In this document: positions 1-64,000 of the stretch, piece after piece
Position numbering within the stretch: the stretch's first letter is position 1
Layout: each line of letters opens with the position of its first letter
Origin: Mustelus asterias
Lineage: Eukaryota
DNA: 64,000 nucleotides
Assembly: GCF_964213995.1 (NCBI RefSeq)
Contig: NW_027590987.1
Span: 1-64,000, forward strand
Direction of reading: 5' to 3'
Notes under the pieces: model-generated
What the model was told of the DNA's origin: nothing
The model's database searches: none
Seen by the model: the letters and a program-made list of their open reading frames with translations, nothing else
Position numbers and translations under genes: made by a program

Positions 1-660
1 AGGGGCGAGCATCGATGATGGAGAATTGTGTGACTGAAGGATATTACAGAGAGAGGAGTGGTCGCAGTCATGGAGAAATTTGGAAACAAGAACGGGAGTT
101 TTTAAATGTTAGTGGTTCTTAAACAGGAACCTTTATAGGTCAGTGAGCACAGGGGTGATGGGTGAACAAGTCTTGAATAATTACACAGACAGCAGAGTTT
201 TGGATGACCTGAGGATTGCAGGGAGGCTGAATGTGGGAGGCCAGCAAAGAGTGCTCTGGGAGAGTTAAGTCCAGAGGTAACAAAGGAATGGATGAGAGTT
301 TCTGAACAAGATGATTTGAGACTCGGGCGATGTTACTGAGGTGGAAATAGACATTCTGGGTGATGATGAGGATATGTGGCTGGAAGCTCAGTTTGGGATG
401 AGACAGGACACTGAGGTTGTGAGAAGTCTGGTTCAGCCTCAGACAGTTGCCAGGGAGAGAGAGTGGAGTCTGTTGTGAGGACTGAAGACAACGGCTTGGT
501 TCTTAATATTCAATTGGAAGAAGTTTCTGTTCATCCAGTACTGGATGTCAGACACGTCAGGATGGTGTGTGAGTTGAAAAGGAACTTGGAGATGATGGTG
601 TTCCCATACACCTGCTTCGTTGCTCCATCGAGGTGGTCGAGGTTGTGGGAGTTTGAAATA
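1..660 (-). mobile_element. Degenerate L2-type LINE ORF2 fragment
   Basis: Reverse strand of ~235-305 reads ETLIHSFVTSGLNSPRALFAGLP, matching the L2 ORF2 motif ETLIHAFVTSRLDYCNSLLAGLP. Many stops and indels; boundaries approximate. Confidence 0.6.
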
Positions 661-836
661 TTTGAAATTCCTTTTTTCCTGTGCTGCCCAATTCTGTCTC
701 ACCCTCTCCTACTTCTGTCTCTCTGCCTCTTCCCCCTCGATCTCTTCTCCCAGATTGTCCAGAGTCTTGTGTCACCCCTGACCAGGGAGCAGGTTTCCTT
801 CCCTGAAGGACATTAGTGAATCAGTTGGGTTTTTTT

Positions 837-1118
837 AAAGTTAAAAATTTATTAGTCACAAGTCGGCTTCCATTAACACATCAATGAAGTTGCTGTGAAA
901 TTCCCCTAGTTGCCACAATCCAGCACCTGTTCGGGTCAATGCACCTAACCAGCATGTCTTTCGGACTGTGGGAGGAAACCGGAGCACCCGGAGGAAACCC
1001 ACGCAGACACAGGGAGAGCGTACAAACTCCACACAGACAGTGACCCAAGCTGGGAATCAAACACGGGTCCCTGGCGCTGTGAGGTAGCAGTGCTGATCAC
1101 TGCGCCCCCGTGCCGCCC
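837..1118 (-). mobile_element. tRNA-derived V-SINE (HE1-like), tail type B (...ACTAATAAAT..ACTTT)
   Basis: GGGCGGCACGG head with degenerate A/B boxes, and central V-domain CTGCGTGGGTTTCCTCCGGGTGCTCCGGTTTCCTCCCA on the minus strand. Confidence 0.85.
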
Positions 1119-1378
1119 ACTGACAATCCGGCAGTTTCCCTGGTAACTTTTTCCCAGTGCCGGCCCCACAAATGACCAGATTCATTCAGCTCAATTTCAC
1201 AACCTGCCTTTGTGTTTCTGTGGGTTCTCTCTCACTGCCTTTTTTCCATTTAAATCAATTTCACAGGGTATTAGAAGAGGAGGATTTTCAGTCGGGAAAC
1301 ACAAAGCGAACATCACATCAGGATCTGATGGAGTCGCCCAATTTATTGTAACCATTGTATCATGATTGGATTTTGAAC

Positions 1379-2653
1379 ATGGAAGAAAAAAGCATCGATT
1401 GCAGTGGGGAGAATCTGTACGCGTGTTCTGTGTATGAATCATCTGACCCCACGAACCACAAGTGCCGTCACACTGAAGAGAAGCCGTTGAAATGTGGGGA
1501 CTGCGAGGAAGGATTCTATTCCCCATCTGAACTGGAAATTCACCAGCGAGTTCATGCTGGGGAGAGGCCGTTCACCTGCTCTGTGTGTGGGAAAGGATTC
1601 ACTCAGTCGTTCAACCTGCTGAGACACCGGCAAGTTCACACTGGAGAGAGACCATTCACCTGCTCCAAATGTGGGAAGGGATTCACTCAGTCCTCCAATC
1701 TGCTGGTACACCAGAGAGTTCACACCGGGGAGAGGCCATTCACCTGCTCCCAGTGTGGGAAGGGATTCATTCACACAAGCAACCTGCTATCACACCAGCG
1801 AGTTCACACTGACAAGAGACCTTTTAAATGTCCAGCATGTGGGAAGTGCTTTAAAAGTTCCCGGGAACTGACACGCCATCAGCAAGTTCACACGGAGGAA
1901 AGACCTTTTCACTGTGCAGAATGTGGAAAGGGCTATAAAAGTTCCTGGGAACTGACGTACCACCAACGTGTTCACACTGAGGAGAGACCGTTCAGGTGCT
2001 CTCACTGCGGGACTGGGTTCAGGCAATCATCTCAACTCACTGTACACCAGCGAATTCACACTGGGAAAAGGCCATTCACCTGCACGGAGTGTGGGAAGGG
2101 ATTTAGTCGGTCATCCCAACTCATGGTGCACCAGCGGGTTCACTCTGGAGAGAGACCTTTCAAGTGCCTCGACTGTGAGAATTACTATAAAAGTTCTGGA
2201 GAACTGAAATCCCATCAGCATGTTCACACTGACAAGAAACCGTTCAGATGCTCTCACTGTGCAATTGGATTCAGGCAATCATCCCATCTCACTGAACACC
2301 AGCGAATTCACACTGGGGAGAGACCGTTCACCTGCTCCAATTGTGGGAAGGGATTCACTCAGTCCTCCCAACTCATGGCTCACCAGCGGGTTCACACTGA
2401 GGAGAGACCTTTCAAATGCCCAGACTGTGGGAAGTGCTACAAACGATCTGGAGATCTGAGGTCCCACCAACGTGTTCACACTGACGAGAGGCCATTCATG
2501 TGCTCTCAATGTGGGACTGGGTTCAGTCGATCGTCGATACTAATTGAACACCAGCGAGTTCACACTGGGGAGAAACCATTCACCTGCTCCAAGTGTGGGA
2601 AGGGATTCACTCGGAAATCCAACCTGCTGACGCATCAGCGAATTCATAAGTGA
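1379..2653 (+). CDS. ZNF-A: tandem C2H2 zinc-finger protein, 14 fingers, no effector domain
   Basis: Open ORF from ATG 1379 to TGA 2651-2653 with 14 CxxC-x12-HxxxH units and TGERP-type linkers. Candidate splice acceptor TTTCACAG at ~1266. Confidence 0.9.
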
Positions 2654-3252
2654 AGGCAGGAGTTAGAGTTTGCTGTTAATCACACCCAGGACTGAACAAC
2701 ATTCATTAGGGTCCTATTCTGCTGGTGGTCATAAACTGCAGCTCGGTAATAGGTGTTAATGTTCTGGATAAAATTAAACTGAATCAGTTTTGTGTCAAAC
2801 AATATATGGCAAATGTTTTTAATATTAACACAAGTTAGTTGCTTTTGAAGTGAGCTTTCTCTGGACCAAGATTTACTCTGGCTACTTGTTTCCTGTTGTT
2901 TCCTTTTTTTTACACTGCTTGGATAGGTATGATCCCATTCAATAAGAACAATATGCAACGAGAGAGTTCGGGGAGTCCATTCAGCCCTCATCATTTGACT
3001 GTCAAGTTGACTTGGACGAAATGCATCATCTGTAAGGCTGTATTTATATCACATTCATAGCCCATCCACCAAGTCACAGCTCATACTGAGCCAGAGGATC
3101 TACCATTTTACAGCCATAGGGCTGTCACACCATGCCAAATATATGAACATTTCCATTAGTGGATGGAAATGATGGCAGTCTGGGGGCCCAATTGGAGACA
3201 CAAGCACAGAAATATGGGGAATTGACCATGTTAATGTGGGGATTTGTCACAA

Positions 3253-4030
3253 ACCTTCGTCTTCATCAATGACATGTTGAAGGCTCCAGAGGAGATGCCG
3301 TAGCTTCTCCGCTCCGGGGAAGTACTGGACGACAAAGGGTATTCTGTCCACCATGTCCCGTGTTTGTCTTCTGAGGAGGTCGGTGCGGTTTATCGCTGTG
3401 GCACGTCGGAACTGTCGATCGATGAGTTGAGCGCCATATCCTGTTCTTTATGAGGGCATCTTTCAGCGCCTGGAGGTGTCTGTTGCGATCCTCCTCATCC
3501 GAGCAGATCCTGTGTATACGGAGGGCTTGTCCATAGGGGGTGACTTCTTTAACGTGTTTAGGGTGGAAGCTGGAGAAGTGGAGCATCGTGAGGTTATCCA
3601 TGGGCTTGCGGTATAGTGAGGTGCTGAGGTGACCGTCCTTAATGGAGATGTGTGTGTCCAAGAATGCAACCGATTCCGGAGAGTAGTCCATGGTGAGTCT
3701 GATGGTGGGGTGGAACTTGTTGATGTCATCATATAGTTGTCTCAGTGATTGTTCACCATGAGTCCAAAGGAAGAAAATGTCATCAATGTATCTAGTGTAT
3801 AGCATCAGTTGAAGGTCCTGTGCGGTGAAGATGTCTTGTTTGAACCTGTGCATGAAGATGTTGGCATATTGAGGTGCAAATTTGGTCCCCATGGCTGTTC
3901 CGTGTGTCTGGATGAAGAACTGGTTGTTGAAGGTGAAGACATTGTGGTCCAGGATTAAGCGGATGAGTTGTAAAATTGCATCTGGAAACTGGCAGTTGTC
4001 GGTGCTGAGCACTGAAACGGCCTGAGTGGC
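3253..4030 (-). mobile_element. Penelope-like element, reverse transcriptase fragment
   Basis: ORF 3266-4111 has GTAMGTKFAPQYANIFM, YTRYIDDIFFLW and FLD..I..SLYRKP, typical PLE RT motifs. Its 3' part is closely similar to 44110-44425. Confidence 0.88.
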
Positions 4031-4039
4031 CTGCTCATA

Positions 4040-4330
4040 GTTCATTTGTCCATATATTCTTATGTCTCTTTTCCTGGAAATCTCTCTCTCTCTCTTGGGA
4101 ATGTGCATCACACAACTTTTCCATTCGCACTGATGATTGAAATCTTTTTGAACAGGGCATCAGTGTTCCTCTGACATTTGATCACTGATGATAGTCGTGT
4201 CCGAATGAATCAAGATGTTTCTGACTGAAAATCCTTCCATTCTAATCCCTTGTCAATAAAAACATCTATCAAAGCAATGAATGTAAGCACAGGATAGAAA
4301 TTTGAAACTGATATTCTGGTTGTCACGTAA
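4040..4330 (-). pseudogene. Remnant 5' part of a ZNF coding exon, truncated by the PLE
   Basis: Minus strand reads AATTTCTATCCTGTG...GACAAG|GGATTAGAATGGAAGGATTTTCAGTCAGAAAC, homologous to the cluster-wide splice acceptor and to the ZNF-A exon start (GGTATTAGAAGAGGAGGATTTTCAGTCGGGAAAC). Confidence 0.55.
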
Positions 4331-4344
4331 CATTCTCCTCCCTT

Positions 4345-4805
4345 TCTGGAAAGCATTCTTTCTGGTTGTATCACAACTTGATATTGCTCCTGCTCTGTCC
4401 AAGACCACAAGAAACTACAAAGGGTCATGAATGACCTAATCCATCATGTAAACCAGCCTCGTATCCATTGACTCTGTCTACATTTCCCACTGTCTTAGAA
4501 AAGCAGCCAGCATAATCAAAGACCTGGACATTCTTTCTTCCACCTTCTTCCATCGGGAAAAAGATATAAAGGTCTGAGGACATGTACAACCAAATCAAGA
4601 ATAGCTTCTGCTCTGTGGCCATCAAACTTTTGAGTGGAACTATCTCACATTAATTTGATCTTTCTCTATATCCTAGCTATGACTGTCATACTCCATTCTG
4701 CACCCTCCTCTTTCCTTCTCTTTGTCAGTAAAACGTACAAGAAACAATACTTCGCACTGTCTACTAATACATGTGACAATAATAAATCAAATCTAATCAA
4801 ATTTC
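4345..4805 (+). mobile_element. Rex1/Babar LINE 3' fragment
   Basis: Degenerate translation ESILSGCITT..KKLQRV..KAASIIKD..LLPSGKRYK..KNSF resembles the Rex-Babar ORF2 C-terminus. Ends in AATAAA plus (ATCAA)n-like tail. Confidence 0.7.
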
Positions 4806-5089
4806 AAACTTTAAACATCTGCCTCCTCCCTATCAATTGTAAGCCTAATTCTTTTGACCATCCTCCTTATTTTTCCCCAGTTCTCCCCCAAGGACGCTGC
4901 TGACTCTGGGGTTCAGTTTCACATTGAGCTATTCCACTCCCCAATATGTCACCCAGGTGTCTAAATTTTTACACCTGAATTTTGCGAAGGCGGCTTCGCT
5001 ATCAATTCCAGTGACTACCCAGATGTACATTATATCCGGATGGGGTCACTTCGCCTCCTCCCCATCCCATCCATCGCAGTCCCAGGTGT

Positions 5090-5445
5090 TTGGAGACTCG
5101 GCTCCGGCCGAGTAATGGCGGCCGTGGCTCCCACAATCCCCCGCGCTGAGGAAATCGCTCTATTCGCCGGGTGGGACTGCGCATGATGAACCCAGAGAAG
5201 TTCTGCGCATGTGCGGAGGATAGCGTTTCCCATTGGCCAACAACTTCGAGCGATCCAGGGTCAAAGTGTCTCCCACTCACTTCCGCTGCACCACTGTCTT
5301 CATGAGGGGCATTGACCAATGGGAGGAATTGGAGGACCGGAAGGACACTGGTCCTCCAGCCAATCAGAGTGCGGGCTTTGTGACAATGCAGATTGGATTT
5401 CAGACGGACTGAAATCTCTTCCTGTCGTCAACATCTGTCAGTAAA
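5090..5445. promoter_or_regulatory. CpG-rich, probably bidirectional promoter of ZNF-B and the minus-strand remnant
   Basis: TAATGGCGG (YY1-like), TGCGCATG x2 (NRF1-like), CCAAT boxes, TGGAGGACC..GGTCCTCCA inverted repeat, local CpG enrichment. Confidence 0.65.
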
Positions 5446-6862
5446 ACTCTTTGTTTTCTTCTCTCCTTTTTCTTCTCATTCTGGGGTTAAATTGGGGACT
5501 TGCAGCAACTGAAGGGAAAGGAAGTGAATTCAGGGAGCTGCAGACTCTGGAAAGGTTGGCCCAGGTATCTCTCTCCCTCTTAAAGACATTGCCATCCTTT
5601 GCTTCCTCAACTTGTCACATTTATTTGTCTGGTTAAGAGGATGGTCTCTTTCCTAATGTTCACAATTTAAAGGGGTGATTTCCCGAGGAAATAGCTGAAA
5701 TTTAAGGGGCAGTAAATTAATATAGGACAGAGATGTGTGCAGTCTTGTAAGATGATACAAATTAGATATATTATGCATGGTCCAGTAATAAAGTTCATTT
5801 TTTATTATTTTTAGTTTTGTTAATACTGTAACTAAGTCGTTTATTTTCAGTAATCGGGTTATTGTATCACACAAGGAGTCCATTCAGCAACTCAAGTCCA
5901 TGCTAACTCTCTGTAGAGCAATCCAGTCAGTCCCATTCCCCCTTAAGTTCATAAGATATAGGAGCATAATTAGGCTATTTGGCCCATCGAGTCCACTCCG
6001 CCATTCAATCATGGCTGATATGCTCCTCATCCCGTCTGTATCCCTGCTCCCCTGCCAGTCTATTTTGACTGCCCATCTAATTTCATTTTGAAATATTGAA
6101 TGTATCAAAATGCACCACCCTCATAGCCAAACAATTGATATTCAAGAATGTTCACTGTTGAAATAATGTTCTATCTCATAGCCTTGCTGTACTTCTATTT
6201 ATTAAACTGGTCCCCTATGTTACATACATTTTACTTCACTAAGTATATTTAGGTATTTAGACTGGCAGCCTGCATGAAGATATCTCAGTGCTGGAGAAGA
6301 AGCAGTGAGTATGGATTTGTTGATCAGCATGAATCAACACCTTCAGGAGAATTGGAAGGGTGTATTATACATACAGCAGAGTGAGGAGACAGGGATAGGG
6401 TGTGGGATGGAGATGTACAGATCGAGAGGAACGAGAAAGGAAGAAATGTTCCACAGAAACTAGAATTGTCTATTCTGAATTTCTGTTTGATACTGACAGT
6501 GATGACTTTTGTAAACTCATTTTACAGGAAGTTATAAGGGGAAGATTTGCTGCCAGCAATCTCAAAACATGTTAAGGCTTAATAGAGTCACTCAAATTAT
6601 CAGAACTTGAATATCATCAGACTTTGAATCTAGAAGAAGAAATATTTATCTGTTTTTTCTGTCACATCAGTGTGACTGGAAAGGCACCAAGAAACACAGG
6701 CCTGAGTGAGAGTGTCCAGTACACTGACTGTCAAAAGACCAGTTACACAGACTGCAAAAATATCACATCATTTACAGCGGGGACAGACAGTGCACATGCT
6801 CTATGTGTGGATGAGGATTTAACTGATTGTTAAACCTGGAAAGACACAAGGACATCCACACC

Positions 6863-8077
6863 ATGGAGAAACCGGGGAAAGATGAGGATTGTGGTAAGGA
6901 ATTCCATATCCCGTCTGCACTGCAAACTCATCAACATATTCGCACTGGGGAGAGACTGTTCCCCTGCTCCAAGTGTGGGGAAGGAGACTGCTCCCCATCT
7001 GCCCTGAAGATTCATCAATGCAGCCACACTGGGGAGAGGCCCTTCATCTGCTCTGAGTGTGGGAAGGGTTTTCTCCAGGCAGCCGACCTGTGGAATCACC
7101 AAGCAGTTCACAGTAGGGAGAGGCTGTACACCTGCTCTGAGTGTGGGAAGGGATTCACTCAGTTATCCCACCTGCTGACACACCAGCAAGTTCACACTGG
7201 GGAAAAACCATTCAACTGCTCTGAGTGTGGGAAGCAATTCAATCATTCATCTGAACTTTTGAATCACCAACAAATCCACACCGGAGAGCGACCATTCACC
7301 TGCTCCGACTGTGGAAAGGGTTTCACTCAGTCATCTCACCTGCAGATACACCAGCGAGCCCACACTAAGGAGAGGCCTTTCAACTGCTCTGAGTGCGGGA
7401 AGTGTTTTATTCAATTATCACACCTAGTGACTCACCAGGGAGTCCACAGGGGGGAGAGGCCGTTCCCCTGCTCCGAGTGTGGGAAGCGTTTTATTCAGTT
7501 ATCACATCTAGTGACACACAAAGGAACACACACAAGGGAGAGGCCATTCAGCTGCCCCGAATGTGGGAAACGTTTTATCCAATCGTCACACCTAATGTCA
7601 CACCAGGGAGTTCACAGCAGGGAGAGGCCATTCGTCTGCTCCGAGTGTGGGAGGCGTTTTATTCAATCATCCCACCTAGTGTCACACCAGGAGGTTCACA
7701 CCAGGGAGAGGCCATTTACCTGTTCCGAGTGTGGCAGGGGATTCATTCAGTTATCTGACCTGCAGAATCACCAGCAAGTTCACACCGGGGAGAGGCCGTT
7801 CACCTGCTCTGAGTGTGGGAAGGGATTTACTCGTTCAGCTAACCTGCAGGCACACCGACGTGTTCACACCAGGGAGAGACCATTCACCTGCTCTGAGTGT
7901 GGGAAAGGATTCGCTCTTTCATCTTATCTGCAGAGTCACCAGCAAGTTCACACTGGAGAGAGGCCGTTTATCTGCTCTGAGTGTGGAAAGGGATTCATTC
8001 AGTCATCCCACCTGCAGACACACCAACGAGTTCACAAGGATTCACAAAGGGATTCACTCAGTCATCCCACCTGCTGA
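6863..8077 (+). CDS. ZNF-B: C2H2 protein, 13 intact fingers plus 1 degenerate, rearranged C-terminus
   Basis: ACCATGG start at 6863. First finger has lost a Cys (KDEDC). The ORF runs out of frame into a partial finger at ~8035-8100. Confidence 0.85.
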
Positions 8078-8311
8078 GACACCAGTAAGTTCACAAGTGA
8101 TGACAGGGGTTGGATTCTGCTGTTATTGCTGCTGTTAATCACATCCAGGACTGAACCATGTTCATTTTGACAATTGGTGAAGTGGGAGGGTCGGAGAGTT
8201 TCTTTCTGCTGGACTGGCCAGTCTCACAACTTTGTTTCCAGTGGGCTGATGCTCTTTGAGTCTGGGAGAGCACATTTCCACTGAAATGATCCACAAAAAA
8301 AAAGCTGATGA

Positions 8312-8399
8312 ATGTGCCAACTCGACACAGCCACCCAAGGTCGGAATCGAACCCGGTCCCTGGGGCTGTGAGCCAACTGGTCTAACCACTGTGCCACCC
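8312..8399 (-). mobile_element. SINE tRNA-head fragment
   Basis: Minus strand GGGTGGCACAGTGGTTAGACC...GGGTTCGATTCC (A and B boxes). Confidence 0.7.
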
Positions 8400-9293
8400 A
8401 GATCATGGACCCCTGGCAAAACTGGAATCAATGGATATCAAGGGGCAAACTCTCTGCTGGTTGGACGTGTACTGGCAATTAGGAAGATGGTTGTGGTTGT
8501 GGAGGGTCAGTCATCTCAGCTCCAGGACATCAATGCAGGGATCTCTCAGGGTCGTGTCCGAGGCCCAACCATCTTCAGCTGCTTCATCAATGACCTTCCC
8601 TCCATCATAAGATCAGAAGTGGGGATATCCGCCAATGAATACACAATGTTCAGCACCATTTGTGACTCCTCAGATACTGAAACAGTCCATGTCCAAATAC
8701 AACAATATCCAGGCTTGGGCTGACAAGTGGCAAGTAACATTCATGCCACATAAGTCCGAGGCAATGACCATCTCCAACAGGAGAAGATCTAACCATCACC
8801 CCTTGACATTCAAGGGTATTACCATCACTGAATCCCCCTTCCATTATCAACATCCTGCGGGGGTTACATTGACCAGAAACTCATAGACACTGTGGCTACC
8901 AGAGCAGGTCAGAGACTGGCAGCCCTGAGGAGAGTAACTCACTTTCTGACTCCCCCAGCCAAAGCCCGTCCACCATCTACAAGACACAAGTCAGGAATGA
9001 GATGGAATACTCTCCACTTGCCTGAATGAGTGCAGCTCCCAACAACACTCAAGCTCAAAACCACCCAGGGCAAAGCAGCCCCACTTGATCAACACACTAA
9101 CCACAAACATTCACTCCCTCTACCACCGACGGACAGGAGCAACAGTGTGTACCATCTACAAAATGCACTGCAGGGACTCACCAAGACTCCTTAGGCAGCA
9201 TCTTACAGACTCAGGAACATTACCATCTAGAAGGCCAAGAGCAGCAGATACATGAGAATATCACCACCTGGAGTTTCCTCTCTAAGTCACTCA

Positions 9294-10733
9294 TGTCAGG
9301 AAAACAGAGATAGTTTTAAGTGATCTATGTTTCTATTGTTAAATATTAGAAATAAAGTATAGATTTAAGTAAGTTTGATTTAGTGTTTCTGTGTAGGAAG
9401 AGGAGAACTTTGGTTGGATTCATGTTGAACAAAGGTGTTTGCATGTGTGGGGGATAGGTTTCAATTGAAATTGTATTCCTGTTGTGCTGAGAGAGTTTAT
9501 GGCGTGAAAAATAAACGTGAAGTTGGAGAAATAATGCATTGTTGCATAGCAACCAGGGGCACCTTGAGGGTGAGAAGGTTTTTTGAGTGTAGTATTAGTT
9601 GAATTTATAGTCTTTGGTCGTGACTTTTAAGGGGCGTCTTGACAAATACATGAATAGGATGGGAATAGAGGGATATGGTCCCCGGAAGGGGAGGGGGTTT
9701 TAGTTCAGTCGGGCAGCATGACCGGTGCAGGCTTGGAGGGCTGAAGGGCCTGTTCCTGTGCTGTAATTTTCTTTGTTCGTTGTTCTATAGCAGTTGGGGT
9801 GAGGAAACGAGAGAGTGAGCAGCTCTCAGCTCTACTAGAAGCAGGAAAGCCATACAATGGAGTAATGTGTCCGAAAGCAAGCTCCAGAGGAATTAAAGGA
9901 CAGTTCGTTTGAGAAACCCGGGAATGGAAAAGAAGTTTCAGGAATATTTAAGTAAAAAAGGAACAGCATTGTCTTTGGAACAGGATACTATTCATGGAAG
10001 TTAAACTCAGACCTGGGAAGAAAAGAACTGATGAGGTTGGCGAAAGAGAAGCCGCATATCTGAAATAGTGGGAAGGTTTGATGTCCTTAAATCCAGATTT
10101 TGAAGCAATTGTATTCTGTTACGGACTGATGATCTGAGTTTATGCAGAATTTTGGAAGCATGTTGCAATTCAAGGCAAAGGAATTCTGAGAGTTAAAAAC
10201 CTAGAGGCAGCTTCTTGCTAAAAGAGTGGAGAGAAAGCCTTGTTTGAAAGAACAATTGGAAGACCTGGAAGTGAGAAAGTTGCTTTGGAAGGAGATATTA
10301 ACACGTGTCTTTTTGAGAGCCAAGTTTGGAAACACTCGTGACAATCATCTGGGGGGAAATTTGAGGAGAAATCCACAGAGGATCGATTGAGTTGCATCTG
10401 CCACTTGGTTTCAGAGTGGGGCTTGTCTGATCACAGCCAACCTGTGGGTTTAAAGGAACCATGTGTTTACTGAGAACATTATAGCATAAGGAATTTTAAA
10501 TCTATGTTATTCTTGAAATCTGGATACATTTGTGAAGGTAAGTGTGAGTCAAGGAGTATTTTGTTATCGTCAAACTCTTCGTGTTTAATAAATATTTTGT
10601 TAAAAGCTAATTGGCAGTCCTGTGATTCTGTTCCTTTATGTTTTCTACAAAAAGTAAAAGTTGCGGTCTTTTGAGCCAGTGTTCCATCCTGGAATCATCC
10701 TGTCCAATTATAACATCAACTGGGATCGTAACA
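9294..10733 (+). mobile_element. Solo LTR, probably Gypsy-type, with 4-bp TSD
   Basis: Starts TGTCA, ends TAACA, flanked by direct repeat CTCA (9290-9293 and 10734-10737). AATAAA at ~10587. Interrupts a LINE. Confidence 0.75.
9618..9785 (+). mobile_element. CR1 3'-end fragment nested in the solo LTR
   Basis: Closely similar to the CR1 3' end at 21760-21923 (..GAAGGGCCTGTTCCTGTGCTGTAATTTTCTTTGTTC). Confidence 0.8.
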
Positions 10734-11460
10734 CTCACCATCTTGACTTCAAAATATATCGCTGTTCCTTCGCTGTCACTCGGTCAAAATCCTGGAGCTT
10801 CCTCCCAAACAAGTGTGGGTGTCCCTATGCCACAGGGATTGGCCAGGATTGACAAAGACTGCTGGAGGCAAGGCTATTGGTTAATATAACTTTTTATTGC
10901 ACCTTCTTCTAAATATGTACAGCACAAGGCTCAGCATAGAACCATCTCTCAGCAAACTCTTATCATCTGATCTTACATCACTGGGTAGAATATTTACAAA
11001 TTTAACATTGACCCTTTACACTGCACCAAGTCTTCAGTCAGCCTCCTAACATCCCCTCAGTGCCAGTTGTCTGATTTATCAATTGATGTTTCTGAGATTC
11101 ACCTTGGGACACTCTCCTACATTGAAGGTCTGATGTAAACAAAAGTTATTTTTTAAATCTCATTGTAACAGACTGAGGAAGTCAGGATTAAAACAATATC
11201 TGGGTAAATGGAGTTAGGTCACAGATCAGCCATGACCTCAGTGAATGAGAGAACAGGCTTGAGGGATAAATGACCTCCTCCTGTTCCTGGTAAACTTGGA
11301 CTCAGACACCAGCTGATGAATGGAAAGTGATGGGAGACCTGGGGAGAAGAGACTTCATCAGAAACCAGCACTGGAGCAGAGTTAGAGAGTGGGAGAAGCC
11401 TGGGAGAAACTACACAGGAACTGGAGTTGGTTGTTCAGCTCTTCCAGTCCGCTCTGTCAT

Positions 11461-11801
11461 TCATAGAAATCATAGAAACCCTACAGTGCAGAAGGAGGCC
11501 ATTCGGCCCATCGAGTCTGCACCGACCACAATCCCACCCAGGCCCTACCCACACATATTTACCCACTAATCCCTCTAACCTACGCATCTCAGGACTCTAA
11601 GGGGCAATTTTTAACCTGGCCAATCAACCTAACCTGCACATCTTTGGACTGTGGGAGGAAACCGGAGCACCCGGAGGAAACCCACGCAGACACGAGGAGA
11701 ATGTGCAAACTCCACACAGACAGTGAACCGAGCCGGGAATCGAACCCGGGACCCTGGAGCTGTGAAGCAGCAGTGCTAACCACTGTGCTACCGTGCCGCC
11801 C
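11461..11801 (-). mobile_element. Full-length HE1-like V-SINE, tail type A (CTATGATT repeats)
   Basis: tRNA head with TAGCACAGTGG and GGTTCGATTCC boxes, V-domain, CR1-like 3' tail. Confidence 0.9.
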
Positions 11802-11924
11802 AGTTAGACCCTGGCTGAACAATCAGATTGGCAAGATTTATTTGATTCTATTCTGTAGATTAAGCTGCAGCTCAGTTTTTTGGGAAATTAACATCAGCAG
11901 AAACAAACTCCAACTATCACAATG

Positions 11925-14515
11925 GGAACATGTGAATTAGGAGCAGGAGAAGGCCACTCGGCCCCTCGAGCCTGCTCCACCATTCAATAGGGTCCCGGCT
12001 GATGTGATTGTAGCTTCAACTCCACTTTCCTTCTTACCCCTCACACCCTTTCACTCTCGTCAATCAAGAATCTATTAAATTCAGACTTCAGAATATTCAG
12101 TGAGCCAGCCTCCACCACTCTCTGTGGAAGAGAATTCCACACTGTAACAACCCTCTGAGAGAAAAGGTTTCTCCTCATCCCAGTCTTAAATGGGAGACCC
12201 CGTATTTTTAAACTGTGCCTCTAGTTCTCCTCTCTCTACAATCAACATCCACTCTGTCAAGTCCCCTCTGAATTTTATGTTTCAATCAGATCCTCTCTCA
12301 TTCTTCTAAACCCCTTTAGATACAGGCCGAACATGTCCAACATTTCCTTGTATGATAACACCCTCATCCCGTGAATCAGTCAACTAAACCTTCTCTGAAC
12401 TACTTCTCACACAAGTCCTCTCTTAAGTAAGGAGACCAAAACTGTACACCGTGCTCTAGATGTGGTCTCACCAATACCCTGAACAAATGCAGCAAAACAT
12501 CTCTGCAATAAACAACAATTCATTTACCTTTCTAATCATTTGCTGGATCCACACACTAACTTTTCCTGATTACGGTACCAGGACACCCAGATCCCTCTGT
12601 ACCTCAAAGTTCTGCAATCTCTCTCTGTTTAAATAATCAGCTGCTTTTCCATCCTTCCTGCCAAATGGACAAGTTCACATTATCCAAAAATCTTGTTCCA
12701 GTTGCCAACTTTTTGCCCACTCACTGACCCTATCTATATCGCTTTGCAGGCTTGTTATGGTCATTCACATCTCACTTTCCTACCTACCTTTGTGTTATCA
12801 ACAAATTTTGATCCTGTCATCCACATCATGAAAATAGTTTGTCAATAGTTGAGGGCCCAGCACTGGTCCCTGTGGCACTCCACAGGCTACACTTTGCCAT
12901 CCCAAAAATGACTTGTTTCTCCCTCAGCATGGTTTTGTGGCAGGTAGGTCGTGCCTTACTAACCTTATTGAGTTTTTTGAGAAAGTGACCAAGGAGGTGG
13001 ATGGGGGCAAGGCAGTGGACGTGGTATATATGGATTTTAGTAAGGCGTTTGATAAGGTTCACCATGGTAGGCTTCTGCAGAAAATGCAGATGTATGGGAT
13101 TGGGGGTGATCTAGGAAATTGGATCAGGAATTGGCTAGCGGATAGGAAACAGAGGGTGGTGGTTGATAGTAAATATTCATCATGGAGTGCGGTTACAAGT
13201 GGTGTACCTCAGGGATCTGTTTTGGGGCCACTGCTGTTTGTAATATTTATTAATGATCTGGATGAGGGTATAGTTGGGTGGATTAGCAAATTTGCTGATG
13301 ACACCAAAGTCGGTGGTGTGGTAGACAGTGAGGAAGGGTGTCGTAGTTTGCAGGAAGACTTAGACAGGTTGCAAAGTTGGGCCGAGAGGTGGCGGATGGA
13401 GTTTAATGCGGAGAAGTGTGAGGTAATTCACTTTGGTAGGAATAACAGATGTGTTGAGTATAGGGCTAACGGGAGGACTTTGAATAGTGTGGAGGAGCAG
13501 AGGGATCTAGGTGTATGTGTGCATAGATCCCTGAAAGTTGGGAATCAAGTAGATAAGGTTGTTAAGAAGGCATATGGTGTCTTGACGTTTATTGGTAGGG
13601 GGATTGAATTTAGGAGTCGTAGCGTTATGTTGCAACTGTACACAACTCTGGTGCGGCCGCACTTGGAGTACTGTGTGCAGTTCTGGTCCCCACATTACAG
13701 GAAGGATGTGGAGGCTTTGGAGAGGGTGCAGAGGAGGTTTACCAGGATGTTGCCTGGTATGGAGGGGAGATCCTATGAGGAGAGGCTGAGGGATTTGGGA
13801 TTGTTTTCGCTGGAAAGGCGGCGGCTAAGAGGGGATCTTATTGAAACATATAAGATGATTAGAGGTTTAGATAGGGTGGATAGTGATAGCCTTTTTCCTC
13901 TGATGGAGAAATCCAGCACGAGGGGGCATGGCTTTAAATTGAGGGGGGGTAGTTATAGAACCGATGTCAGGGGTAGGTTCTTTACCCAGAGGGTGGTGAG
14001 GGATTGGAATGCCCTGCCAGCATCAGTAGTAAATGCGCCTAGTTTGGGGGCGTTTAAGAGATCCGTAGATAGGTTCATGGACGAAAAGAAATTGGTTTAG
14101 GTTGGAGGGTCACAGTTTTTTTTTTTAACTGGTCGGTGCAACATCGTGGGCCGAAGGGCCTGTTCTGCGCTGTAATGTTCTATGTTCTATGTTCTATGTT
14201 CTATGTTCCTCTCTGTTTCCGATTAGCTCATCAATCCTCTATCCATGCTAATATAAAGAATCAACATGGATAAAATGCTAATATGCCTTATGCTACGAAT
14301 TCTTATTAAGTGTGGTAAACATTGATGTGGCACCTTGTCAAATGCCTTCTGGAAAACTAAATACACCACATCCACAGGTTCCACTTTATCCACATTGCTT
14401 GTTACTTCCTCAAAGAATCCAACACATCAATTAACAGGATGTCCCTTGCACAAAACCATGTTGACTCTGCCTGATTGCACGGAGATTATCTGTGTCCCAT
14501 CCCAGTCTCCTTAAT
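11925..14515 (-). mobile_element. Old CR1 LINE (11925-12924 plus 14209-14515), interrupted by a young CR1
   Basis: Minus strand has degenerate PQGPVLGP, FVDNTK and F.KAFDKVPH motifs and a CR1-type 3' UTR at ~11935-12000. Confidence 0.7.
12925..14208 (+). mobile_element. Young 5'-truncated CR1 LINE with intact RT C-terminal ORF
   Basis: Uninterrupted ORF: [33 protein letters not shown]. Ends in (TTCTATG)n tail. Confidence 0.95.
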
Positions 14516-14532
14516 AACAGAATGAACATGAT

Positions 14533-15917
14533 TCAGTCCTGCATGGGATTAGCAGCAACAGCAGAATCCAACCCCTGCAGTGACTTGTGAACTTGCTGGT
14601 GTCTCAGCAGATTGGCTGACCGAGCAAATCTCTTCCCACATACGGAGCAGGTGAACGATCTCTCTCCCGTGTGAACCTGCTGGTGTCTCAGCAGGTGGGA
14701 TGACTGAGTGAACCTTTTCCCACACATGGAGCAGGTGAATGATCTCTCCCCAGTGTGAATTTGCTGGTGTCTCAGCAGGTCCTTCGTGCTTTTAAAGCTC
14801 TTCTCACAGTCAGAACATTTAAAAGGTCTCTGATCAGTGTGGACCAGTTGATGTGCAATGAGCTGGGGTGGCTGAGTGAATCGTTTCCCACATGTGGAGC
14901 AAGTGAAGGGTTTCTCCCCAGTGTGAATTCGCTCGTGTATCAGAAGCTGGGCTGAATCAGTGAATCCCTTCCCACACACACAGTGCAAATGAATGGCTTC
15001 TCCCCGGTGTGAGCTCGCTGGTGTCTCAGACAGTGGGATGAATGGGTGAATCCCATCCCACACACCGAGCAGGTGAACGGTTTCTCCCCGGTGTGAACTC
15101 GCTGGTGTCTCAGACGGTGGGATGAATGGGTGAATCCCATCCCACACACCGAGCAGGTGAACGGTTTCTCCCCAGTGTGAACTCGCTGGTGTCTCAGACA
15201 GTGGGATGAATGGGTGAATCCCATCCCACACACCGAGCAGGTGAACGGTTTCTCCCCAGTGTGAACTCGCTGGTGTGTCACCAAATCCTGTTTACTTTTA
15301 AAGCTCTTCTCACAGTCAGAACACTGAAATGGTCTCTTATCAGAGTGAACTCGCTGGTGTGTTTGCAGCTGGGATAAACGTCCGAATCTCCTCTCACATA
15401 CGGAGCAGGTGAATGGCTTCTCCCCAGTGTGAGTGCGCTGATGGACTTGTAAATCATTTTTACTTTTAAATCTCTTCTCACAGTCAGAACACTGAAATGG
15501 TCTCCGATCAGTGTGAACAAGTTGGTGTGTCAGAAGGTGGGATGACTGAGTGAATCCCTTCCCACACACTGAGCAGGTGAACGGTCTCACCGCCATGTGA
15601 GTGCGCTGGTGTCTCAGGAGGTCCTTTGTGCTTTTAAAGCTTTTCTCACAATCAGAACACTGAAACAGTCTCTGATCGGAGTGAACCTCCCGGTGAATCA
15701 GGAGGCTTGATAAAGCATGACATCCCCTCCCACATTCGAGGCAGGTGAACGGCCTCTCACCAGTGTGAACACGCCGGTGTGTATAGAGGCTGGATGAGTA
15801 AGCAAATCCTTTCCCACACTCAGAGCAGGTGAACGGCCTCTCTCCAGTGTGAATGCGACGATGAATATCCAATTCGGACGGGTAATTGAATCCCCTCCCA
15901 CAGTCCACACATTTCAA
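14533..15917 (-). pseudogene. ZNF-C: ~16-finger C2H2 gene with lost start codon and a +2 frameshift
   Basis: Paralogous ATG-GAG-AAA is ACA-GAG-AAA, with an in-frame TAA upstream and no ATG between. An extra TG in TGTGTGTGTGGG at ~14975 shifts the frame between ORFs 14940-15917 and 14533-15231. Confidence 0.7.
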
Positions 15918-16516
15918 TGGTTTCTCTGTGCTGCGGGTGTCCTCATGTGACTCCAGGTTGGATGATGAGTTGAAGCCTCGTTTACACAGAATATGTGTCG
16001 GGTCACTACTCAGTTAGAATGATGTGATTATTTTTCAGACTTGTTAAACCACTTTCCACATTCAGCACATTGGAAACTCTCAGGTGTGTTTGTGTGTCTA
16101 GGTGCTTTTTCAGTCACACTGATGTTTGAAATCTTTGCCCGCAGACAGAATGAACATTTCTCCTTCTGTAGACAAAGGCTGATGATATTCAGTTTCTGAT
16201 GAATCAAATCACTGAAACAGATCTTGATGTGAAGTTTGGTTTGAGTTTCACATCTGTAAATCCTGCTTCATAATACCCTGCAAAAACAGTTTACAAATAC
16301 CATCACTGTCAGTGCAGGATAGAAATTCTGAACAGACAATTCATAGTTTCTCTGGAACATATTTTCCTCTCTTGTTCCCCCAAATCTATAAATCCCCGTC
16401 CCACACACTCTACCTCCTCCCCTGGACTGAAATCCAAACCCATCTCAACATCTCCACCATTTCTTCCCTCCACTCCCAGTTTTCTCCCTCCCTCTCCTCT
16501 GTCTGGGTTCAGTTCT

Positions 16517-16801
16517 TGATGTGGAAATCTCACTAACTGTCCTGGCTGGAGACAGTACACATCTCTTTAACCAGTGCTTAACCCTCTCTCCACTCACATT
16601 GTCTGTACCTTTAAGACTTGATTGCCTGTAAAGACTCACATTCCAACCATTATCTTGTAAATTGAGTTTGTGTCAATATATATGCCCCGTTTATGAACAC
16701 AAGTCCGACTCACCTGATGAAGGAGCAGTGATCCGAAAGCGAGTGGCTTTTGCTACCAAATAAACCTGTTGGTCTTTAACCTGGCGTTGTGAGACTTCTT
16801 A
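16517..16801 (+). mobile_element. PLE pseudo-LTR insertion with 14-bp TSD
   Basis: Flanked by CTGGGTTCAGTTCT (16503-16516 and 16802-16815). The paralogous site at ~52515 is empty. Homologous to 45695-45940. Confidence 0.85.
16710..16746 (+). ncRNA. Hammerhead ribozyme motif, probably inactive variant
   Basis: CAC-CTGATGA-A-GGAGC..GATCC-GAAA-GCGA-GTG. The cleavage-site U is replaced by G. Confidence 0.55.
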
Positions 16802-17149
16802 CTGGGTTCAGTTCTCCAGCTGCTGTCTGCAGACTGACAATAAAACCAATGGGTCTTATTGGGGGTGTTGGGGCCTCCAGCGGGTGTTTGTGAATCCTCC
16901 CCGCCCACCTCCCAGGGTTTCCTTCCTTCCCAGAGATCAGAGTCCTCATTGATTTGAGGCCAAAGTGTAACCTCTTATTTATTGTCCCCCTCCCCCATCC
17001 TCTGATGTGAACCATCCTCCAGTGGCTGAGCCAGGATGGGGCCGTTAACCTGGGCCTGTTCCCGGGAGGGAGGGAGGGAGAAGCCCCGCAGCTGCAAACC
17101 AGGGAGCTGACAATGATTCTGAAGGGTTTGCGGATCCACAAAGTGTTTC

Positions 17150-18140
17150 CAAATCCTCCCAGCCACCGCCTAACGCTGACTCCGCTTCTCCGGGACAAAC
17201 AAGCGCCAAGGACAGCAATGACACTGCGCATGCTCCACATCACAATGCCCGGGGACTGATTGACGGCAGCTCCGGACCAATAGGAAGAGGGGGCGGGACT
17301 GGCCGACCGAGCCGGAGCGGCTGGTCCTCCAACCAATCGGAGTGAACGAGGGGCGGGACTGGAGGACCGAGCGGGAGCGGCTGATCCTCCAACCAATCGG
17401 AGTGAATGAGAGGCGGGACCTGAAGCATGCGCAGTGCGGGTAATGGCGACGGGTAGACGGGCGGTTTTAATTTGGAGGCGAGATCAATACTAGGTAGGGG
17501 GCGGCGCGCGGGGAATGATAAATGTGGCGAGTGGGTGGAGAGACTTTGTAAACATGTTGTTCAAACCCAGACCCCGGAAATGAACTTCCCGGTCCCCCCT
17601 TTGTACCAAATGGAGCGGCAGCTTGTAGTGTTAGACCCGGGCTGACTGCCGCCATTGAGGCTGCATGTGGGAGGCCGGCAGGGATTGTGATCGGAGAGGG
17701 AAGCCCTGACGTCACAATGGAATGGGTGAGAGTGTGAGGTCACAATGGAATGGGTGAGGGTGTGACATCACAATGGAATGGGTGAGTGTGTGACGTCACA
17801 ATGGAATGTGATCGGAGAGCGAAATTTCACTCTGAAGCTCATTGGACAACTTCCGCATTGTGACGCTACGATAGAACCCTGCCTGAATCAGCCAATAGGA
17901 ATCACTGCGCTCCGCGGTGATGTCTCCGGGTTCCATGGTGCAGGCCCGGGCGTGCGGACCCGGGAGCCCTGCCCCCACCCATTGTTCCCCTCCCCCTACA
18001 CCACATCGAGCCAAGGTTTCCAGGCAACCGGCTGACGGCTCTGGCCAGAGCGAGAAGCCGCTCGGTGATCTCCCCCTCCCCCCGCCCGGGACTGCAAAAT
18101 GTGCGAGGGAGAGGGGAAGCTGTGCATATGCGGGGGAGAA
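17150..18140. promoter_or_regulatory. Bidirectional CpG-island promoter between ZNF-C(-) and ZNF-D(+)
   Basis: TGCGCATG / GCATGCGCA (NRF1), GGGGCGGGAC (Sp1), 3-4 CCAAT, CCGGAAAT and ACTTCC (ETS-like), TAATGGCG (YY1-like), TGACGTCA (CRE). Duplicated at 52900-53530. Confidence 0.75.
17707..17808. repeat. 28-bp minisatellite (~3.6 copies) carrying CRE-like octamers
   Basis: Unit TGA(CG/GG/CA)TCACAATGGAATGGGTGAGAGTG. Confidence 0.9.
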
Positions 18141-18594
18141 CCCACCCTCTGAATGAGAGAGGAAAGAATGTTCCATAGAAATTGTCTGTTCTGAATTTCT
18201 ATCCTGTACTGACACTGATGACTTTTGGAAACTCATTTTCCAGGATATTGAAAGAGGAATCACAGGCTGAAATCTCAAACGTCACGTCTAGATCTGACAG
18301 AGTCATATTCCTTGGGACCTCAATATCATCGGACTTTGAATCCAGAAGGAGAAATGATTGTCCAGTCTGTCGATTTGAAAAGATTTGAAATGTCAGTGTG
18401 AGTGAAAAAGCGTCAACACACTGCCACACTCGAGTGAGAGTGTTCCGATGCACTGACTAAAGAGCTTTAACCAGTTACACAGTCTGAATAAATATCACAC
18501 CATTCACAGCAGGTGGAGACTGTAATCTTGTTCTGTGTGTGGACGAAGTTTCAACTAATTGTCCACTCAAGAGTGAGGTAAGGACACCTGCACC

Positions 18595-20616
18595 ATGGCG
18601 AAACCATGGAAATGTGCGGACTGTGGGAAGGGATACGGAACCCCATCAGAGCTGGAAGCTCATCGGCGCAGCCACACTGGGGAGAGGCCGTTCATCTGCT
18701 CTCAATGTGGGAAGGGATTCAGTCAGTTATCCAACCTGCAGAGACACCAGCGAGTTCACACTGGGGAGAGGCCGTTCACCTGCTCTCAATGTGGGGAGGG
18801 ATTCACTCAGTCATCCCACCTGCAGAGACACCAGCGAGTTCACACTGGGGAGAGGCCCTTCACCTGCTCTCAGTGTGGGAAGGGATTCACTCGGATATCC
18901 AGCCTGCAGAGACACCAGCGAGTTCACACTGGAGAGAGGCCGTTCACTTGCTCTCAGTGTGAGAAGGAATTCACTTATTTATCCAGCCTGCAGACACACC
19001 AGCGAGTTCACACTGGGGAGAGGCCATTCACCTGCTCTCAGTGTGGGGAGGGATTCACTCGGTCATCCCGCCTGCAGTCACACCAGCGAGTTCACACTGG
19101 AGAGAGGCCGTTCACCTGTTCTCAATGTGGGGAGGGATTCACTCAGTCATCCCACCTGCAGAGACACCAGCGAGTTCACACTGGAGAGAGGCCGTTCACT
19201 TGCTCTCAGTGTGAGAAGGAATTCACTCATTTATCCAGCCTGCAGATACACCAGCGAGTTCACACTGGGGAGAGGCCGTTCACCTGCTCTCAGTGTGGGG
19301 ATGGATTCACTCAGTCATCCCGCCTGCAGAGACACCAGCGAGTTCACACTGGAGAGAGGCCATTTACCTGCTCTCAGTGTGGTAAGAGGTTCACTCAGTT
19401 ATCCAGCCTGCAGAGACACCAGCGAGTTCACACTGGGGAGAGGCCATTCACCTGCTCTCAGTGTGGGAAGGGATTCATTCAGTTATCCGAGCTGCGGACA
19501 CACCAGCGAGTTCATACAGGGGAGAGGCCATTCACTTGCTCTCAGTGTGGGGAGGGATTCACTCGGTCATCCAGCCTGCTGACACACCAGCGAATTCACA
19601 CTGGGGAGAGGCCGTTCACCTGCTCTCAGTGTGGGAAGGGATTCAATCAGTTATCCAACCTGCAGGCACACCAGCGAGTTCACACTGGGGAGAGGCCGTT
19701 CACCTGCTCTCAGTGTGGGAAGGGATTCACTCGGTCATCCGACCTGCGGGCACACCAGCGAGTTCACACTGGGGAGAAGCCCCCATTCACCTGCTCTCAG
19801 TGTGGGAAGGGATTCACTCGGTCATCCCACCTGCAGAGACATCAGCGAGTTCACACTGGGGAGAGACCGTTCACCTGCTCTCAATGTGAGAAGGGATTCA
19901 CTCTGTCATCCCACTTGCAGACACATCAGCGAGTTCACACCGGAGAGAGACCATTCACCTGCTCTCAGTGTGCGAAGGGATTCATTCAGTTATCCAGCCT
20001 GCAGAGACACCAGCGAGTTCACACTGGAGAGAGGCCGTTCACCTGCTCTCAGTGTGGGAAGGGATTCACTCAGTTATCCAGCCTGCAGACACACCAGCGA
20101 GTTCACACTGGGGAAAGGCCGTTCACCTGCTCTCAGTGTGGGAAGGGATTCACTCGGTCAACCCATCTGCGGACACACCAGCGGGTTCACACTGGAGAGA
20201 GACCGTTCACCTGCCCTCAGTGTGGGAAGGGATTCACTCGGTTATCCAGCCTGCAGACACACCAGCGAGTTCACACTGGGGAGAGACCATTCACCTGCTC
20301 TCAGTGTGGGAAGGGATTCACTCGGTCATCCGACCTGCGGACACACCAGCGGGTTCACACAGGGGAGAAACCATTCACCTGCTCTCAGTGTGGGCAGGGA
20401 TTCACTCAGTCATCCAGCCTGCGGGCACACCAGCGAGTTCACACTGGGGAGAGGCCGTTCACCTGCTCTCAGTGCGGGCAAGAATTCACTCAGTTATCCA
20501 ACCTGCAGACGCACGAGCGAGTTCACACTGGGGAGAGGCCGTTCACCTGCTCTGTGTGTGGGAAGGGTTTCAGCGTTTCATCCCGGCTGCTGAGGCACCA
20601 GCAAGTTCACGAGTGA
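18595..20616 (+). CDS. ZNF-D: 673-aa protein with 24 tandem C2H2 fingers
   Basis: ACCATGG start and uninterrupted, highly homogeneous 84-bp repeats. One linker has an extra Pro (TGEKPP). Confidence 0.92.
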
Positions 20617-20851
20617 TTCCAGAGGTTGGATTCTGCTGTTATTGTTCCTGCTCTCAATTACATCCAGGATTGCATTTTGTTCATTCTCACAGTTGGTCAA
20701 TGGGAAGGGTCAGAGGGTTTCTTTGTGCTGGACTGGCTGGTCTCAGCCTCCAGTGGGTTGATGCTCTTTGAGTCTTTTTGCAAATACCTGGTTTCAAATG
20801 TCACAAGGATCACAGAGTGACAGGGTGTTAGGAAGTTTAGAGATATTTAGT

Positions 20852-21923
20852 CAGAAGAAAACAGAGGTTGGCAGTGCAAAGGTACCTTTCTGAATGGAGG
20901 GCTGTGACAAGTGACATTCCGCAGGGATCAGTGCTGGGACTTTTGCTGTTTGTAATATATATAAATGATTTGGAGGAAAATGTAACTGGTTTGATTGGTA
21001 AGTTTGTGGACGACACAAACGTTGGTGGAATTGCGGATAGCGATGGGGAACGGCAAAGGATACAGCAGGATATAGAGCAGTTGGAGAATTGGGCGGAGAG
21101 ATGGCAGATGAAGTTTAATCCGGACAAATGTGAGGTAATGCATTTTGGAAGGTCTAATACAGAATGGAAATATACAGTAAATGGCAGAACCCTTAAGAGC
21201 ATTCATAGGCAGAGGGATCTCGGTGTACAGGTACACAGGTCATTGAAAGTGGTAATGCAGGTGGAGAAGGTAGTCAAGAAAGCATATGGCATGCTTGCCT
21301 TCATCGGCCGGGGCATTGAGTTTAAAAATTGGCAAGTCATGTTGCAGCTTTATAGAACCTTAGTTTGACCGCACTTGGAATCTAGTGTTCAATTCTGGTC
21401 ACCACACTACCCGAAGAATGTGGAGGCTTTGGAGAGGGTACGGAAAATATTTATCAGGATGCTGCCTGGTGTGGAGGGCATTAGCTATGAGGAGAGTTTG
21501 GAGAAACCTGGTCTGTTCTCACTGGAACGACGGAGGTTGAGGGGAGACCTGATAGAAGTCTCCAAGATTATGAGGGGCATGGACAGAGTGGATAGTCAGA
21601 AGCTTTTTCCCAGAGTGGAAGAGTCAGTTACTGGGGGGCATAGGTTTAAGGTGCGAGGGGCAAGGTTTAAAGGAGATGTACAAGGCAGGTTTTTTACACA
21701 GAGGGTGGTGGGTGCCTGGAACTCGTTGCCGGGGAAGGTAGTGGAAGCAGATACGATAGTGACTTTTAAGATGTGTCTTGACAAATATATGAATAGCATA
21801 GGAATAGAGGGATATGGTCCCGGAAAGGTAGGGGGTTTTAGTTCAGACAGGCAGCATGGTTGCTGCAGGCTTGGAGGGCCAAAGGGCTTGTTTCTGTGCT
21901 GTAATTTTCTTTGTTCTTCGTTC
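20852..21923 (+). mobile_element. 5'-truncated CR1 LINE with internal stop
   Basis: PQGSVLG, FVDDTN, RGDLIEV and FFTQRVV motifs. Absent from the homologous 3' flank of ZNF-E at ~29050. Confidence 0.9.
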
Positions 21924-21929
21924 TGTTTG

Positions 21930-22290
21930 GAACATCCCAAATGCCCATCCAATTTCCTTTTTAATTGTTTATTGTCTCCACTTCCTCCACCCTCATAGAC
22001 AGCGAGTTTCAGGTCATTACCATTCACTGCATCAGAATATTCTTCCTCACATCTCCCCCCTCAATTCCCCCCCCACCCCACTGCCCCCCCCCCCCCCAGC
22101 CCCCCACTCCCCCCTCCCTTGCATCTCTAACCCAAAACAAGAAATCTGTGTCCCCCCTCGTCCTTGTTCCATCAGCTAATGGGAACAGCTTTTCTTTGTC
22201 CACCTTATCTAAACCTGTCAGAATCTTGTCCCCCATCTATCAAATCTCCCCTCAACCTCCTTTGCTCCAAGGAAAACAACCCCAGCCTGA
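21930..22290 (-). mobile_element. Old CR1 3' fragment shared by ZNF 3' flanks, with poly-C expansion at 22055-22120
   Basis: Homologous to 36975-37300 and 29065-29165. Reads GLFSLEQRRLRGDL on the minus strand. Confidence 0.75.
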
Positions 22291-22714
22291 CATTGACAAT
22301 AAAGAACAAACTAACAGAATATGTTACTGTCTGAAATCAAATGGGAATGTTTAATTTCTGTTTGAAAGATATTGTGAATGTATTGTCCTGGACAATAAAG
22401 GAATTGGAATAACACACCTTGGGTGTGGTTGAATGGAATATATCAATCTGATATTCACCTACAGTCCAGTGAAAGTCTGGAATATGTAGCTGGAAGTCCC
22501 TTCCTAACAGCAATGTGGGTGTACGTACACCTCAGGCATTGCAGCAGTTCAGGAAGGCACCCTTGGGGTTGGGGTTGACCACGGCCAAGGCAGCTCCATA
22601 CAGCCACATATTCTGTTATAATTGAAGGACTGCAGATTGAATGTGAGGCATTGTGGGACTGGACTATCTTGACCACATTCCTGTGACTGCCCGGAAACTC
22701 ATGTGTCTATTTTA

Positions 22715-24232
22715 AAGCACAAAGAACAATAGAGCACAGGAACAGGCCCTTCGGCCCTCCAAGCCTGCGCTGATCATGTGTTCCTAACTAGACCATCCAT
22801 TTGTATCCCTCTATTCCTAGTCGTTCATGTGGTTATCAAGATGAGTCTTAAATGTTTCTCGCGTGTCTGCCTCAACCACCTTGCTTGGTAGTGCACTCCA
22901 GGCCCCCACCACCCTCTGTGTAAAATACGTCCCCCGCATATCTGTATTGAACCTTGCCCCCCTTACCTTGAACTTGTGACCCCTTGTGTTTGTCATTGCT
23001 GACCTGGAAAAAAGCTTCCAACTGTTCACCCTATCTATGCCCTTCGTAATTTTGTAAACTTCTATTAGGTCGCCCCTCAACCTCCGTCTTTCCAGGGAGA
23101 ACAACCCGAGTTTACTCAATCTCTCCTCATAGCTAATACCCTCCATACCAGGCAACATCCTGGTAAACCTTTTCTGTACTCTCTCCAAAGTCTCCGCGTC
23201 CTTCTGGTAGTGTGGTGACCAGAACTGGACACAGTATTCCAAATGCGGCCGAACCAACGTTCCATATAACTGCAACACCATGTGCCAACTTTTATACTCT
23301 ATGCCCCAATAAAGGCAAGCATGCCATATGCCTTCTTCACCACCTTTTCCACCTGTGCTGCCACCTTTAAGGATCGTGGACTTGCACACCCAGATCCCTC
23401 TGTGTGTCTATACTCCTGATGGTTCTGCCATTTATTGTATAGCTCCCCCCTGCATTAGATCTACCAAAATGCATCACTTCACATTTATTTGGATTAAATT
23501 CCATCTGCCATTTCTCCACCCAATTTTCCAGCCTATCTATATCCTGCTGTATTCTCTGACAATGTTCATCACAATCCACAACTCCAGCAATCTTTGTGTC
23601 GTCCGCAAACTTACTGATCACACCAGCTACATCTTCCTCCAAATCATTTATATATATCACAAACAGCAGAGGTCCCAGTACAGAGCCCTGTAGAACACCG
23701 CTAGTCACAGACCTCCAATCAGAAAAAGACCCCTCCACTGCTACCCTCTGTCTTCTATGGCTAAGCCAGTTCTGTACCCATCTAGCTGGTTCACCTTTGA
23801 TCCCATGAGATTTAACCTTTTGCACCAGCCTTCCATGAGGGACGTTGTCAAACGCTTTACTAAAATCCATGTCGACGACATCCACGGCCCTTCCCTCGTC
23901 AGTCATTTTTGTCACCTCCTCAAAAAACTCAACCAAATTTATGAGGCATGACCTCCCTTGTACAAAACCATGTTGTCTATCGCTAATGAGATTATTCAGT
24001 TCTAAATGTGTATAGATCCTATCTCTAAGAATCTTCTCCAACAATTTCCCTACCACGGACATCAAGTTCACTGGCCTATAATTACCCGGGTTATCCTTGC
24101 TACCCTTCTTAAATAACGGGACCACATTTGCTATCCTCCAATCCTCTGGGACCTCACCTGTGTCCAATGAAGAAACAAAGATTTTTGTGAGAGGCCCAGC
24201 AATTTCATCTCTTGTCTCTCTCAGTAACTGGA
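22715..24232 (-). mobile_element. CR1 LINE (RT region), frameshifted
   Basis: [35 protein letters not shown]. 3' tail at ~22715-22760. Confidence 0.92.
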
Positions 24233-26257
24233 AACTTGATAAGGTGCCCCATGCAAGGCTTATTGAGAAAGTGAGGGGGCATGGGATCCAAGGGGACGTT
24301 GCTTTGTGGATCCAGAACTGGCATGCCCACAGAAGGCAAAGAGTGGTTATAGACGGGTCATATTCTGCATGGAGGTCGGTCACCAGTGGAGTGCCCCAGG
24401 GATCTGTTCTGGGACCCTTACTCTTTGTGATTTTTATAAATGACCTGGATGAACAAAGAACAGTACAGCACAGGAAACAGGCCCTTCGGCCCTCCAAGCC
24501 TGTGCTGCTCCTTGGTCCAACTAGACCAATCGTTTGTATCCCTCCATTCCCAGGCTGCTCATGTGACTATCCAGGTAAGTCTTAAACGATGTCAGCGTGC
24601 CTGCCTCCACCACCCTACTTGGCAGCGCATTCCAGGCCCCCACCACCCTCTGTGTAAAAAACGTCCCTCTGATGTCTGAGTTATACTTCGCCCCTCTCAG
24701 CTTGAGCCCATGACCCCTCGTGATCGTCACCTCCGACCTGGGAAAAAGCTTCCCACTGTTCACCCTATCTATACCCTTCATAATCTTGTACACCTCTATT
24801 AGATCTCCCCTCATTCTCTGTCTTTCCAAGGAGAACAACCCCAGTCTACCCAATCTCTCCTCATAGCTAAGACCCTCCATACCAGGCAACATCCTGGTAA
24901 ACCTTCTCTGCACTCTCTCCAATGCCTCCACGTCCTTCTGGTAGTGCGGCGTCCAGAACTGGACGCAGTACTCCAAATGTGGCCTAACCAGCGTTCTATA
25001 CAGCTGCATCATCAGACTCCAGCTTTTATACTCTATACCCCGTCCTATAAAGGCAAGCATACCATATGCCTTCTTCACCACCTTCTCCACCTGTGTTGCC
25101 ACCTTCAAGGATTTGTGGACTTGCACACCTAGGTCCCTCTGTGTTTCTATACTCCTGATGACTCTGCCATTTATTGTATAACTCCTCCCTACATTATTTC
25201 TTCCAAAATGCATCACTTCGCATTTATCCGGATTAAATTCCATCTGCCACCTCTCCGCCCAATTTTCCAGCCTATCTATATCCTGCTGTATTGCCCGACA
25301 ATGCTCTTCGCTATCCGCAATTCCATGAGGAAGTGAAAGGATGGGTTGGCAAGTTTGCTGATGACACAAAGGTTGGAGGTGTTGTGGATAGTGTGGAGAG
25401 ATGTCAGAAGGTGCAGCGAGACATTGATAGGATGCAAGACTGGGTGGAGAAGTGGCAGATGGAGTTCAACCCAGATAAGTGTGAGGTGGTTCATTTGGCA
25501 GGTCAAATAGGATGGCGGAATATAATATTAATGGTAGGACTCTTGGCAGAGTGGAAGATCAGAAAGATCTTGGGGTCAGAGTTCGTAAGACGCTCAAAGC
25601 AGCTGTGCAGGTTGAGGCTGTGGTTAAGAAGGTGGATGGTGTACTGGCCTTCATCAATCGAGGAATTGAGTTTAGGAGTCGTGAGATAATGTTGCAGCTA
25701 TATAAGACCCTGGTCAGACCACACTTGGGGTACTGTGCTCAGTTCTGGTCGCCTCATTACAGAAGGATGTGGAAATCATAGAAAGGGTGCAGAGGAGATT
25801 TACAAGGATGTTGCCTGGATTAGGTGACATGCCTTATGAGGATAGGTTGAGTGAGCTCAGTCTTTTCTCCTTGGAGACATGAAGGATGAGGGGTGACCTG
25901 ATAGAGGTGTATAAGATGTTGAGAGGTATTGATCGAGTGGATAGTCAGAGGCTTTTTCCCAGGGCTGAAATGGTTGCCACAAGACCACACAGGTTTAAGG
26001 TGCTGGGGAGTAGGTACAGAGGAGATGTCAGGGGTAAGTTTTTCACTCAGAGGTTGGTGGGTGCGTGGAATGGGCTGCCAGCAACGGTGGTGGAGGCGGA
26101 TTCGATTGGGTCTTTTAAGAGACTTTTAGATAAGTACATGGAACTTAGTAAGATAGAGGGTTATAGGTAAGCCTAGTAATCGCTAAGGTAGGGACATGTT
26201 CGGCACAACTTTGTGGGCTGAAGGGCTGGTATTGTGCTGTAGTTTTTCTGTGTTTCG
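24233..26257 (+). mobile_element. CR1 LINE (24233-24452 plus 25325-26257), split by an antisense CR1
   Basis: FINDLDE|EEVKGWVGKFADDTK reads through the junction. ATGA is duplicated at the break. Confidence 0.85.
24453..25324 (-). mobile_element. Young 5'-truncated CR1 nested in a CR1
   Basis: ORF 24521-25324 is open to the ORF2 stop. Tail TGTACTGTTCTTTGT. Confidence 0.9.
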
Positions 26258-26738
26258 ATGGAAGTCCCTTCCTAACAGCACTGTGGGTGTACGTACACCT
26301 CAGGCATTGCAGCAGTTCAAGAAGGCACCCTTGGGGTTGGGGTTGACCATGGCCAAGGCAGCTACATACAGCCACATATTCTGTTATAATTGAAGGACTG
26401 CAGATTGAATGTGAGGCATTGTGGGACTGGACTATCTTGACCATATTCCTGAGACTGCCCGGAAACTCATGTGTCTATTTTAGTTTATAATTGAGGATTT
26501 CTGGGAATAAGTTAAATGTGGAAATATTAAGCATAGCCTGGAGGAATTTGGAATAACTGAGAATTTTATCCCCAGATAAAGAACAAAGATTTTGCCGGTG
26601 TTTGGGTGTAACGTGTTTGGGGTTTTAAATCAACAAAGATGTTATAGAACATAGAACAGTACAGCACAGAACAGACCCTATAATGGAATATACCAATCTG
26701 ATATCCACCGACAGTCGAGTGAAAGTCTGGAATATGTA

Positions 26739-27372
26739 CAAAGAACAAAACAGCACAGGAACAGGCCCTTCGGCCCTCCAAGTCTGCACCGATCATGTAT
26801 TCCTAACATACCACCCGTTTGTATCCCTCTATTCCCAGTCTGTTCATGTGGTTATCTAGATAAGTCTTAAATGATCCTAGCGTGTCTGCCTCAACCACCT
26901 TGCTTGGCAGTGCATTCCAGGCCCCCACCACCCTCTGTGTAAAATACGTCCCCCGCATATCTGTATTGAACCTTGCCCCCCTTACCTTGAACTTGTGACC
27001 CCTTGTGTTTGTCATTTCTGACCTGGGAAAAAGCTTCCAACTGTTCACCCTATCTATGCCCTTCGTAATGTTATAAACTTCTATTAGGTTGCCCCCTCAA
27101 CCTCTTTCCAGAGAGAACAACCCTAGTTTACTCAATCTCTCCTCCTAGCTAATACCCTCCATACCAGGCAACATCCTGGTAAACCTTTTCTGCACTCTCT
27201 CCAAAGCCTCCACGTCCTCTGGTAGTGTGGTGACCAGAACTGGACGCAGTATTCCAAATGCGGCCTAACCAACGTTCGATATAACTGCAACATCATGTGC
27301 CAACTTTTATACTCTATGCCCCATCCAATAAAAGCAAGCATGCCATATGCCTTCACCACTTTTTCCACCTGT
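26739..27372 (-). mobile_element. CR1 3' fragment, same subfamily as 22715-23355
   Basis: RPHLEYCVQFWSPHY and RGHKFKVRGARFNTDMRGTYFTQRVV. Confidence 0.88.
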
Positions 27373-27871
27373 GTGTTTCATTTGTTTTTTGTGGATGTTT
27401 GTAGATGTGTTTTATCATTGTTTTGGGCTACATTTGTTCAGGTTTATCTTTCTGGGGAATTAACCTTGTCTTGAGTCTTTAATTAAAGGCATTTTTGGAA
27501 GTTTAAAAACAGGATCACAAGAACGCTTAAGTAATTAATTTTGGTCATTGTTGTTGTAAAGCATATGCTAAGTTTCTCTGTTTGTGTATGGATGATATTT
27601 GTAGGTTGAATGCTTCAAGCTTTGAGGTTTTCTGTCTGTGATTTAAATCAAACAGATTTTTAAAAAAGGAAGTGTGATCAATAAAACTTTTTTTGTTCAG
27701 AAGTTATGAACCTGGAGCCATATTTACTGGCCAGAGACAGGATTCCAGGATATTTTACTAAACATCTGGAAATTTTAATCCGGATACAATTCACCCATGT
27801 GAGAATGAGAGTTTTAATTTGTAATGGTTCTTTAAAATTTGACACATGTGAAATGATTCTGACCAATCCTG

Positions 27872-28408
27872 TGTTGGATTGATCTTGGGTTAAACTTCCT
27901 GTCAGGTCCAAAGATTTATTCCTGACACAAGTCACACAAAGGAAAGGAAAATTCTGGAATTGGATACTGAAGAAAAGAGTTTAAAAAGAGAGAGTATTAA
28001 ATAGAAATGATTCCCAGACCATGTGGTCATTCGATTAAAACAAAGGAAGGGTGCTGACGTCCATTTGAGAACTTTTAATCCGCCCCATTTCTAACTAAGG
28101 GAGTCGATGTACAAAGAAAGCCCAAGAAAGACCCCCCCCCCAAGGGGGGTCTGGAAAGCATGATGGGGCACCTGTCCATGAGATGATCACAAAGCCCCAT
28201 AATGCCCAGATACTAATTTTATTGAACCTATAATGTATGTAATCTATCACCATTCTGATTGGATTGTGTCCAGCCGGGATGGGCTGAGTAGCTGGATAAG
28301 AATTGATGATATTCTTTGTTGGGTGGAGTTACACATGGTCAGTCCCTGTGGCTTCTCCCCGCTGGCGTAACTCAATAAACTGTTTGTCGATTGAATCAGG
28401 CACAACAC
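27872..28408 (+). mobile_element. Solo LTR-like element, copy 1 (3' part partly deleted)
   Basis: Starts TGTTGG, has AATAAA at ~28374, ends CAACA. Homologous to 61147-61716. Confidence 0.65.
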
Positions 28409-28410
28409 AC

Positions 28411-28804
28411 TGGGAAGAGATACAAAGTGCCCTCTCCACTGGAAGCTCATCGGCACAGCCACACTGGGGAGAGGCCGTTCGCCTGCTGGGTGTGTGGGAA
28501 GGGATTCACTGATTCATCCACTCTGCAGAGACACCAGCAAGTTCACACTGGTGAGAGTGCATTCACCTGCTGTCAGTGTGGGAAGGGATTTACTCGGATA
28601 TGAAGCCTGCAGACACACCAGCGAGATCACACAGGGGAGAGACCATACAGCTGCTTTCAATGTGGGAAGGGATTCAGTAAGTCATCCAACCTACAGAAAC
28701 ACCAGCGAGTTCACACAGGAGAGCGGCCATTCAACTGCTCTGCATGTGGGAAAAGATTCACTCAGTTATCGAATCTGCTGAGACACCAGCGAGTTCAGAA
28801 GTGA
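28411..28804 (+). pseudogene. ZNF-E: truncated 5-finger pseudogene
   Basis: First finger lacks its CxxC and the ATG, in-frame TGA at 28601-28603, last finger H>Q. Followed by the cluster-conserved 3' block. Confidence 0.85.
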
Positions 28805-29174
28805 ATATGGGGATGAGAGTCTGCTGTTATTGTTTCTGCTCTCAATTACATCCAGGACTGCATTTTGTTCAGTCTCACAGTTGGTCATTGGGGAGGGTCG
28901 GAGGGTTTCTTTCTGCTGGACTGGCCGGTCTCACAACTTTGCCTCCAGTGGGCTGATGCTCTTTGAGTCTTGTTGCAAATACCTGATTTCAAATTTCACA
29001 AGAATGACAGAGTGACCGGGTGTGAGGAAGTTCAGAGATATTTAGTCAGCATTTATTTTTGAAATGCCCCAAACGCTCATCCAATTTCCTTTGTAATTGT
29101 TTATTGTCTCCACTTCCTCCACCCTCGTAGGCAGCGAGTTCCAGGTCATTACCATTCGCTGCATCAAAATAATC

Positions 29175-29960
29175 CCATCATAATTCCACCTCCCCCAATT
29201 GTAAACCTTGCCCTGCCGTACGGCCCTATCCCTCTCCATTGCAATAACGAAAGACACCGAATTGTGGTCACTATCTCCAAAGTGCTCTCCCACAAACAAA
29301 CCGAACACTTAGTACTGGGTAATGAAACGGGCCAAGTCCAATGTGGCCCCACCTCTTGTCGGCCTATCCACATATTGTGTCAGGAAACCCTCCTGCACAC
29401 ACTGTACAAAAACTGCCCCATCCGAACTATTTGACCTATAAAGGTTCCAATCAATATTTGGAAAGTTAAAGTCACCCATGACAACTACCTTGTGACCTCC
29501 ACACCTATCCATAATCTGCTTTGCAATTTCTTCCTCCACATCTCTATTACTATTTGGGGGCCTATAGAAAACTCCTAACAACGTGACCGCTCCTTTCCTA
29601 TTTCTAACTTCAGCCCATATTACCTCAGTAGGCAGATCCCCCTCGAACTGTCTTTCTGCAGCCGTTAAACTATCCTTGATTAATAATGCTACTCCTCCAC
29701 CTCTTTTACCACCTTCCCTACTCTTACTGAAACATCTATACCCCAGAACTTCCAACAACCATTCCTGTCCCTGTTCTAACCATGTCTCCGTAATGGCCAC
29801 AACATTGTAGTCCCAAGTACCAATCCACACTCCAAGTTCACCTGCCTTATTCCAGATGCTCCTTGCATTGAAATAGACACACTTCAACCCACCTTCCTGT
29901 CTGCCGGTACACTCCTGCAACCTTGATACCCTCCTCAGTACCTCACAACACTCAACACTG
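29175..29960 (-). mobile_element. CR1 ORF2 N-terminal AP-endonuclease fragment
   Basis: YFNARS, AITETWL, GGGVALL, VFYRPP, MGDFNFPNIDW, TLDL and later GDSDHN. Confidence 0.9.
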
Positions 29961-30891
29961 GCTTCTGGACTACAGCTCATTTTCCCATTCCCATTTCAAA
30001 GTTTATTTTTAGAAAGGTAAAATTATGAATAACAATAATGACTTTCACTAACTCCATTGAGTGACCACCCCAAGTAGAAATGTGAATCTTCCTCGGGGTC
30101 CTGAACCAAAGGCGATTTCCCAAAATCCTGCCCCAGGGGCACTCAGTACCTCCACAACTAGAGTCCAACCTGCAAAGCCCAAGATCACTCACAAATCCCA
30201 CTGAGCATTTTAACACAGCTCCCAGCTCCAATACAGCTATAAATGTTATACTGTTAGTCAGAGCACAGAACATTGTTCAAAAATTCCTATTTTGCCTATG
30301 TAGGTTTATTATTAAAACTTCACCCAAAGACTTGTCTGTAATCCAGAAACTGTTTGTTCCTCAAACAAGTAAACAACCTTGCTGATATTAGAACCTTGAT
30401 GTGGAGCATTTGATTAACATGTGATTTTACTCTAATGCAGGGGTGTTACATCCATCACCCCTTTTACTAAATCTATTCATTCACTCTGGCATTTTCCCCC
30501 TTTTCCTCATTGGCTTAGCCCAAGGTAGCCAACTTCCATTCCCTTTACAATCTCCTTCTCACAACTAATTTTCAGACATAATTGAAATGGTATAATTGGA
30601 TATAAAAGCAGTGATAACATATAATTGCTGTATAAATTGCATAGATTCAAAACAATTCTCAAGCTGTCCCTTAACCTGCTCCATCTTGTAATAATTCTTA
30701 TTCAGTATTATTTCTCCCGCGCCTTCATTTGTCCCAGTCCAAAATTCCATTTACTTTAATTTGTTCTTCCAGTCAGTTTCTCTGGAGTCTGTGTCAGTGC
30801 CTTGATCATTTCAAAATGATTTCTTACTCTTCAGGTCATATTAACCATTTCATGTCACGCTGTTAGTCAAGCAGCTGAGAAAGTCCCATTT

Positions 30892-31214
30892 GAATCATAG
30901 AATCATTACAGTGCAGAAGGAGGCCATTTGGCCCATCGTGTCTGCACAGCCCACAATCCCATCCAGGCTCTATCCCCAAAACCCCATTTATTTACCCTGC
31001 TAGTTCGCCTGACGCTCAGAAGCAATTTACTATGGCCAATCAACCTAACCTGCATATCTTTGGAGTGTGGGAGGAAACCGGAGCACCTGGAGGAAACCCA
31101 CGCAGATATGGAGAGATTGTGCAAACTCCACACAGACAGTGACCCGAGGCCAGAATTGAACCCGGGTCCTTGGGCGCTATGACGAAGCACTGCTAACCAT
31201 TGTGCCACCGTGCC
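30892..31214 (-). mobile_element. V-SINE, tail type A
   Basis: tRNA head, V-domain and CTATGATTC tail. Confidence 0.85.
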
Positions 31215-31736
31215 ACACTTCATTCTTCAATACAGCTGCACTGTGCACTCTCGCATATTAGTTCATTCACAACTTACAAACCAATTCTGCAATCTCACAT
31301 CAGTGTTCCAATTCCTTCTTTAATTCTCTGTTGGAGTCTCACATTCATAAGCCATCTTCACACATTTCCCTCCATGTTAAATGTTGTCTCTCATGTTGTT
31401 GTTATTAACCAGACATGTACTTTGTCTTGCTTGTTGTTATCTCTCTGTCCTCTCCCACAAATCCTTGTTGTGTATTTGTGAAAGGTTGATCAGGTCTATA
31501 GCGATGGTGCTGGGTATTTTACCAATCATCATCCTGAATTCCACTCTCTTTCAAAGGATGCACCATCCAATAATTCTGCTGGAAACTTCAAAAGAAAGTC
31601 AAAAGCCGGGGTCAAAGGGGTTTTCCATCTCAACGTATTTGCTTATTTCCCCCTGTACAATCCCAACGTCTCAGATGGCGGCCAGATTATAAAATTCAGT
31701 TCTCTCAAATAGTTCATGGACAAAGAAACAAACAAG

Positions 31737-32005
31737 GGGTGGCACGGTGGCTCGCACTGCTGCCTCACAGCACCAGGGATCTGGGTTTGATTCCCGACTT
31801 GGGTCACTGTCTGTGCGGAGTTTGCACATTCTCCCCGTGTCTGCGTCGGTTTCCTCCGGGTACTCCGGTTTCCTCCCACAGACTGAAAGACATGCTGGTT
31901 AGGTGCATTGTCCCAAACAGGCGCCGGAATGTGGTGACTAGGGGAATTTCACAGTGACGTCATTGCAATAAGCCTTACTTGTGACACTAATAAATAAACT
32001 TTAAA
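31737..32005 (+). mobile_element. V-SINE, tail type B
   Basis: GGGTGGCACGGTGG head, V-domain, tail GTGACACTAATAAATAAACTTT. An extra tail fragment lies at 32175-32245. Confidence 0.85.
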
Positions 32006-32261
32006 TATCTCCAAGAAAAAGCTGTCACCTCATTTACCTCGTCTATACTTCCCCTTTACCAGAATGTTCCATACCCGAATGTATGCATTCCTTTAAACTG
32101 CACTTTCCGGAGTTCTGGAGAATCTTTTAAAACATGAAATATACTCATAATATCTTTAAAAAGAAACCGAACATTTCACAGTAACTTCATTGCAGTGTTA
32201 ATGCAAGTCTAGTTGTGACACTAATAAATAAACTTTAAAAACTTTAAGAATATTTGAAGTC

Positions 32262-32619
32262 AAAGTTTATTCATTAGTCACAAGTAGGCTTACATTCACA
32301 CTGCAATGAAGTTACTGCGAAAATCCCTTAGTCGCCACACTCCGGCGCCTGCTCTGGCACACTGCGGGAGAATTTAGCCTAGCCAATGCACCTAACTAGC
32401 ACGTCTTTTTGACTGTGGGAGGAAACTGGAGCACCCGGAGGAAATCCACGCAGACACAGGGAGAACGTGCAGACTCCGCCAGACAGTGACCCAAGTCAGG
32501 AATCGAACCGGGTCCCTGGCCTATTTGCTACCAAATAAACCTGTTGGACTTTAACCTGGTGTTGTGAGACTTCTTACTGTGAGACAGCCATGAGAACCAT
32601 TGTGCCACAGTGCTGCCCC
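32262..32619 (-). mobile_element. V-SINE type B with a ~55-bp PLE end inserted in its head (32521-32576)
   Basis: SINE head is broken by TTTGCTACCAAATAAACCTGTTGGACTTTAACCTGGTGTTGTGAGACTTCTTA. Confidence 0.8.
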
Positions 32620-34289
32620 AAATTTGTGTTTGATTCCAGGCATTATCAACTTTGTTCTTTCCCTTAAACAACAGGTGATTTCCATTTTCAATGCTTGAAA
32701 TAGCAACTCACATCAGATGTTTATCAATTCCAGTATCCTAAGCAGGCTTGGTGGCTTTCTGAAAAGTAAAGTCTTTTATTCTCTGCTTTAATTCTCAAAA
32801 CTGTTGACTTCACTCAGAGCTGGAAACCATCATCACCTGTTTAAAAAACACAAACAATCCATCTGGCTCTGGCCAAGATCTCAGTGAGTTAATATGTCCA
32901 AGTATAGGTTACATTAAAAAACAAAGGCTGTGTGGAGATTTATAACAATCAACTGTCTGCTGAAAGTGTTAACTTCTCTGTGGAACCGAGAGAGGCGGGG
33001 AGTGGGCAGAGGAAACTTGGCAATTGCATCAACTTACATAATTTAAAAAACTTCTCTCGTGTTATTTTCTTCAATTTTGTTCCAATTTCATCTCTTTTAT
33101 CGATCCTTTTTTGAACACCAATTTCAACTTTCAATATTTTCCACTTAATCAAAGTTGAAAGAAATACTTTGTGAAATATGTTGTTAACCGAATCTCAACA
33201 ATTTTAACTCAGATGTTTAGGAAAGTTGGAACTGGTTTGCTGCCAAACTGCAGCCTGATCTTTGTGTTTTGGGAGCAAATTGGCCTTCACAATTCTAACC
33301 TTGAACAACTTAATTTCAAACCCAAATACATTCCTTTCACATTTTAGTACAGTCTGAATTTATTTCAAACAGAAACACACGGCAGTTCAAATTAAATTAA
33401 TTTTTATTCCCTTTCCAAACTAATTCTTCGAATCTGTGATGCTTTCAAACAACACCCTGCTTCAACAATTATGACTCAAATGTACAGCATTCCTTCAACT
33501 GGGCAAACCAACTTGGAGTAAGCGTTGTGGATCATGATGGTGCAGAAGTCATGGCTAATCACACACACCTGCATTCCCTTATCACACAGGAGAGGCAGAG
33601 GAGAAGGGGGAGTGCTTTCAGTGATTCTTTTTTTGGAGAAAACAACTACATTTACTCACTGGTGACTGATTTGTGTCTCAGGTTGTTTGATGTTAGCTAA
33701 ACACAGGGAGTGGTCTGCTTCAGGGGAGGTGTCACTTTGTGGCTGAATTAACTTCCTCAAAGTCCCCACGGCATTTTCTAACTCTTCACTTGATCTGATA
33801 TTTTCTGACTGTAAATCAATATCTTGTTCCAGAGTTTGGCCGAACAGCAGTAGATTTTTCTGAGCTCCACTCACCCTATCATCTGCCCCCTGTTCCCAAT
33901 GTAACTGATTGTCCAGGTCAGACGTGCTCTCCTGCCAGCAATCAGCTCCATTCTGCAGCTTATCCACCAGTTCCCTCAACTCTTTATATTTTGTACTCAG
34001 CTGTGAGGCAACAGGTTTCCAATGTAACTGTAAATTAATTTATTCTGGACTTTTTCCAACTTGCTGCTTCCTTTCTGAATCTCTTTAGAAAACCAATCAA
34101 GGACCCGCACGTAATCTCCGTCGCATTCTTCTCCACCTCCCAGGGTATCTTTTGCTCCTGATGCCCTTGACTCCGTTGTCAATCTGTCAGTCACATTGTA
34201 GCAGATGCCAAAGCCATTGTTGTATTTGCTTTTTTGAGGCAGCAGTGCGAACCACTGTGCCACTGGATGGAATGCTGGCCCAGTGGAGA

Positions 34290-34480
34290 GAAACATAGAA
34301 ACTAGAAGCAGGAGTAGGCCATTCGGCCCCTTGAGCCTGCTCCACCATTCATCTTGATCATGGCTGATCATTGAATTCAATTTCCTGATTCGCCCCTTCC
34401 TTCCATATCCCTTGATCCCTTTTGCCCCAAGAGTATATCTCATATCTTCTTGAAATCAGGCAATGTTTTGGCCTCAACTA
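34290..34480 (-). mobile_element. CR1 3'-end fragment
   Basis: Minus strand GATCAGCCATGATC..GAATGG..GGCCGAATGGCCTACTCCTGCT tail. Confidence 0.75.
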
Positions 34481-34482
34481 TC

Positions 34483-34842
34483 GGGTGACATGGTGGCACA
34501 GTGGTTAGCACTGCTACCTCACAGCGTCAGGCATTTAATTCCAGCCTTGGGTGAGTGTCTGTTTGGAATTTGCATGTTCTCCCTGTGTCTGCGTGGGCTT
34601 CCTCCGGGTGCTCCAGTTTCCACCCACAGACCAAAGATGCCCAGATTCAGTGGATTTGCAATGTTGAATTCCCTCTTCGTCTCCCAAGCTGTGTGGGTTA
34701 GATAGGTTAGCCATGGTAAATGTGTGAGATTACAGGGATAGGGCAGGGGAGAGGGCCTGGGTAAGGTGCTCTGTTAGAGAGATGGTGCAGACTCGATGGT
34801 CCGAATGGTCCCTTCTGCACTGGAGGGATTCTATGATTCAAT
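34483..34842 (+). mobile_element. V-SINE, tail type A (diverged)
   Basis: GTGGCACAGTGGTTAGCACTGC head, V-domain, TTCTATGATTC end. Confidence 0.8.
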
Positions 34843-35435
34843 GAACACAGGAATGGTCAGAATTATTTCACATGTCCCAAATTTTAAATAACCATTACAA
34901 TTAAAACTCTCTCATACTCATATGTGTGAGTTTGAATCTGGATTAAAATTCCCACAAGTTTAGCAAAGTTTCCTGGAATCATGTCTCTGGCCAGTAAATG
35001 TGGCTCCAGGTTCACAACTTTTATGAAAAAAAGCTTTATTAATTACACGTCCTTTATTTAAATGTTTGATTTAAATCACAGACAGAAAACCTGAAAGCTT
35101 GAAGCATTCAACAAATATCATCCACACACAAACAGAGAAACATAGCATGTGCTTTACAACAATAAACAAAATTAATTCCTTAAGCGTTCTTGTGGTTCTG
35201 TTTCTAAACTTCCAGAAATGCCTTTAATTAAAGACTCAAGATAAGGTTAATTCCCCAGAAAGATAAACCTTAACAAATGTAGCCCAAAACAATAATAAAA
35301 CACATCTACAAACATCCACATAAAACAAATGAAACACACAGGTTCTCACAGCTCGTAAATTTCAAACAATGAATCCTCAGCATTCTCTCTCGCAGCTATA
35401 GCTTCTTAAAGCGACAGAGCACCACAAACGTTTCG

Positions 35436-36350
35436 CAATATACATTAATGATTTGGAAGATGGAACTGAAGGCATTGTTGCTAAGTTTGCAGATGATACA
35501 AAGATATGTAGAGGGGCAGGTAGTATTGAGGAAGCAGAGGGGCTGCAGAAGGACTTTGATGGGCTAGGAGAGTGGGCAAAGAAGTGGCAGATGGAATACA
35601 ATGTGGAAAAGTGTGAGATTATGTACTTGGGGAGGAGGAATGGAGACATCGACTATTTCCTAAATGGGGAAATGTTTCAGAAATCAGAAGCACAAAGGGA
35701 CTTGGGAGTCATTGTTCAAGATTCTCTTGAAGTTAACGTGCAGGTTTAGTTGGCAGTTCGAAAGGCAGATGCAATGTTAGCATTCATGTCAAGAGGGCTA
35801 GAATACAAGAGCAGCGATGTACTTCTGAGACTGTATAAGGCTCTGGTCAGACCCCATTTGGAGTATTGTGAGCAGTTTTGAGCCCCACATCTAAGGAACG
35901 ATATGCTGGTCTTGGAAAGGGTCTGGAGGAGCTTCACAAGAATGATCTCTGGAATGAAGAGCTTGTCGTATGAAGAATGGTTGAGGACTCTGGGTCTGCA
36001 CTCATTGGAGTTTAGAAGGATGAAGGGAGATCTTATTGAAACTTAGTGGGAAAAAACTAGAGGGCACAACCTCAGGCTAAAGGGATGATCCTTTAAAACA
36101 GAGATGAGGAGGAATTTCTTCAGCCAGAGAGTGGTGAATCTGTGGAACTCTTTGCCACAGAAGGCTGTGAAGGTCAGTTCATTGAGTGTCTGTAAGACAG
36201 AGATAGATAGGTTCTTGATTAATAAGGGGATCAGGGGTTATGTGGAAAAGGCAGGAGAATTTGGATGAGAAAAATATCAGCCATGATTGAATAGCGGAGA
36301 AGACTCGATGGGCCGAGTGGCCTAATTCTGCTCCTGTGTCTTATGGTCTA
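35436..36350 (+). mobile_element. Degenerate CR1 3' fragment
   Basis: INDLEDG..KFADDTK and RPHLEYC. CR1 tail at ~36275-36348. Confidence 0.85.
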
Positions 36351-37538
36351 AGCTCACAACTCCTTGATTAAAATAAGACACAAGATCCTTCATTCCCCTT
36401 CATTATAACTTAAACTTTTTTTAGCCAACTTCCAAGGCCTGATTTTATCGGAAACATCAAGTCTTTGTTGATTTAAAATCCCAAACATGTTGCCAGCTGC
36501 AAAATCTTTGTTTTAGCTAATTTTAGCTCATTCTGAGTAAATATTCTCACCAGGTCCTCTGTTGGGGCCCTGCTAAGCAGCTTTAATGGTTCATGATTGC
36601 AGAAACTGAGCAGTCACAGGAATGTCGTTAAGATAGTCCAGTCCCATAATGCCTCACATTCAATCTGCAGTCCTTCAATTATAACAGAATATGTGGCTGT
36701 ATGTAGCTGCCTCGGCCATGGTCAACCCCAACACTGCCTTCCTGAACTGCTACAATGCCTGAGGTGTAAGTACACCCACAGTGCTGTTAGGGAGGGATTT
36801 CCAGCTACACATTCCACACTTTCACTAGACTGTAGGTGGATATCAGATTGAGGTATTCCATTCAACCACACCCAAGGTGAGTTATTCCAATTCTGTTATT
36901 GTCCAGGACAATATATTCACAATATCATTAAAACAGAAATTAAACATTCCCATTTGATTTCAGGTATTAACATATTCTGTTAGTTTGTTCTTTATTGTCG
37001 ATGTCAGGCTGGGGTTGTTTCCCTTGGAGCAAAGGAGGTTGAGGGGAGATTTGATAGAGGTGGACAAGATTCTGACAGGTTTAGATAAGGTGGACAAAGA
37101 AAAGCTGTTCCCATTAGCTGATGGGACAAGGATGAGGGGGACACAGATTTAAGGTTTTGGATCAGAGATGCGTGGGGGTGGGATGTGACGAAGAATATTT
37201 TGATGCAGCGAATGGTAATGAGCTGGAACTTGCTGCCTACGAGGGTGGAGGAAGTGGAGACAATAAACAATTACAAAGGAAATTGGATGGGCATTTGAGG
37301 GGATTTCAAACAAAAATAGTGACTCTTAACTTCCTCACACCCTGTCACTCTGTGATCCTTGTGAAATTTGGTAACACGACTCAAAGAGCATCAGCCCACT
37401 GGAGGCAAAGTCATGAGACCGGCCAGTCCAGCAGAAAGAAACCCTCCGACCCTCCCCATTGACCAACTGTGAGAATGAACAAAATGCAGTCCTGGATGTA
37501 ATTGAGAGCAGAAACAATAACAGAAACAACCCCTGGAA

Positions 37539-38549
37539 TCACTCGTGAACTTGTTGGTGTCTCAGCAGGGCGGATGAAAGACTGAATCTCTTCTCACACA
37601 CAGAGCAGCTGAACGGTCTCTCCCCAGTGTGAACTCGCTGGTGTATCTGGAGGTGGGAGGACCGAGTGAATCCCTTCGCACATTGAGAGCAGGTGAACGG
37701 CTTCTCCCCAGTGTGAACTCGCTGGTGTGTCAGCAGGCTGGATGACTGAGTGAATCCCTTCCCACACTGAGAGCAGGTGAATGGCCTCTCCCCAGTGTGA
37801 ACTCGCTGGTGTATCTGCAGCTGGGATGACTGAGTAAATCCCTCCCCACATTGAGAGCAGGTGAATGGCCTCTCCCCAGTGTGAACTCGCTGGTGTGTCT
37901 GCAGGTGGGATGACCGACTGAATCCCTCCCCACATTGAGAGCAGGTGAATGGCCTCTCCCCAGTGTGAACCCGCTGGTGTGTCTGCAGGTGGGATGACTG
38001 AGTGAATCCATTCCCACACTGAGAGCAGGTGAATGGCCTCTCCCCAGTGTGAACTCGGTGGTGTATCCGCAGGTGGGATGACTGAGTGAATCCCTTCCCA
38101 CACTGAGAGCAGGTGAATGGCCTCTCTCCAGTGTGAACTCGCTGGTGTGCCCGCAGGTTGAATGACTGAGTGAAACCCTTCCCACACTGAGGGCAGGTGA
38201 ATGGCCTTTCCCCAGTGTGAACTCGCCGGTGTGACTGCAGGCTGGATGAACAAGTGAATCCCTTCCCACACTGAGGGCAGGTGAACGGCCTCTCCCCAGT
38301 GTGAACTCGCTGGTGTGTCCGCAGGCTGGATAAATGACTGAATCCCTCCCCGCACTGAGAACACGTGAACGGTCTCTCCCCAGTGTGAACTCGCTGGTGT
38401 GACTGCAGGCTGAATGACTGAGTGAATCCCTCCCCACACTGAGAGCAGGTGAATGGTCTCTCCCCAGTGTGGTTGCGCCGATGAGCTTCCAGCTCTGATG
38501 GGGCTCTGTATCTCTTCCCACAGTCCCCACATTTCCACGGTTTCTCCAT
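37539..38549 (-). CDS. ZNF-F: 336-aa protein with 12 C2H2 fingers
   Basis: ACCATGG start at 38549 and uninterrupted array. Same subfamily as D and H. Confidence 0.9.
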
Positions 38550-39149
38550 GGTGCAGGTGTCCTTACCTCTCTCTTGGGTGGACAATCAGTTGAAGTCTCG
38601 TCCACACTCACAACACGGGTACAGTCTCTCCCTGCTGTGAATGGTGTGATATTTATTCAGGCTGTGTAACTGGTTAAAGCTCTTTAGTTAGTGCACTGGA
38701 ACACTCTCACTCGAGTGTGGCAGTGTGTTGCTGCTTTTCCAGTCACACTGACATTTCAAATCTTTTCAAATCAACAGACTGGACAATCATTTCTCCTTCC
38801 AGATTCAAAGTCCGATGATATTCAGCTCCCAAGGAATATGACTCTGTCAGATCTAGACGTGACGTTTGAGATTTCGGCCTGTGATTCCTCTTTCAATATC
38901 CTGTAAAACAGGTTGACAAAAGTCATCAGTGTCAGTACAGGATAGAAATTCAGAACAGACAATTCTAGTTTCTATGGAACATTCTTTCCTATTTCAGTCC
39001 CAAAAAGCTGTAAATTTCCATCCCACACACTCTCCCTCCATTCTCACTCTGCTGTATCTAATATTCACCCTCCCAATTCTCCTGAAGGTGCTGATTGAGG
39101 CTGATTGACAGATCCATGCTCACTGCTTCCTGTCCTGGACACAGAGACC

Positions 39150-39560
39150 ATAACAAATAGGAGCTGCAGTCGGCCATTTGGCCCATCGATTCTTTTAAAC
39201 TATTCAATGAGATAATTCGTTCATCTACCTCAGCATCATTCTCCCCACACTAAACCCATATCCCTTGATATATTCAATATCTAGAAACCAATCAATCTCT
39301 CTCTTGCAAGTAGTTGATGACTGAGGCTTCACTGTCCTCAGGGATTGAGAATTCCAAAGCTTTCCCACATCCTTGAGTGAAGAAATCCCCCCACGTCTTA
39401 GCTTTTGCTCCATCTTCTTGTCTGTTCCCCATAACCCTTGACACCCTTGTCAGTCAAAGATCTGTCTAACTGGAATATATTCAATGATCCTCAGCCTCCA
39501 CTGGTCCCTGTGGAAGAGAAATCCAAAAGACTAACAACCCTCTGAGGGAAGAGATGTCTG
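39150..39560 (-). mobile_element. Two degenerate CR1 3' fragments in the ZNF-F intron
   Basis: Minus strand carries CR1-type end motifs (FFTQ.V..LWNS-like and GATGGGCCAAATGGCC). Confidence 0.55.
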
Positions 39561-39705
39561 GAAATATATAACGTAGCTACAGTTCCATATTACAAGATAT
39601 TCAGATCCCAAGGAATATGGCTCTGTCTAGACGTGACGGTTGAGATTTTTGCCTTTGATTCCTCATTCAATATCCTATGAAATGAGTTTGCAAAAGTCAT
39701 CACAG

Positions 39706-40067
39706 TCATAGAATCATAGAAACCCTACAGTGCAGAAGGAGGCCATTCGGCCCATCGAGTCTGCACCGACCACAATCCCACCCAGGCCTTACCCGCTAAT
39801 CCCTTTTTTTTTTTACCCGCTAATTTACCCGCTAATCCCTCTAACCTACGCATCCCAGGACTCTAAGGGACAATTTTTAACCTGGCCAATCAACCTAACC
39901 CGCACATCTTTGGACTGTGGGAGGAAACCGGAGCACCCGGAGGAAACCCACGCAGACACGAGGAGAATGTGCAAACTCCACACAGACAGTGACCTGAGCC
40001 GGGAATCGAACCCAGGACCCTGGAGCTGTGAAGCAGCAGTGCTAACCACTGTGCTACCGTGCCGCCC
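39706..40067 (-). mobile_element. Young V-SINE, tail type A
   Basis: Nearly identical to 11461-11801. Inserted in a duplicated splice-acceptor block. Confidence 0.9.
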
Positions 40068-40589
40068 CTGTCAGTATAGGATAGAAATTCAGAGCAGCCA
40101 ATTCTAGTTTCTATGGAACATTCTTTCCTATTTCATTCCCAAAAAGTTGTAAATCTCCATCCATATCTATGGATTCTATTTAAAAACGAAAGTGGATGGG
40201 CATTTGAAGGAAATAAACTTTCAGGAGAATGGGGATATAGAGGGGGATTGGGACTGGAATGTTATACAGAGAGTCAGAATGGACTCGAGTTACCGAATGG
40301 ATTCCTTCTGTGCTGTAATGACTTTATGACTGGAAATGTATAACATCGCTATAGCATTATATTACAATGCAAGAACTAATAATAAAAGTATTTTATTACA
40401 GAAACATAAATAATATATCTAATCTGGGTACCATATAATAACACTAGACAGATCTCTGTCCTATATTAACATACTGTCCCCTTAAATGTCAGCCATCTCC
40501 TGGGGAAAGCTGCCCTTTAATGTGAACATGAGGAAAAAGACCATCCTTTTCGACAGACAAATAAATGTGTCAAGCTGAGGGAGCAAAGG

Positions 40590-41068
40590 ATGTTCACCAG
40601 GCTGATTCAGGGAATCGCGGGACTGATGTATGAGGAGAGATTGACCAGGTTAGAATTGTTTTCGTTGGAGTTCAGATGAATGAGGGGGGAATCTCAAAGA
40701 GACTTATAAAATTCTAACAGGTCGAGACAGGATAGATGCAGGGAGGATGTTCCCGATGGAGTCCAGAACCAAGGGTCACAGTCTGAGGATTCAGGGCAGA
40801 CCATTTAGGACGGAGGTGAGTAGACATTTCTTCACCCAAAGAGTAGTCACCCTGTGGAATTCATTACCACAGGAAGTAGTTGGTGCCAAAACATTGAATG
40901 TATTCAAGAGGCGGCTGGATAAAGCACTTGGGGTGAATGGGATCACAGGTTATGGGGAAAAAGCAGGATTAGGCTACTCAGTTGGATGATCAGCCATGAT
41001 CATAATGAATGGCGGAGCAGGCTCGAAGGGCCAAATGGCCTCCTCCTGCTCCTATCATCTCTGTTTCT
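40590..41068 (+). mobile_element. CR1 3' fragment
   Basis: FFTQRVVTLWNSLP motif and CR1 tail. Absent from the homologous ZNF-B intron at ~5590. Confidence 0.85.
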
Positions 41069-41245
41069 ATATCAATGTCTTTAAGAGAGAGCGAGAGGGA
41101 GACCTGGGCCAACCTTTCCAGAGTCTGCAGCCTCCCTGGATTCACTTCCTTTCCCTTCAGTTGCTGCAAGTCCCCAATTTCCCCCAGAATGAGAAAAGAA
41201 ATGGAAAGGGGGAGAAAAGAAAGTGTGTTACTCACAGATGTTGGC

Positions 41246-42778
41246 CTCTTTTAGGTCAAAACAAATAAACAAACTCAGATTAAGTCAGGACAAAGTAAAA
41301 GGGGCAGCTCCCCAAAAGGAGGGAGAACAGTCCGAACAGAAATCAAAGTACAAAGGAAACTTAAAAACATCAAATTAAAATGTGATTATTAGGGTCGATA
41401 ACGCACCCCAACCCCTGCGGTGCCCAGCGGGCGCGGAAGGCGTCAACCGCGCCCGTGGACACCGCATGCTCCCTCTCCAGGGACACCTGGCCGCGAACGT
41501 AGCCGCGGTAGAGGGGAAGACAGTCAGGATGGACGGCCCCCTCGATCGCCCGCAGCCTGGACCGGTAAATGGCGCGTTTCGCCAGGCCCAGGAGCAGGTT
41601 CACGAGGAGGTCGCCATCCCGACCCCAACAAAAAGAAAGTGCAACCTAAGACACAAAACATAGACATGGTCCACGGACTTCACAAGGCCACAGAAGGGGC
41701 AAGCTTCATAGCCCGTGAACCAGTGAATCCTACGGTTGTGCGGAACTGCTGCATGCATCACCCTTCACCCCAGGTCCCCGATGTAATTGGGGCAATCCCT
41801 CCGTAGAGGGACCTCTACGGAAACAAGGCCCGCCAAGGTGTATCCGGGCGACAGGCAAGGAGGCGGTAGTGGAAGGTGTGCAGCAGCAGCCCACACAGGA
41901 AACGCCTCCGCGCGGTAGGAAAAGGCACGGAGGACATTTCCACGAGGCGGCTCAGGCTGTGGGGCACCTGACCCGAGGAGGAGGGTTGAAGTTTTGGGCC
42001 AATGTGGAATTCTGTCCGAACAGGGGAACGCTCGGGCGGGATCCCACCGCACGCCTGCGCCGCCTCGAGTTTGCGTGCAGTTTCGGGGCCGAGCACGACC
42101 GTCCTAAGGTCTAGGATGGCTTTGGCCGTGTGCCGGACGGTCGTCCCCACGCACTCAGCCAGCACGCGGGGGCCCATCCAGCCCGCTCCTCCGCCATCGA
42201 GCACGTCCCCGATTCTGGTCACCCCGGCGTCCACAGCCCTCCTCTCCGCCAGCCACCTGAAGTCATACGGCTGGAGGAGCGGATTCCTGAGCAGCGGCTC
42301 TCGCACGAGAGCTGCTACTCCTGACGGGGGAGAGCTGTGTCGCGAGGCGACCGTGTTCCAGACGGTGAGGTAAAAGATGGGCAACTCCTGCAGGGCGGTC
42401 GAAGCACGCCCCAGTTCGATATGCAGGAGCTGCACGTCATAATTGAGGCCGTGCCAGTGGCAGAAGAAATATGGCACACCATTGTGGAGGGGGCTCAACG
42501 TAAAGGTACCTTTAGCGGAAGGTCGCTATCTGAGTGCGGAGGCACACCAGACCTTGTCCGCCCTCCTCAAGCGGGAGATACAGAACCGCAGCAGGGACCC
42601 AGTGCAGTCGATTGCCCCAGAAGAACCGCAGGAGGGTTCTCTGGATATTGGCGACAAAGTAAGAAGTTTAACAACACCAGGATATTGGCGACAAAGCCAG
42701 GGGGAGGGGTCTAAGGGACCAGCCGGTACCACAGCATGGAGGCGAGCAGCTGGTTTATGACGAGAACCCGCGCCCGTG
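41246..42778 (-). mobile_element. Tx1/L1-clade LINE, ORF2 3' part plus T-rich 3' UTR
   Basis: GC-rich. Reads RVLVINQLLASMLWYRL..LEEGGQGLVC, then LP.FY..W..REPLLRNP, ending NLLLGLAKRAIYRSR..F..RW, as in the Tx1-type ORF2 C-terminus. Confidence 0.75.
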
Positions 42779-43004
42779 AATGGTCACAAACACTCACCTC
42801 TGAAACAATTTAACTGATTTTAATATTAAAATCTCCTGCTGGAGCCTGCAGCTGGAAAGATATCAGAAGCATTGGCATCAGAGAAAAATCTCCCAGTTGA
42901 GGAAATCCCCGGGGAGCGGGGGTGATGTCACTGTGCAATTGTAAGTATGTGATGAGATCACAGACAGGAACACAGAATACCTGGGTCTGTGCAAACCAGT
43001 GAAC

Positions 43005-43165
43005 ACCACACATTATGGAGGATGTGAGGCTCCTTGACAGGGTGCAGAGGAGATTTATCAAAATGGTTTCAGGGATGAGGAATTATAGTTACAATGTTAA
43101 GCTGGATAACTTGGGGTTGTTCTCCTTGGAGCAAAGTAGATTGATTGAGGTGTACAAGGGTACAT
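43005..43165 (+). mobile_element. Short CR1 fragment
   Basis: DRVQRRFIKMVSGM..LGLFSLEQ. Confidence 0.7.
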
Positions 43166-43205
43166 GGAGGTGTCAAAGTTTACATGCTCTGTTTACACCT
43201 GTACA

Positions 43206-43310
43206 AGCCCTGACTATGGGTCATCCAGTCTCGAAACGTTGGTTCTATTCTCTCTCCACAGATGCTGTTAGATCTGCTGAGATTTTCCAGCATTTATTGT
43301 TTTTATTTTC
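43206..43310 (+). repeat. Second PLE-type repeat with degenerate hammerhead motif
   Basis: CTGACTA-T-GGGTC-ATCCA-GTCTC-GAAA-CGTT followed by CAGATGCTG..CTGCTGAG..TTCCAGCAT. Related copies at ~48195, ~54710 and ~57010-57170. Confidence 0.55.
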
Positions 43311-43439
43311 CTTTCTTTTTCCTTCTCTACCACCGCTCTGCCTCATCAATAAGACATTGGGACTCAGGGTTGATGCAGTTTGATGGACAGGTTGTCTCCA
43401 TTCTGAGCACTGGGGAACAAGCCCCTCCCACTGATTGAC

Positions 43440-43880
43440 AACATTGCCCTCTACAAACATGGCGGCCGCACGTGCGCACTGCTGCATATTGCCCCCAATA
43501 AAGATGGCGAACGTTAACCCGGGACGAACACGAGGAGCTGCAGCCCTTCTCGGTACAAACTGGGTCCGAGAAGTTCTCTTCCGCGGTTTGCGGCTGACAC
43601 AACATGCTTACGCAGCGTTTCCACCCACCTGGACGATCCATTGCTCTCTCCGTACCTCCAATCACCTCTAACAGATTTCCGAGCCCAGAACAAAAGCCGT
43701 TTCCCATCGCCATTACTCACACTGCGCATGCTCCAGTCAAAGCTGGCCCCGCCCCTCTTTCGCTCCCATTGGTTGGAGGACCGACCGCTCCAAGTCGGTC
43801 CTCCAGCACTGTCCCCTCTTCCCATTGGTCCGCGCTGCCGTCAATCAGCCGGGCATTGTGACGGTGATTTGCTGCTTGTC
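43440..43880. promoter_or_regulatory. CpG promoter module, inverted homolog of 17240-17455, upstream of ZNF-F
   Basis: ACATGGCGGC and AAGATGGCG (YY1), ACTGCGCATGCTC (NRF1-like), GC box, ATTGG x2, 12-bp perfect inverted repeat. Confidence 0.65.
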
Positions 43881-43949
43881 CAATAATAACAGGAAGAAGT
43901 TTAACAACACCAGGTTAAAGTCCAACAGGTTTATTTGGTAGCAAACGTC

Positions 43950-43988
43950 ACACAAGCTTTCGGAGCCTCAAGCCCCTTCTTCAGGTGA
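43950..43988 (-). ncRNA. Minimal type I hammerhead ribozyme (intact core)
   Basis: Minus strand CAC-CTGAAGA-A-GGGGCT-TGA-GGCTCC-GAAA-GCTT-GTG. Confidence 0.72.
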
Positions 43989-45027
43989 GTGGGAATTCTG
44001 TTTACAAACAGGGCTTATAAAGACACAGACTCAATTTACAGAATAATGGTTGGAATGCGAATCCTTGCAGCTAATCAAGTCTTAAAGGTACAAACAATGT
44101 GAGTGGAGAGCTTCCACTCTAAACACGTTAAAGAAGCCATCCCCGACGGACAAGCCCTCCGTACACACAGGATCTGCTCGGATGAGGAGGATCGCAACAG
44201 ACACCTCCAGATGCTGAAAGATGCCCTCATAAGAACAGGATATAGCGCTCAACTCATCGATCAACAGTTCCGACGCGCCACAGCGAAAAACCGCACCGAC
44301 CTCCTCAGAAGACAAACATGGGACAAGGTGGACAGAGTACCCTTCATCGTCCAGTACTTCATCGGAGCGGAGAAGCTACGGCATCTCCTCTGGAGCCTTC
44401 AACATGTCATTGATGAAGACGAACATCTCGCCAAGGCCATCCCCACACCCCCACTTCTTGCCTTCAAACAACCGCACAACCTCAAACAGACCATTGTCCG
44501 CAGCAAACTACCCAGCCTTCAGGAGAACAGTGACCACGACACCACACAACCCTGCCACAGCAACCTCTGCAACACATGCCGGATCATCGACACAGATGCC
44601 ATCATCTCACGTGAGAACACCATCCACCAGGTACACGGTACATACTCTTGCAACTCGGCCAAAGTTGTCTACCTGATACGCTGCAGGAAAGGATGTCCCG
44701 AGGCATGGTACATTGGGGAAACCATGCAGACGCTGTGACAACGGATGAATGAATACCACTCGACAATCACCAGGCAAGACTGTTCTCTTCCTGTTGGGGA
44801 GCACTTGAGCGGTCACGGGCATTCGGCCTCTGATATTCGGGTAAGCATTCTCCAAGGCGGCCTTCACGACACACGACGGCGCAGAGTCGCTGAGCAGAAA
44901 CTGATAGCCAAGTTCTGCACACATGAGGACGGCCTCAACCGGGATATTGGGTTCATGTCACACTATCTGTAATCCCCACAACTTGCCTGGACTTGCAGAG
45001 TCTCACTGGCTGTCCTGTCTGGACAGT

Positions 45028-45694
45028 GGGGCGGCACGGTAGCACAGTGGTTAGCACTGCTGCTTTACAGCTCCAAGGACCTGGGTTCGATTCCCGGCTT
45101 GGGTCACTGTCTGTGTGGAGTTTGCACGTTGTCTGCGTGAGTTTCCTCTGGGTGCTCCGGTTTCCTCCCACAGTCCAAAGATGTGCGGGTGAGGTTGATT
45201 GGCCGTGCTAAAATTGCCCTTAGTGTCCTGAGATGCGTAGGTTAGAGGGATTAGTGGGTAAATCATAGAAACCCTATAGTGCAGAAGGAGGCCATTCGGC
45301 CCATCGAGTCTGCACCGACCACAATCCCACCCAGGCCCTATCCCCACATATTTTACCCGCTAATCCCTCTAATCTACGCATCTCAGGACTCTAAGGAGCA
45401 ATTTTTTAACCTGGCCAATCAACCTAACCCGCACATCTTTGGACTGTGGGAGGAAACCGGAGCACCCGGAGGAAACCCACGCAGACACGAGGAGAATGTG
45501 CAAACTCCACACAGACAGTGACCCGAGCCGGGAATCGAACCCAGGACCCTGGAGCTGTGAAGCAGCAGTGCTAACCACTGTGCTACCGTGCCGCCCCGGA
45601 TATGGGGGTAGGGCCTGGGTGGGATTGTGGTCAGTGCAGACTCGATGGGCTGAATGGCCTCTTTCTGTGCTGTAGGGTTTCTATGATTCTATGA
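45028..45694 (+). mobile_element. V-SINE (45028-45260 plus 45598-45694) containing an antisense SINE
   Basis: Head and V-domain, then the tail resumes after the inner copy. Confidence 0.88.
45261..45597 (-). mobile_element. Young V-SINE nested in a SINE nested in a PLE
   Basis: Full-length, near-identical to 11461-11801. Confidence 0.9.
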
Positions 45695-45846
45695 ATACAC
45701 ATCTCTTTAGCCTGTCTTGATGCTGTCTCCACTCACATTGTTTGTACCTTTAAGACTTGATTAGCTGTAAGTATTTGCATTCCAACCATTATTCTGTTAA
45801 TTGAGTTTGTGTCTTTATATGCCCTGTTTGTGAACAGAATTCCCAC

Positions 45847-45885
45847 TCACCTGAAGAAGGAGCTTAAGGCTCCGAAAGCTTGTGG
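45847..45885 (+). ncRNA. Minimal type I hammerhead ribozyme (intact core)
   Basis: TCAC-CTGAAGA-A-GGAGCT-TAA-GGCTCC-GAAA-GCTT-GTGG: stem I TCAC/GTGG, stem II hairpin, palindromic AAGCTT as stem III, CUU cleavage triplet. Confidence 0.75.
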
Positions 45886-46527
45886 CTTTTGCTACCAAAT
45901 AAACCTGTTGGACTTTAACCTGGTGTTGTTAAACTTCTTACTGTGTTTACCCCAGTCCAACGCCGGCATCTCCACATTAGTAATAACAGTGACAGAGTCT
46001 CAGTGTAACAATGACACACACAGGCTCCAATTCATTCAGAGTGGAGATGGGGCACAGAGACAACACAGCAAAGCACTGACTTACTCTGAGTGTAACAAAT
46101 ACAATGTTTGTTAAAATATTTAGAGTCACATTGCAGTATGTTAGTGAACACAGCATTGGATCCAATGTAATGGTAATACAGTCAGTATCTCGTGCACCAG
46201 AACCAAAGTTTAGGTTTCATTTGATAGTGTGAGTCAGTCATGGTCCATTGATATAATGTATTTAAATTCCGATGTGTGTTACTCTGCCACTGTCATTATC
46301 GGACAATAACCTGTCTGTCATTCCAATTCTGCTGTATATTACAACTGCAGTTTCAGTGTCTCTGAGGTCATTTTAACTGCAGGTAATCTGACATTAAGGG
46401 AGACAAGAGGCCCAACAAACATTTGATTATAATAGGACGACAAAGTGCAAGGGAACAATGATATTTTAAGGTGTCTGTGTTATAGTGAGTGTCACTGGGA
46501 GGTGAGTGATAAAATACAAGTGGAAAT

Positions 46528-47496
46528 ACTGCTGTTTGTAATATTTATTAATGATCTGGATGAGGGTATAGTTGGGTGGATTAGCAAATTTGCTGATGAC
46601 ACCAAAGTCGGTGGTGTGGTAGACAGTGAGGAAGGGTGTCGTAGTTTGCAGGAAGACTTAGACAGGTTGCAAAGTTGGGCCGAGAGGTGGCGGATGGAGT
46701 TTAATGCGGAGAAGTGTGAGGTAATTCACTTTGGTAGGAATAACAGATGTGTTGAGTATAGGGCTAACGGGAGGACTTTGAATAGTGTGGAGGAGCAGAG
46801 GGATCTAGGTGTATGTGTGCATAGATCCCTGAAAGTTGGGAATCAAGTAGATAAGGTTGTTAAGAAGGCATATGGTGTCTTGGCGTTTATTGGTAGGGGG
46901 ATTGAATTTAGGAGTCGTAGCGTTATGTTGCAACTGTACACAACTCTGGTGCGGCCGCACTTGGAGTACTGTGTGCAGTTCTGGTCCCCACATTACAGGA
47001 AGGATGTGGAGGCTTTGGAGAGGGTGCAGAGGAGGTTTACCAGGATGTTGCCTGGTATGGAGGGGAGATCCTATGAGGAGAGGCTGAGGGATTTGGGATT
47101 GTTTTCGCTGGAAAGGCGGCGGCTAAGAGGGGATCTTATTGAAACATATAAGATGATTAGAGGTTTAGATAGGGTGGATAGTGATAGCCTTTTTCCTCTG
47201 ATGGAGAAATCCAGCACGAGGGGGCATGGCTTTAAATTGAGGGGGGGTAGTTATAGAACCGATGTCAGGGGTAGGTTCTTTACCCAGAGGGTGGTGAGGG
47301 ATTGGAATGCCCTGCCAGCATCAGTAGTAAATGCGCCTAGTTTGGGGGCGTTTAAGAGATCCGTAGATAGGTTCATGGACGAAAAGAAATTGGTTTAGGT
47401 TGGAGGGTCACAGTTTTTTTTTTTAACTGGTCGGTGCAACATCGTGGGCCGAAGGGCCTGTTCTGCGCTGTAATGTTCTATGTTCTATGTTCTATG
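46528..47496 (+). mobile_element. Young 5'-truncated CR1, near-identical to 13230-14200
   Basis: Same peptide except LAFIG vs LTFIG. (TTCTATG)n tail. Confidence 0.95.
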
Positions 47497-48570
47497 AAAC
47501 ATCATGACAGAGACACATGTGACTGACTCGGCCTGACTGAGAGCTGTTATACCCGAGGTGAGAATAATGAGGACATGGGGAACTCCAGGGATTTCTGATA
47601 TCTGAGGTGTATCTGTTAGAGGAACTGAAAATAATCAGTTCCTCCTCATGGTTATCTCCAGTTCTCAAGTTACACAGACACACAGGAAAGAGATCTGACA
47701 GCTCATCAAACCCAATATTTTAATCTTCTGTTTGAGACACATTATAATCGAAAAGATCAAATATTAAAACCTGAGGAGAGATACATTCAGAATGTCACAA
47801 AGATGAGTGAACTGTCTAATTAATCCCATTCACCATAACTTTGCCAATTTATCCTCTGCAAGTATTTATCCAATTCCCTTTGAAAGCTACTATTAAACTT
47901 GCTTCTAGCACCTGTCAGTTTGTGCATTCCAGATCATATCAAGTTATTGTGTAAAACATTCTCCTTAACACCCCTTCCAATTCTGTTGTCAATTAAATTA
48001 AATCTCTGTGTCCTCTGCTTACAGACCCTCCTGCACCGGGGAAATCGATTCTCTCCATCGACAAACCCTCCTGCTGCCGGGAGATAATTTCTCTCCATTG
48101 ACACTATCATAAATCATTTGTCATTTTAAACACCTCTATTAAATCTCCCCCAGCACATTCCCTAATCTAAGGTGGATAACCCATGTTTTTCCTGCCCTGA
48201 AGAATTACATGGACTCAAAATGTTAACTCTCTGAACAGATGCCGCCGGACCTGCCGGGTTTTTCTGCTTTTCTCCCTGTTTTTCCCTCTGTAATCAATCA
48301 GAAACTCTCCCTGATTTTGAACATCTTGATCAAATAGGAACACACAAAGCCTGAGAAAGATACAGAGGAAAGGAGAGACAGAAAGACTGAGAGAAAAACT
48401 GAGAGAGATTTTAAAAAGCAGAAAGATGAGACGGTCAAAGATAAAAGCTGAGAAACAGAGGAAACAAGCAATACAGAGAGAATGATATAGAGTTTAAGGG
48501 AGCAGGCTATCAGTTCCCAGCTATGGGGAGCAGAGTCGGCATCTCCACATCAGAGCAGAGGGAACTCAGT

Positions 48571-48922
48571 GGGCGGCACGATAGCACAGTGGTTAGCACT
48601 GCTTCTTCACAGCTCCAGGGACCTGGGCTCGATTCCCGGCTCGGGTCACTGTCTGTGTGGAGTTTGCACATTCTCCTCGTGTCTGCGTGCGTTTCCTCCG
48701 GGTGCTCCGGTTTCCTCCCACAGTCCAAAGATGTGTGGGTTAGGCTGATTGGCCATGCTAAAATTGCCGCTTAGTGTTCTGAGATGTGTAGGTTAGAGGG
48801 ATTAGCGGGTAAATATATGTAGGGATATGGGGGTAGGGCCTGGGTGGGATTGTGGTCGATGCAGACTCGATGGGCCGAATGGCCTCCTCCTGCACTGTAG
48901 GGTTTCTATGATTCTATGATTC
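48571..48922 (+). mobile_element. Full-length V-SINE, tail type A
   Basis: GGGCGGCACG head, V-domain, (CTATGATT)n tail. Confidence 0.9.
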
Positions 48923-49479
48923 AGAAACTGATCCACAGACACAGCTGGTTTTATCTGCAAATGGAAACTCTGAACAGAAATAACTGACTCATTTGTAAAT
49001 GTCACCACAATGTGATCTGTGTGACTCTGCCCTGACTCTGTGGACAGATACAGGCCGCATTGACAGATGTTCTCACCAGATTGTGGTTCCTGGATTTATT
49101 TTCTGCTCAGAAGTGAGATGTGAGGTTTGGAACCGGCAGCAGAGAAACAGGAAGTTGTGTTACCTGAGAATGAAACAGCCGGCGTCAGTTTGATGTTATC
49201 ACCGTGAACAGTCTTCCTGTCTGTGAGGGTGAACTCACTCTGACAGCATCAAGAACAACCACACAGATTGCTGCCAGTCTCAGCATTACAGTCACCTCCA
49301 TTCCCATTTTAAACAATAAAGGAGATTATTTGGACTTTTAACACATTCACTGAATTGGGAGATGGACTGAGGGTCATCAGTGGGAGAAATGAGGAGGAAT
49401 TAGAGAACAAATGAGTTTTCCCAAAGAGGGTTATTAGAAAAGAGGAGATTTAAAGTGAGTCAAGGCCTGTCAGAGGAAG

Positions 49480-49890
49480 TGGGAGAGAGAAACAGAGAGG
49501 ATTGAATCTCCATCAATTAGATGTTTTCTCAGACAGTGAAGAGAGATGAAGTGTGTTTGTGCTTTTTCAGAGAGAGGTAATGAGAGAGAGAAAACAATGA
49601 ATAAGTTTAAGCAGATCTGAAATAGGAAGGTTAAACGAGTGAGTGTTTGAAAGAACGATAGAGAGACATTAAGTGACGAAGACAGTTTCTGAGAGGAGAG
49701 AGATTAAGTGAATGTGAGAGAGGAGTGAGGTTAGAGTGTAAGAGAGGTGGAAGGTAAGTGTGAGTGAATGCCTGGAGAGAGAGAGAAACGTTCAGTGAGT
49801 GTGAGAGAGATGAGAGATGTTGAGCGATTGAGTTTCTGAGAGAGAGGAGATGTTAAGTGAGTGAATGTCCGAAAGAGAGGAGAGCAGGTT
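49480..49890. repeat. Degenerate purine-rich (GA/GT) tandem region
   Basis: Recurrent GAGAGAGGAGA..TTAAGTGAGTG units with strong strand asymmetry. Confidence 0.5.
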
Positions 49891-50798
49891 CACACCAGGG
49901 GTCACTGAGAATGATCAAAATAAGGAGATCACCCAGAAAACTACCAACAGGAAACTTCAGCTGAACACATCACTCATTCTTAAATGGTCAGTCGGGGCTC
50001 CGATGCTGCTCAGCTTCTCTCTGTTCTGTTTATAATGGTTAAAGGCTGATAGGAGTGAGGTTTATTTAAAAGGATAGTGTATGGGAAGCACACATCAACA
50101 AAACTGAGAATTCTTGGACACACACTGCAGCTCCTTCTCTATCTGGGAATCAAATTGTTGTCTCATTGTCCCAGCAGTTAACAGGCTCCTTTGAACGTCT
50201 CCAGCTGCTACTTTAATGCAGACTTCAACCAATTTATTTGAAGCCAGTTTCTGTTCAATAAACCAGGACTGACACACACACACATTAAAATGTTTTAGAC
50301 TTTTTTGCATTTTTAGTCTGGAAACCTAAACCTGCCGTTTCACTCTCAGTCAGGAATAGATCCCAGTTTTACACCAATCTTTGACAGCACGTTTCCAGCA
50401 TTCACCATTGTTCTTCCTAACTCTAAACACAGTTGTAAAAGAGCTTCTGTTCCGTGTCTCGGAGCTCGGAACCATGGAAAAGAACGACTGGGACACATTT
50501 CTTACACACCTCAGGATTCACCCACACGGGGACTTTGCTGTCAGTGAAAAGTGACGAAAAAGACCAAAGTGCTGTTTGTCCCTCTCAGCGTGACCCTGAA
50601 GGACTGGGTCAATAATGAAGTTCTGTTCCTCCTGTATGATCCTCCCTCAGATTGCCCTTTCTGAGCTCCAGCCTGGTGACGTTAAACACTCAAATGAAAA
50701 AGACAAAAATCTACAACAATGATTCAATCAAATGTCTATTTCACATTTATTCAGAATATCAAACCTCAACAGAAGAAAAAAGTCAGAATGAAGATGAT

Positions 50799-51947
50799 TC
50801 AGTCCTGGATATGATTAACAGCATCGATAAGTGTAGAATCCAAACCTTGCAGTCGTTTGTGAACTCGCCGGTGTGTTAGCAGGTGGGATGACTGAACAAA
50901 TCCCTTTCCACAGACATTACAGGTGAACGGCCTCTCCCCAGTGTGAACTCGCTGGTGTTTCAGAAGATAAGAGAAATGAGAAAATCCCTTCCCACAGACA
51001 GAGCAGGTAAATGGCCTCTCCCCACTGTGAACTCTCTGATGTGTCAGCAGGTTGGATGACTGACTGAATCCCTTCCCACACATGGAGCAGGTGAACGGCC
51101 TCTCCCCAGTGTGAACTCGCTGGTGATTCAATAGGTTGGATGAACGAGTGAATCCCTTCCCACATACGGAGCAAGTGAATGGCCTCTCCTCACTGTGAAC
51201 CTGCTGCTGTGTCAGAAGGTTGTATGAACGGGTGAATCCCTTCCCACATTCAGAGCAGGTGAACGGTCGATCCCCTGTGTGGAGTTGCTGGTGTATCAGA
51301 AGGTTGGATGAATTAATGAATCCCTTCCCACAGTCTGAGCAGGTGAAGGGCCTCTCCCTAGTGTGAATTCTCTGGTGGTTCAATAGGGCAGATGGATGGC
51401 TGAATCCCTTCCCACACACACAGCAGGTGAATGGCCTCTCCCCAGTGTGAGTATATTGGTGCGTCAGCAGATCTTTTTTATTTTTAAAGCTCTTCTCACA
51501 GTGGGAACAATTAAAAAGTTTGTTATCAGAGTGAACAAGTTGATGTGTCTGCAAGTGGGATGACTGAATGAATCCTTTCCCACACACACAGCAGGTGAAC
51601 GGTCTCTCCCCAGTGTGAATACGTTGGTGCGTCAGCAGATCTTTTTTGCATTTAAAACTCTTCCCACAGTCAGAACATGGAGACAGTCTCTCATCAGTGT
51701 GAACAAGTTGGTGTGTCACAATGTGGGATGAGCGAGTGAATCCCTTCCCACACACAGGGCAGGTGAACGGCCTCTCCCCAGTGTGAACCCGTTGGTGAGT
51801 CAGAAGGTTGTATGAATGGGTGAATCCCTTCCCACAAACAGAGCAGGTGAACGGTCTCTCCCCAGTGTGACTGCGCTGATGAACTTCCAGTTGTGATGGG
51901 AAACTGATCCCTTTCCCACAATCCACACATTTCCACTGTTTCTCCAT
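50799..51947 (-). CDS. ZNF-G: 382-aa protein, 13 C2H2 fingers (one H>Q degenerate) with translated C-terminal tail
   Basis: ATG at 51947 (MEKQWKC), uninterrupted, ends [20 protein letters not shown]. Confidence 0.9.
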
Positions 51948-52899
51948 GGTGCTGGTGCCCTTGTGTTTCTCCAGGTTGGATGATCAGTTCAAGCCTCATC
52001 CACACACACAACATACACGTAGTTTCACCCTGCTGTGAACTGTGATTTTTTTTCAGGCTGTGTAACTGGTTAAAGCTCTTTCCACAGTCGGTTCACTGGA
52101 ACACTCTCACTCGGGTGTGTGTTTGTCCTGCTGCTTTTCTGGTCACACTGATGTTTAATTTCTTTGCCCACAGGCAGAACAGACAAATATTGCTCCTTCC
52201 ATATTCAAAGACCGATCATATTCAGCTCCGAAGGAACTGAATGACTTTGTCAGATGTGATGTTCGGTTTGAGTTTTCTGTCTGCCATTCCTTCACTTTGA
52301 ATATCCTGTAAAAACAGTTTAGAAAAGTCATCACTGTCAGAACAGGATAGAAACTCTGAACAATTCTAGTCTTTCTGGAACATTTTTTCCTTTCTTGTTC
52401 CCCCAAATCTGTAAATCCCCGTCCCACACACTCTCCCTCCTCCCTGCGCTGAAATCCAAACCCATCTCACCATTTCTTTCCTCCACTCCCAGTTTTCTCC
52501 CTCCCTCTCCTCTGTCTGGGTTCAGTTCTCCAGCTCCTGTCTGCAGACTGACAATAAAACCAATGGGTCTTATTGGGGGTGTTGGGGCCTCCAGCGGGTG
52601 TTTGTGAATCCTCCCCGCCCACCTCCCAGGGTTTCCTTCCTTCCCAGAGATCAGAGTCCTCATTGATTTGAGGCCAAAGTGTAACCTCTTATTTATTGTC
52701 CCCCTCCCCCATCCTCTGATGTGAACCATCCTCCAGTGGCTGAGCCAGGATGGGGCCGTTAACCTGGGCCTGTTCCCGGGAGGGAGGGAGGGAGGGAGAA
52801 GCCCCGCAGCTGCAAACCAGGGAGCTGACAATGATTCTGAAGGGTTTGCGGATCCACAAAGTGTTTCCAAATCCTCCCAGCCACCGCCTAACGCTGACT

Positions 52900-53530
52900 C
52901 CGCTTCTCCGGGACAAACAAGCGCCAAGGACAGCAATGACACTGCGCATGCTCCACATCACAATGCCCGGGCACTGATTGACGGCAGCTCCGGACCAATA
53001 GGAAGAGGGGGCCGGACTGGAGGACCGAGCGGGAGCGGCTGGTCCTCCAGCCAATCGGAGTGAATGAGAGGCGGGGCCTGTAGCATGCGCAGTGCGGGTA
53101 ATGACGACGGATGGACGGTTTTAACTCGGTAGCGAGATCAATACGAGGTAGAGGGCGGCGTGCGAGGAATGATAAATGTGGCGGGTGGGTGGAGAGGCTT
53201 TGTAAACATGTTGTTCAACCCCAAACCCCGGAAATGAACTTCCCGGTTCCCCCCCTTTGTACCCAATGGAGCGGCAGCTTGTAGTGTTAGACCCGGGCTG
53301 ACTGCCGCCATTGAGGCTGCATGTGGGAGGCCGGCAGGGATTGTGATCGGAGAGTGAAGCCCTGACGTCACAATGGAATGGGTGAGAGTGTGAGGTCACA
53401 ATGGAATGGGTGGGAGTGTGAGGTCACAATGGAATGGGTGAGAGTGTGATGTCACAATGGAATGGGTGAGAGTGTGACGTCACAATGGAATGGGTGAGAG
53501 TGTGATGTCACAATGGAATGGGTGAGGGTT
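52900..53530. promoter_or_regulatory. Bidirectional CpG promoter between ZNF-G(-) and ZNF-H(+), duplicate of 17170-17810
   Basis: Near-identical NRF1, CCAAT, GC-box, ETS and CRE arrangement. The remainder of the module resumes at 54620-54695. Confidence 0.75.
53363..53528. repeat. 28-bp CRE-like minisatellite, ~6 copies
   Basis: Unit TGA(C/G/T)GTCACAATGGAATGGGTGAGAGTG. Confidence 0.92.
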
Positions 53531-53582
53531 CCAGATGAGCTGACACTGGGCTGGAGTCGGGCGATGGCACTGACATGTGACC

Positions 53583-53885
53583 CGGTGGCGCAGTGGTTAG
53601 CGCAGCTGCCTAACAGCGCCAGGGACCCGGGTTCAATTCCAGCCTCGGGTCGCTGTCTGTGCAGAGTTTCTACATTCTCCCCGTGTCTGGGTGGGTTTCC
53701 TCCGGGTGTTCCGGTTTCCTTCCACAGTCCAAAGATGTGCAGGTTAGACAGATTGGCCATGATAAATTAACCCTTGGCATCAGGGGGATTAACAGGTAAA
53801 TATGTGGATAGGGCCTGGATGGGATTGTTGTCGGTGCAGGCTCGATGGGCTGAATGGCCTCCTTCTACAATGTATTTTATGATTC
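53583..53885 (+). mobile_element. V-SINE, diverged
   Basis: GGTGGCGCAGTGGTTAGCGC..GGGTTCAATTCC head plus V-domain. Confidence 0.85.
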
Positions 53886-54012
53886 ATTACTGTTAATTAA
53901 TTAATTACTTTGAATGAAGGTGGTCTTGATGATGATGTGGACGTGGTTGGAAGCTCATATTGGGATGAACTATTTCACCCTGGTTGTGAACAGCCTGTTT
54001 CAGCCTCAGACA

Positions 54013-54380
54013 GTAAGTAATCTCACAACACCAGGTTAAAATCCAACAGGTTAATTTGCTGGCATAAGCCACAGGATTTTGGAGCGCTGCTCTTCATCAG
54101 GTGAGTGGGAGTTCTATTCACAAACAGGGCACAGAGACACAAACTCAATTTACAAAATAATGGTTGGAATGTGAGTCTTTACAGGTAATCAAGTCTTAAA
54201 GGTACAGACAATGTGAGTGGAGAGAGGGTGAAGCACAGGTTAAAGAGATGTGTATTGTCTCCAGCCAGGACAGTTAGTGAGATTTTGCAAGCCCAGGCAA
54301 TTTGTGGGGGTTACAGACAGTGTGAGTTACAGATAGTGTGACATGAACCCAAGATCCCGGTTGAGGCCGTCCTCATGTGT
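54013..54380 (-). mobile_element. PLE 3' end (ORF terminus plus pseudo-LTR) with decayed hammerhead at ~54069-54104
   Basis: Minus strand encodes HEDGLNRDLGFMSH, then pLTR. Hammerhead core reads CTGATGA..CAAAA (conserved G lost). Confidence 0.82.
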
Positions 54381-55288
54381 GATTGACAGATCCATGCTCA
54401 CTGCTTCTTGCCCTGGATGCAGAGAGCTGAAAATTTCCATGCAGGCTGCCAGACAAATAAATGTCTACATTACTGGAGTAAAAATGTGTGGAATATACAG
54501 ACCGAATTCACTTCATTCCCTTCAGTTGCTGCAAGTCCCCAATTTCCCCAGAATGAGAAAAGAAATGGAAAGGGGGAAACATTGATTTCCTCCCAGATGT
54601 TGTCCAGAAGAGGAAGTTTCAATCTGAAGCTCATTGGACAACTTCCGCATTGTGACGTCACAATGGAGCCTGCCTGAATCAGCGAATAGGAATCTCTCTT
54701 CCTACATCAAGAGCTGATGTTTCTTGTCTCGATGACCCTTTGTCAAAGCTCTGAAACATCAGTTCTTTTCTCTCCATCCAGATGCTGCCAGACCTGCTGA
54801 GAATGGGGAGAGAGTGTGTGGGATGGAGATTTACAGCTTTTGGGGAATGAGAGAGGAAAGAATGTTCCATAGAAATTGTCTGTTCTGAATTTCTATGCTG
54901 TACTGACACTGATGACTTTTGTAAACTCGTTTTACAGGATATTGAAAGAGGAATCACAGGCCGAAATCTCGAACGTCATGTCTAGACGTGACAGAGTCAT
55001 ATTCCTTGGGACCTCAATATCATCGGACTTTGAATCCAGAAGGAGAAATGATTGTCCAGTCTGTCGATTTGAAAAGATTTGAAATGTCAGTGTGAGTGAA
55101 AAAGCATCAACACACTGCCACACTTGAATGAGAGTGTTCCAATGCACTGACTAAAGAGCTTTAACCAGTTACACAGTCTGAATAAATATCACACCATTCA
55201 CAGCGGGGAGAGACTGTAATCTTGTTCTGAGTGTGGGCGAAGTTTCAACTAATTGTCCAGTCAAGAGAGAGGTAAGGACACCTGCACC

Positions 55289-56467
55289 ATGGATAAACCA
55301 TGGAAATGTGGGGACTGTGGGAAGGGATACAGAGCCCCATCTAAGCTGGAAGCTCATCGACGTAGCCACACTGGGGAGAGACCATTCACCTGCTCTCAAT
55401 GTGGGAAGGGATTCACTCGATTATCCCTCCTGCAGAGACACCAGCGAGTTCACACTGGAGAGAGGCCATTTTCCTGCTCTCAATGTGAGAAGGGATTCAG
55501 TCAGTTATCCGACCTGCAGAGACACCAACGAGTTCACACTGGGGAGAGGCCGTTCACCTGCTCTCAGTGTGGGAAGGGATTCACTCAATTATCCACCCTG
55601 CGGACACATGAACGAGTTCACACTGGGGAGAGGCCATTCACCTGCTCTCAGTGTGGGAAAGGATTCATTCTGTTATCCAGCCTGCGGATACACCAGCGAG
55701 TTCACACTGGGGAGAAACCATTCACCTGCTCTCAGTGTGGGAAGGGATTCATTCAGTTATCCAGCTTGCAGAAACACCAGCAAGTTCACACAGGAGAGAG
55801 GCCGTTCACCTGCCCTCAGTGTGGGAAGGGATTCATTCTGTTATCCCTCCTGCAGAGACACCAACGAGTTCACACTGGGGAGAGGCCATTCAACTGTTCT
55901 CAGTGTGGGAAGGGATTCACGAACTCATCCATCCTGCGGACACACGAACGAGTTCACACTGGGGAGAGACCGTTCACCTGCTCTCAGTGTGGGAAGAGAT
56001 TCACTCAGTCAGCCGACCTGCAGAGACACCAGCTACGTCACACAAGGGAGAGGTCGTTCACCTGCTCTCAGTGTGGGAAGGGATTCATTCTGTTATCCAG
56101 CCTGCGAATACACCAGCGAGTTCACACTGGGGAGAAACCATTCATCTGCTCTCAGTGTGGGAAGGGATTCACTAACTCATCTGATCTGCGGACACACCAG
56201 CGAGTTCACACAGGGGAGAGGCCGTTCACCTGCTCTCAGTGTGGGAAGGGATTCACTCAGTCATCCCACCTGCAGAGACACCAGCGAGTTCACACTGGGG
56301 AGAGACCATTCAACTGTTCTCAGTGTGGGAAGGGATTCACTCAGTCATCCAACTTGCAGACACACCAGCGAGTTCACACTGGGGAGAGGCCATTCACCTG
56401 CTCTCAGTGTGGGAAGGGATTCAGAGTTTCATCCCACCTGCTGAGACACCAGCGAGTTCACGAGTGA
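55289..56467 (+). CDS. ZNF-H: 392-aa protein with 14 C2H2 fingers
   Basis: ACCATGG start at 55289, uninterrupted. 5' and 3' flanks nearly identical to ZNF-D. Confidence 0.9.
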
Positions 56468-56694
56468 TTCCAGAGGTTGGATTCTGCTGTTATTGTTTCT
56501 GCTCTCAATTACATCCAGGACTGCATTTTGTTCATTCTCACAGTTGGTCAATGGGGAGGGTCAGAGGGTTTTTTTCTGCTGGACTGGCCGGTCTCATGAC
56601 TTTGCCTCCAGTGGGCTGATGCTCTTTGAGTCTTGTTGCGAATACCTGGTTTTTAGATTTCACACGGATCACAGAGTGACAGGGTGTGAGGAGG

Positions 56695-56968
56695 TTATAG
56701 AGGTTTACAACATGGAAACAGGCCCTTCAGCCCAACTTGTCCATTCCGCTCAGTTTTTACCACTAAGCTAGTCCCAATTGCCCGTATTTTGCCCATATCC
56801 CTCTATACCCATCTTACCCGTGTAACTGTCTAAATGCTTTTGAAAAGACAGTATTGTACCCACCTCTACCACTGCCTCTGGCAACTCGTTCCAGACACTC
56901 ACCACGACCTGAGTGAAAAACTGCCCCTCTGGACCTTTTTGTATCTCTCTCCTCTCACCTTAAACCTC
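56695..56968 (-). mobile_element. CR1 3'-end fragment
   Basis: RFKVRGERYK.. and tail GGGCTGAAGGGCCTGTTTCCATG..AAACCTCTAT. Confidence 0.85.
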
Positions 56969-57562
56969 AAACTAAGAACAAGAAATGTATCGATAAAATG
57001 ATTAGAGAATAGAGCCAACGTTTTGAGTCTGGATGATGCTTCATGAGAGCTGTTATGAAGGGTCATCCAGGATTGAAACTTTGGCTCCATTCTTCACAGG
57101 TGCTGTCAGACCCGCTGAGATTTTCCAGCATTTTGTGTTTTTGTTTCAGATTCCAGTATCTGCAGTATTTTACTCTTCTGATGAAATGATTAGTTCTGAT
57201 TGGAATCCCCATGACCCTCCTTCAAAACAGAGGGAGTGGTGGCAGAAGGAGAAAAATGGTCAGGATGATAAAGTCTGGGTTCTGATTCTCCGAGCCCATG
57301 TAGAATTAACAAAATGAGTGAACCAGTTTATAAAGAACAGAAGTTACCCATCCCTAACAAAAACTGATCAAATTAAAATAATTAGGTTGAGGAAGAGAAC
57401 AAAAGAATTCATAGATAAAGTTTAAAATCAACTTTGTTTTGTTGTTAGAGAAGTTTTTAAAAATTATGTAAAGTGATGTAACTGTGTGCCAAGTTTCTTC
57501 TCTCACTCCCCACCCCTTTCGGTTCTGTAGAAAAGTTAACCCTTTCAGCAGACAGTTGATTT

Positions 57563-60262
57563 AGTCATGGAGTCATAGAGGTTTCCAGCTTGGAAACGGG
57601 CCCTTCAGCCCAACTTGTCCATGCCGCCCCTTTTTTAACCCCTGTGCTCATCCCAATTGTCCACGTTTGGCCCATATCCCTCGACACCCATCTTACCCAT
57701 GTAACTGTCTAAACGCTTTTTAAAAGACAAAATTGTACCTGCCTCTACTACTACCTCTGGCACCTTTTTCCAGACACTCACCACCCTCTGTGTGAAACAA
57801 GTGCCCCACTGGACCCTTCTGTATCTCTCCCCTCTCACCTTAAACCTATGCCCTCTAGTTTTAGACTCCCCTACCTTTGGGAAAAGATATTGACTATCTA
57901 GCTGATCTATGCCCCTCATTATTTTATAGACCTCTATAAGTTCACCCCTAAGCCTCCTACATTCCAGGGAAAAAAGTCCCAGTCTATCCAGCCTCTCTTT
58001 AAAACTCAAATCATCAAGTCCCGGTAGCATCCTAATAAATCTTTTCTGCAGTCTTTCTAGTTTAATTATATCCTTTCTATCATAGGGTGACCAGAACTGT
58101 ACACAGTATTCCAAGTGTGGCCTTACCAATGTCTTGTAAAACTTCAACAAGACATTCCAACTCCTGTATTCAATGTTCTGACCAACATGCAGAATGCCTT
58201 CTTCACCACTCTGTCCACCTGCAACTCCATTTTCAAGGAGCTATGTACCTGTACCCCTAGATTTCTGTTCTGTAACTCTCCCCAACACCCTACCATTAAC
58301 TGAGTAAGTCCTGTCCTGGTTCGATCGCCCAAAATGTATTACCTCGCATTTATCTAAATTAAACTCCATCTGCCATTCGTCAGCCCACTGGTCCAATTGA
58401 TCAAGATCGCGCTACAATCCTAGATAGCCTTCTCCACTGTCCACGATGCCACCAACTTTGGTGTCATCTGAAAACTTACTAACCATGCCTCCTACATTCT
58501 CACCCAAATCATTAATATAAATGACAAATAACAGTGGACCCAGCACCGATCCTTGAGGCACACCGCTGGTCACAGGCTCCAGTTTGAAAAACATCCTTCT
58601 ACAACCACCCTCTGTCTTCTGTCATCAAGCCAGTTTTGTATCCATTTGGCTAACTCACCCTGGATTTCATTAGATTTAACCTTAAGCAACAATCTACCAC
58701 GCGGTACCTTGTCAAAGGCCTTTCTAAAGTCCATGTAGACAGCATCACCTGTACTGCCCTCATCTACCTTCTTGGTTACCCCTTCAAAAAACTCAATCAA
58801 ATTTGTGAGACATGATTTTCCACTCACAAAGCCATGCTGACCGTCCCTAATCAGTCCTTGTGTCTCCAAATGCTTGTAGATCCTGTCTCTCAAATACCTT
58901 CTGACAACTTACAGATGTGAATCACACCGCCCTTTAGTTCCCAGGCTTTTCCCTGCAGCCCTTTTTAAACAAAGGCTCCACATTTGCCACCCTCCAATCT
59001 TTAGCCACCTCACTTGTGACTATCGATGATTCAAATATCTCTGCTAGGAGACCCGCAATTTCCTCCCTCGCCTCCCACAGTGTTCTGGGATACACTTCAT
59101 CAGGTCCTGGGGATTTATCTACCTTGATGCGCTTTATGACTTCCAGCATCTCCTTCTCTGTTATAAGTACACTTCTCAAGACATCACTTTATTTCCCCAA
59201 GTTCCCTAACATCCATGCTTTTCTCAGCAATAAATAATGATGAAAAATATTCATTTATGATCTCACCCATCTCTTGTGGATCCGCACATAGATGACCTTG
59301 TTGATCCTTAAGAGGCCCTACTCTCTACCTAGTTACTCTTTGGCACTTTATGTATTTATAGAACCTCTTTGGATTATTCTTTGCCTTATCTGCCAAAACA
59401 ATCTCGTGTCCCCTTTTTGCCCTCCTGATTTCTCTCTTAATTCTACTCCTACACCCTCTATATTCTTCAAGGGATCCCAGCTGCCTATGCATGTCATGTG
59501 CCTCCTTCTTCTTGATGAGGGCCTCAATATCTCGAGTCATCCAGGGTTCCTGACTTCTACCAGCCTTGCCCTTCACTCTAAGAGCAATGTGCTTATCCTG
59601 AACACTGGTTAAAACACTTTTGAAAGCCTCCCACTTTCCAGACGTCCCTTTGCCTTCCCACAGACTCCCCCAGTTAACTGTCGAAAGTTCCTGCCTGATA
59701 CCATCAACATTGGCCTTGCCCTAATTTAGAATTTTAACTTTTGGACCTGACCAATCATTTTCCATTGGTATCTTAAAACTAATGGAATTATGGTCACTGG
59801 TCCCAAAGTGATCCCTCACTCACACTTCTATCACCTGCCCTTCCTTATTTCCCAAGAGGAGGTGAAGTTTTGCCCCTCTCTAGTCAGGCCATCCACATAC
59901 TGAATGAGAAATTCCTCCTGAATACACTCAACAAATTTCTCCCCATCCAAGCCTCGAATACTATGTCTGTCCCAGTCAATGTTGGGAAAGTTAAAATCCC
60001 CGACTATTACCACCCTATTTTTCTTGGAACTATCTGTAATCTCCTTACATATTTGCTCCTCAATTTCCCACCGACTATTTGGGGGCCTATAGTACAACCC
60101 TATCAAAGTGATTTCCCCCTTCTTATTTCTCAGTTCACCCCTTTTGACTCAGTGGGCGAACCCTCGGATATGTCCCCTCTCAGTACTGCCGTGATGTTTT
60201 CCTGAATCAAAAGTGCAACTCCCCCTCCTTTCTTTTCTCCTGTTCTATCTTTCCTATGGCAT
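57563..60262 (-). mobile_element. Nearly complete but disrupted CR1 ORF2 (endonuclease plus RT)
   Basis: In order: [66 protein letters not shown]. Multiple frameshifts. Confidence 0.92.
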
Positions 60263-61146
60263 CTTGTTTTTAACTTGTTTTTAAATCACCCAGAAACTCG
60301 TGTCTATTTTAGTTTATAATTGTGGATTTATTGGAGCCAGTTAAATGTGGAAATTTTAAGCGTAGCCTGGAGGAATTTGGAATAACTGAGAATTTTATAT
60401 TGTTGTCACCTCAACCCCAGGTAAAGAACAAAGAGATTGCAGGTGGTAACGTGTTTGGGATTTTAAATTAACAAAGATTAGGTGTTGCTGATAAAATGGC
60501 TTAAAAAGGGTTAAGTTATAATGAAGGATCTTGGATCTTATTTTAATCAAGGAGTTGTGAGCTTGTAGTGCTCTATCACTTTAAGAAGCTATCGCTGCGA
60601 GAGAGAATGCTGAGGATTCATTGACTGAAATTTACGAGCTGTGAGAATCTGTGTGTTTCATTTTGTTTTCTGTGGATGTTTGTAGATGTGTTTTATTATT
60701 GTTTTGGGCTACATTTGTTAAGTTTTATCTTTCTGGGGAATTAACCTTACCTTGAGTCTTTGATTAAAGGCATTTTTGGAAGTTTTAAAAACAGAATCAC
60801 AAGAACGCTTAAGTAATTAATTTTGGTTATTGTTGTTGTAAAGCACATGCTAAGTTTCTCTGTTTGTGTATGGATGATATTTGTGGGTTGAATGCTTCAG
60901 GCTTTGAGTTTTTCTGTCTGTGATTTAAATCAAACATTTAAAAAAGGAAGTGTAATTAATAAAATGTTTTTTTTCAAAAGTTATGAACTTGGAGCCATAT
61001 TTACTGGACAGAGACATCTTTCCAGGATATTTTACTAAACATGCAGGAATTTTAATCCGGATAAAACTCACATGTGAGAATGAGAGTTTTAATTTGTAAT
61101 GATTATTTAAAATTTGGTACATATGAAACGACTCTGACCAATCCTG

Positions 61147-61716
61147 TGTTGGATTGATCTTGGGTTAAACTTCCTGTCAGGTCCAAAGATTTATTCCTGA
61201 CACAATTAACACAATGAAAAGGAAAATTCTGGAATTGGATACTGAAGAACAGAGTTTAAAAGGAGAGATTATTAAATAGAAATGATTCCCAGACCGTGTG
61301 ATCGTTAGGTTGGAACAAAGGAAGGTTGCTGACATCCATTTGAGAACTTTTAATCCACCCCTTTTCAAACTCAGTCTATGTACAAAGAAAACCCCAAGGA
61401 TGGTAGATAAGGGGGTCTGGAAAACATCATGATGGGGGCACCTATCTGTTCATGAGATGCTGACAAAGCCCCATGATGCCCAGATACTAATTTAATTGCA
61501 CCTCTAATGTATGTAATCTATCACCATTCTGATTGGATTGTGTCCAGCTGGGATGGACTAAGTAACTGCATAAGAATTGATCATATTCTTTATTGGGTGG
61601 AGTTGCACGTGGTCAGCCCCTGTGGCTTCTCCCCGCTGGCCTAGCTCAATAAACTGTTTGTCGATTGAATCAGGTTTGAGTGTTGAATGATTCTTCTGAG
61701 TTCATTCCCCCCAACA
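61147..61716 (+). mobile_element. Solo LTR-like element, copy 2 (~570 bp)
   Basis: Perfect 6-bp inverted termini TGTTGG..CCAACA and AATAAA ~65 nt before the end. No clean TSD. Confidence 0.68.
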
Positions 61717-61724
61717 CACTGGGT

Positions 61725-61875
61725 ACATTACCACTTCATCCTCGGGAGTGGCCTGATAGGCCGTGGTCCAGACTACATGTGGCCCTTGGGGGACCTTTCA
61801 TGAATCACATGTTTTTGCTTGTTGTAGATGCACATTCAAAATGCTTGGAAGCACAGATCATGAGTAATATTACAG
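61725..61875 (+). mobile_element. Gypsy integrase relic
   Basis: PLHPREWPDRPWSRLHVALGGPFMNHMFLLVVDAHSKCLE matches the Ty3/Gypsy integrase core start (PLHPWEWP..PW.RLH.DFAGPF....L.VVDAHSKW.E). The first catalytic D is lost. Confidence 0.8.
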
Positions 61876-61892
61876 GGCAATTAGGACTAGCT

Positions 61893-61970
61893 TATTGGTA
61901 AAAACTGGGCGGCATAGACAAGTTGGGCTGAAGGGCCTGTTTCCATGCTGTAAACCTCTATGACTCTAAC
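61893..61970 (+). mobile_element. CR1 extreme 3' end
   Basis: Reverse-complement match to 56695-56770. Confidence 0.75.
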
Positions 61971-62521
61971 TACCTTTTTTGTGGCCTGAAGTTCCCACAA
62001 TTGGAAAGCAGCCAGATTAGTTAAATAGACAGCATTAATTGTGAGACAATTAAATAATAAATGATTCATTAATATATATGTTATAAAGGCTGGAAATATA
62101 AATTTGAACACAAGTTTATAACTTTTAGAATTGTAAACACATTAAGAATGGTTAAAATGCTGTGGGAATTACCAGATGTTCCCTTCCCATGCTGACAGAA
62201 TAAAGAAAGATGAAAGGACTTGTTAACCTTGACTGGAGGGAATGAATCGGCTCCTGTTCAAGATGTCTCAACATTGAATGACTGATGTGAACCAATTATT
62301 GGTTGACACTCAGGCTACCCCAAGCTAAGAGATATCGTTTGAGAGAAAGAATTGTCTTAAAATTAAGACAATGTGCGCAATTAGCTAAAAACCAAACCAA
62401 TGTCATTATTGACAAGTTATAGACCAATTGGCTCATTCCCAACAATTAGCTGAGGATGGCTTTCTACATTTTGAAAGTATAAAAAGGGGGATTCGAGAAA
62501 CCAATTTGGTAGAAGTTTTTA

Positions 62522-63080
62522 AAAGTTAACTTTGTTTATAGTTTGTTTATTAGTGTCACACATAGACTTACATTAACATTGCAATGAAGTTACTCTGAAA
62601 ATTCCCCAGTCGCCACACTCTGGCGCCTGTTCGGGTAAACTGAGGGAGAATTTAGCATGGCCAATGTACCCAACCAGCACGTCTTTTCGACTGTGGGAGG
62701 AAACTGGAGCACCCGGAGGAAACCTGCACTTTACTGTTCAAAAATCTATCTATCCTTGCCTTAAAAACATTCAATGAGGTAGCCTCAACTGCTTCACTGG
62801 GCAGGGAATTCCACAGATTCACAACCCTTTCTGTGAAGAAGTTCCTCCTCAACTCAGTCCTAAATCTGCTTCCCTTATTTTGAGGCTGTGTCTCCTAGTT
62901 GTAGGTTAGGGGGATGAGCAGGGTAAATACTTGGGGTTATGGGACAGGTCTGGATGGGATTGCCCTGTGTGTCAGGGGGATTATATGAGGTTACAAGGAT
63001 AAGGCCTGTGTGGGATTGTTATCAGTGCAGACCTGATGGGCCAAATGGCCTCCTTCTGCACTGAAAGGATTCTATGATTT
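62522..63080. mobile_element. Mosaic: SINE type B (62522-62726 -), CR1 fragment (62727-62898 -), SINE type A tail (62901-63080 +)
   Basis: V-domain, RRNFFTERVVNLWNSLP, and GATGGGCCAAATGGCCTCCTTCTGCACTG..TTCTATGATT. Confidence 0.75.
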
Positions 63081-63104
63081 CAGAGAATTGTGAAATTGGA
63101 GATT

Positions 63105-63490
63105 ACTGAGATAGGGAGGGATAAGGTCATGGAGGAATTTGAAAATAAGGATGTGAATTTTAAAATTGAAACATGACTTGACTTAAAGCCGATGTCGGCT
63201 TTATGGATGAATAGGATTTGGATGAATAGGATTTGGATGAATAGGATTTGGATGAATAGGATTTGGTGTGAGAAAGCAGACGGGCGGCAGAGTTTTGGAT
63301 GATCTCACGTTTCTATGTGGGGAGTGGGGTGAATGTGAGAGGCTGCTCAGAAATGTATTGGAATCATCAAGACTAAAGGTAACAGATGGAGTGGGGTGGA
63401 GACTGTGGACATTATGGAGATTGAAATATTTGGTATCAGTGATGGGATGGATATGTGGTCAGAAACTCATCCTGTTGTTAAATCTGACAG
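63105..63490 (-). mobile_element. Degenerate L2 fragment, same family as 1-660
   Basis: Shares GGTCATGGAG.AATTTG.AAA.AAG, GCAGAGTTTTGGATGA and AGGTAACA.A blocks with 65-290. Confidence 0.55.
63205..63266. repeat. 15-bp perfect tandem repeat x4
   Basis: (GGATGAATAGGATTT)4. Confidence 0.95.
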
Positions 63491-64000
63491 CAAGGCCTGA
63501 ATTTTTCATCCATTGGGCACACTCACACGGGAGTGCCTGGAAACGGGTGCAATCAGCCCTGGAAATCGGCCCCGGAAAGTGATCTCATGCTGGCTGGCTG
63601 ATTAACGGGCAGTCAGTGTGAAACGTGCACTGGGAAAGGCTCAGTGCTGCCAGGGAGGGAGGTAAGGGGACGGGGAGGGAGGGAAGGGGACGGGCACTGA
63701 GGAAAGCGAGGGTGCTGTTGGTATTTCCAATACACTCCCTCAGGGGGACAGCTGCTGCGGAGCCTGTCTCTCAGCTACAGCCCTGGAAAAAATAAACTGT
63801 GATGGAGCTCCTCACACTTGTTGGAGGTGAGGATGGCAGAGATGGGGAGAGGGAGAACCCTTCAAAAGGAATTAACTTCTGTTAGCAGTATTTAAAAGAC
63901 GCAAGACACTGTGTTTAACACAAAGCTGATTTATTTGACTCTTATCCAGAATATATACACCTATAACCGGCCTGGTGTTCATTAATATCAGCAGGACCAG

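Follow-up and report, generated by a model that had tools for sequence, protein, structure and literature searches.

The window analysed here (the whole stretch of 64,000 nucleotides of Mustelus asterias DNA) raises the question of how a cluster of C2H2 zinc finger genes that seems to encode nothing but fingers could spread, and what its proteins could do. Our answer, to which we give a probability of about 45%, is that an old elasmobranch finger-only C2H2 family was spread by the copying of whole cassettes, and that three of its members in the window, genes D, F and H, are chasing fast-changing targets.

The gene cluster and its proposed cassette

The eight related C2H2 arrays of the preliminary description are all present, distributed over the window, and six have intact reading frames. 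A C2H2 motif scan gives 107 matches in the window, where ten block-shuffled versions yield 0-2 apiece. No tRNA gene is found by ARAGORN. All arrays are composed of tandem fingers with TGE(K/R)P linkers, contained in a single terminal exon, which is the layout of KRAB-ZNF genes.

Four intact genes lie on the forward strand. The terminal exon of gene A (1267..2653, acceptor at 1267) has a leader with one in-frame stop and an ORF (1379-2653) of 424 aa and 14 fingers, with one degenerate finger within its 38-aa N-terminus. That of gene B (6528..8077, acceptor at 6528) contains dead fingers in its leader, followed by an ORF (6863-8077; 404 aa) with a degenerate first finger and 13 canonical ones. 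Gene D (18244..20616, acceptor at 18244; ORF 18595-20616) encodes 673 aa and 24 fingers, in a homogenised array under positive selection, and gene H (54938..56467, acceptor at 54938; ORF 55289-56467) encodes 392 aa and 14 fingers. The two others are on the reverse strand: gene F (37539..38900, acceptor at 38900; ORF 38549-37539), with 336 aa and 12 fingers, and gene G (50799..52305, acceptor at 52305; ORF 51947-50799), with three dead fingers in its leader and 382 aa containing 12 canonical fingers and one without a His.

The birth-and-death proposed for the cluster is borne out by these six intact genes, two dead ones, two remnants and one duplicated head-to-head pair. Pseudogene C (14536..16277, reverse strand, acceptor at 16277) has no ATG at the usual site and is frameshifted near 14950; its array (14536-16013) is made of 11 fingers, a split finger and four more past the frameshift. 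Pseudogene E (28400..29032, forward strand), whose array of about 5 fingers spans approximately 28400-28810, has an in-frame stop and still carries the 3' module, its 5' end being replaced by a repeat of about 1 kb (27369-28400) that cuts the first finger. The remnant previously noticed at about 4.2 kb is found at 4216..4336 (reverse strand), where an intron end, an acceptor and a leader adjoin a Penelope-type RT fragment. The second remnant (39596..40162, reverse strand) lies upstream of F and is a broken copy of an intron end with its acceptor, split by a SINE-like repeat.

The genes had also been said to share promoter, intron, leader and 3' modules. This holds overall, with the exception that the 3' module, 84-92% identical in B, D, E, F and H, is weaker in C and G (only about 74%) and gave no match in A. 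When D and H are compared, identity reaches 95% in the leader and 93% in the 3' flank but drops to 89% over the 252 bases that open the coding sequence. At their 5' side, a CpG-rich, promoter-like region with a candidate non-coding first exon of B is located at 5100..5564 (forward strand; candidate donor after 5564), and shark RefSeq models splice a homologue of this exon onto the leader exon. A B-type module also provides a candidate non-coding exon of F (41073..41243, reverse strand; donor after 41104), without any ATG within the 142 bases tested. The second type of promoter is a CpG island lying between the head-to-head C and D (16802..18064), with a 28-bp repeat containing TGACGTCA and repeats of a 60-bp unit carrying CCAAT- and GC-box-like consensus motifs; its candidate first exons have donors after 17050 (reverse strand) and after 18064 or 18023 (forward strand). 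A block 93-98% identical to it separates the head-to-head G and H (52516..53529; candidate donor after 52764, reverse strand), and a third, diverged copy is present upstream of F (43504..43861, reverse strand). An origin of these promoters from histone genes, suggested by one sawshark model in which the leader is fused to histone H2B, was rejected; the window contains neither histone similarity nor a histone stem-loop, and the promoters have no octamer. The unit of copying would be a cassette made of a two-way CpG promoter, one or more short non-coding exons, and a terminal exon with leader, finger ORF and 3' module.

Members of the family are found in sharks and skates, in agreement with the lineage restriction first suggested. 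In Heterodontus, 13 of the 20 matching proteins are encoded on one 59.5-Mb sequence. The shark RefSeq models called zinc finger protein 239-, 271- or 850-like belong to the family, as their leader, linker-derived Met and first finger match. These names are automatic, and many of the models are chimeric or frameshifted. We found no published account of this shark finger-only family, in a search that covered the subscription literature thinly.

Start codons within finger linkers and the search for an effector

The start codon had been placed directly at finger 1. This is the case in D, F, G and H, where 6 aa precede the fingers and the first Cys lies 6 codons past the ATG; B starts ahead of a degenerate finger, 34 codons before its first canonical one, and A has 38 aa before its fingers. 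The ATG of B, D, F, G and H stands where a TGEKP linker had its glycine, and the last in-frame stop is 18-36 nt upstream of it. Between the acceptor and the ATG site, in-frame stops amount to 1 in A, 5 in B, 9 in C, 11 in D, 7 in F, 6 in G and 9 in H. Because 5 to 11 stops intervene, B, D, F, G and H are closed to any in-frame effector exon joined at the common acceptor, and the earlier statement that there is no room for one stands. What had been taken for a plain 5' UTR module is instead partly dead zinc finger coding sequence, with three decayed fingers. In these five genes, the start codon was born in a finger linker, the three preceding fingers having decayed; whatever the role of the proteins, this is a clear case of start codons born within finger linkers. 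Judged from the reading frames, translation could start only within the terminal exon.

The leader shows no codon-position bias (30/26/30, p 0.93), in a test whose coding control is itself weak (17/19/30, p 0.11), and 3 of its 16 gaps are multiples of three; the adjoining intron is equally well conserved across sharks. The idea of the acidic leader as a decayed effector or coding linker is unsupported, as there is no codon bias. The stop after the first dead finger was likewise considered as the end of a conserved upstream peptide, which was rejected because some relatives have a Trp there and the frame is broken in D, F and H. The leaders hold 2-5 upstream ATGs, one of which overlaps the start of G out of frame.

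Domains were searched in 333 of the 893 ORFs, namely those upstream and on the sense strand, with a cut-off of 36 aa. As the preliminary description had anticipated for KRAB, SCAN, BTB and SET, neither these nor the SSXRD of PRDM9 were present in these 333 ORFs. None of the six candidate exon joins brings an upstream ATG into frame with a finger. None of the 27 named chondrichthyan relatives is annotated with KRAB, SCAN, BTB or SET, compared to KRAB in 5 of 8 tetrapod matches, and the 34 leader-bearing relatives have no upstream domain in common, several of their models switching frame within the leader. Together with C-terminal tails of 1-19 aa in the intact ORFs, as in the OZF-like architecture, these results make a finger-only structure of the proteins very probable.

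Two ways of adding an effector were nevertheless considered. An unrecognised coding exon could be spliced to a cryptic acceptor right before the ATG and bring a short effector, FiNZ-like or of another kind: past the last in-frame stop, 1-6 AGs are present in B, D, F, G and H, a crude pyrimidine measure fails to set all of these apart from the main acceptor, and FiNZ, with 28 aa, is below the cut-off applied to the 333 ORFs scanned. However, D has a single AG there, with a poor tract, seven genes have kept the upstream acceptor, to which database models attach varied exons, and several shark models start at the linker-derived Met, M-E preceding 10 of the 31 first-finger matches. Such an exon is hardly to be expected.

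The system could alternatively be split, some members having a short N-terminal effector and their finger-only descendants acting as competitors or partners in trans. The acceptor phase of A and G is indeed still in frame with the fingers, and two skate models (P0077 and P0084) have in common, ahead of a leader-like segment, an N-terminal peptide that is in frame and includes PxVxL, a motif associated with HP1 binding. Four PxVxL motifs are however found in 68 N-terminal segments against 1.5 expected, the skate pair being probably one event; the skate peptide has no Atlas match at 0.9 or above, the leader has no coding signature, and none of the six intact ORFs contains PxVxL or PxDLS. We consider a split system very improbable.

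If the proteins have fingers only, they would act by occupying sites or, as a weaker proposal, by recruiting a cofactor through the fingers themselves. The first finger, which is conserved, acidic and specific to this family, is the best candidate for such a cofactor surface. It is missing in 4 of the 20 leader-bearing relatives with fingers and degenerate in B, and its conservation need not reflect an effector function because array shuffling spares edge fingers. A PDB search with this finger gave generic C2H2 matches only.

Selection on the fingers and their possible targets

The proteins would bind DNA in a sequence-specific manner, and the family had been described as fast-evolving. This is true of the DNA-contact codons of D, F and H, with omega values of 2.8-4.1 (p 0.002-0.013), possibly inflated because a single tree was applied to units that probably recombine, whereas A, B and G (0.4-0.7) show no positive selection. 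In D, F and H, contacts have undergone 54 replacements vs 34 silent changes (p 1e-5), an excess that survives removal of the CpG-type contact changes (p 0.005), and non-contact omega is 0.55-0.81, under one model not clearly below 1. The share of diversity found at positions -1, 3 and 6 is 0.35-0.41 in these three genes, compared to 0.19-0.22 in A, B, C and G.

These observations could result from a mostly neutral turnover, in which unequal crossover multiplies the cassette, the majority of the copies are dying or weakly expressed, and the contact signal reflects old finger variants shuffled by gene conversion. Two of the eight arrays are dead and two more are remnants, the leaders are crowded with upstream ATGs, frameshifts or chimeric joins affect many of the shark models in databases, and the homogenised fingers of D, F and H, 85-87% identical at the DNA level, are not colinear in order from gene to gene. 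This interpretation does not easily account for six intact ORFs of 336-673 codons adjoining leaders riddled with frameshifts, for the six fold residues of D, F and H, with 0 replacements and 15 silent changes, or for contact codons varying at first and second positions with nearly constant third positions. Neutral turnover is unlikely, though it deserves serious consideration.

Under the reading that we prefer, the unusually fast change of the reading residues in D, F and H is a hint that these genes are in conflict with repeats or transposons. The targets that D, F and H would pursue change quickly, retroelements or other repeats being the likeliest; that repeats or transposons are what they bind is a tentative proposal, to which we give slightly less than even odds. 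The genes had been described as lying among very young CR1, SINE and PLE copies. The qualification as very young fits best the CR1-type copies, one pair of which has 1 difference in 969 bases, and less so the others, the closest SINE pair being 96.7% identical and two Penelope-type pieces 93.7% identical over 316 bases; domain matches in these repeats are to RT and endonuclease only. As young transposons make up about half of the non-ZNF sequence of the window and also disrupt ZNF genes, their vicinity is no evidence of targeting.

Binding could also be under selection or conflict with targets other than transposons, such as satellites, PRDM9-like recombination sites or host promoters including those of the family itself. 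The homogenised arrays of D, F and H, with their diversity at contact sites (0.35-0.41), do resemble PRDM9. SET, KRAB and SSXRD are however absent from the upstream ORFs scanned, and ZNF number tracks retroelement number across animals, according to a published survey (PMC10547256). Non-transposon targets are decidedly unlikely. As for the consequence of binding, a silencing role is plausible, and an active repression via a finger-bound cofactor appears unlikely.

Comparison with known systems

The notion of a shark counterpart to KRAB-ZNF genes is less new than first stated. For eight chondrichthyan assemblies, Wells et al. (2023) report counts of 475-3,586 ZNF ORFs, and they state that the TE-ZNF correlation does not depend on accessory domains (PMC10547256). 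Cartilaginous fishes are reported to have lost KRAB families or to lack them (PMC8455134). Like the KRAB-ZNF genes of lobe-finned fish and tetrapods, the shark genes form clusters of tandem C2H2 arrays with one terminal exon for the fingers, undergo birth-and-death, show positive selection at contacts (here in D, F and H but not in A, B and G) and have their matches concentrated on one chromosome; unlike in them, no KRAB was found in the family or its relatives, and the upstream exons appear non-coding.

With the FiNZ-ZNF genes of cyprinid fish, the family shares a large, lineage-restricted membership, a two-part gene layout and contact selection in certain clades only. FiNZ is a 28-aa acidic domain, and knockdown of FiNZ-ZNF derepresses TEs (PMC10547256). 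It is however a conserved coding exon, whereas the in-frame stops of the shark genes bar any exon at the common acceptor.

PRDM9 resembles D, F and H by arrays homogenised in DNA, contact-residue diversity and a distinct first finger, but the shark family is multi-copy, and its upstream ORFs, where scanned, are devoid of SET, KRAB and SSXRD. The contact share of 0.35-0.41 is also below the 0.46-1.0 tabulated for most complete PRDM9, in a listing where elephant shark PRDM9 is at 0.314, with positions that may differ from -1, 3 and 6 (PMC5519329).

A precedent for finger-only TE recognition is provided by ZNF146/OZF ("Only Zinc Fingers"), a human protein of C2H2 fingers in which no further domain is recognisable, which binds LINE-1 and whose loss is reported to cause no LINE-1 activation in HEK293 cells (PMC8896011). 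It is a single conserved mammalian gene rather than an expanding family, and is likened to the shark proteins by its architecture.

Cartilaginous fishes have genomes rich in repeats, with as many as 3,586 multi-finger ORFs but no KRAB-ZNFs, and this locus supplies a defined finger-only family, a positively selected subfamily and one candidate effector, the first finger. Its widest extension, which we hold to be quite improbable, would be a large KRAB-free repeat surveillance in sharks and skates, with hundreds to thousands of finger-only proteins whose first finger serves as a cofactor module and later fingers as a fast DNA reader, expressed from the two-way promoters of head-to-head gene pairs. 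Should TE binding and repression through the fingers both be demonstrated, the family would join KRAB and FiNZ as the third solution of this kind in vertebrates.

Arrays, promoter modules and repeats

The preliminary description had announced eight related C2H2 arrays, and a six-frame motif scan recovers them: the window holds 107 C2H2 matches, grouped into eight arrays, whereas 10 block shuffles give 0-2 matches apiece. Six of the eight arrays have an intact ORF (A, 424 aa; B, 404; D, 673; F, 336; G, 382; H, 392), array C is frameshifted and without an ATG, and array E contains a stop and has its 5' end replaced by a ~1 kb repeat. With C and E dead and module remnants at 4216-4336 and 39596-40162, the birth-and-death also proposed there is borne out. 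Higher-order finger repeats are seen in A (1886-2614; 252-bp unit of three fingers) and in C (14669-15853; 168-bp unit of two fingers).

The genes have spread by cassette duplication. C/D and G/H are head-to-head pairs, each flanking a promoter block; these blocks are 93-98% identical, and a third, diverged copy lies at 43504-43861. The block is CpG-rich and carries repeats of what we take to be CCAAT and GC-box elements and of the TGACGTCA type. Shark protein models translate the promoter-side module (16950-17250, 52660-52960) in both directions (P0002 and P0008 vs P0029; judged by eye from the translations), which would fit a two-way promoter serving the head-to-head pairs. Upstream of H, at 54504-54697, B-type exon pieces (reverse strand) adjoin D-type promoter pieces; the H promoter region thus looks rearranged, making H expression less certain than that of D.

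By self-match, at least 38% of the window consists of repeats that are not ZNF modules. The ~1 kb repeat at 27369-28400, which truncates gene E at the first finger, has copies at 34844-35427 and 60563-61674 (~89% alike). With TG at one of its ends and AATAAA close to the opposite one it resembles a solo LTR, a label of our own. Between such LTR-like copies, a 127-codon ORF of coiled-coil-like composition and without Pfam match (33659-34039, reverse strand) is possibly a retroelement gag piece. Two 5'-truncated CR1-type copies (13230-14198 and 46528-47496) differ at 1 of 969 bases, have different flanks and both end in a short ATGTTCT repeat; judging from these copies, the family appears to be currently or very recently active. 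The D to E interval (20840-27370) is densely packed with nested CR1-type RT fragments, at least six in number and of either orientation. A GC- and CpG-rich stretch at 41400-42530 (reverse strand), with a 236-codon ORF lacking a Pfam match, is reminiscent of an L1/Tx1-type 3' end.

The leader and the room for an effector domain

The intact genes encode finger-only ORFs, with 6-38 aa ahead of the first finger and 1-19 aa behind the last, and without PxVxL or PxDLS motifs. A splice acceptor common to seven genes lies 112-358 nt upstream of the ATG site; the in-frame stops between the two number from one (A) to 11 (D), and the final stop is 18-36 nt upstream of the ATG in intact genes. When a promoter-side exon is joined to this acceptor, an upstream ATG reaches a finger in none of the six candidate joins. 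The earlier claim that no room is left for an effector is upheld for exons joined at this acceptor, and the KRAB and SCAN part of the HMM scan proposed with it agrees: Pfam detects no KRAB, SCAN, BTB or SET in 333 sense-strand ORFs upstream of the arrays, picked by strand and position from the 893 of at least 36 aa outside the arrays. Against these stops and joins, a hidden coding exon could be spliced in through a cryptic acceptor, for which the 1-6 AG dinucleotides downstream of the last in-frame stop are candidates. Finger-only genes D, F and H also carry a consensus-like splice donor 17 nt 5' of the ATG (18578, forward; 38566, reverse; 55272, forward), whose use would splice out the start codon and yield non-coding or shortened isoforms.

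The 5' leader had been described as a module, and it is indeed common to the genes; its dead-finger content had been missed. It is made up of ~105 nt followed by three decayed C2H2 fingers in B, C, D, F, G and H. In the intact genes among these, the ATG (context ACCATGG) stands in register at the Gly position of a TGEKP linker, behind the last dead finger. Gene A, like several shark relatives, starts at an earlier Met directly past the first 105 nt. This early Met would be the older start, and a new start inside the linker would then have allowed the front fingers to decay. The first 105 nt have an acidic translation; a lost effector was considered there but finds no support, and the leader is treated as UTR, because codon-position bias is absent (30/26/30; coding control weak, p 0.11) and only 3 of 16 whole-leader gaps are multiples of three.

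Selection on the fingers

The first finger is unlike all others, with a Trp two residues ahead of the first Cys and a Pro at helix +1. The two features coincide in 23 of 257 fingers, a set partly retrieved with the first finger as query, and 11 fingers have one without the other. Glu is found at +5 in 21 of the 23, and the helix net charge is -1.1 in these first fingers vs +0.6. This type is present in 16 of the 20 finger-bearing proteins of the leader-only search set and in none of 17 non-chondrichthyan ZNFs, and 14 of 15 pairs of window genes have a first-finger pN/pS of 0.23-0.59. The first finger is a candidate protein-binding surface; its edge position alone could also preserve it.

D, F and H form a single young subfamily. 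Within-gene finger DNA identity is 85-87% in D, F and H and 65-74% in A, B, C and G, and the three genes do not have their fingers in colinear order. Between D and H, identity is 95% for the leader and 93% for the 3' flank, but 89% over the first 252 coding bases. Positive selection acts on part of the finger-only family, namely on the base-reading residues of this subfamily. With first and last fingers left out, omega across 44 unique internal fingers is 2.8-4.1 at contact codons (likelihood-ratio p 0.002-0.013) and 0.55-0.81 elsewhere. By parsimony, 54 replacements at contact sites stand against 34 silent changes (p 1e-5, or p 0.005 when CpG-type contact changes are dropped), and no replacement falls on the six fold residues. 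Contact omega in A, B and G is 0.4-0.7 (33 internal fingers). All of these tests presuppose a single tree, and their values could be raised by gene conversion, as a mostly neutral turnover of the arrays would have it.

Range of the family and comparison with known systems

The finger-only family is elasmobranch-wide and real. A leader profile search matched 36 representatives, of which 34 were kept, two having matched through fingers only; all 21 named ones are sharks. Their upstream parts vary (read-through of the intron, promoter-side exons of either orientation, TE pieces), and no upstream domain is shared among the best five families per protein. In five Scyliorhinus torazame models, the leader exon is joined to a homologue of 5470-5564 and 41104-41200, supporting the exon layout of the window. 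First-finger searches matched 18 and 29 proteins; 27 distinct ones are from named sharks or skates (Heptranchias, Pristiophorus, Heterodontus, Chiloscyllium, Cetorhinus, Scyliorhinus, Mustelus, Amblyraja, Rhinoraja). KRAB, SCAN, BTB or SET is listed for none of these 27 (BTB and SET by their presumed accession numbers), and KRAB for 5 of 8 tetrapod matches. In Heterodontus, 13 of 20 family proteins are on one sequence. A sawshark model, P0001, fuses the family leader to a degraded histone H2B, which suggests that histone genes and family modules are neighbors in some sharks; the window contains no histone sequence.

The sole hint of a coding effector is a common in-frame N-terminal peptide with PxVxL in two skate models, P0077 and P0084. 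It would favor a split system, in which some members carry an effector besides finger-only copies, but the peptide is probably one event and its PxVxL is not above chance.

Finger-only proteins of this family would bind fast-changing DNA sequence-specifically, most likely retroelements, a reading to which we give slightly less than even odds (about 0.45) and beside which targets other than TEs have to be considered. That repression would run through a finger-bound cofactor is speculative and rather unlikely.

We found no account of this family in the literature searched; PMC10208646 and PMC11620358 added nothing specific to it. The window family belongs neither to KRAB-ZNF nor to PRDM9 (compared using PMC5519329). 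KRAB is named among the families lost in cartilaginous fishes in PMC8455134. Ray-finned fish KRAB-like and FiNZ proteins are linked with TRIM33 in PMC11603059 and PMC10380595, and finger-only ZNF146, according to PMC8896011, binds LINE-1, yet is dispensable for its silencing in HEK293 cells. Wells et al. (2023; PMC10547256) count 475-3,586 ORFs of at least five fingers in eight chondrichthyan assemblies and state that TEs and ZNFs correlate regardless of accessory domains; the words 'shark' and 'cartilaginous' are absent from their main text. The window family might work like such TE-reading ZNF families.

What the first reader, a model, noticed from the sequence alone, without database searches (positions are those of the whole stretch)
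18595..18675. Conserved atypical first finger (WKCxDC..PSxLExH) as a possible protein-interaction module
Seen: finger 1 differs from the array and is conserved between otherwise divergent paralogs. [91 protein letters not shown] ..VPSPLEAH; B keeps PS but is degenerate. It has Pro at helix +1 and an acidic residue at +5, and it escapes the homogenisation of downstream fingers. Established: some C2H2 fingers mediate protein contacts (e.g. Ikaros C-terminal fingers). Inference: it is the family's effector or dimerisation unit.
Basis: partly seen in the sequence, partly recalled or inferred. Interest (0 to 1): 0.7.

Follow-up and report, generated by a model that had tools for sequence, protein, structure and literature searches.

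The report
Shark zinc-finger arrays' conserved cap finger
Zinc-finger genes of sharks and rays begin with a distinctive, acidic 'cap' finger that probably reads DNA poorly and keeps two unusual residues fixed; it might be a protein-docking site, but nothing here shows that it is.

Summary
The motif is real. The window is a shark C2H2-ZNF cluster (8 arrays). The cap fingers form one clade, 52-56% identical to their own arrays, and the Pro+1/acid+5 pair is position-restricted: 29 of 118 fingers in array positions 1-2, 0 of 258 later ones (32 shark/ray proteins), 1 of 2686 in 163 other named proteins. It is not always finger 1, and as a whole it is no more conserved than its neighbours (dN/dS 0.33-0.46, like fingers 2, 3 and last; DNA identity about equal to the non-coding 5' flank). 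Shared ancestry and an edge effect therefore explain most of the pattern. But Pro+1 (40 of 40) and Glu/Asp+5 (39 of 40) are kept at least as well as the zinc cysteines (38, 37 of 40), including in a diverged ray lineage, while base-reading positions drift and the helix is acidic. Best reading: a specialised, weakly base-reading end-cap that still docks on the array (canonical linker, Arg+9). 'Effector or dimerisation unit' is untested; hallmarks of known oligomerising fingers are missing. No known effector domain was found, so cofactor binding stays open (about 0.25).

The parts
18595..18675 (+). Gene D: start codon in ACCATGG context, then the cap finger (finger core 18607-18675)
18676..20616 (+). 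Gene D: canonical linker and 23 further fingers (internal ones 83-90% identical to each other, last 76%)
18244..18594 (+). Gene D: presumed last-exon 5' part (from a putative splice acceptor); spacer and decayed fingers with stops and frameshifts, closed in the cap's frame, with a 15-codon upstream ORF
   Evidence: exon status inferred from the acceptor-like sequence, no transcript seen
1487..1555 (+). Gene A cap finger; follows a decayed finger inside the ORF (start at 1379)
6875..6943 (+). Gene B degenerate cap (first Cys and last His lost, Pro+1 kept, Gln at +5); the next finger also has Pro+1
15849..15917 (-). Gene C cap finger (Asp at +5); no ATG at the usual place, array frameshifted
28412..28462 (+). 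Array E: 3' remnant of a cap finger in a truncated array with a stop codon
38469..38537 (-). Gene F cap finger (ATG at 38549)
51867..51935 (-). Gene G cap finger (ATG at 51947); modelled as a normal finger with the helix starting at Pro+1
55301..55369 (+). Gene H cap finger (ATG at 55289)

Best explanation
It is the family's end-cap finger. One ancestral finger near the 5' end of the elasmobranch tandem-ZNF gene was inherited with the 5' flank by every duplicate (shown: one clade, shared flank). It stays out of the unit shuffling that homogenises the array because it sits at the edge and is about 45% diverged from array units (inferred). In most genes the fingers upstream decayed and a start codon stands in the old linker, so the cap is the N-terminus (shown in sequence; translation not shown). 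It folds as a normal C2H2 finger (model) and docks onto finger 2 through the canonical linker and Arg+9 (inferred). Its base-contact positions drift and its helix is acidic, so it adds little sequence specificity or affinity (inferred). Pro+1 starts the helix and Glu+5 can pair with Arg+8/+9; these residues most likely fix the cap's own helix and its packing on the array, making it a low-affinity terminal unit (inferred, least certain step).
For: Clade and divergence from the array. Flank shared across paralogs, identity about equal to the finger's. dN/dS 0.33-0.46, like fingers 2, 3 and last. On a tree of 33 intact caps: 111 changes against 138 in the next finger; Pro+1 0, Glu+5 2, Arg+9 1, against -1 9, +3 10, +6 11. 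Masked-profile scan: Pro+1 40 of 40, Glu/Asp+5 39 of 40. The Pro codon varies synonymously (CCA, CCG, CCC) across the 8 window copies. Mean net charge +0.5 against +2.1, helix -1.3 against +0.6 (26 caps, 258 later fingers). Helix begins at Pro+1 in the AlphaFold2 model. Positions 1 and 5 are minor for specificity, and Arg9 with a small -2 residue defines the common inter-finger geometry (passages); the next finger has T/S/A at -2 in 31 of 33.
Against: Ser at +1 is the array consensus (177 of 258) and one transition away from Pro, so a purely structural role does not easily explain why Pro is never replaced; a partner-binding surface would explain it as well. Weak DNA reading is inferred from residue types, not measured. 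18 of the 33 caps come from one species (Heterodontus), and retrieval used words from the cap.
Confidence: 0.45

Rival explanations
1. The cap is the family's effector: its Pro+1/Glu+5/Arg+9 helix stripe binds a cofactor (for example a corepressor), standing in for the KRAB or FiNZ domain.
For: The fixed residues lie at i, i+4, i+8; +1 and +5 are 100-200 degrees from +3 and +6 on a helical wheel. Pro+1 and Glu/Asp+5 are kept at least as well as the cysteines and survive in two Narcine fingers whose hairpin has changed. No Pfam match in 116 upstream ORFs; the spacer from acceptor to cap is closed in 7 of 7 genes; no KRAB, SCAN, BTB or ZAD accession is listed for the 32 shark/ray hits. [quoted passage not shown]
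Against: The finger as a whole is no more constrained than its neighbours. At least 4 of 40 caps have lost zinc ligands, and B keeps an open 13-finger ORF with a broken cap. Only 3 of the 14 shark/ray proteins from the broader search carry a cap (many look N-terminally mis-predicted). Arg+9 has a DNA-docking explanation.
Confidence: 0.25
2. Pure edge effect: an ordinary finger that escaped shuffling and looks conserved only through common descent and slow divergence.
For: Cap DNA identity about equals that of the non-coding flank (G-H 0.75 against 0.76, F-G 0.77 against 0.79, D-H 0.90 against 0.88). The dead finger just upstream is still recognisable in horn shark and keeps its own Glu+5 in 13 of 15 (Fisher p 0.28 against the cap). 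Last fingers of D and F also partly escape (0.76, 0.74). A conserved first finger outside a homogenised array is known from PRDM9 (passages).
Against: Pro+1 is unchanged in 42 of 42 (40 plus B and E) against 25 of 105 non-consensus residues in the dead finger (Fisher p 1e-4, rows not independent), while neighbouring cap positions change 9-16 times. The flank diverges less than synonymous sites among distant paralogs, so it is not a neutral yardstick.
Confidence: 0.18
3. The cap reads a fixed DNA triplet (possibly cytosine or methyl-cytosine through Glu) and anchors all family members.
For: Canonical spacing, linker and Arg+9; Tyr-1 in 27 of 40 and Ser+2 in 32 of 40. Glu reading methyl-C is recalled, not from a call.
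Against: Positions -1, +3 and +6 change 9, 10 and 11 times on the tree, and the helix is acidic.
Confidence: 0.07
4. The cap is a homo- or heterodimerisation finger like BCL11A ZF0, Drosophila CGx-Phi fingers or the Ikaros pair.
For: N-terminal atypical fingers do oligomerise in those proteins (passages and sections).
Against: It is not isolated from the array, has no CGx-Phi extension, no five-residue hydrophobic helix start, normal 12-residue spacing and an HX3H end, and is not a C-terminal pair (against 46, 50, 58).
Confidence: 0.05

Closest known systems
Classical C2H2 finger (Pfam PF00096) in tandem arrays
   Same: All six intact caps pass the curated cut-off (25.9-28.6 bits against 25.2); normal spacing, linker and predicted fold; Atlas neighbours of a homologue's cap are generic C2H2 clusters.
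   Different: Trp and C-x-D-C hairpin, Pro+1, Glu+5, acidic helix; restricted to array positions 1-2 in sharks and rays.
PRDM9 first finger
   Same: Conserved first finger that stays out of the concerted evolution of its array (passages of PMC4874674 and PMC3388066).
   Different: That finger lies apart from the array of one gene; the shark cap is joined by a canonical linker and shared by a large paralog family.
BCL11A ZF0/ZF1 and Drosophila CGx-Phi fingers
   Same: Atypical N-terminal fingers proposed or shown to act as interaction modules in ZNF proteins.
   Different: Those are isolated from the DNA-binding cluster and have a hydrophobic helix patch or an extra beta-strand; the cap has neither.
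FiNZ-ZNF and KRAB-ZNF genes
   Same: Clustered, rapidly changing tandem-finger genes with one large finger exon; a short conserved acidic N-terminal element.
   Different: FiNZ and KRAB are non-finger domains on a separate upstream exon; here the candidate is itself a finger in the array exon and no upstream domain was found.

Membership tests
C2H2 finger PF00096 | C-x2-C-x12-H-x3-H, above the Pfam cut-off | tested here: met
   6 of 6 intact window caps; B was not scanned and lacks two ligands
C2H2 finger PF00096 | beta-beta-alpha fold | tested here: met
Ikaros dimerisation fingers | pair of fingers at the C-terminus | tested here: not met
   definition from the Introduction of PMC12774644; the cap is N-terminal, array position 1 or 2
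Drosophila CGx-Phi dimerising finger | single N-terminal finger at least 100 residues from the cluster | tested here: not met
   definition; a standard-length linker (TGE[RK]P type) joins it to the next finger in the 33 caps, which were selected for that
Drosophila CGx-Phi dimerising finger | CGx-Phi motif upstream of the core | tested here: not met
   upstream residues are a linker-derived MEKP or TGEKP type
BCL11A ZF0/ZF1 type | isolated finger with five hydrophobic residues at the helix start; ZF0 is CCHC with 14-residue spacing | tested here: not met
   definition; cap helix start is mostly N/S-Y-P-S-E/Q, spacing 12, CCHH
Oligomerising fingers in general | self-association in solution | not testable with these tools
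   needs SEC-MALS, NMR or two-hybrid
Ubiquitin-binding finger (Pfam zf_UBZ) | match to the UBZ profile | tested here: not met
   0 of 6 caps match PF18439 at E up to 0.1; other UBZ profiles not singled out
KRAB-, SCAN-, BTB- or ZAD-ZNF | effector domain upstream of the array | tested here: not met
   0 of 116 upstream sense-strand ORFs of 42 aa or more match Pfam at E 0.01; cap frame closed from the acceptor in 7 of 7 genes; A's upstream region is cut by the window edge and E was not scanned
FiNZ-ZNF | 28-residue non-finger acidic domain on its own exon | tested here: inconclusive
   no FiNZ profile was used; the closed spacer makes an in-frame upstream exon unlikely in these 7 genes
TE-silencing ZNF repressors | binds transposons and recruits a corepressor | not testable with these tools
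   needs ChIP, tethering and pull-down

The most novel reading that the evidence does not exclude
Sharks and rays, which lack KRAB, turned one finger of their tandem arrays into the effector: a cap finger whose Pro+1/Glu+5 face recruits a cofactor, a third independent solution beside KRAB and FiNZ, built inside the array exon.
Probability: 0.22. Interest if true: 0.75.

Novelty: new variant of a known kind. Interest (0 to 1): 0.42.

Why it matters
The motif is a near-diagnostic tag for an elasmobranch tandem-ZNF family (1 of 2686 fingers in other named proteins) and can be used to annotate it and find true gene starts. How KRAB-less shark ZNFs act on chromatin is open; the cap is the one candidate surface found here and two point changes would test it. 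If it proves only structural, the result is a modest case of an array end finger escaping homogenisation, as in PRDM9.

Tried and rejected
Homodimer prediction of gene F residues 1-58 with zinc: no answer, score 0.00 in two runs, alignment not used, controls not folded; this is no evidence either way. Whole-finger dN/dS: does not separate the cap from other fingers; pairwise, 28 codons, low power. First homologue search gave only 4 candidates; the profile searches ranked long arrays first and showed 120 of 2848 and 120 of 7642 hits, so the family was sampled, not enumerated. PDB sequence search returned generic finger arrays. Atlas search with a homologue's cap returned generic C2H2 clusters. 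UBZ, Ikaros, CGx-Phi and BCL11A types rejected as above. Read-through of the conserved upstream TGA codons was considered and rejected because frameshifts and other stops accompany them. A proline-directed phosphorylation site was rejected because -1 is Tyr in 27 of 40. The exact species and cluster membership of the window's proteins stayed unchecked; no shark genome was available, so no genome-wide test was run. The representative-library search and fold searches were not used. Ten paper searches listed nothing on this finger; only listings were seen for most papers and no supplements were read.

Full report
Setting. The window holds eight C2H2 arrays (A-H; 109 finger matches) among retroelement-like ORFs (that label is from recall). 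The closest proteins are from sharks (Mustelus, Pristiophorus, Chiloscyllium), so this is an elasmobranch tandem zinc-finger cluster. The species was not determined.

Observation. The quoted motifs are all present. At 18595-18675 gene D starts MAKPWKC and carries Pro at helix +1 and Glu at +5. None of the 102 other fingers in the window has both. The six intact caps form one clade (support 0.90) and share 52-56% DNA identity with their own arrays, against 80-90% among internal fingers of D, F and H; the last fingers of D and F are mildly divergent too (0.76, 0.74). So the finger does escape homogenisation.

Corrections. D, F and H are close paralogs (flanks 85-91% identical). Between distant paralogs the cap shares 13-16 of 23 residues, finger 2 14-18 and the last finger 12-18. 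The cap is not an ancestral first finger: in B, C, D, F, G and H it follows remnants of up to three fingers broken by stops and frameshifts, and in B, D, F, G, H the ATG stands in the old linker in an ACCATGG context; in A it follows a decayed finger inside the ORF. C and E look like pseudogenes, and B's cap has lost two zinc ligands.

Other species. Among 32 named shark and ray proteins (48 unnamed hits left out), fingers with Pro+1 and Glu/Asp+5 number 29 of 118 in array positions 1-2 and 0 of 258 later; among 163 other named proteins, 1 of 2686. Caps were found in seven genera (Heterodontus, Mustelus, Scyliorhinus, Cetorhinus, Chiloscyllium, Pristiophorus and, with a changed hairpin, the ray Narcine), and a skate protein keeps the helix remnant. 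The cap is not universal in this sample: 21 of the 32 proteins have one, and only 3 of the 14 from the broader search, many of which look truncated. Retrieval used cap-derived words and 18 of 33 caps are from one species, so frequencies are biased; position is not.

Constraint. As a whole the cap is not special. Its dN/dS (0.33-0.46) matches fingers 2, 3 and last in the distant sets, and its DNA identity matches the non-coding flank. On a tree of 33 intact caps it has 111 changes against 138 in the next finger. The pattern inside it is special: Pro+1 0 changes, Glu+5 2, Arg+9 1, while -2, -1, +3, +6 and +10 change 16, 9, 10, 11 and 12 times; in the next finger +1, +5 and +9 change 9, 10 and 8 times. 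A profile with those three columns masked found 40 caps, 4 with lost ligands: Pro+1 40 of 40, Glu/Asp+5 39, Arg+9 35, Cys1 38, Cys2 37; it missed B's cap (Pro, Gln) and E's remnant (Pro, Glu). The same scan gave 17 hits in the 163 other proteins, 2 with Pro+1 and none with both. Using the dead upstream finger as a yardstick (15 of 17 rows kept; 25 of 105 residues off consensus), Pro+1 stands out (Fisher p 1e-4, rows not independent) but Glu+5 does not differ from the dead finger's own Glu (13 of 15, p 0.28). So selection on Pro+1 is well supported and on Glu+5 only moderately. The flank is a poor neutral control: among distant paralogs it diverges less than synonymous sites.

Mechanism. The cap passes the PF00096 cut-off and models as a normal finger whose helix starts at Pro+1. 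It keeps the canonical linker and Arg+9 facing Thr/Ser/Ala at -2 of the next finger (31 of 33), the common inter-finger geometry described in PMC7293014 (passages). Positions 1 and 5 contribute little to base specificity (PMC4330361 and PMC7293014, passages). The base-contact positions drift among residues without Arg, Asn or His at +3 or Arg at +6, and the helix is acidic (-1.3 against +0.6). I conclude that it rides at the end of the array and reads bases weakly (inference). What the fixed Pro and Glu do is not shown. My first choice is a structural cap (0.45); a cofactor-binding face is second (0.25) because Ser, the array residue at +1, is one transition away yet never appears, and because no other effector was found: 0 of 116 upstream ORFs match Pfam, the spacer is closed in 7 of 7 genes, and KRAB is reported as lost in cartilaginous fishes (PMC8455134, passage). 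Against an essential effector, at least 4 of 40 caps plus B's have lost zinc ligands. Pure edge effect gets 0.18, fixed DNA reading 0.07, dimerisation 0.05.

Comparison. It is a member of the C2H2 family. It behaves like the conserved first finger of PRDM9 (PMC4874674, PMC3388066; passages) in escaping homogenisation. It fails the defining features of the Ikaros pair, Drosophila CGx-Phi fingers (PMC12774644: abstract, Introduction and one Results section) and BCL11A ZF0/ZF1 (PMC12006351, passages). It is not FiNZ or KRAB, which are separate-exon domains (PMC10547256: passages and one section; that text does not mention sharks). PMC5120217 (passages) notes that homogenisation mostly reflects recent unit duplication. 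A shark genome-size preprint has no mention of zinc fingers (10.1101/2025.06.08.657570). PMC11603059 (passages) suggests TRIM33 as a partner for fish ZNF domains.

Novelty and verdict. Ten searches listed no description of this finger; the library lacks most subscription papers and I read no supplements, which for PMC10547256 may list shark ZNF genes. It is a new variant of a known kind: a real, family-diagnostic cap finger with a small selected surface and an unproven function. Interest 0.42; 0.75 if it proves to be the effector (probability about 0.22).

Noticed in passing
window 18244-18594 (+) and the matching 5' regions of B, C, F, G, H: Spacer plus decayed fingers stays 67-91% identical between these paralogs and diverges less than synonymous sites among distant ones; C, D, F, G and H each carry a 15-codon upstream ORF 246-273 nt before the cap's first Cys codon. 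Possible translational control.
   Followed up: partly
window 16802-17808 and 52516-53464: C/D and G/H are head-to-head pairs sharing a CpG-rich block 93-98% identical, far above their coding exons, with NRF1-like motifs (label recalled) and a short tandem repeat; suggests recent conversion or duplication of a bidirectional promoter.
   Followed up: partly
arrays A, C, G (for example window 15323, 15491, 15659, 51509, 51677): A second recurring atypical finger class (CSDCEKSFK type after an xDxRPF linker) sits inside arrays, is as divergent from its neighbours as the cap and recurs in horn shark.
   Followed up: no
window 6863-7027 (+): Gene B has two degenerate Pro+1 fingers in tandem ahead of an open array; the second groups next to the cap clade.
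   Followed up: partly
P0122 residues 1046-1068 (coelacanth protein): A second-position finger resembles the cap (C-G-D-C hairpin, Pro+1, acidic helix, Ala at +5); homology or convergence not resolved.
   Followed up: partly
window 39625-39726 and 40068-40162: Partial copies of the intron-end/acceptor region lie upstream of gene F on the opposite strand.
   Followed up: no
window 27000-28400: Array E's 5' end is replaced by repeated sequence that matches several other places in the window, consistent with truncation by an insertion.
   Followed up: partly
window 3266-4159, 12853-14100, 20841-25689, 44103-44738, 46436-47398, 57635-60148: Many reverse-transcriptase-like ORF fragments between the ZNF genes (CR1/L2-like and Penelope-like; labels recalled, not tested).
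   Followed up: no
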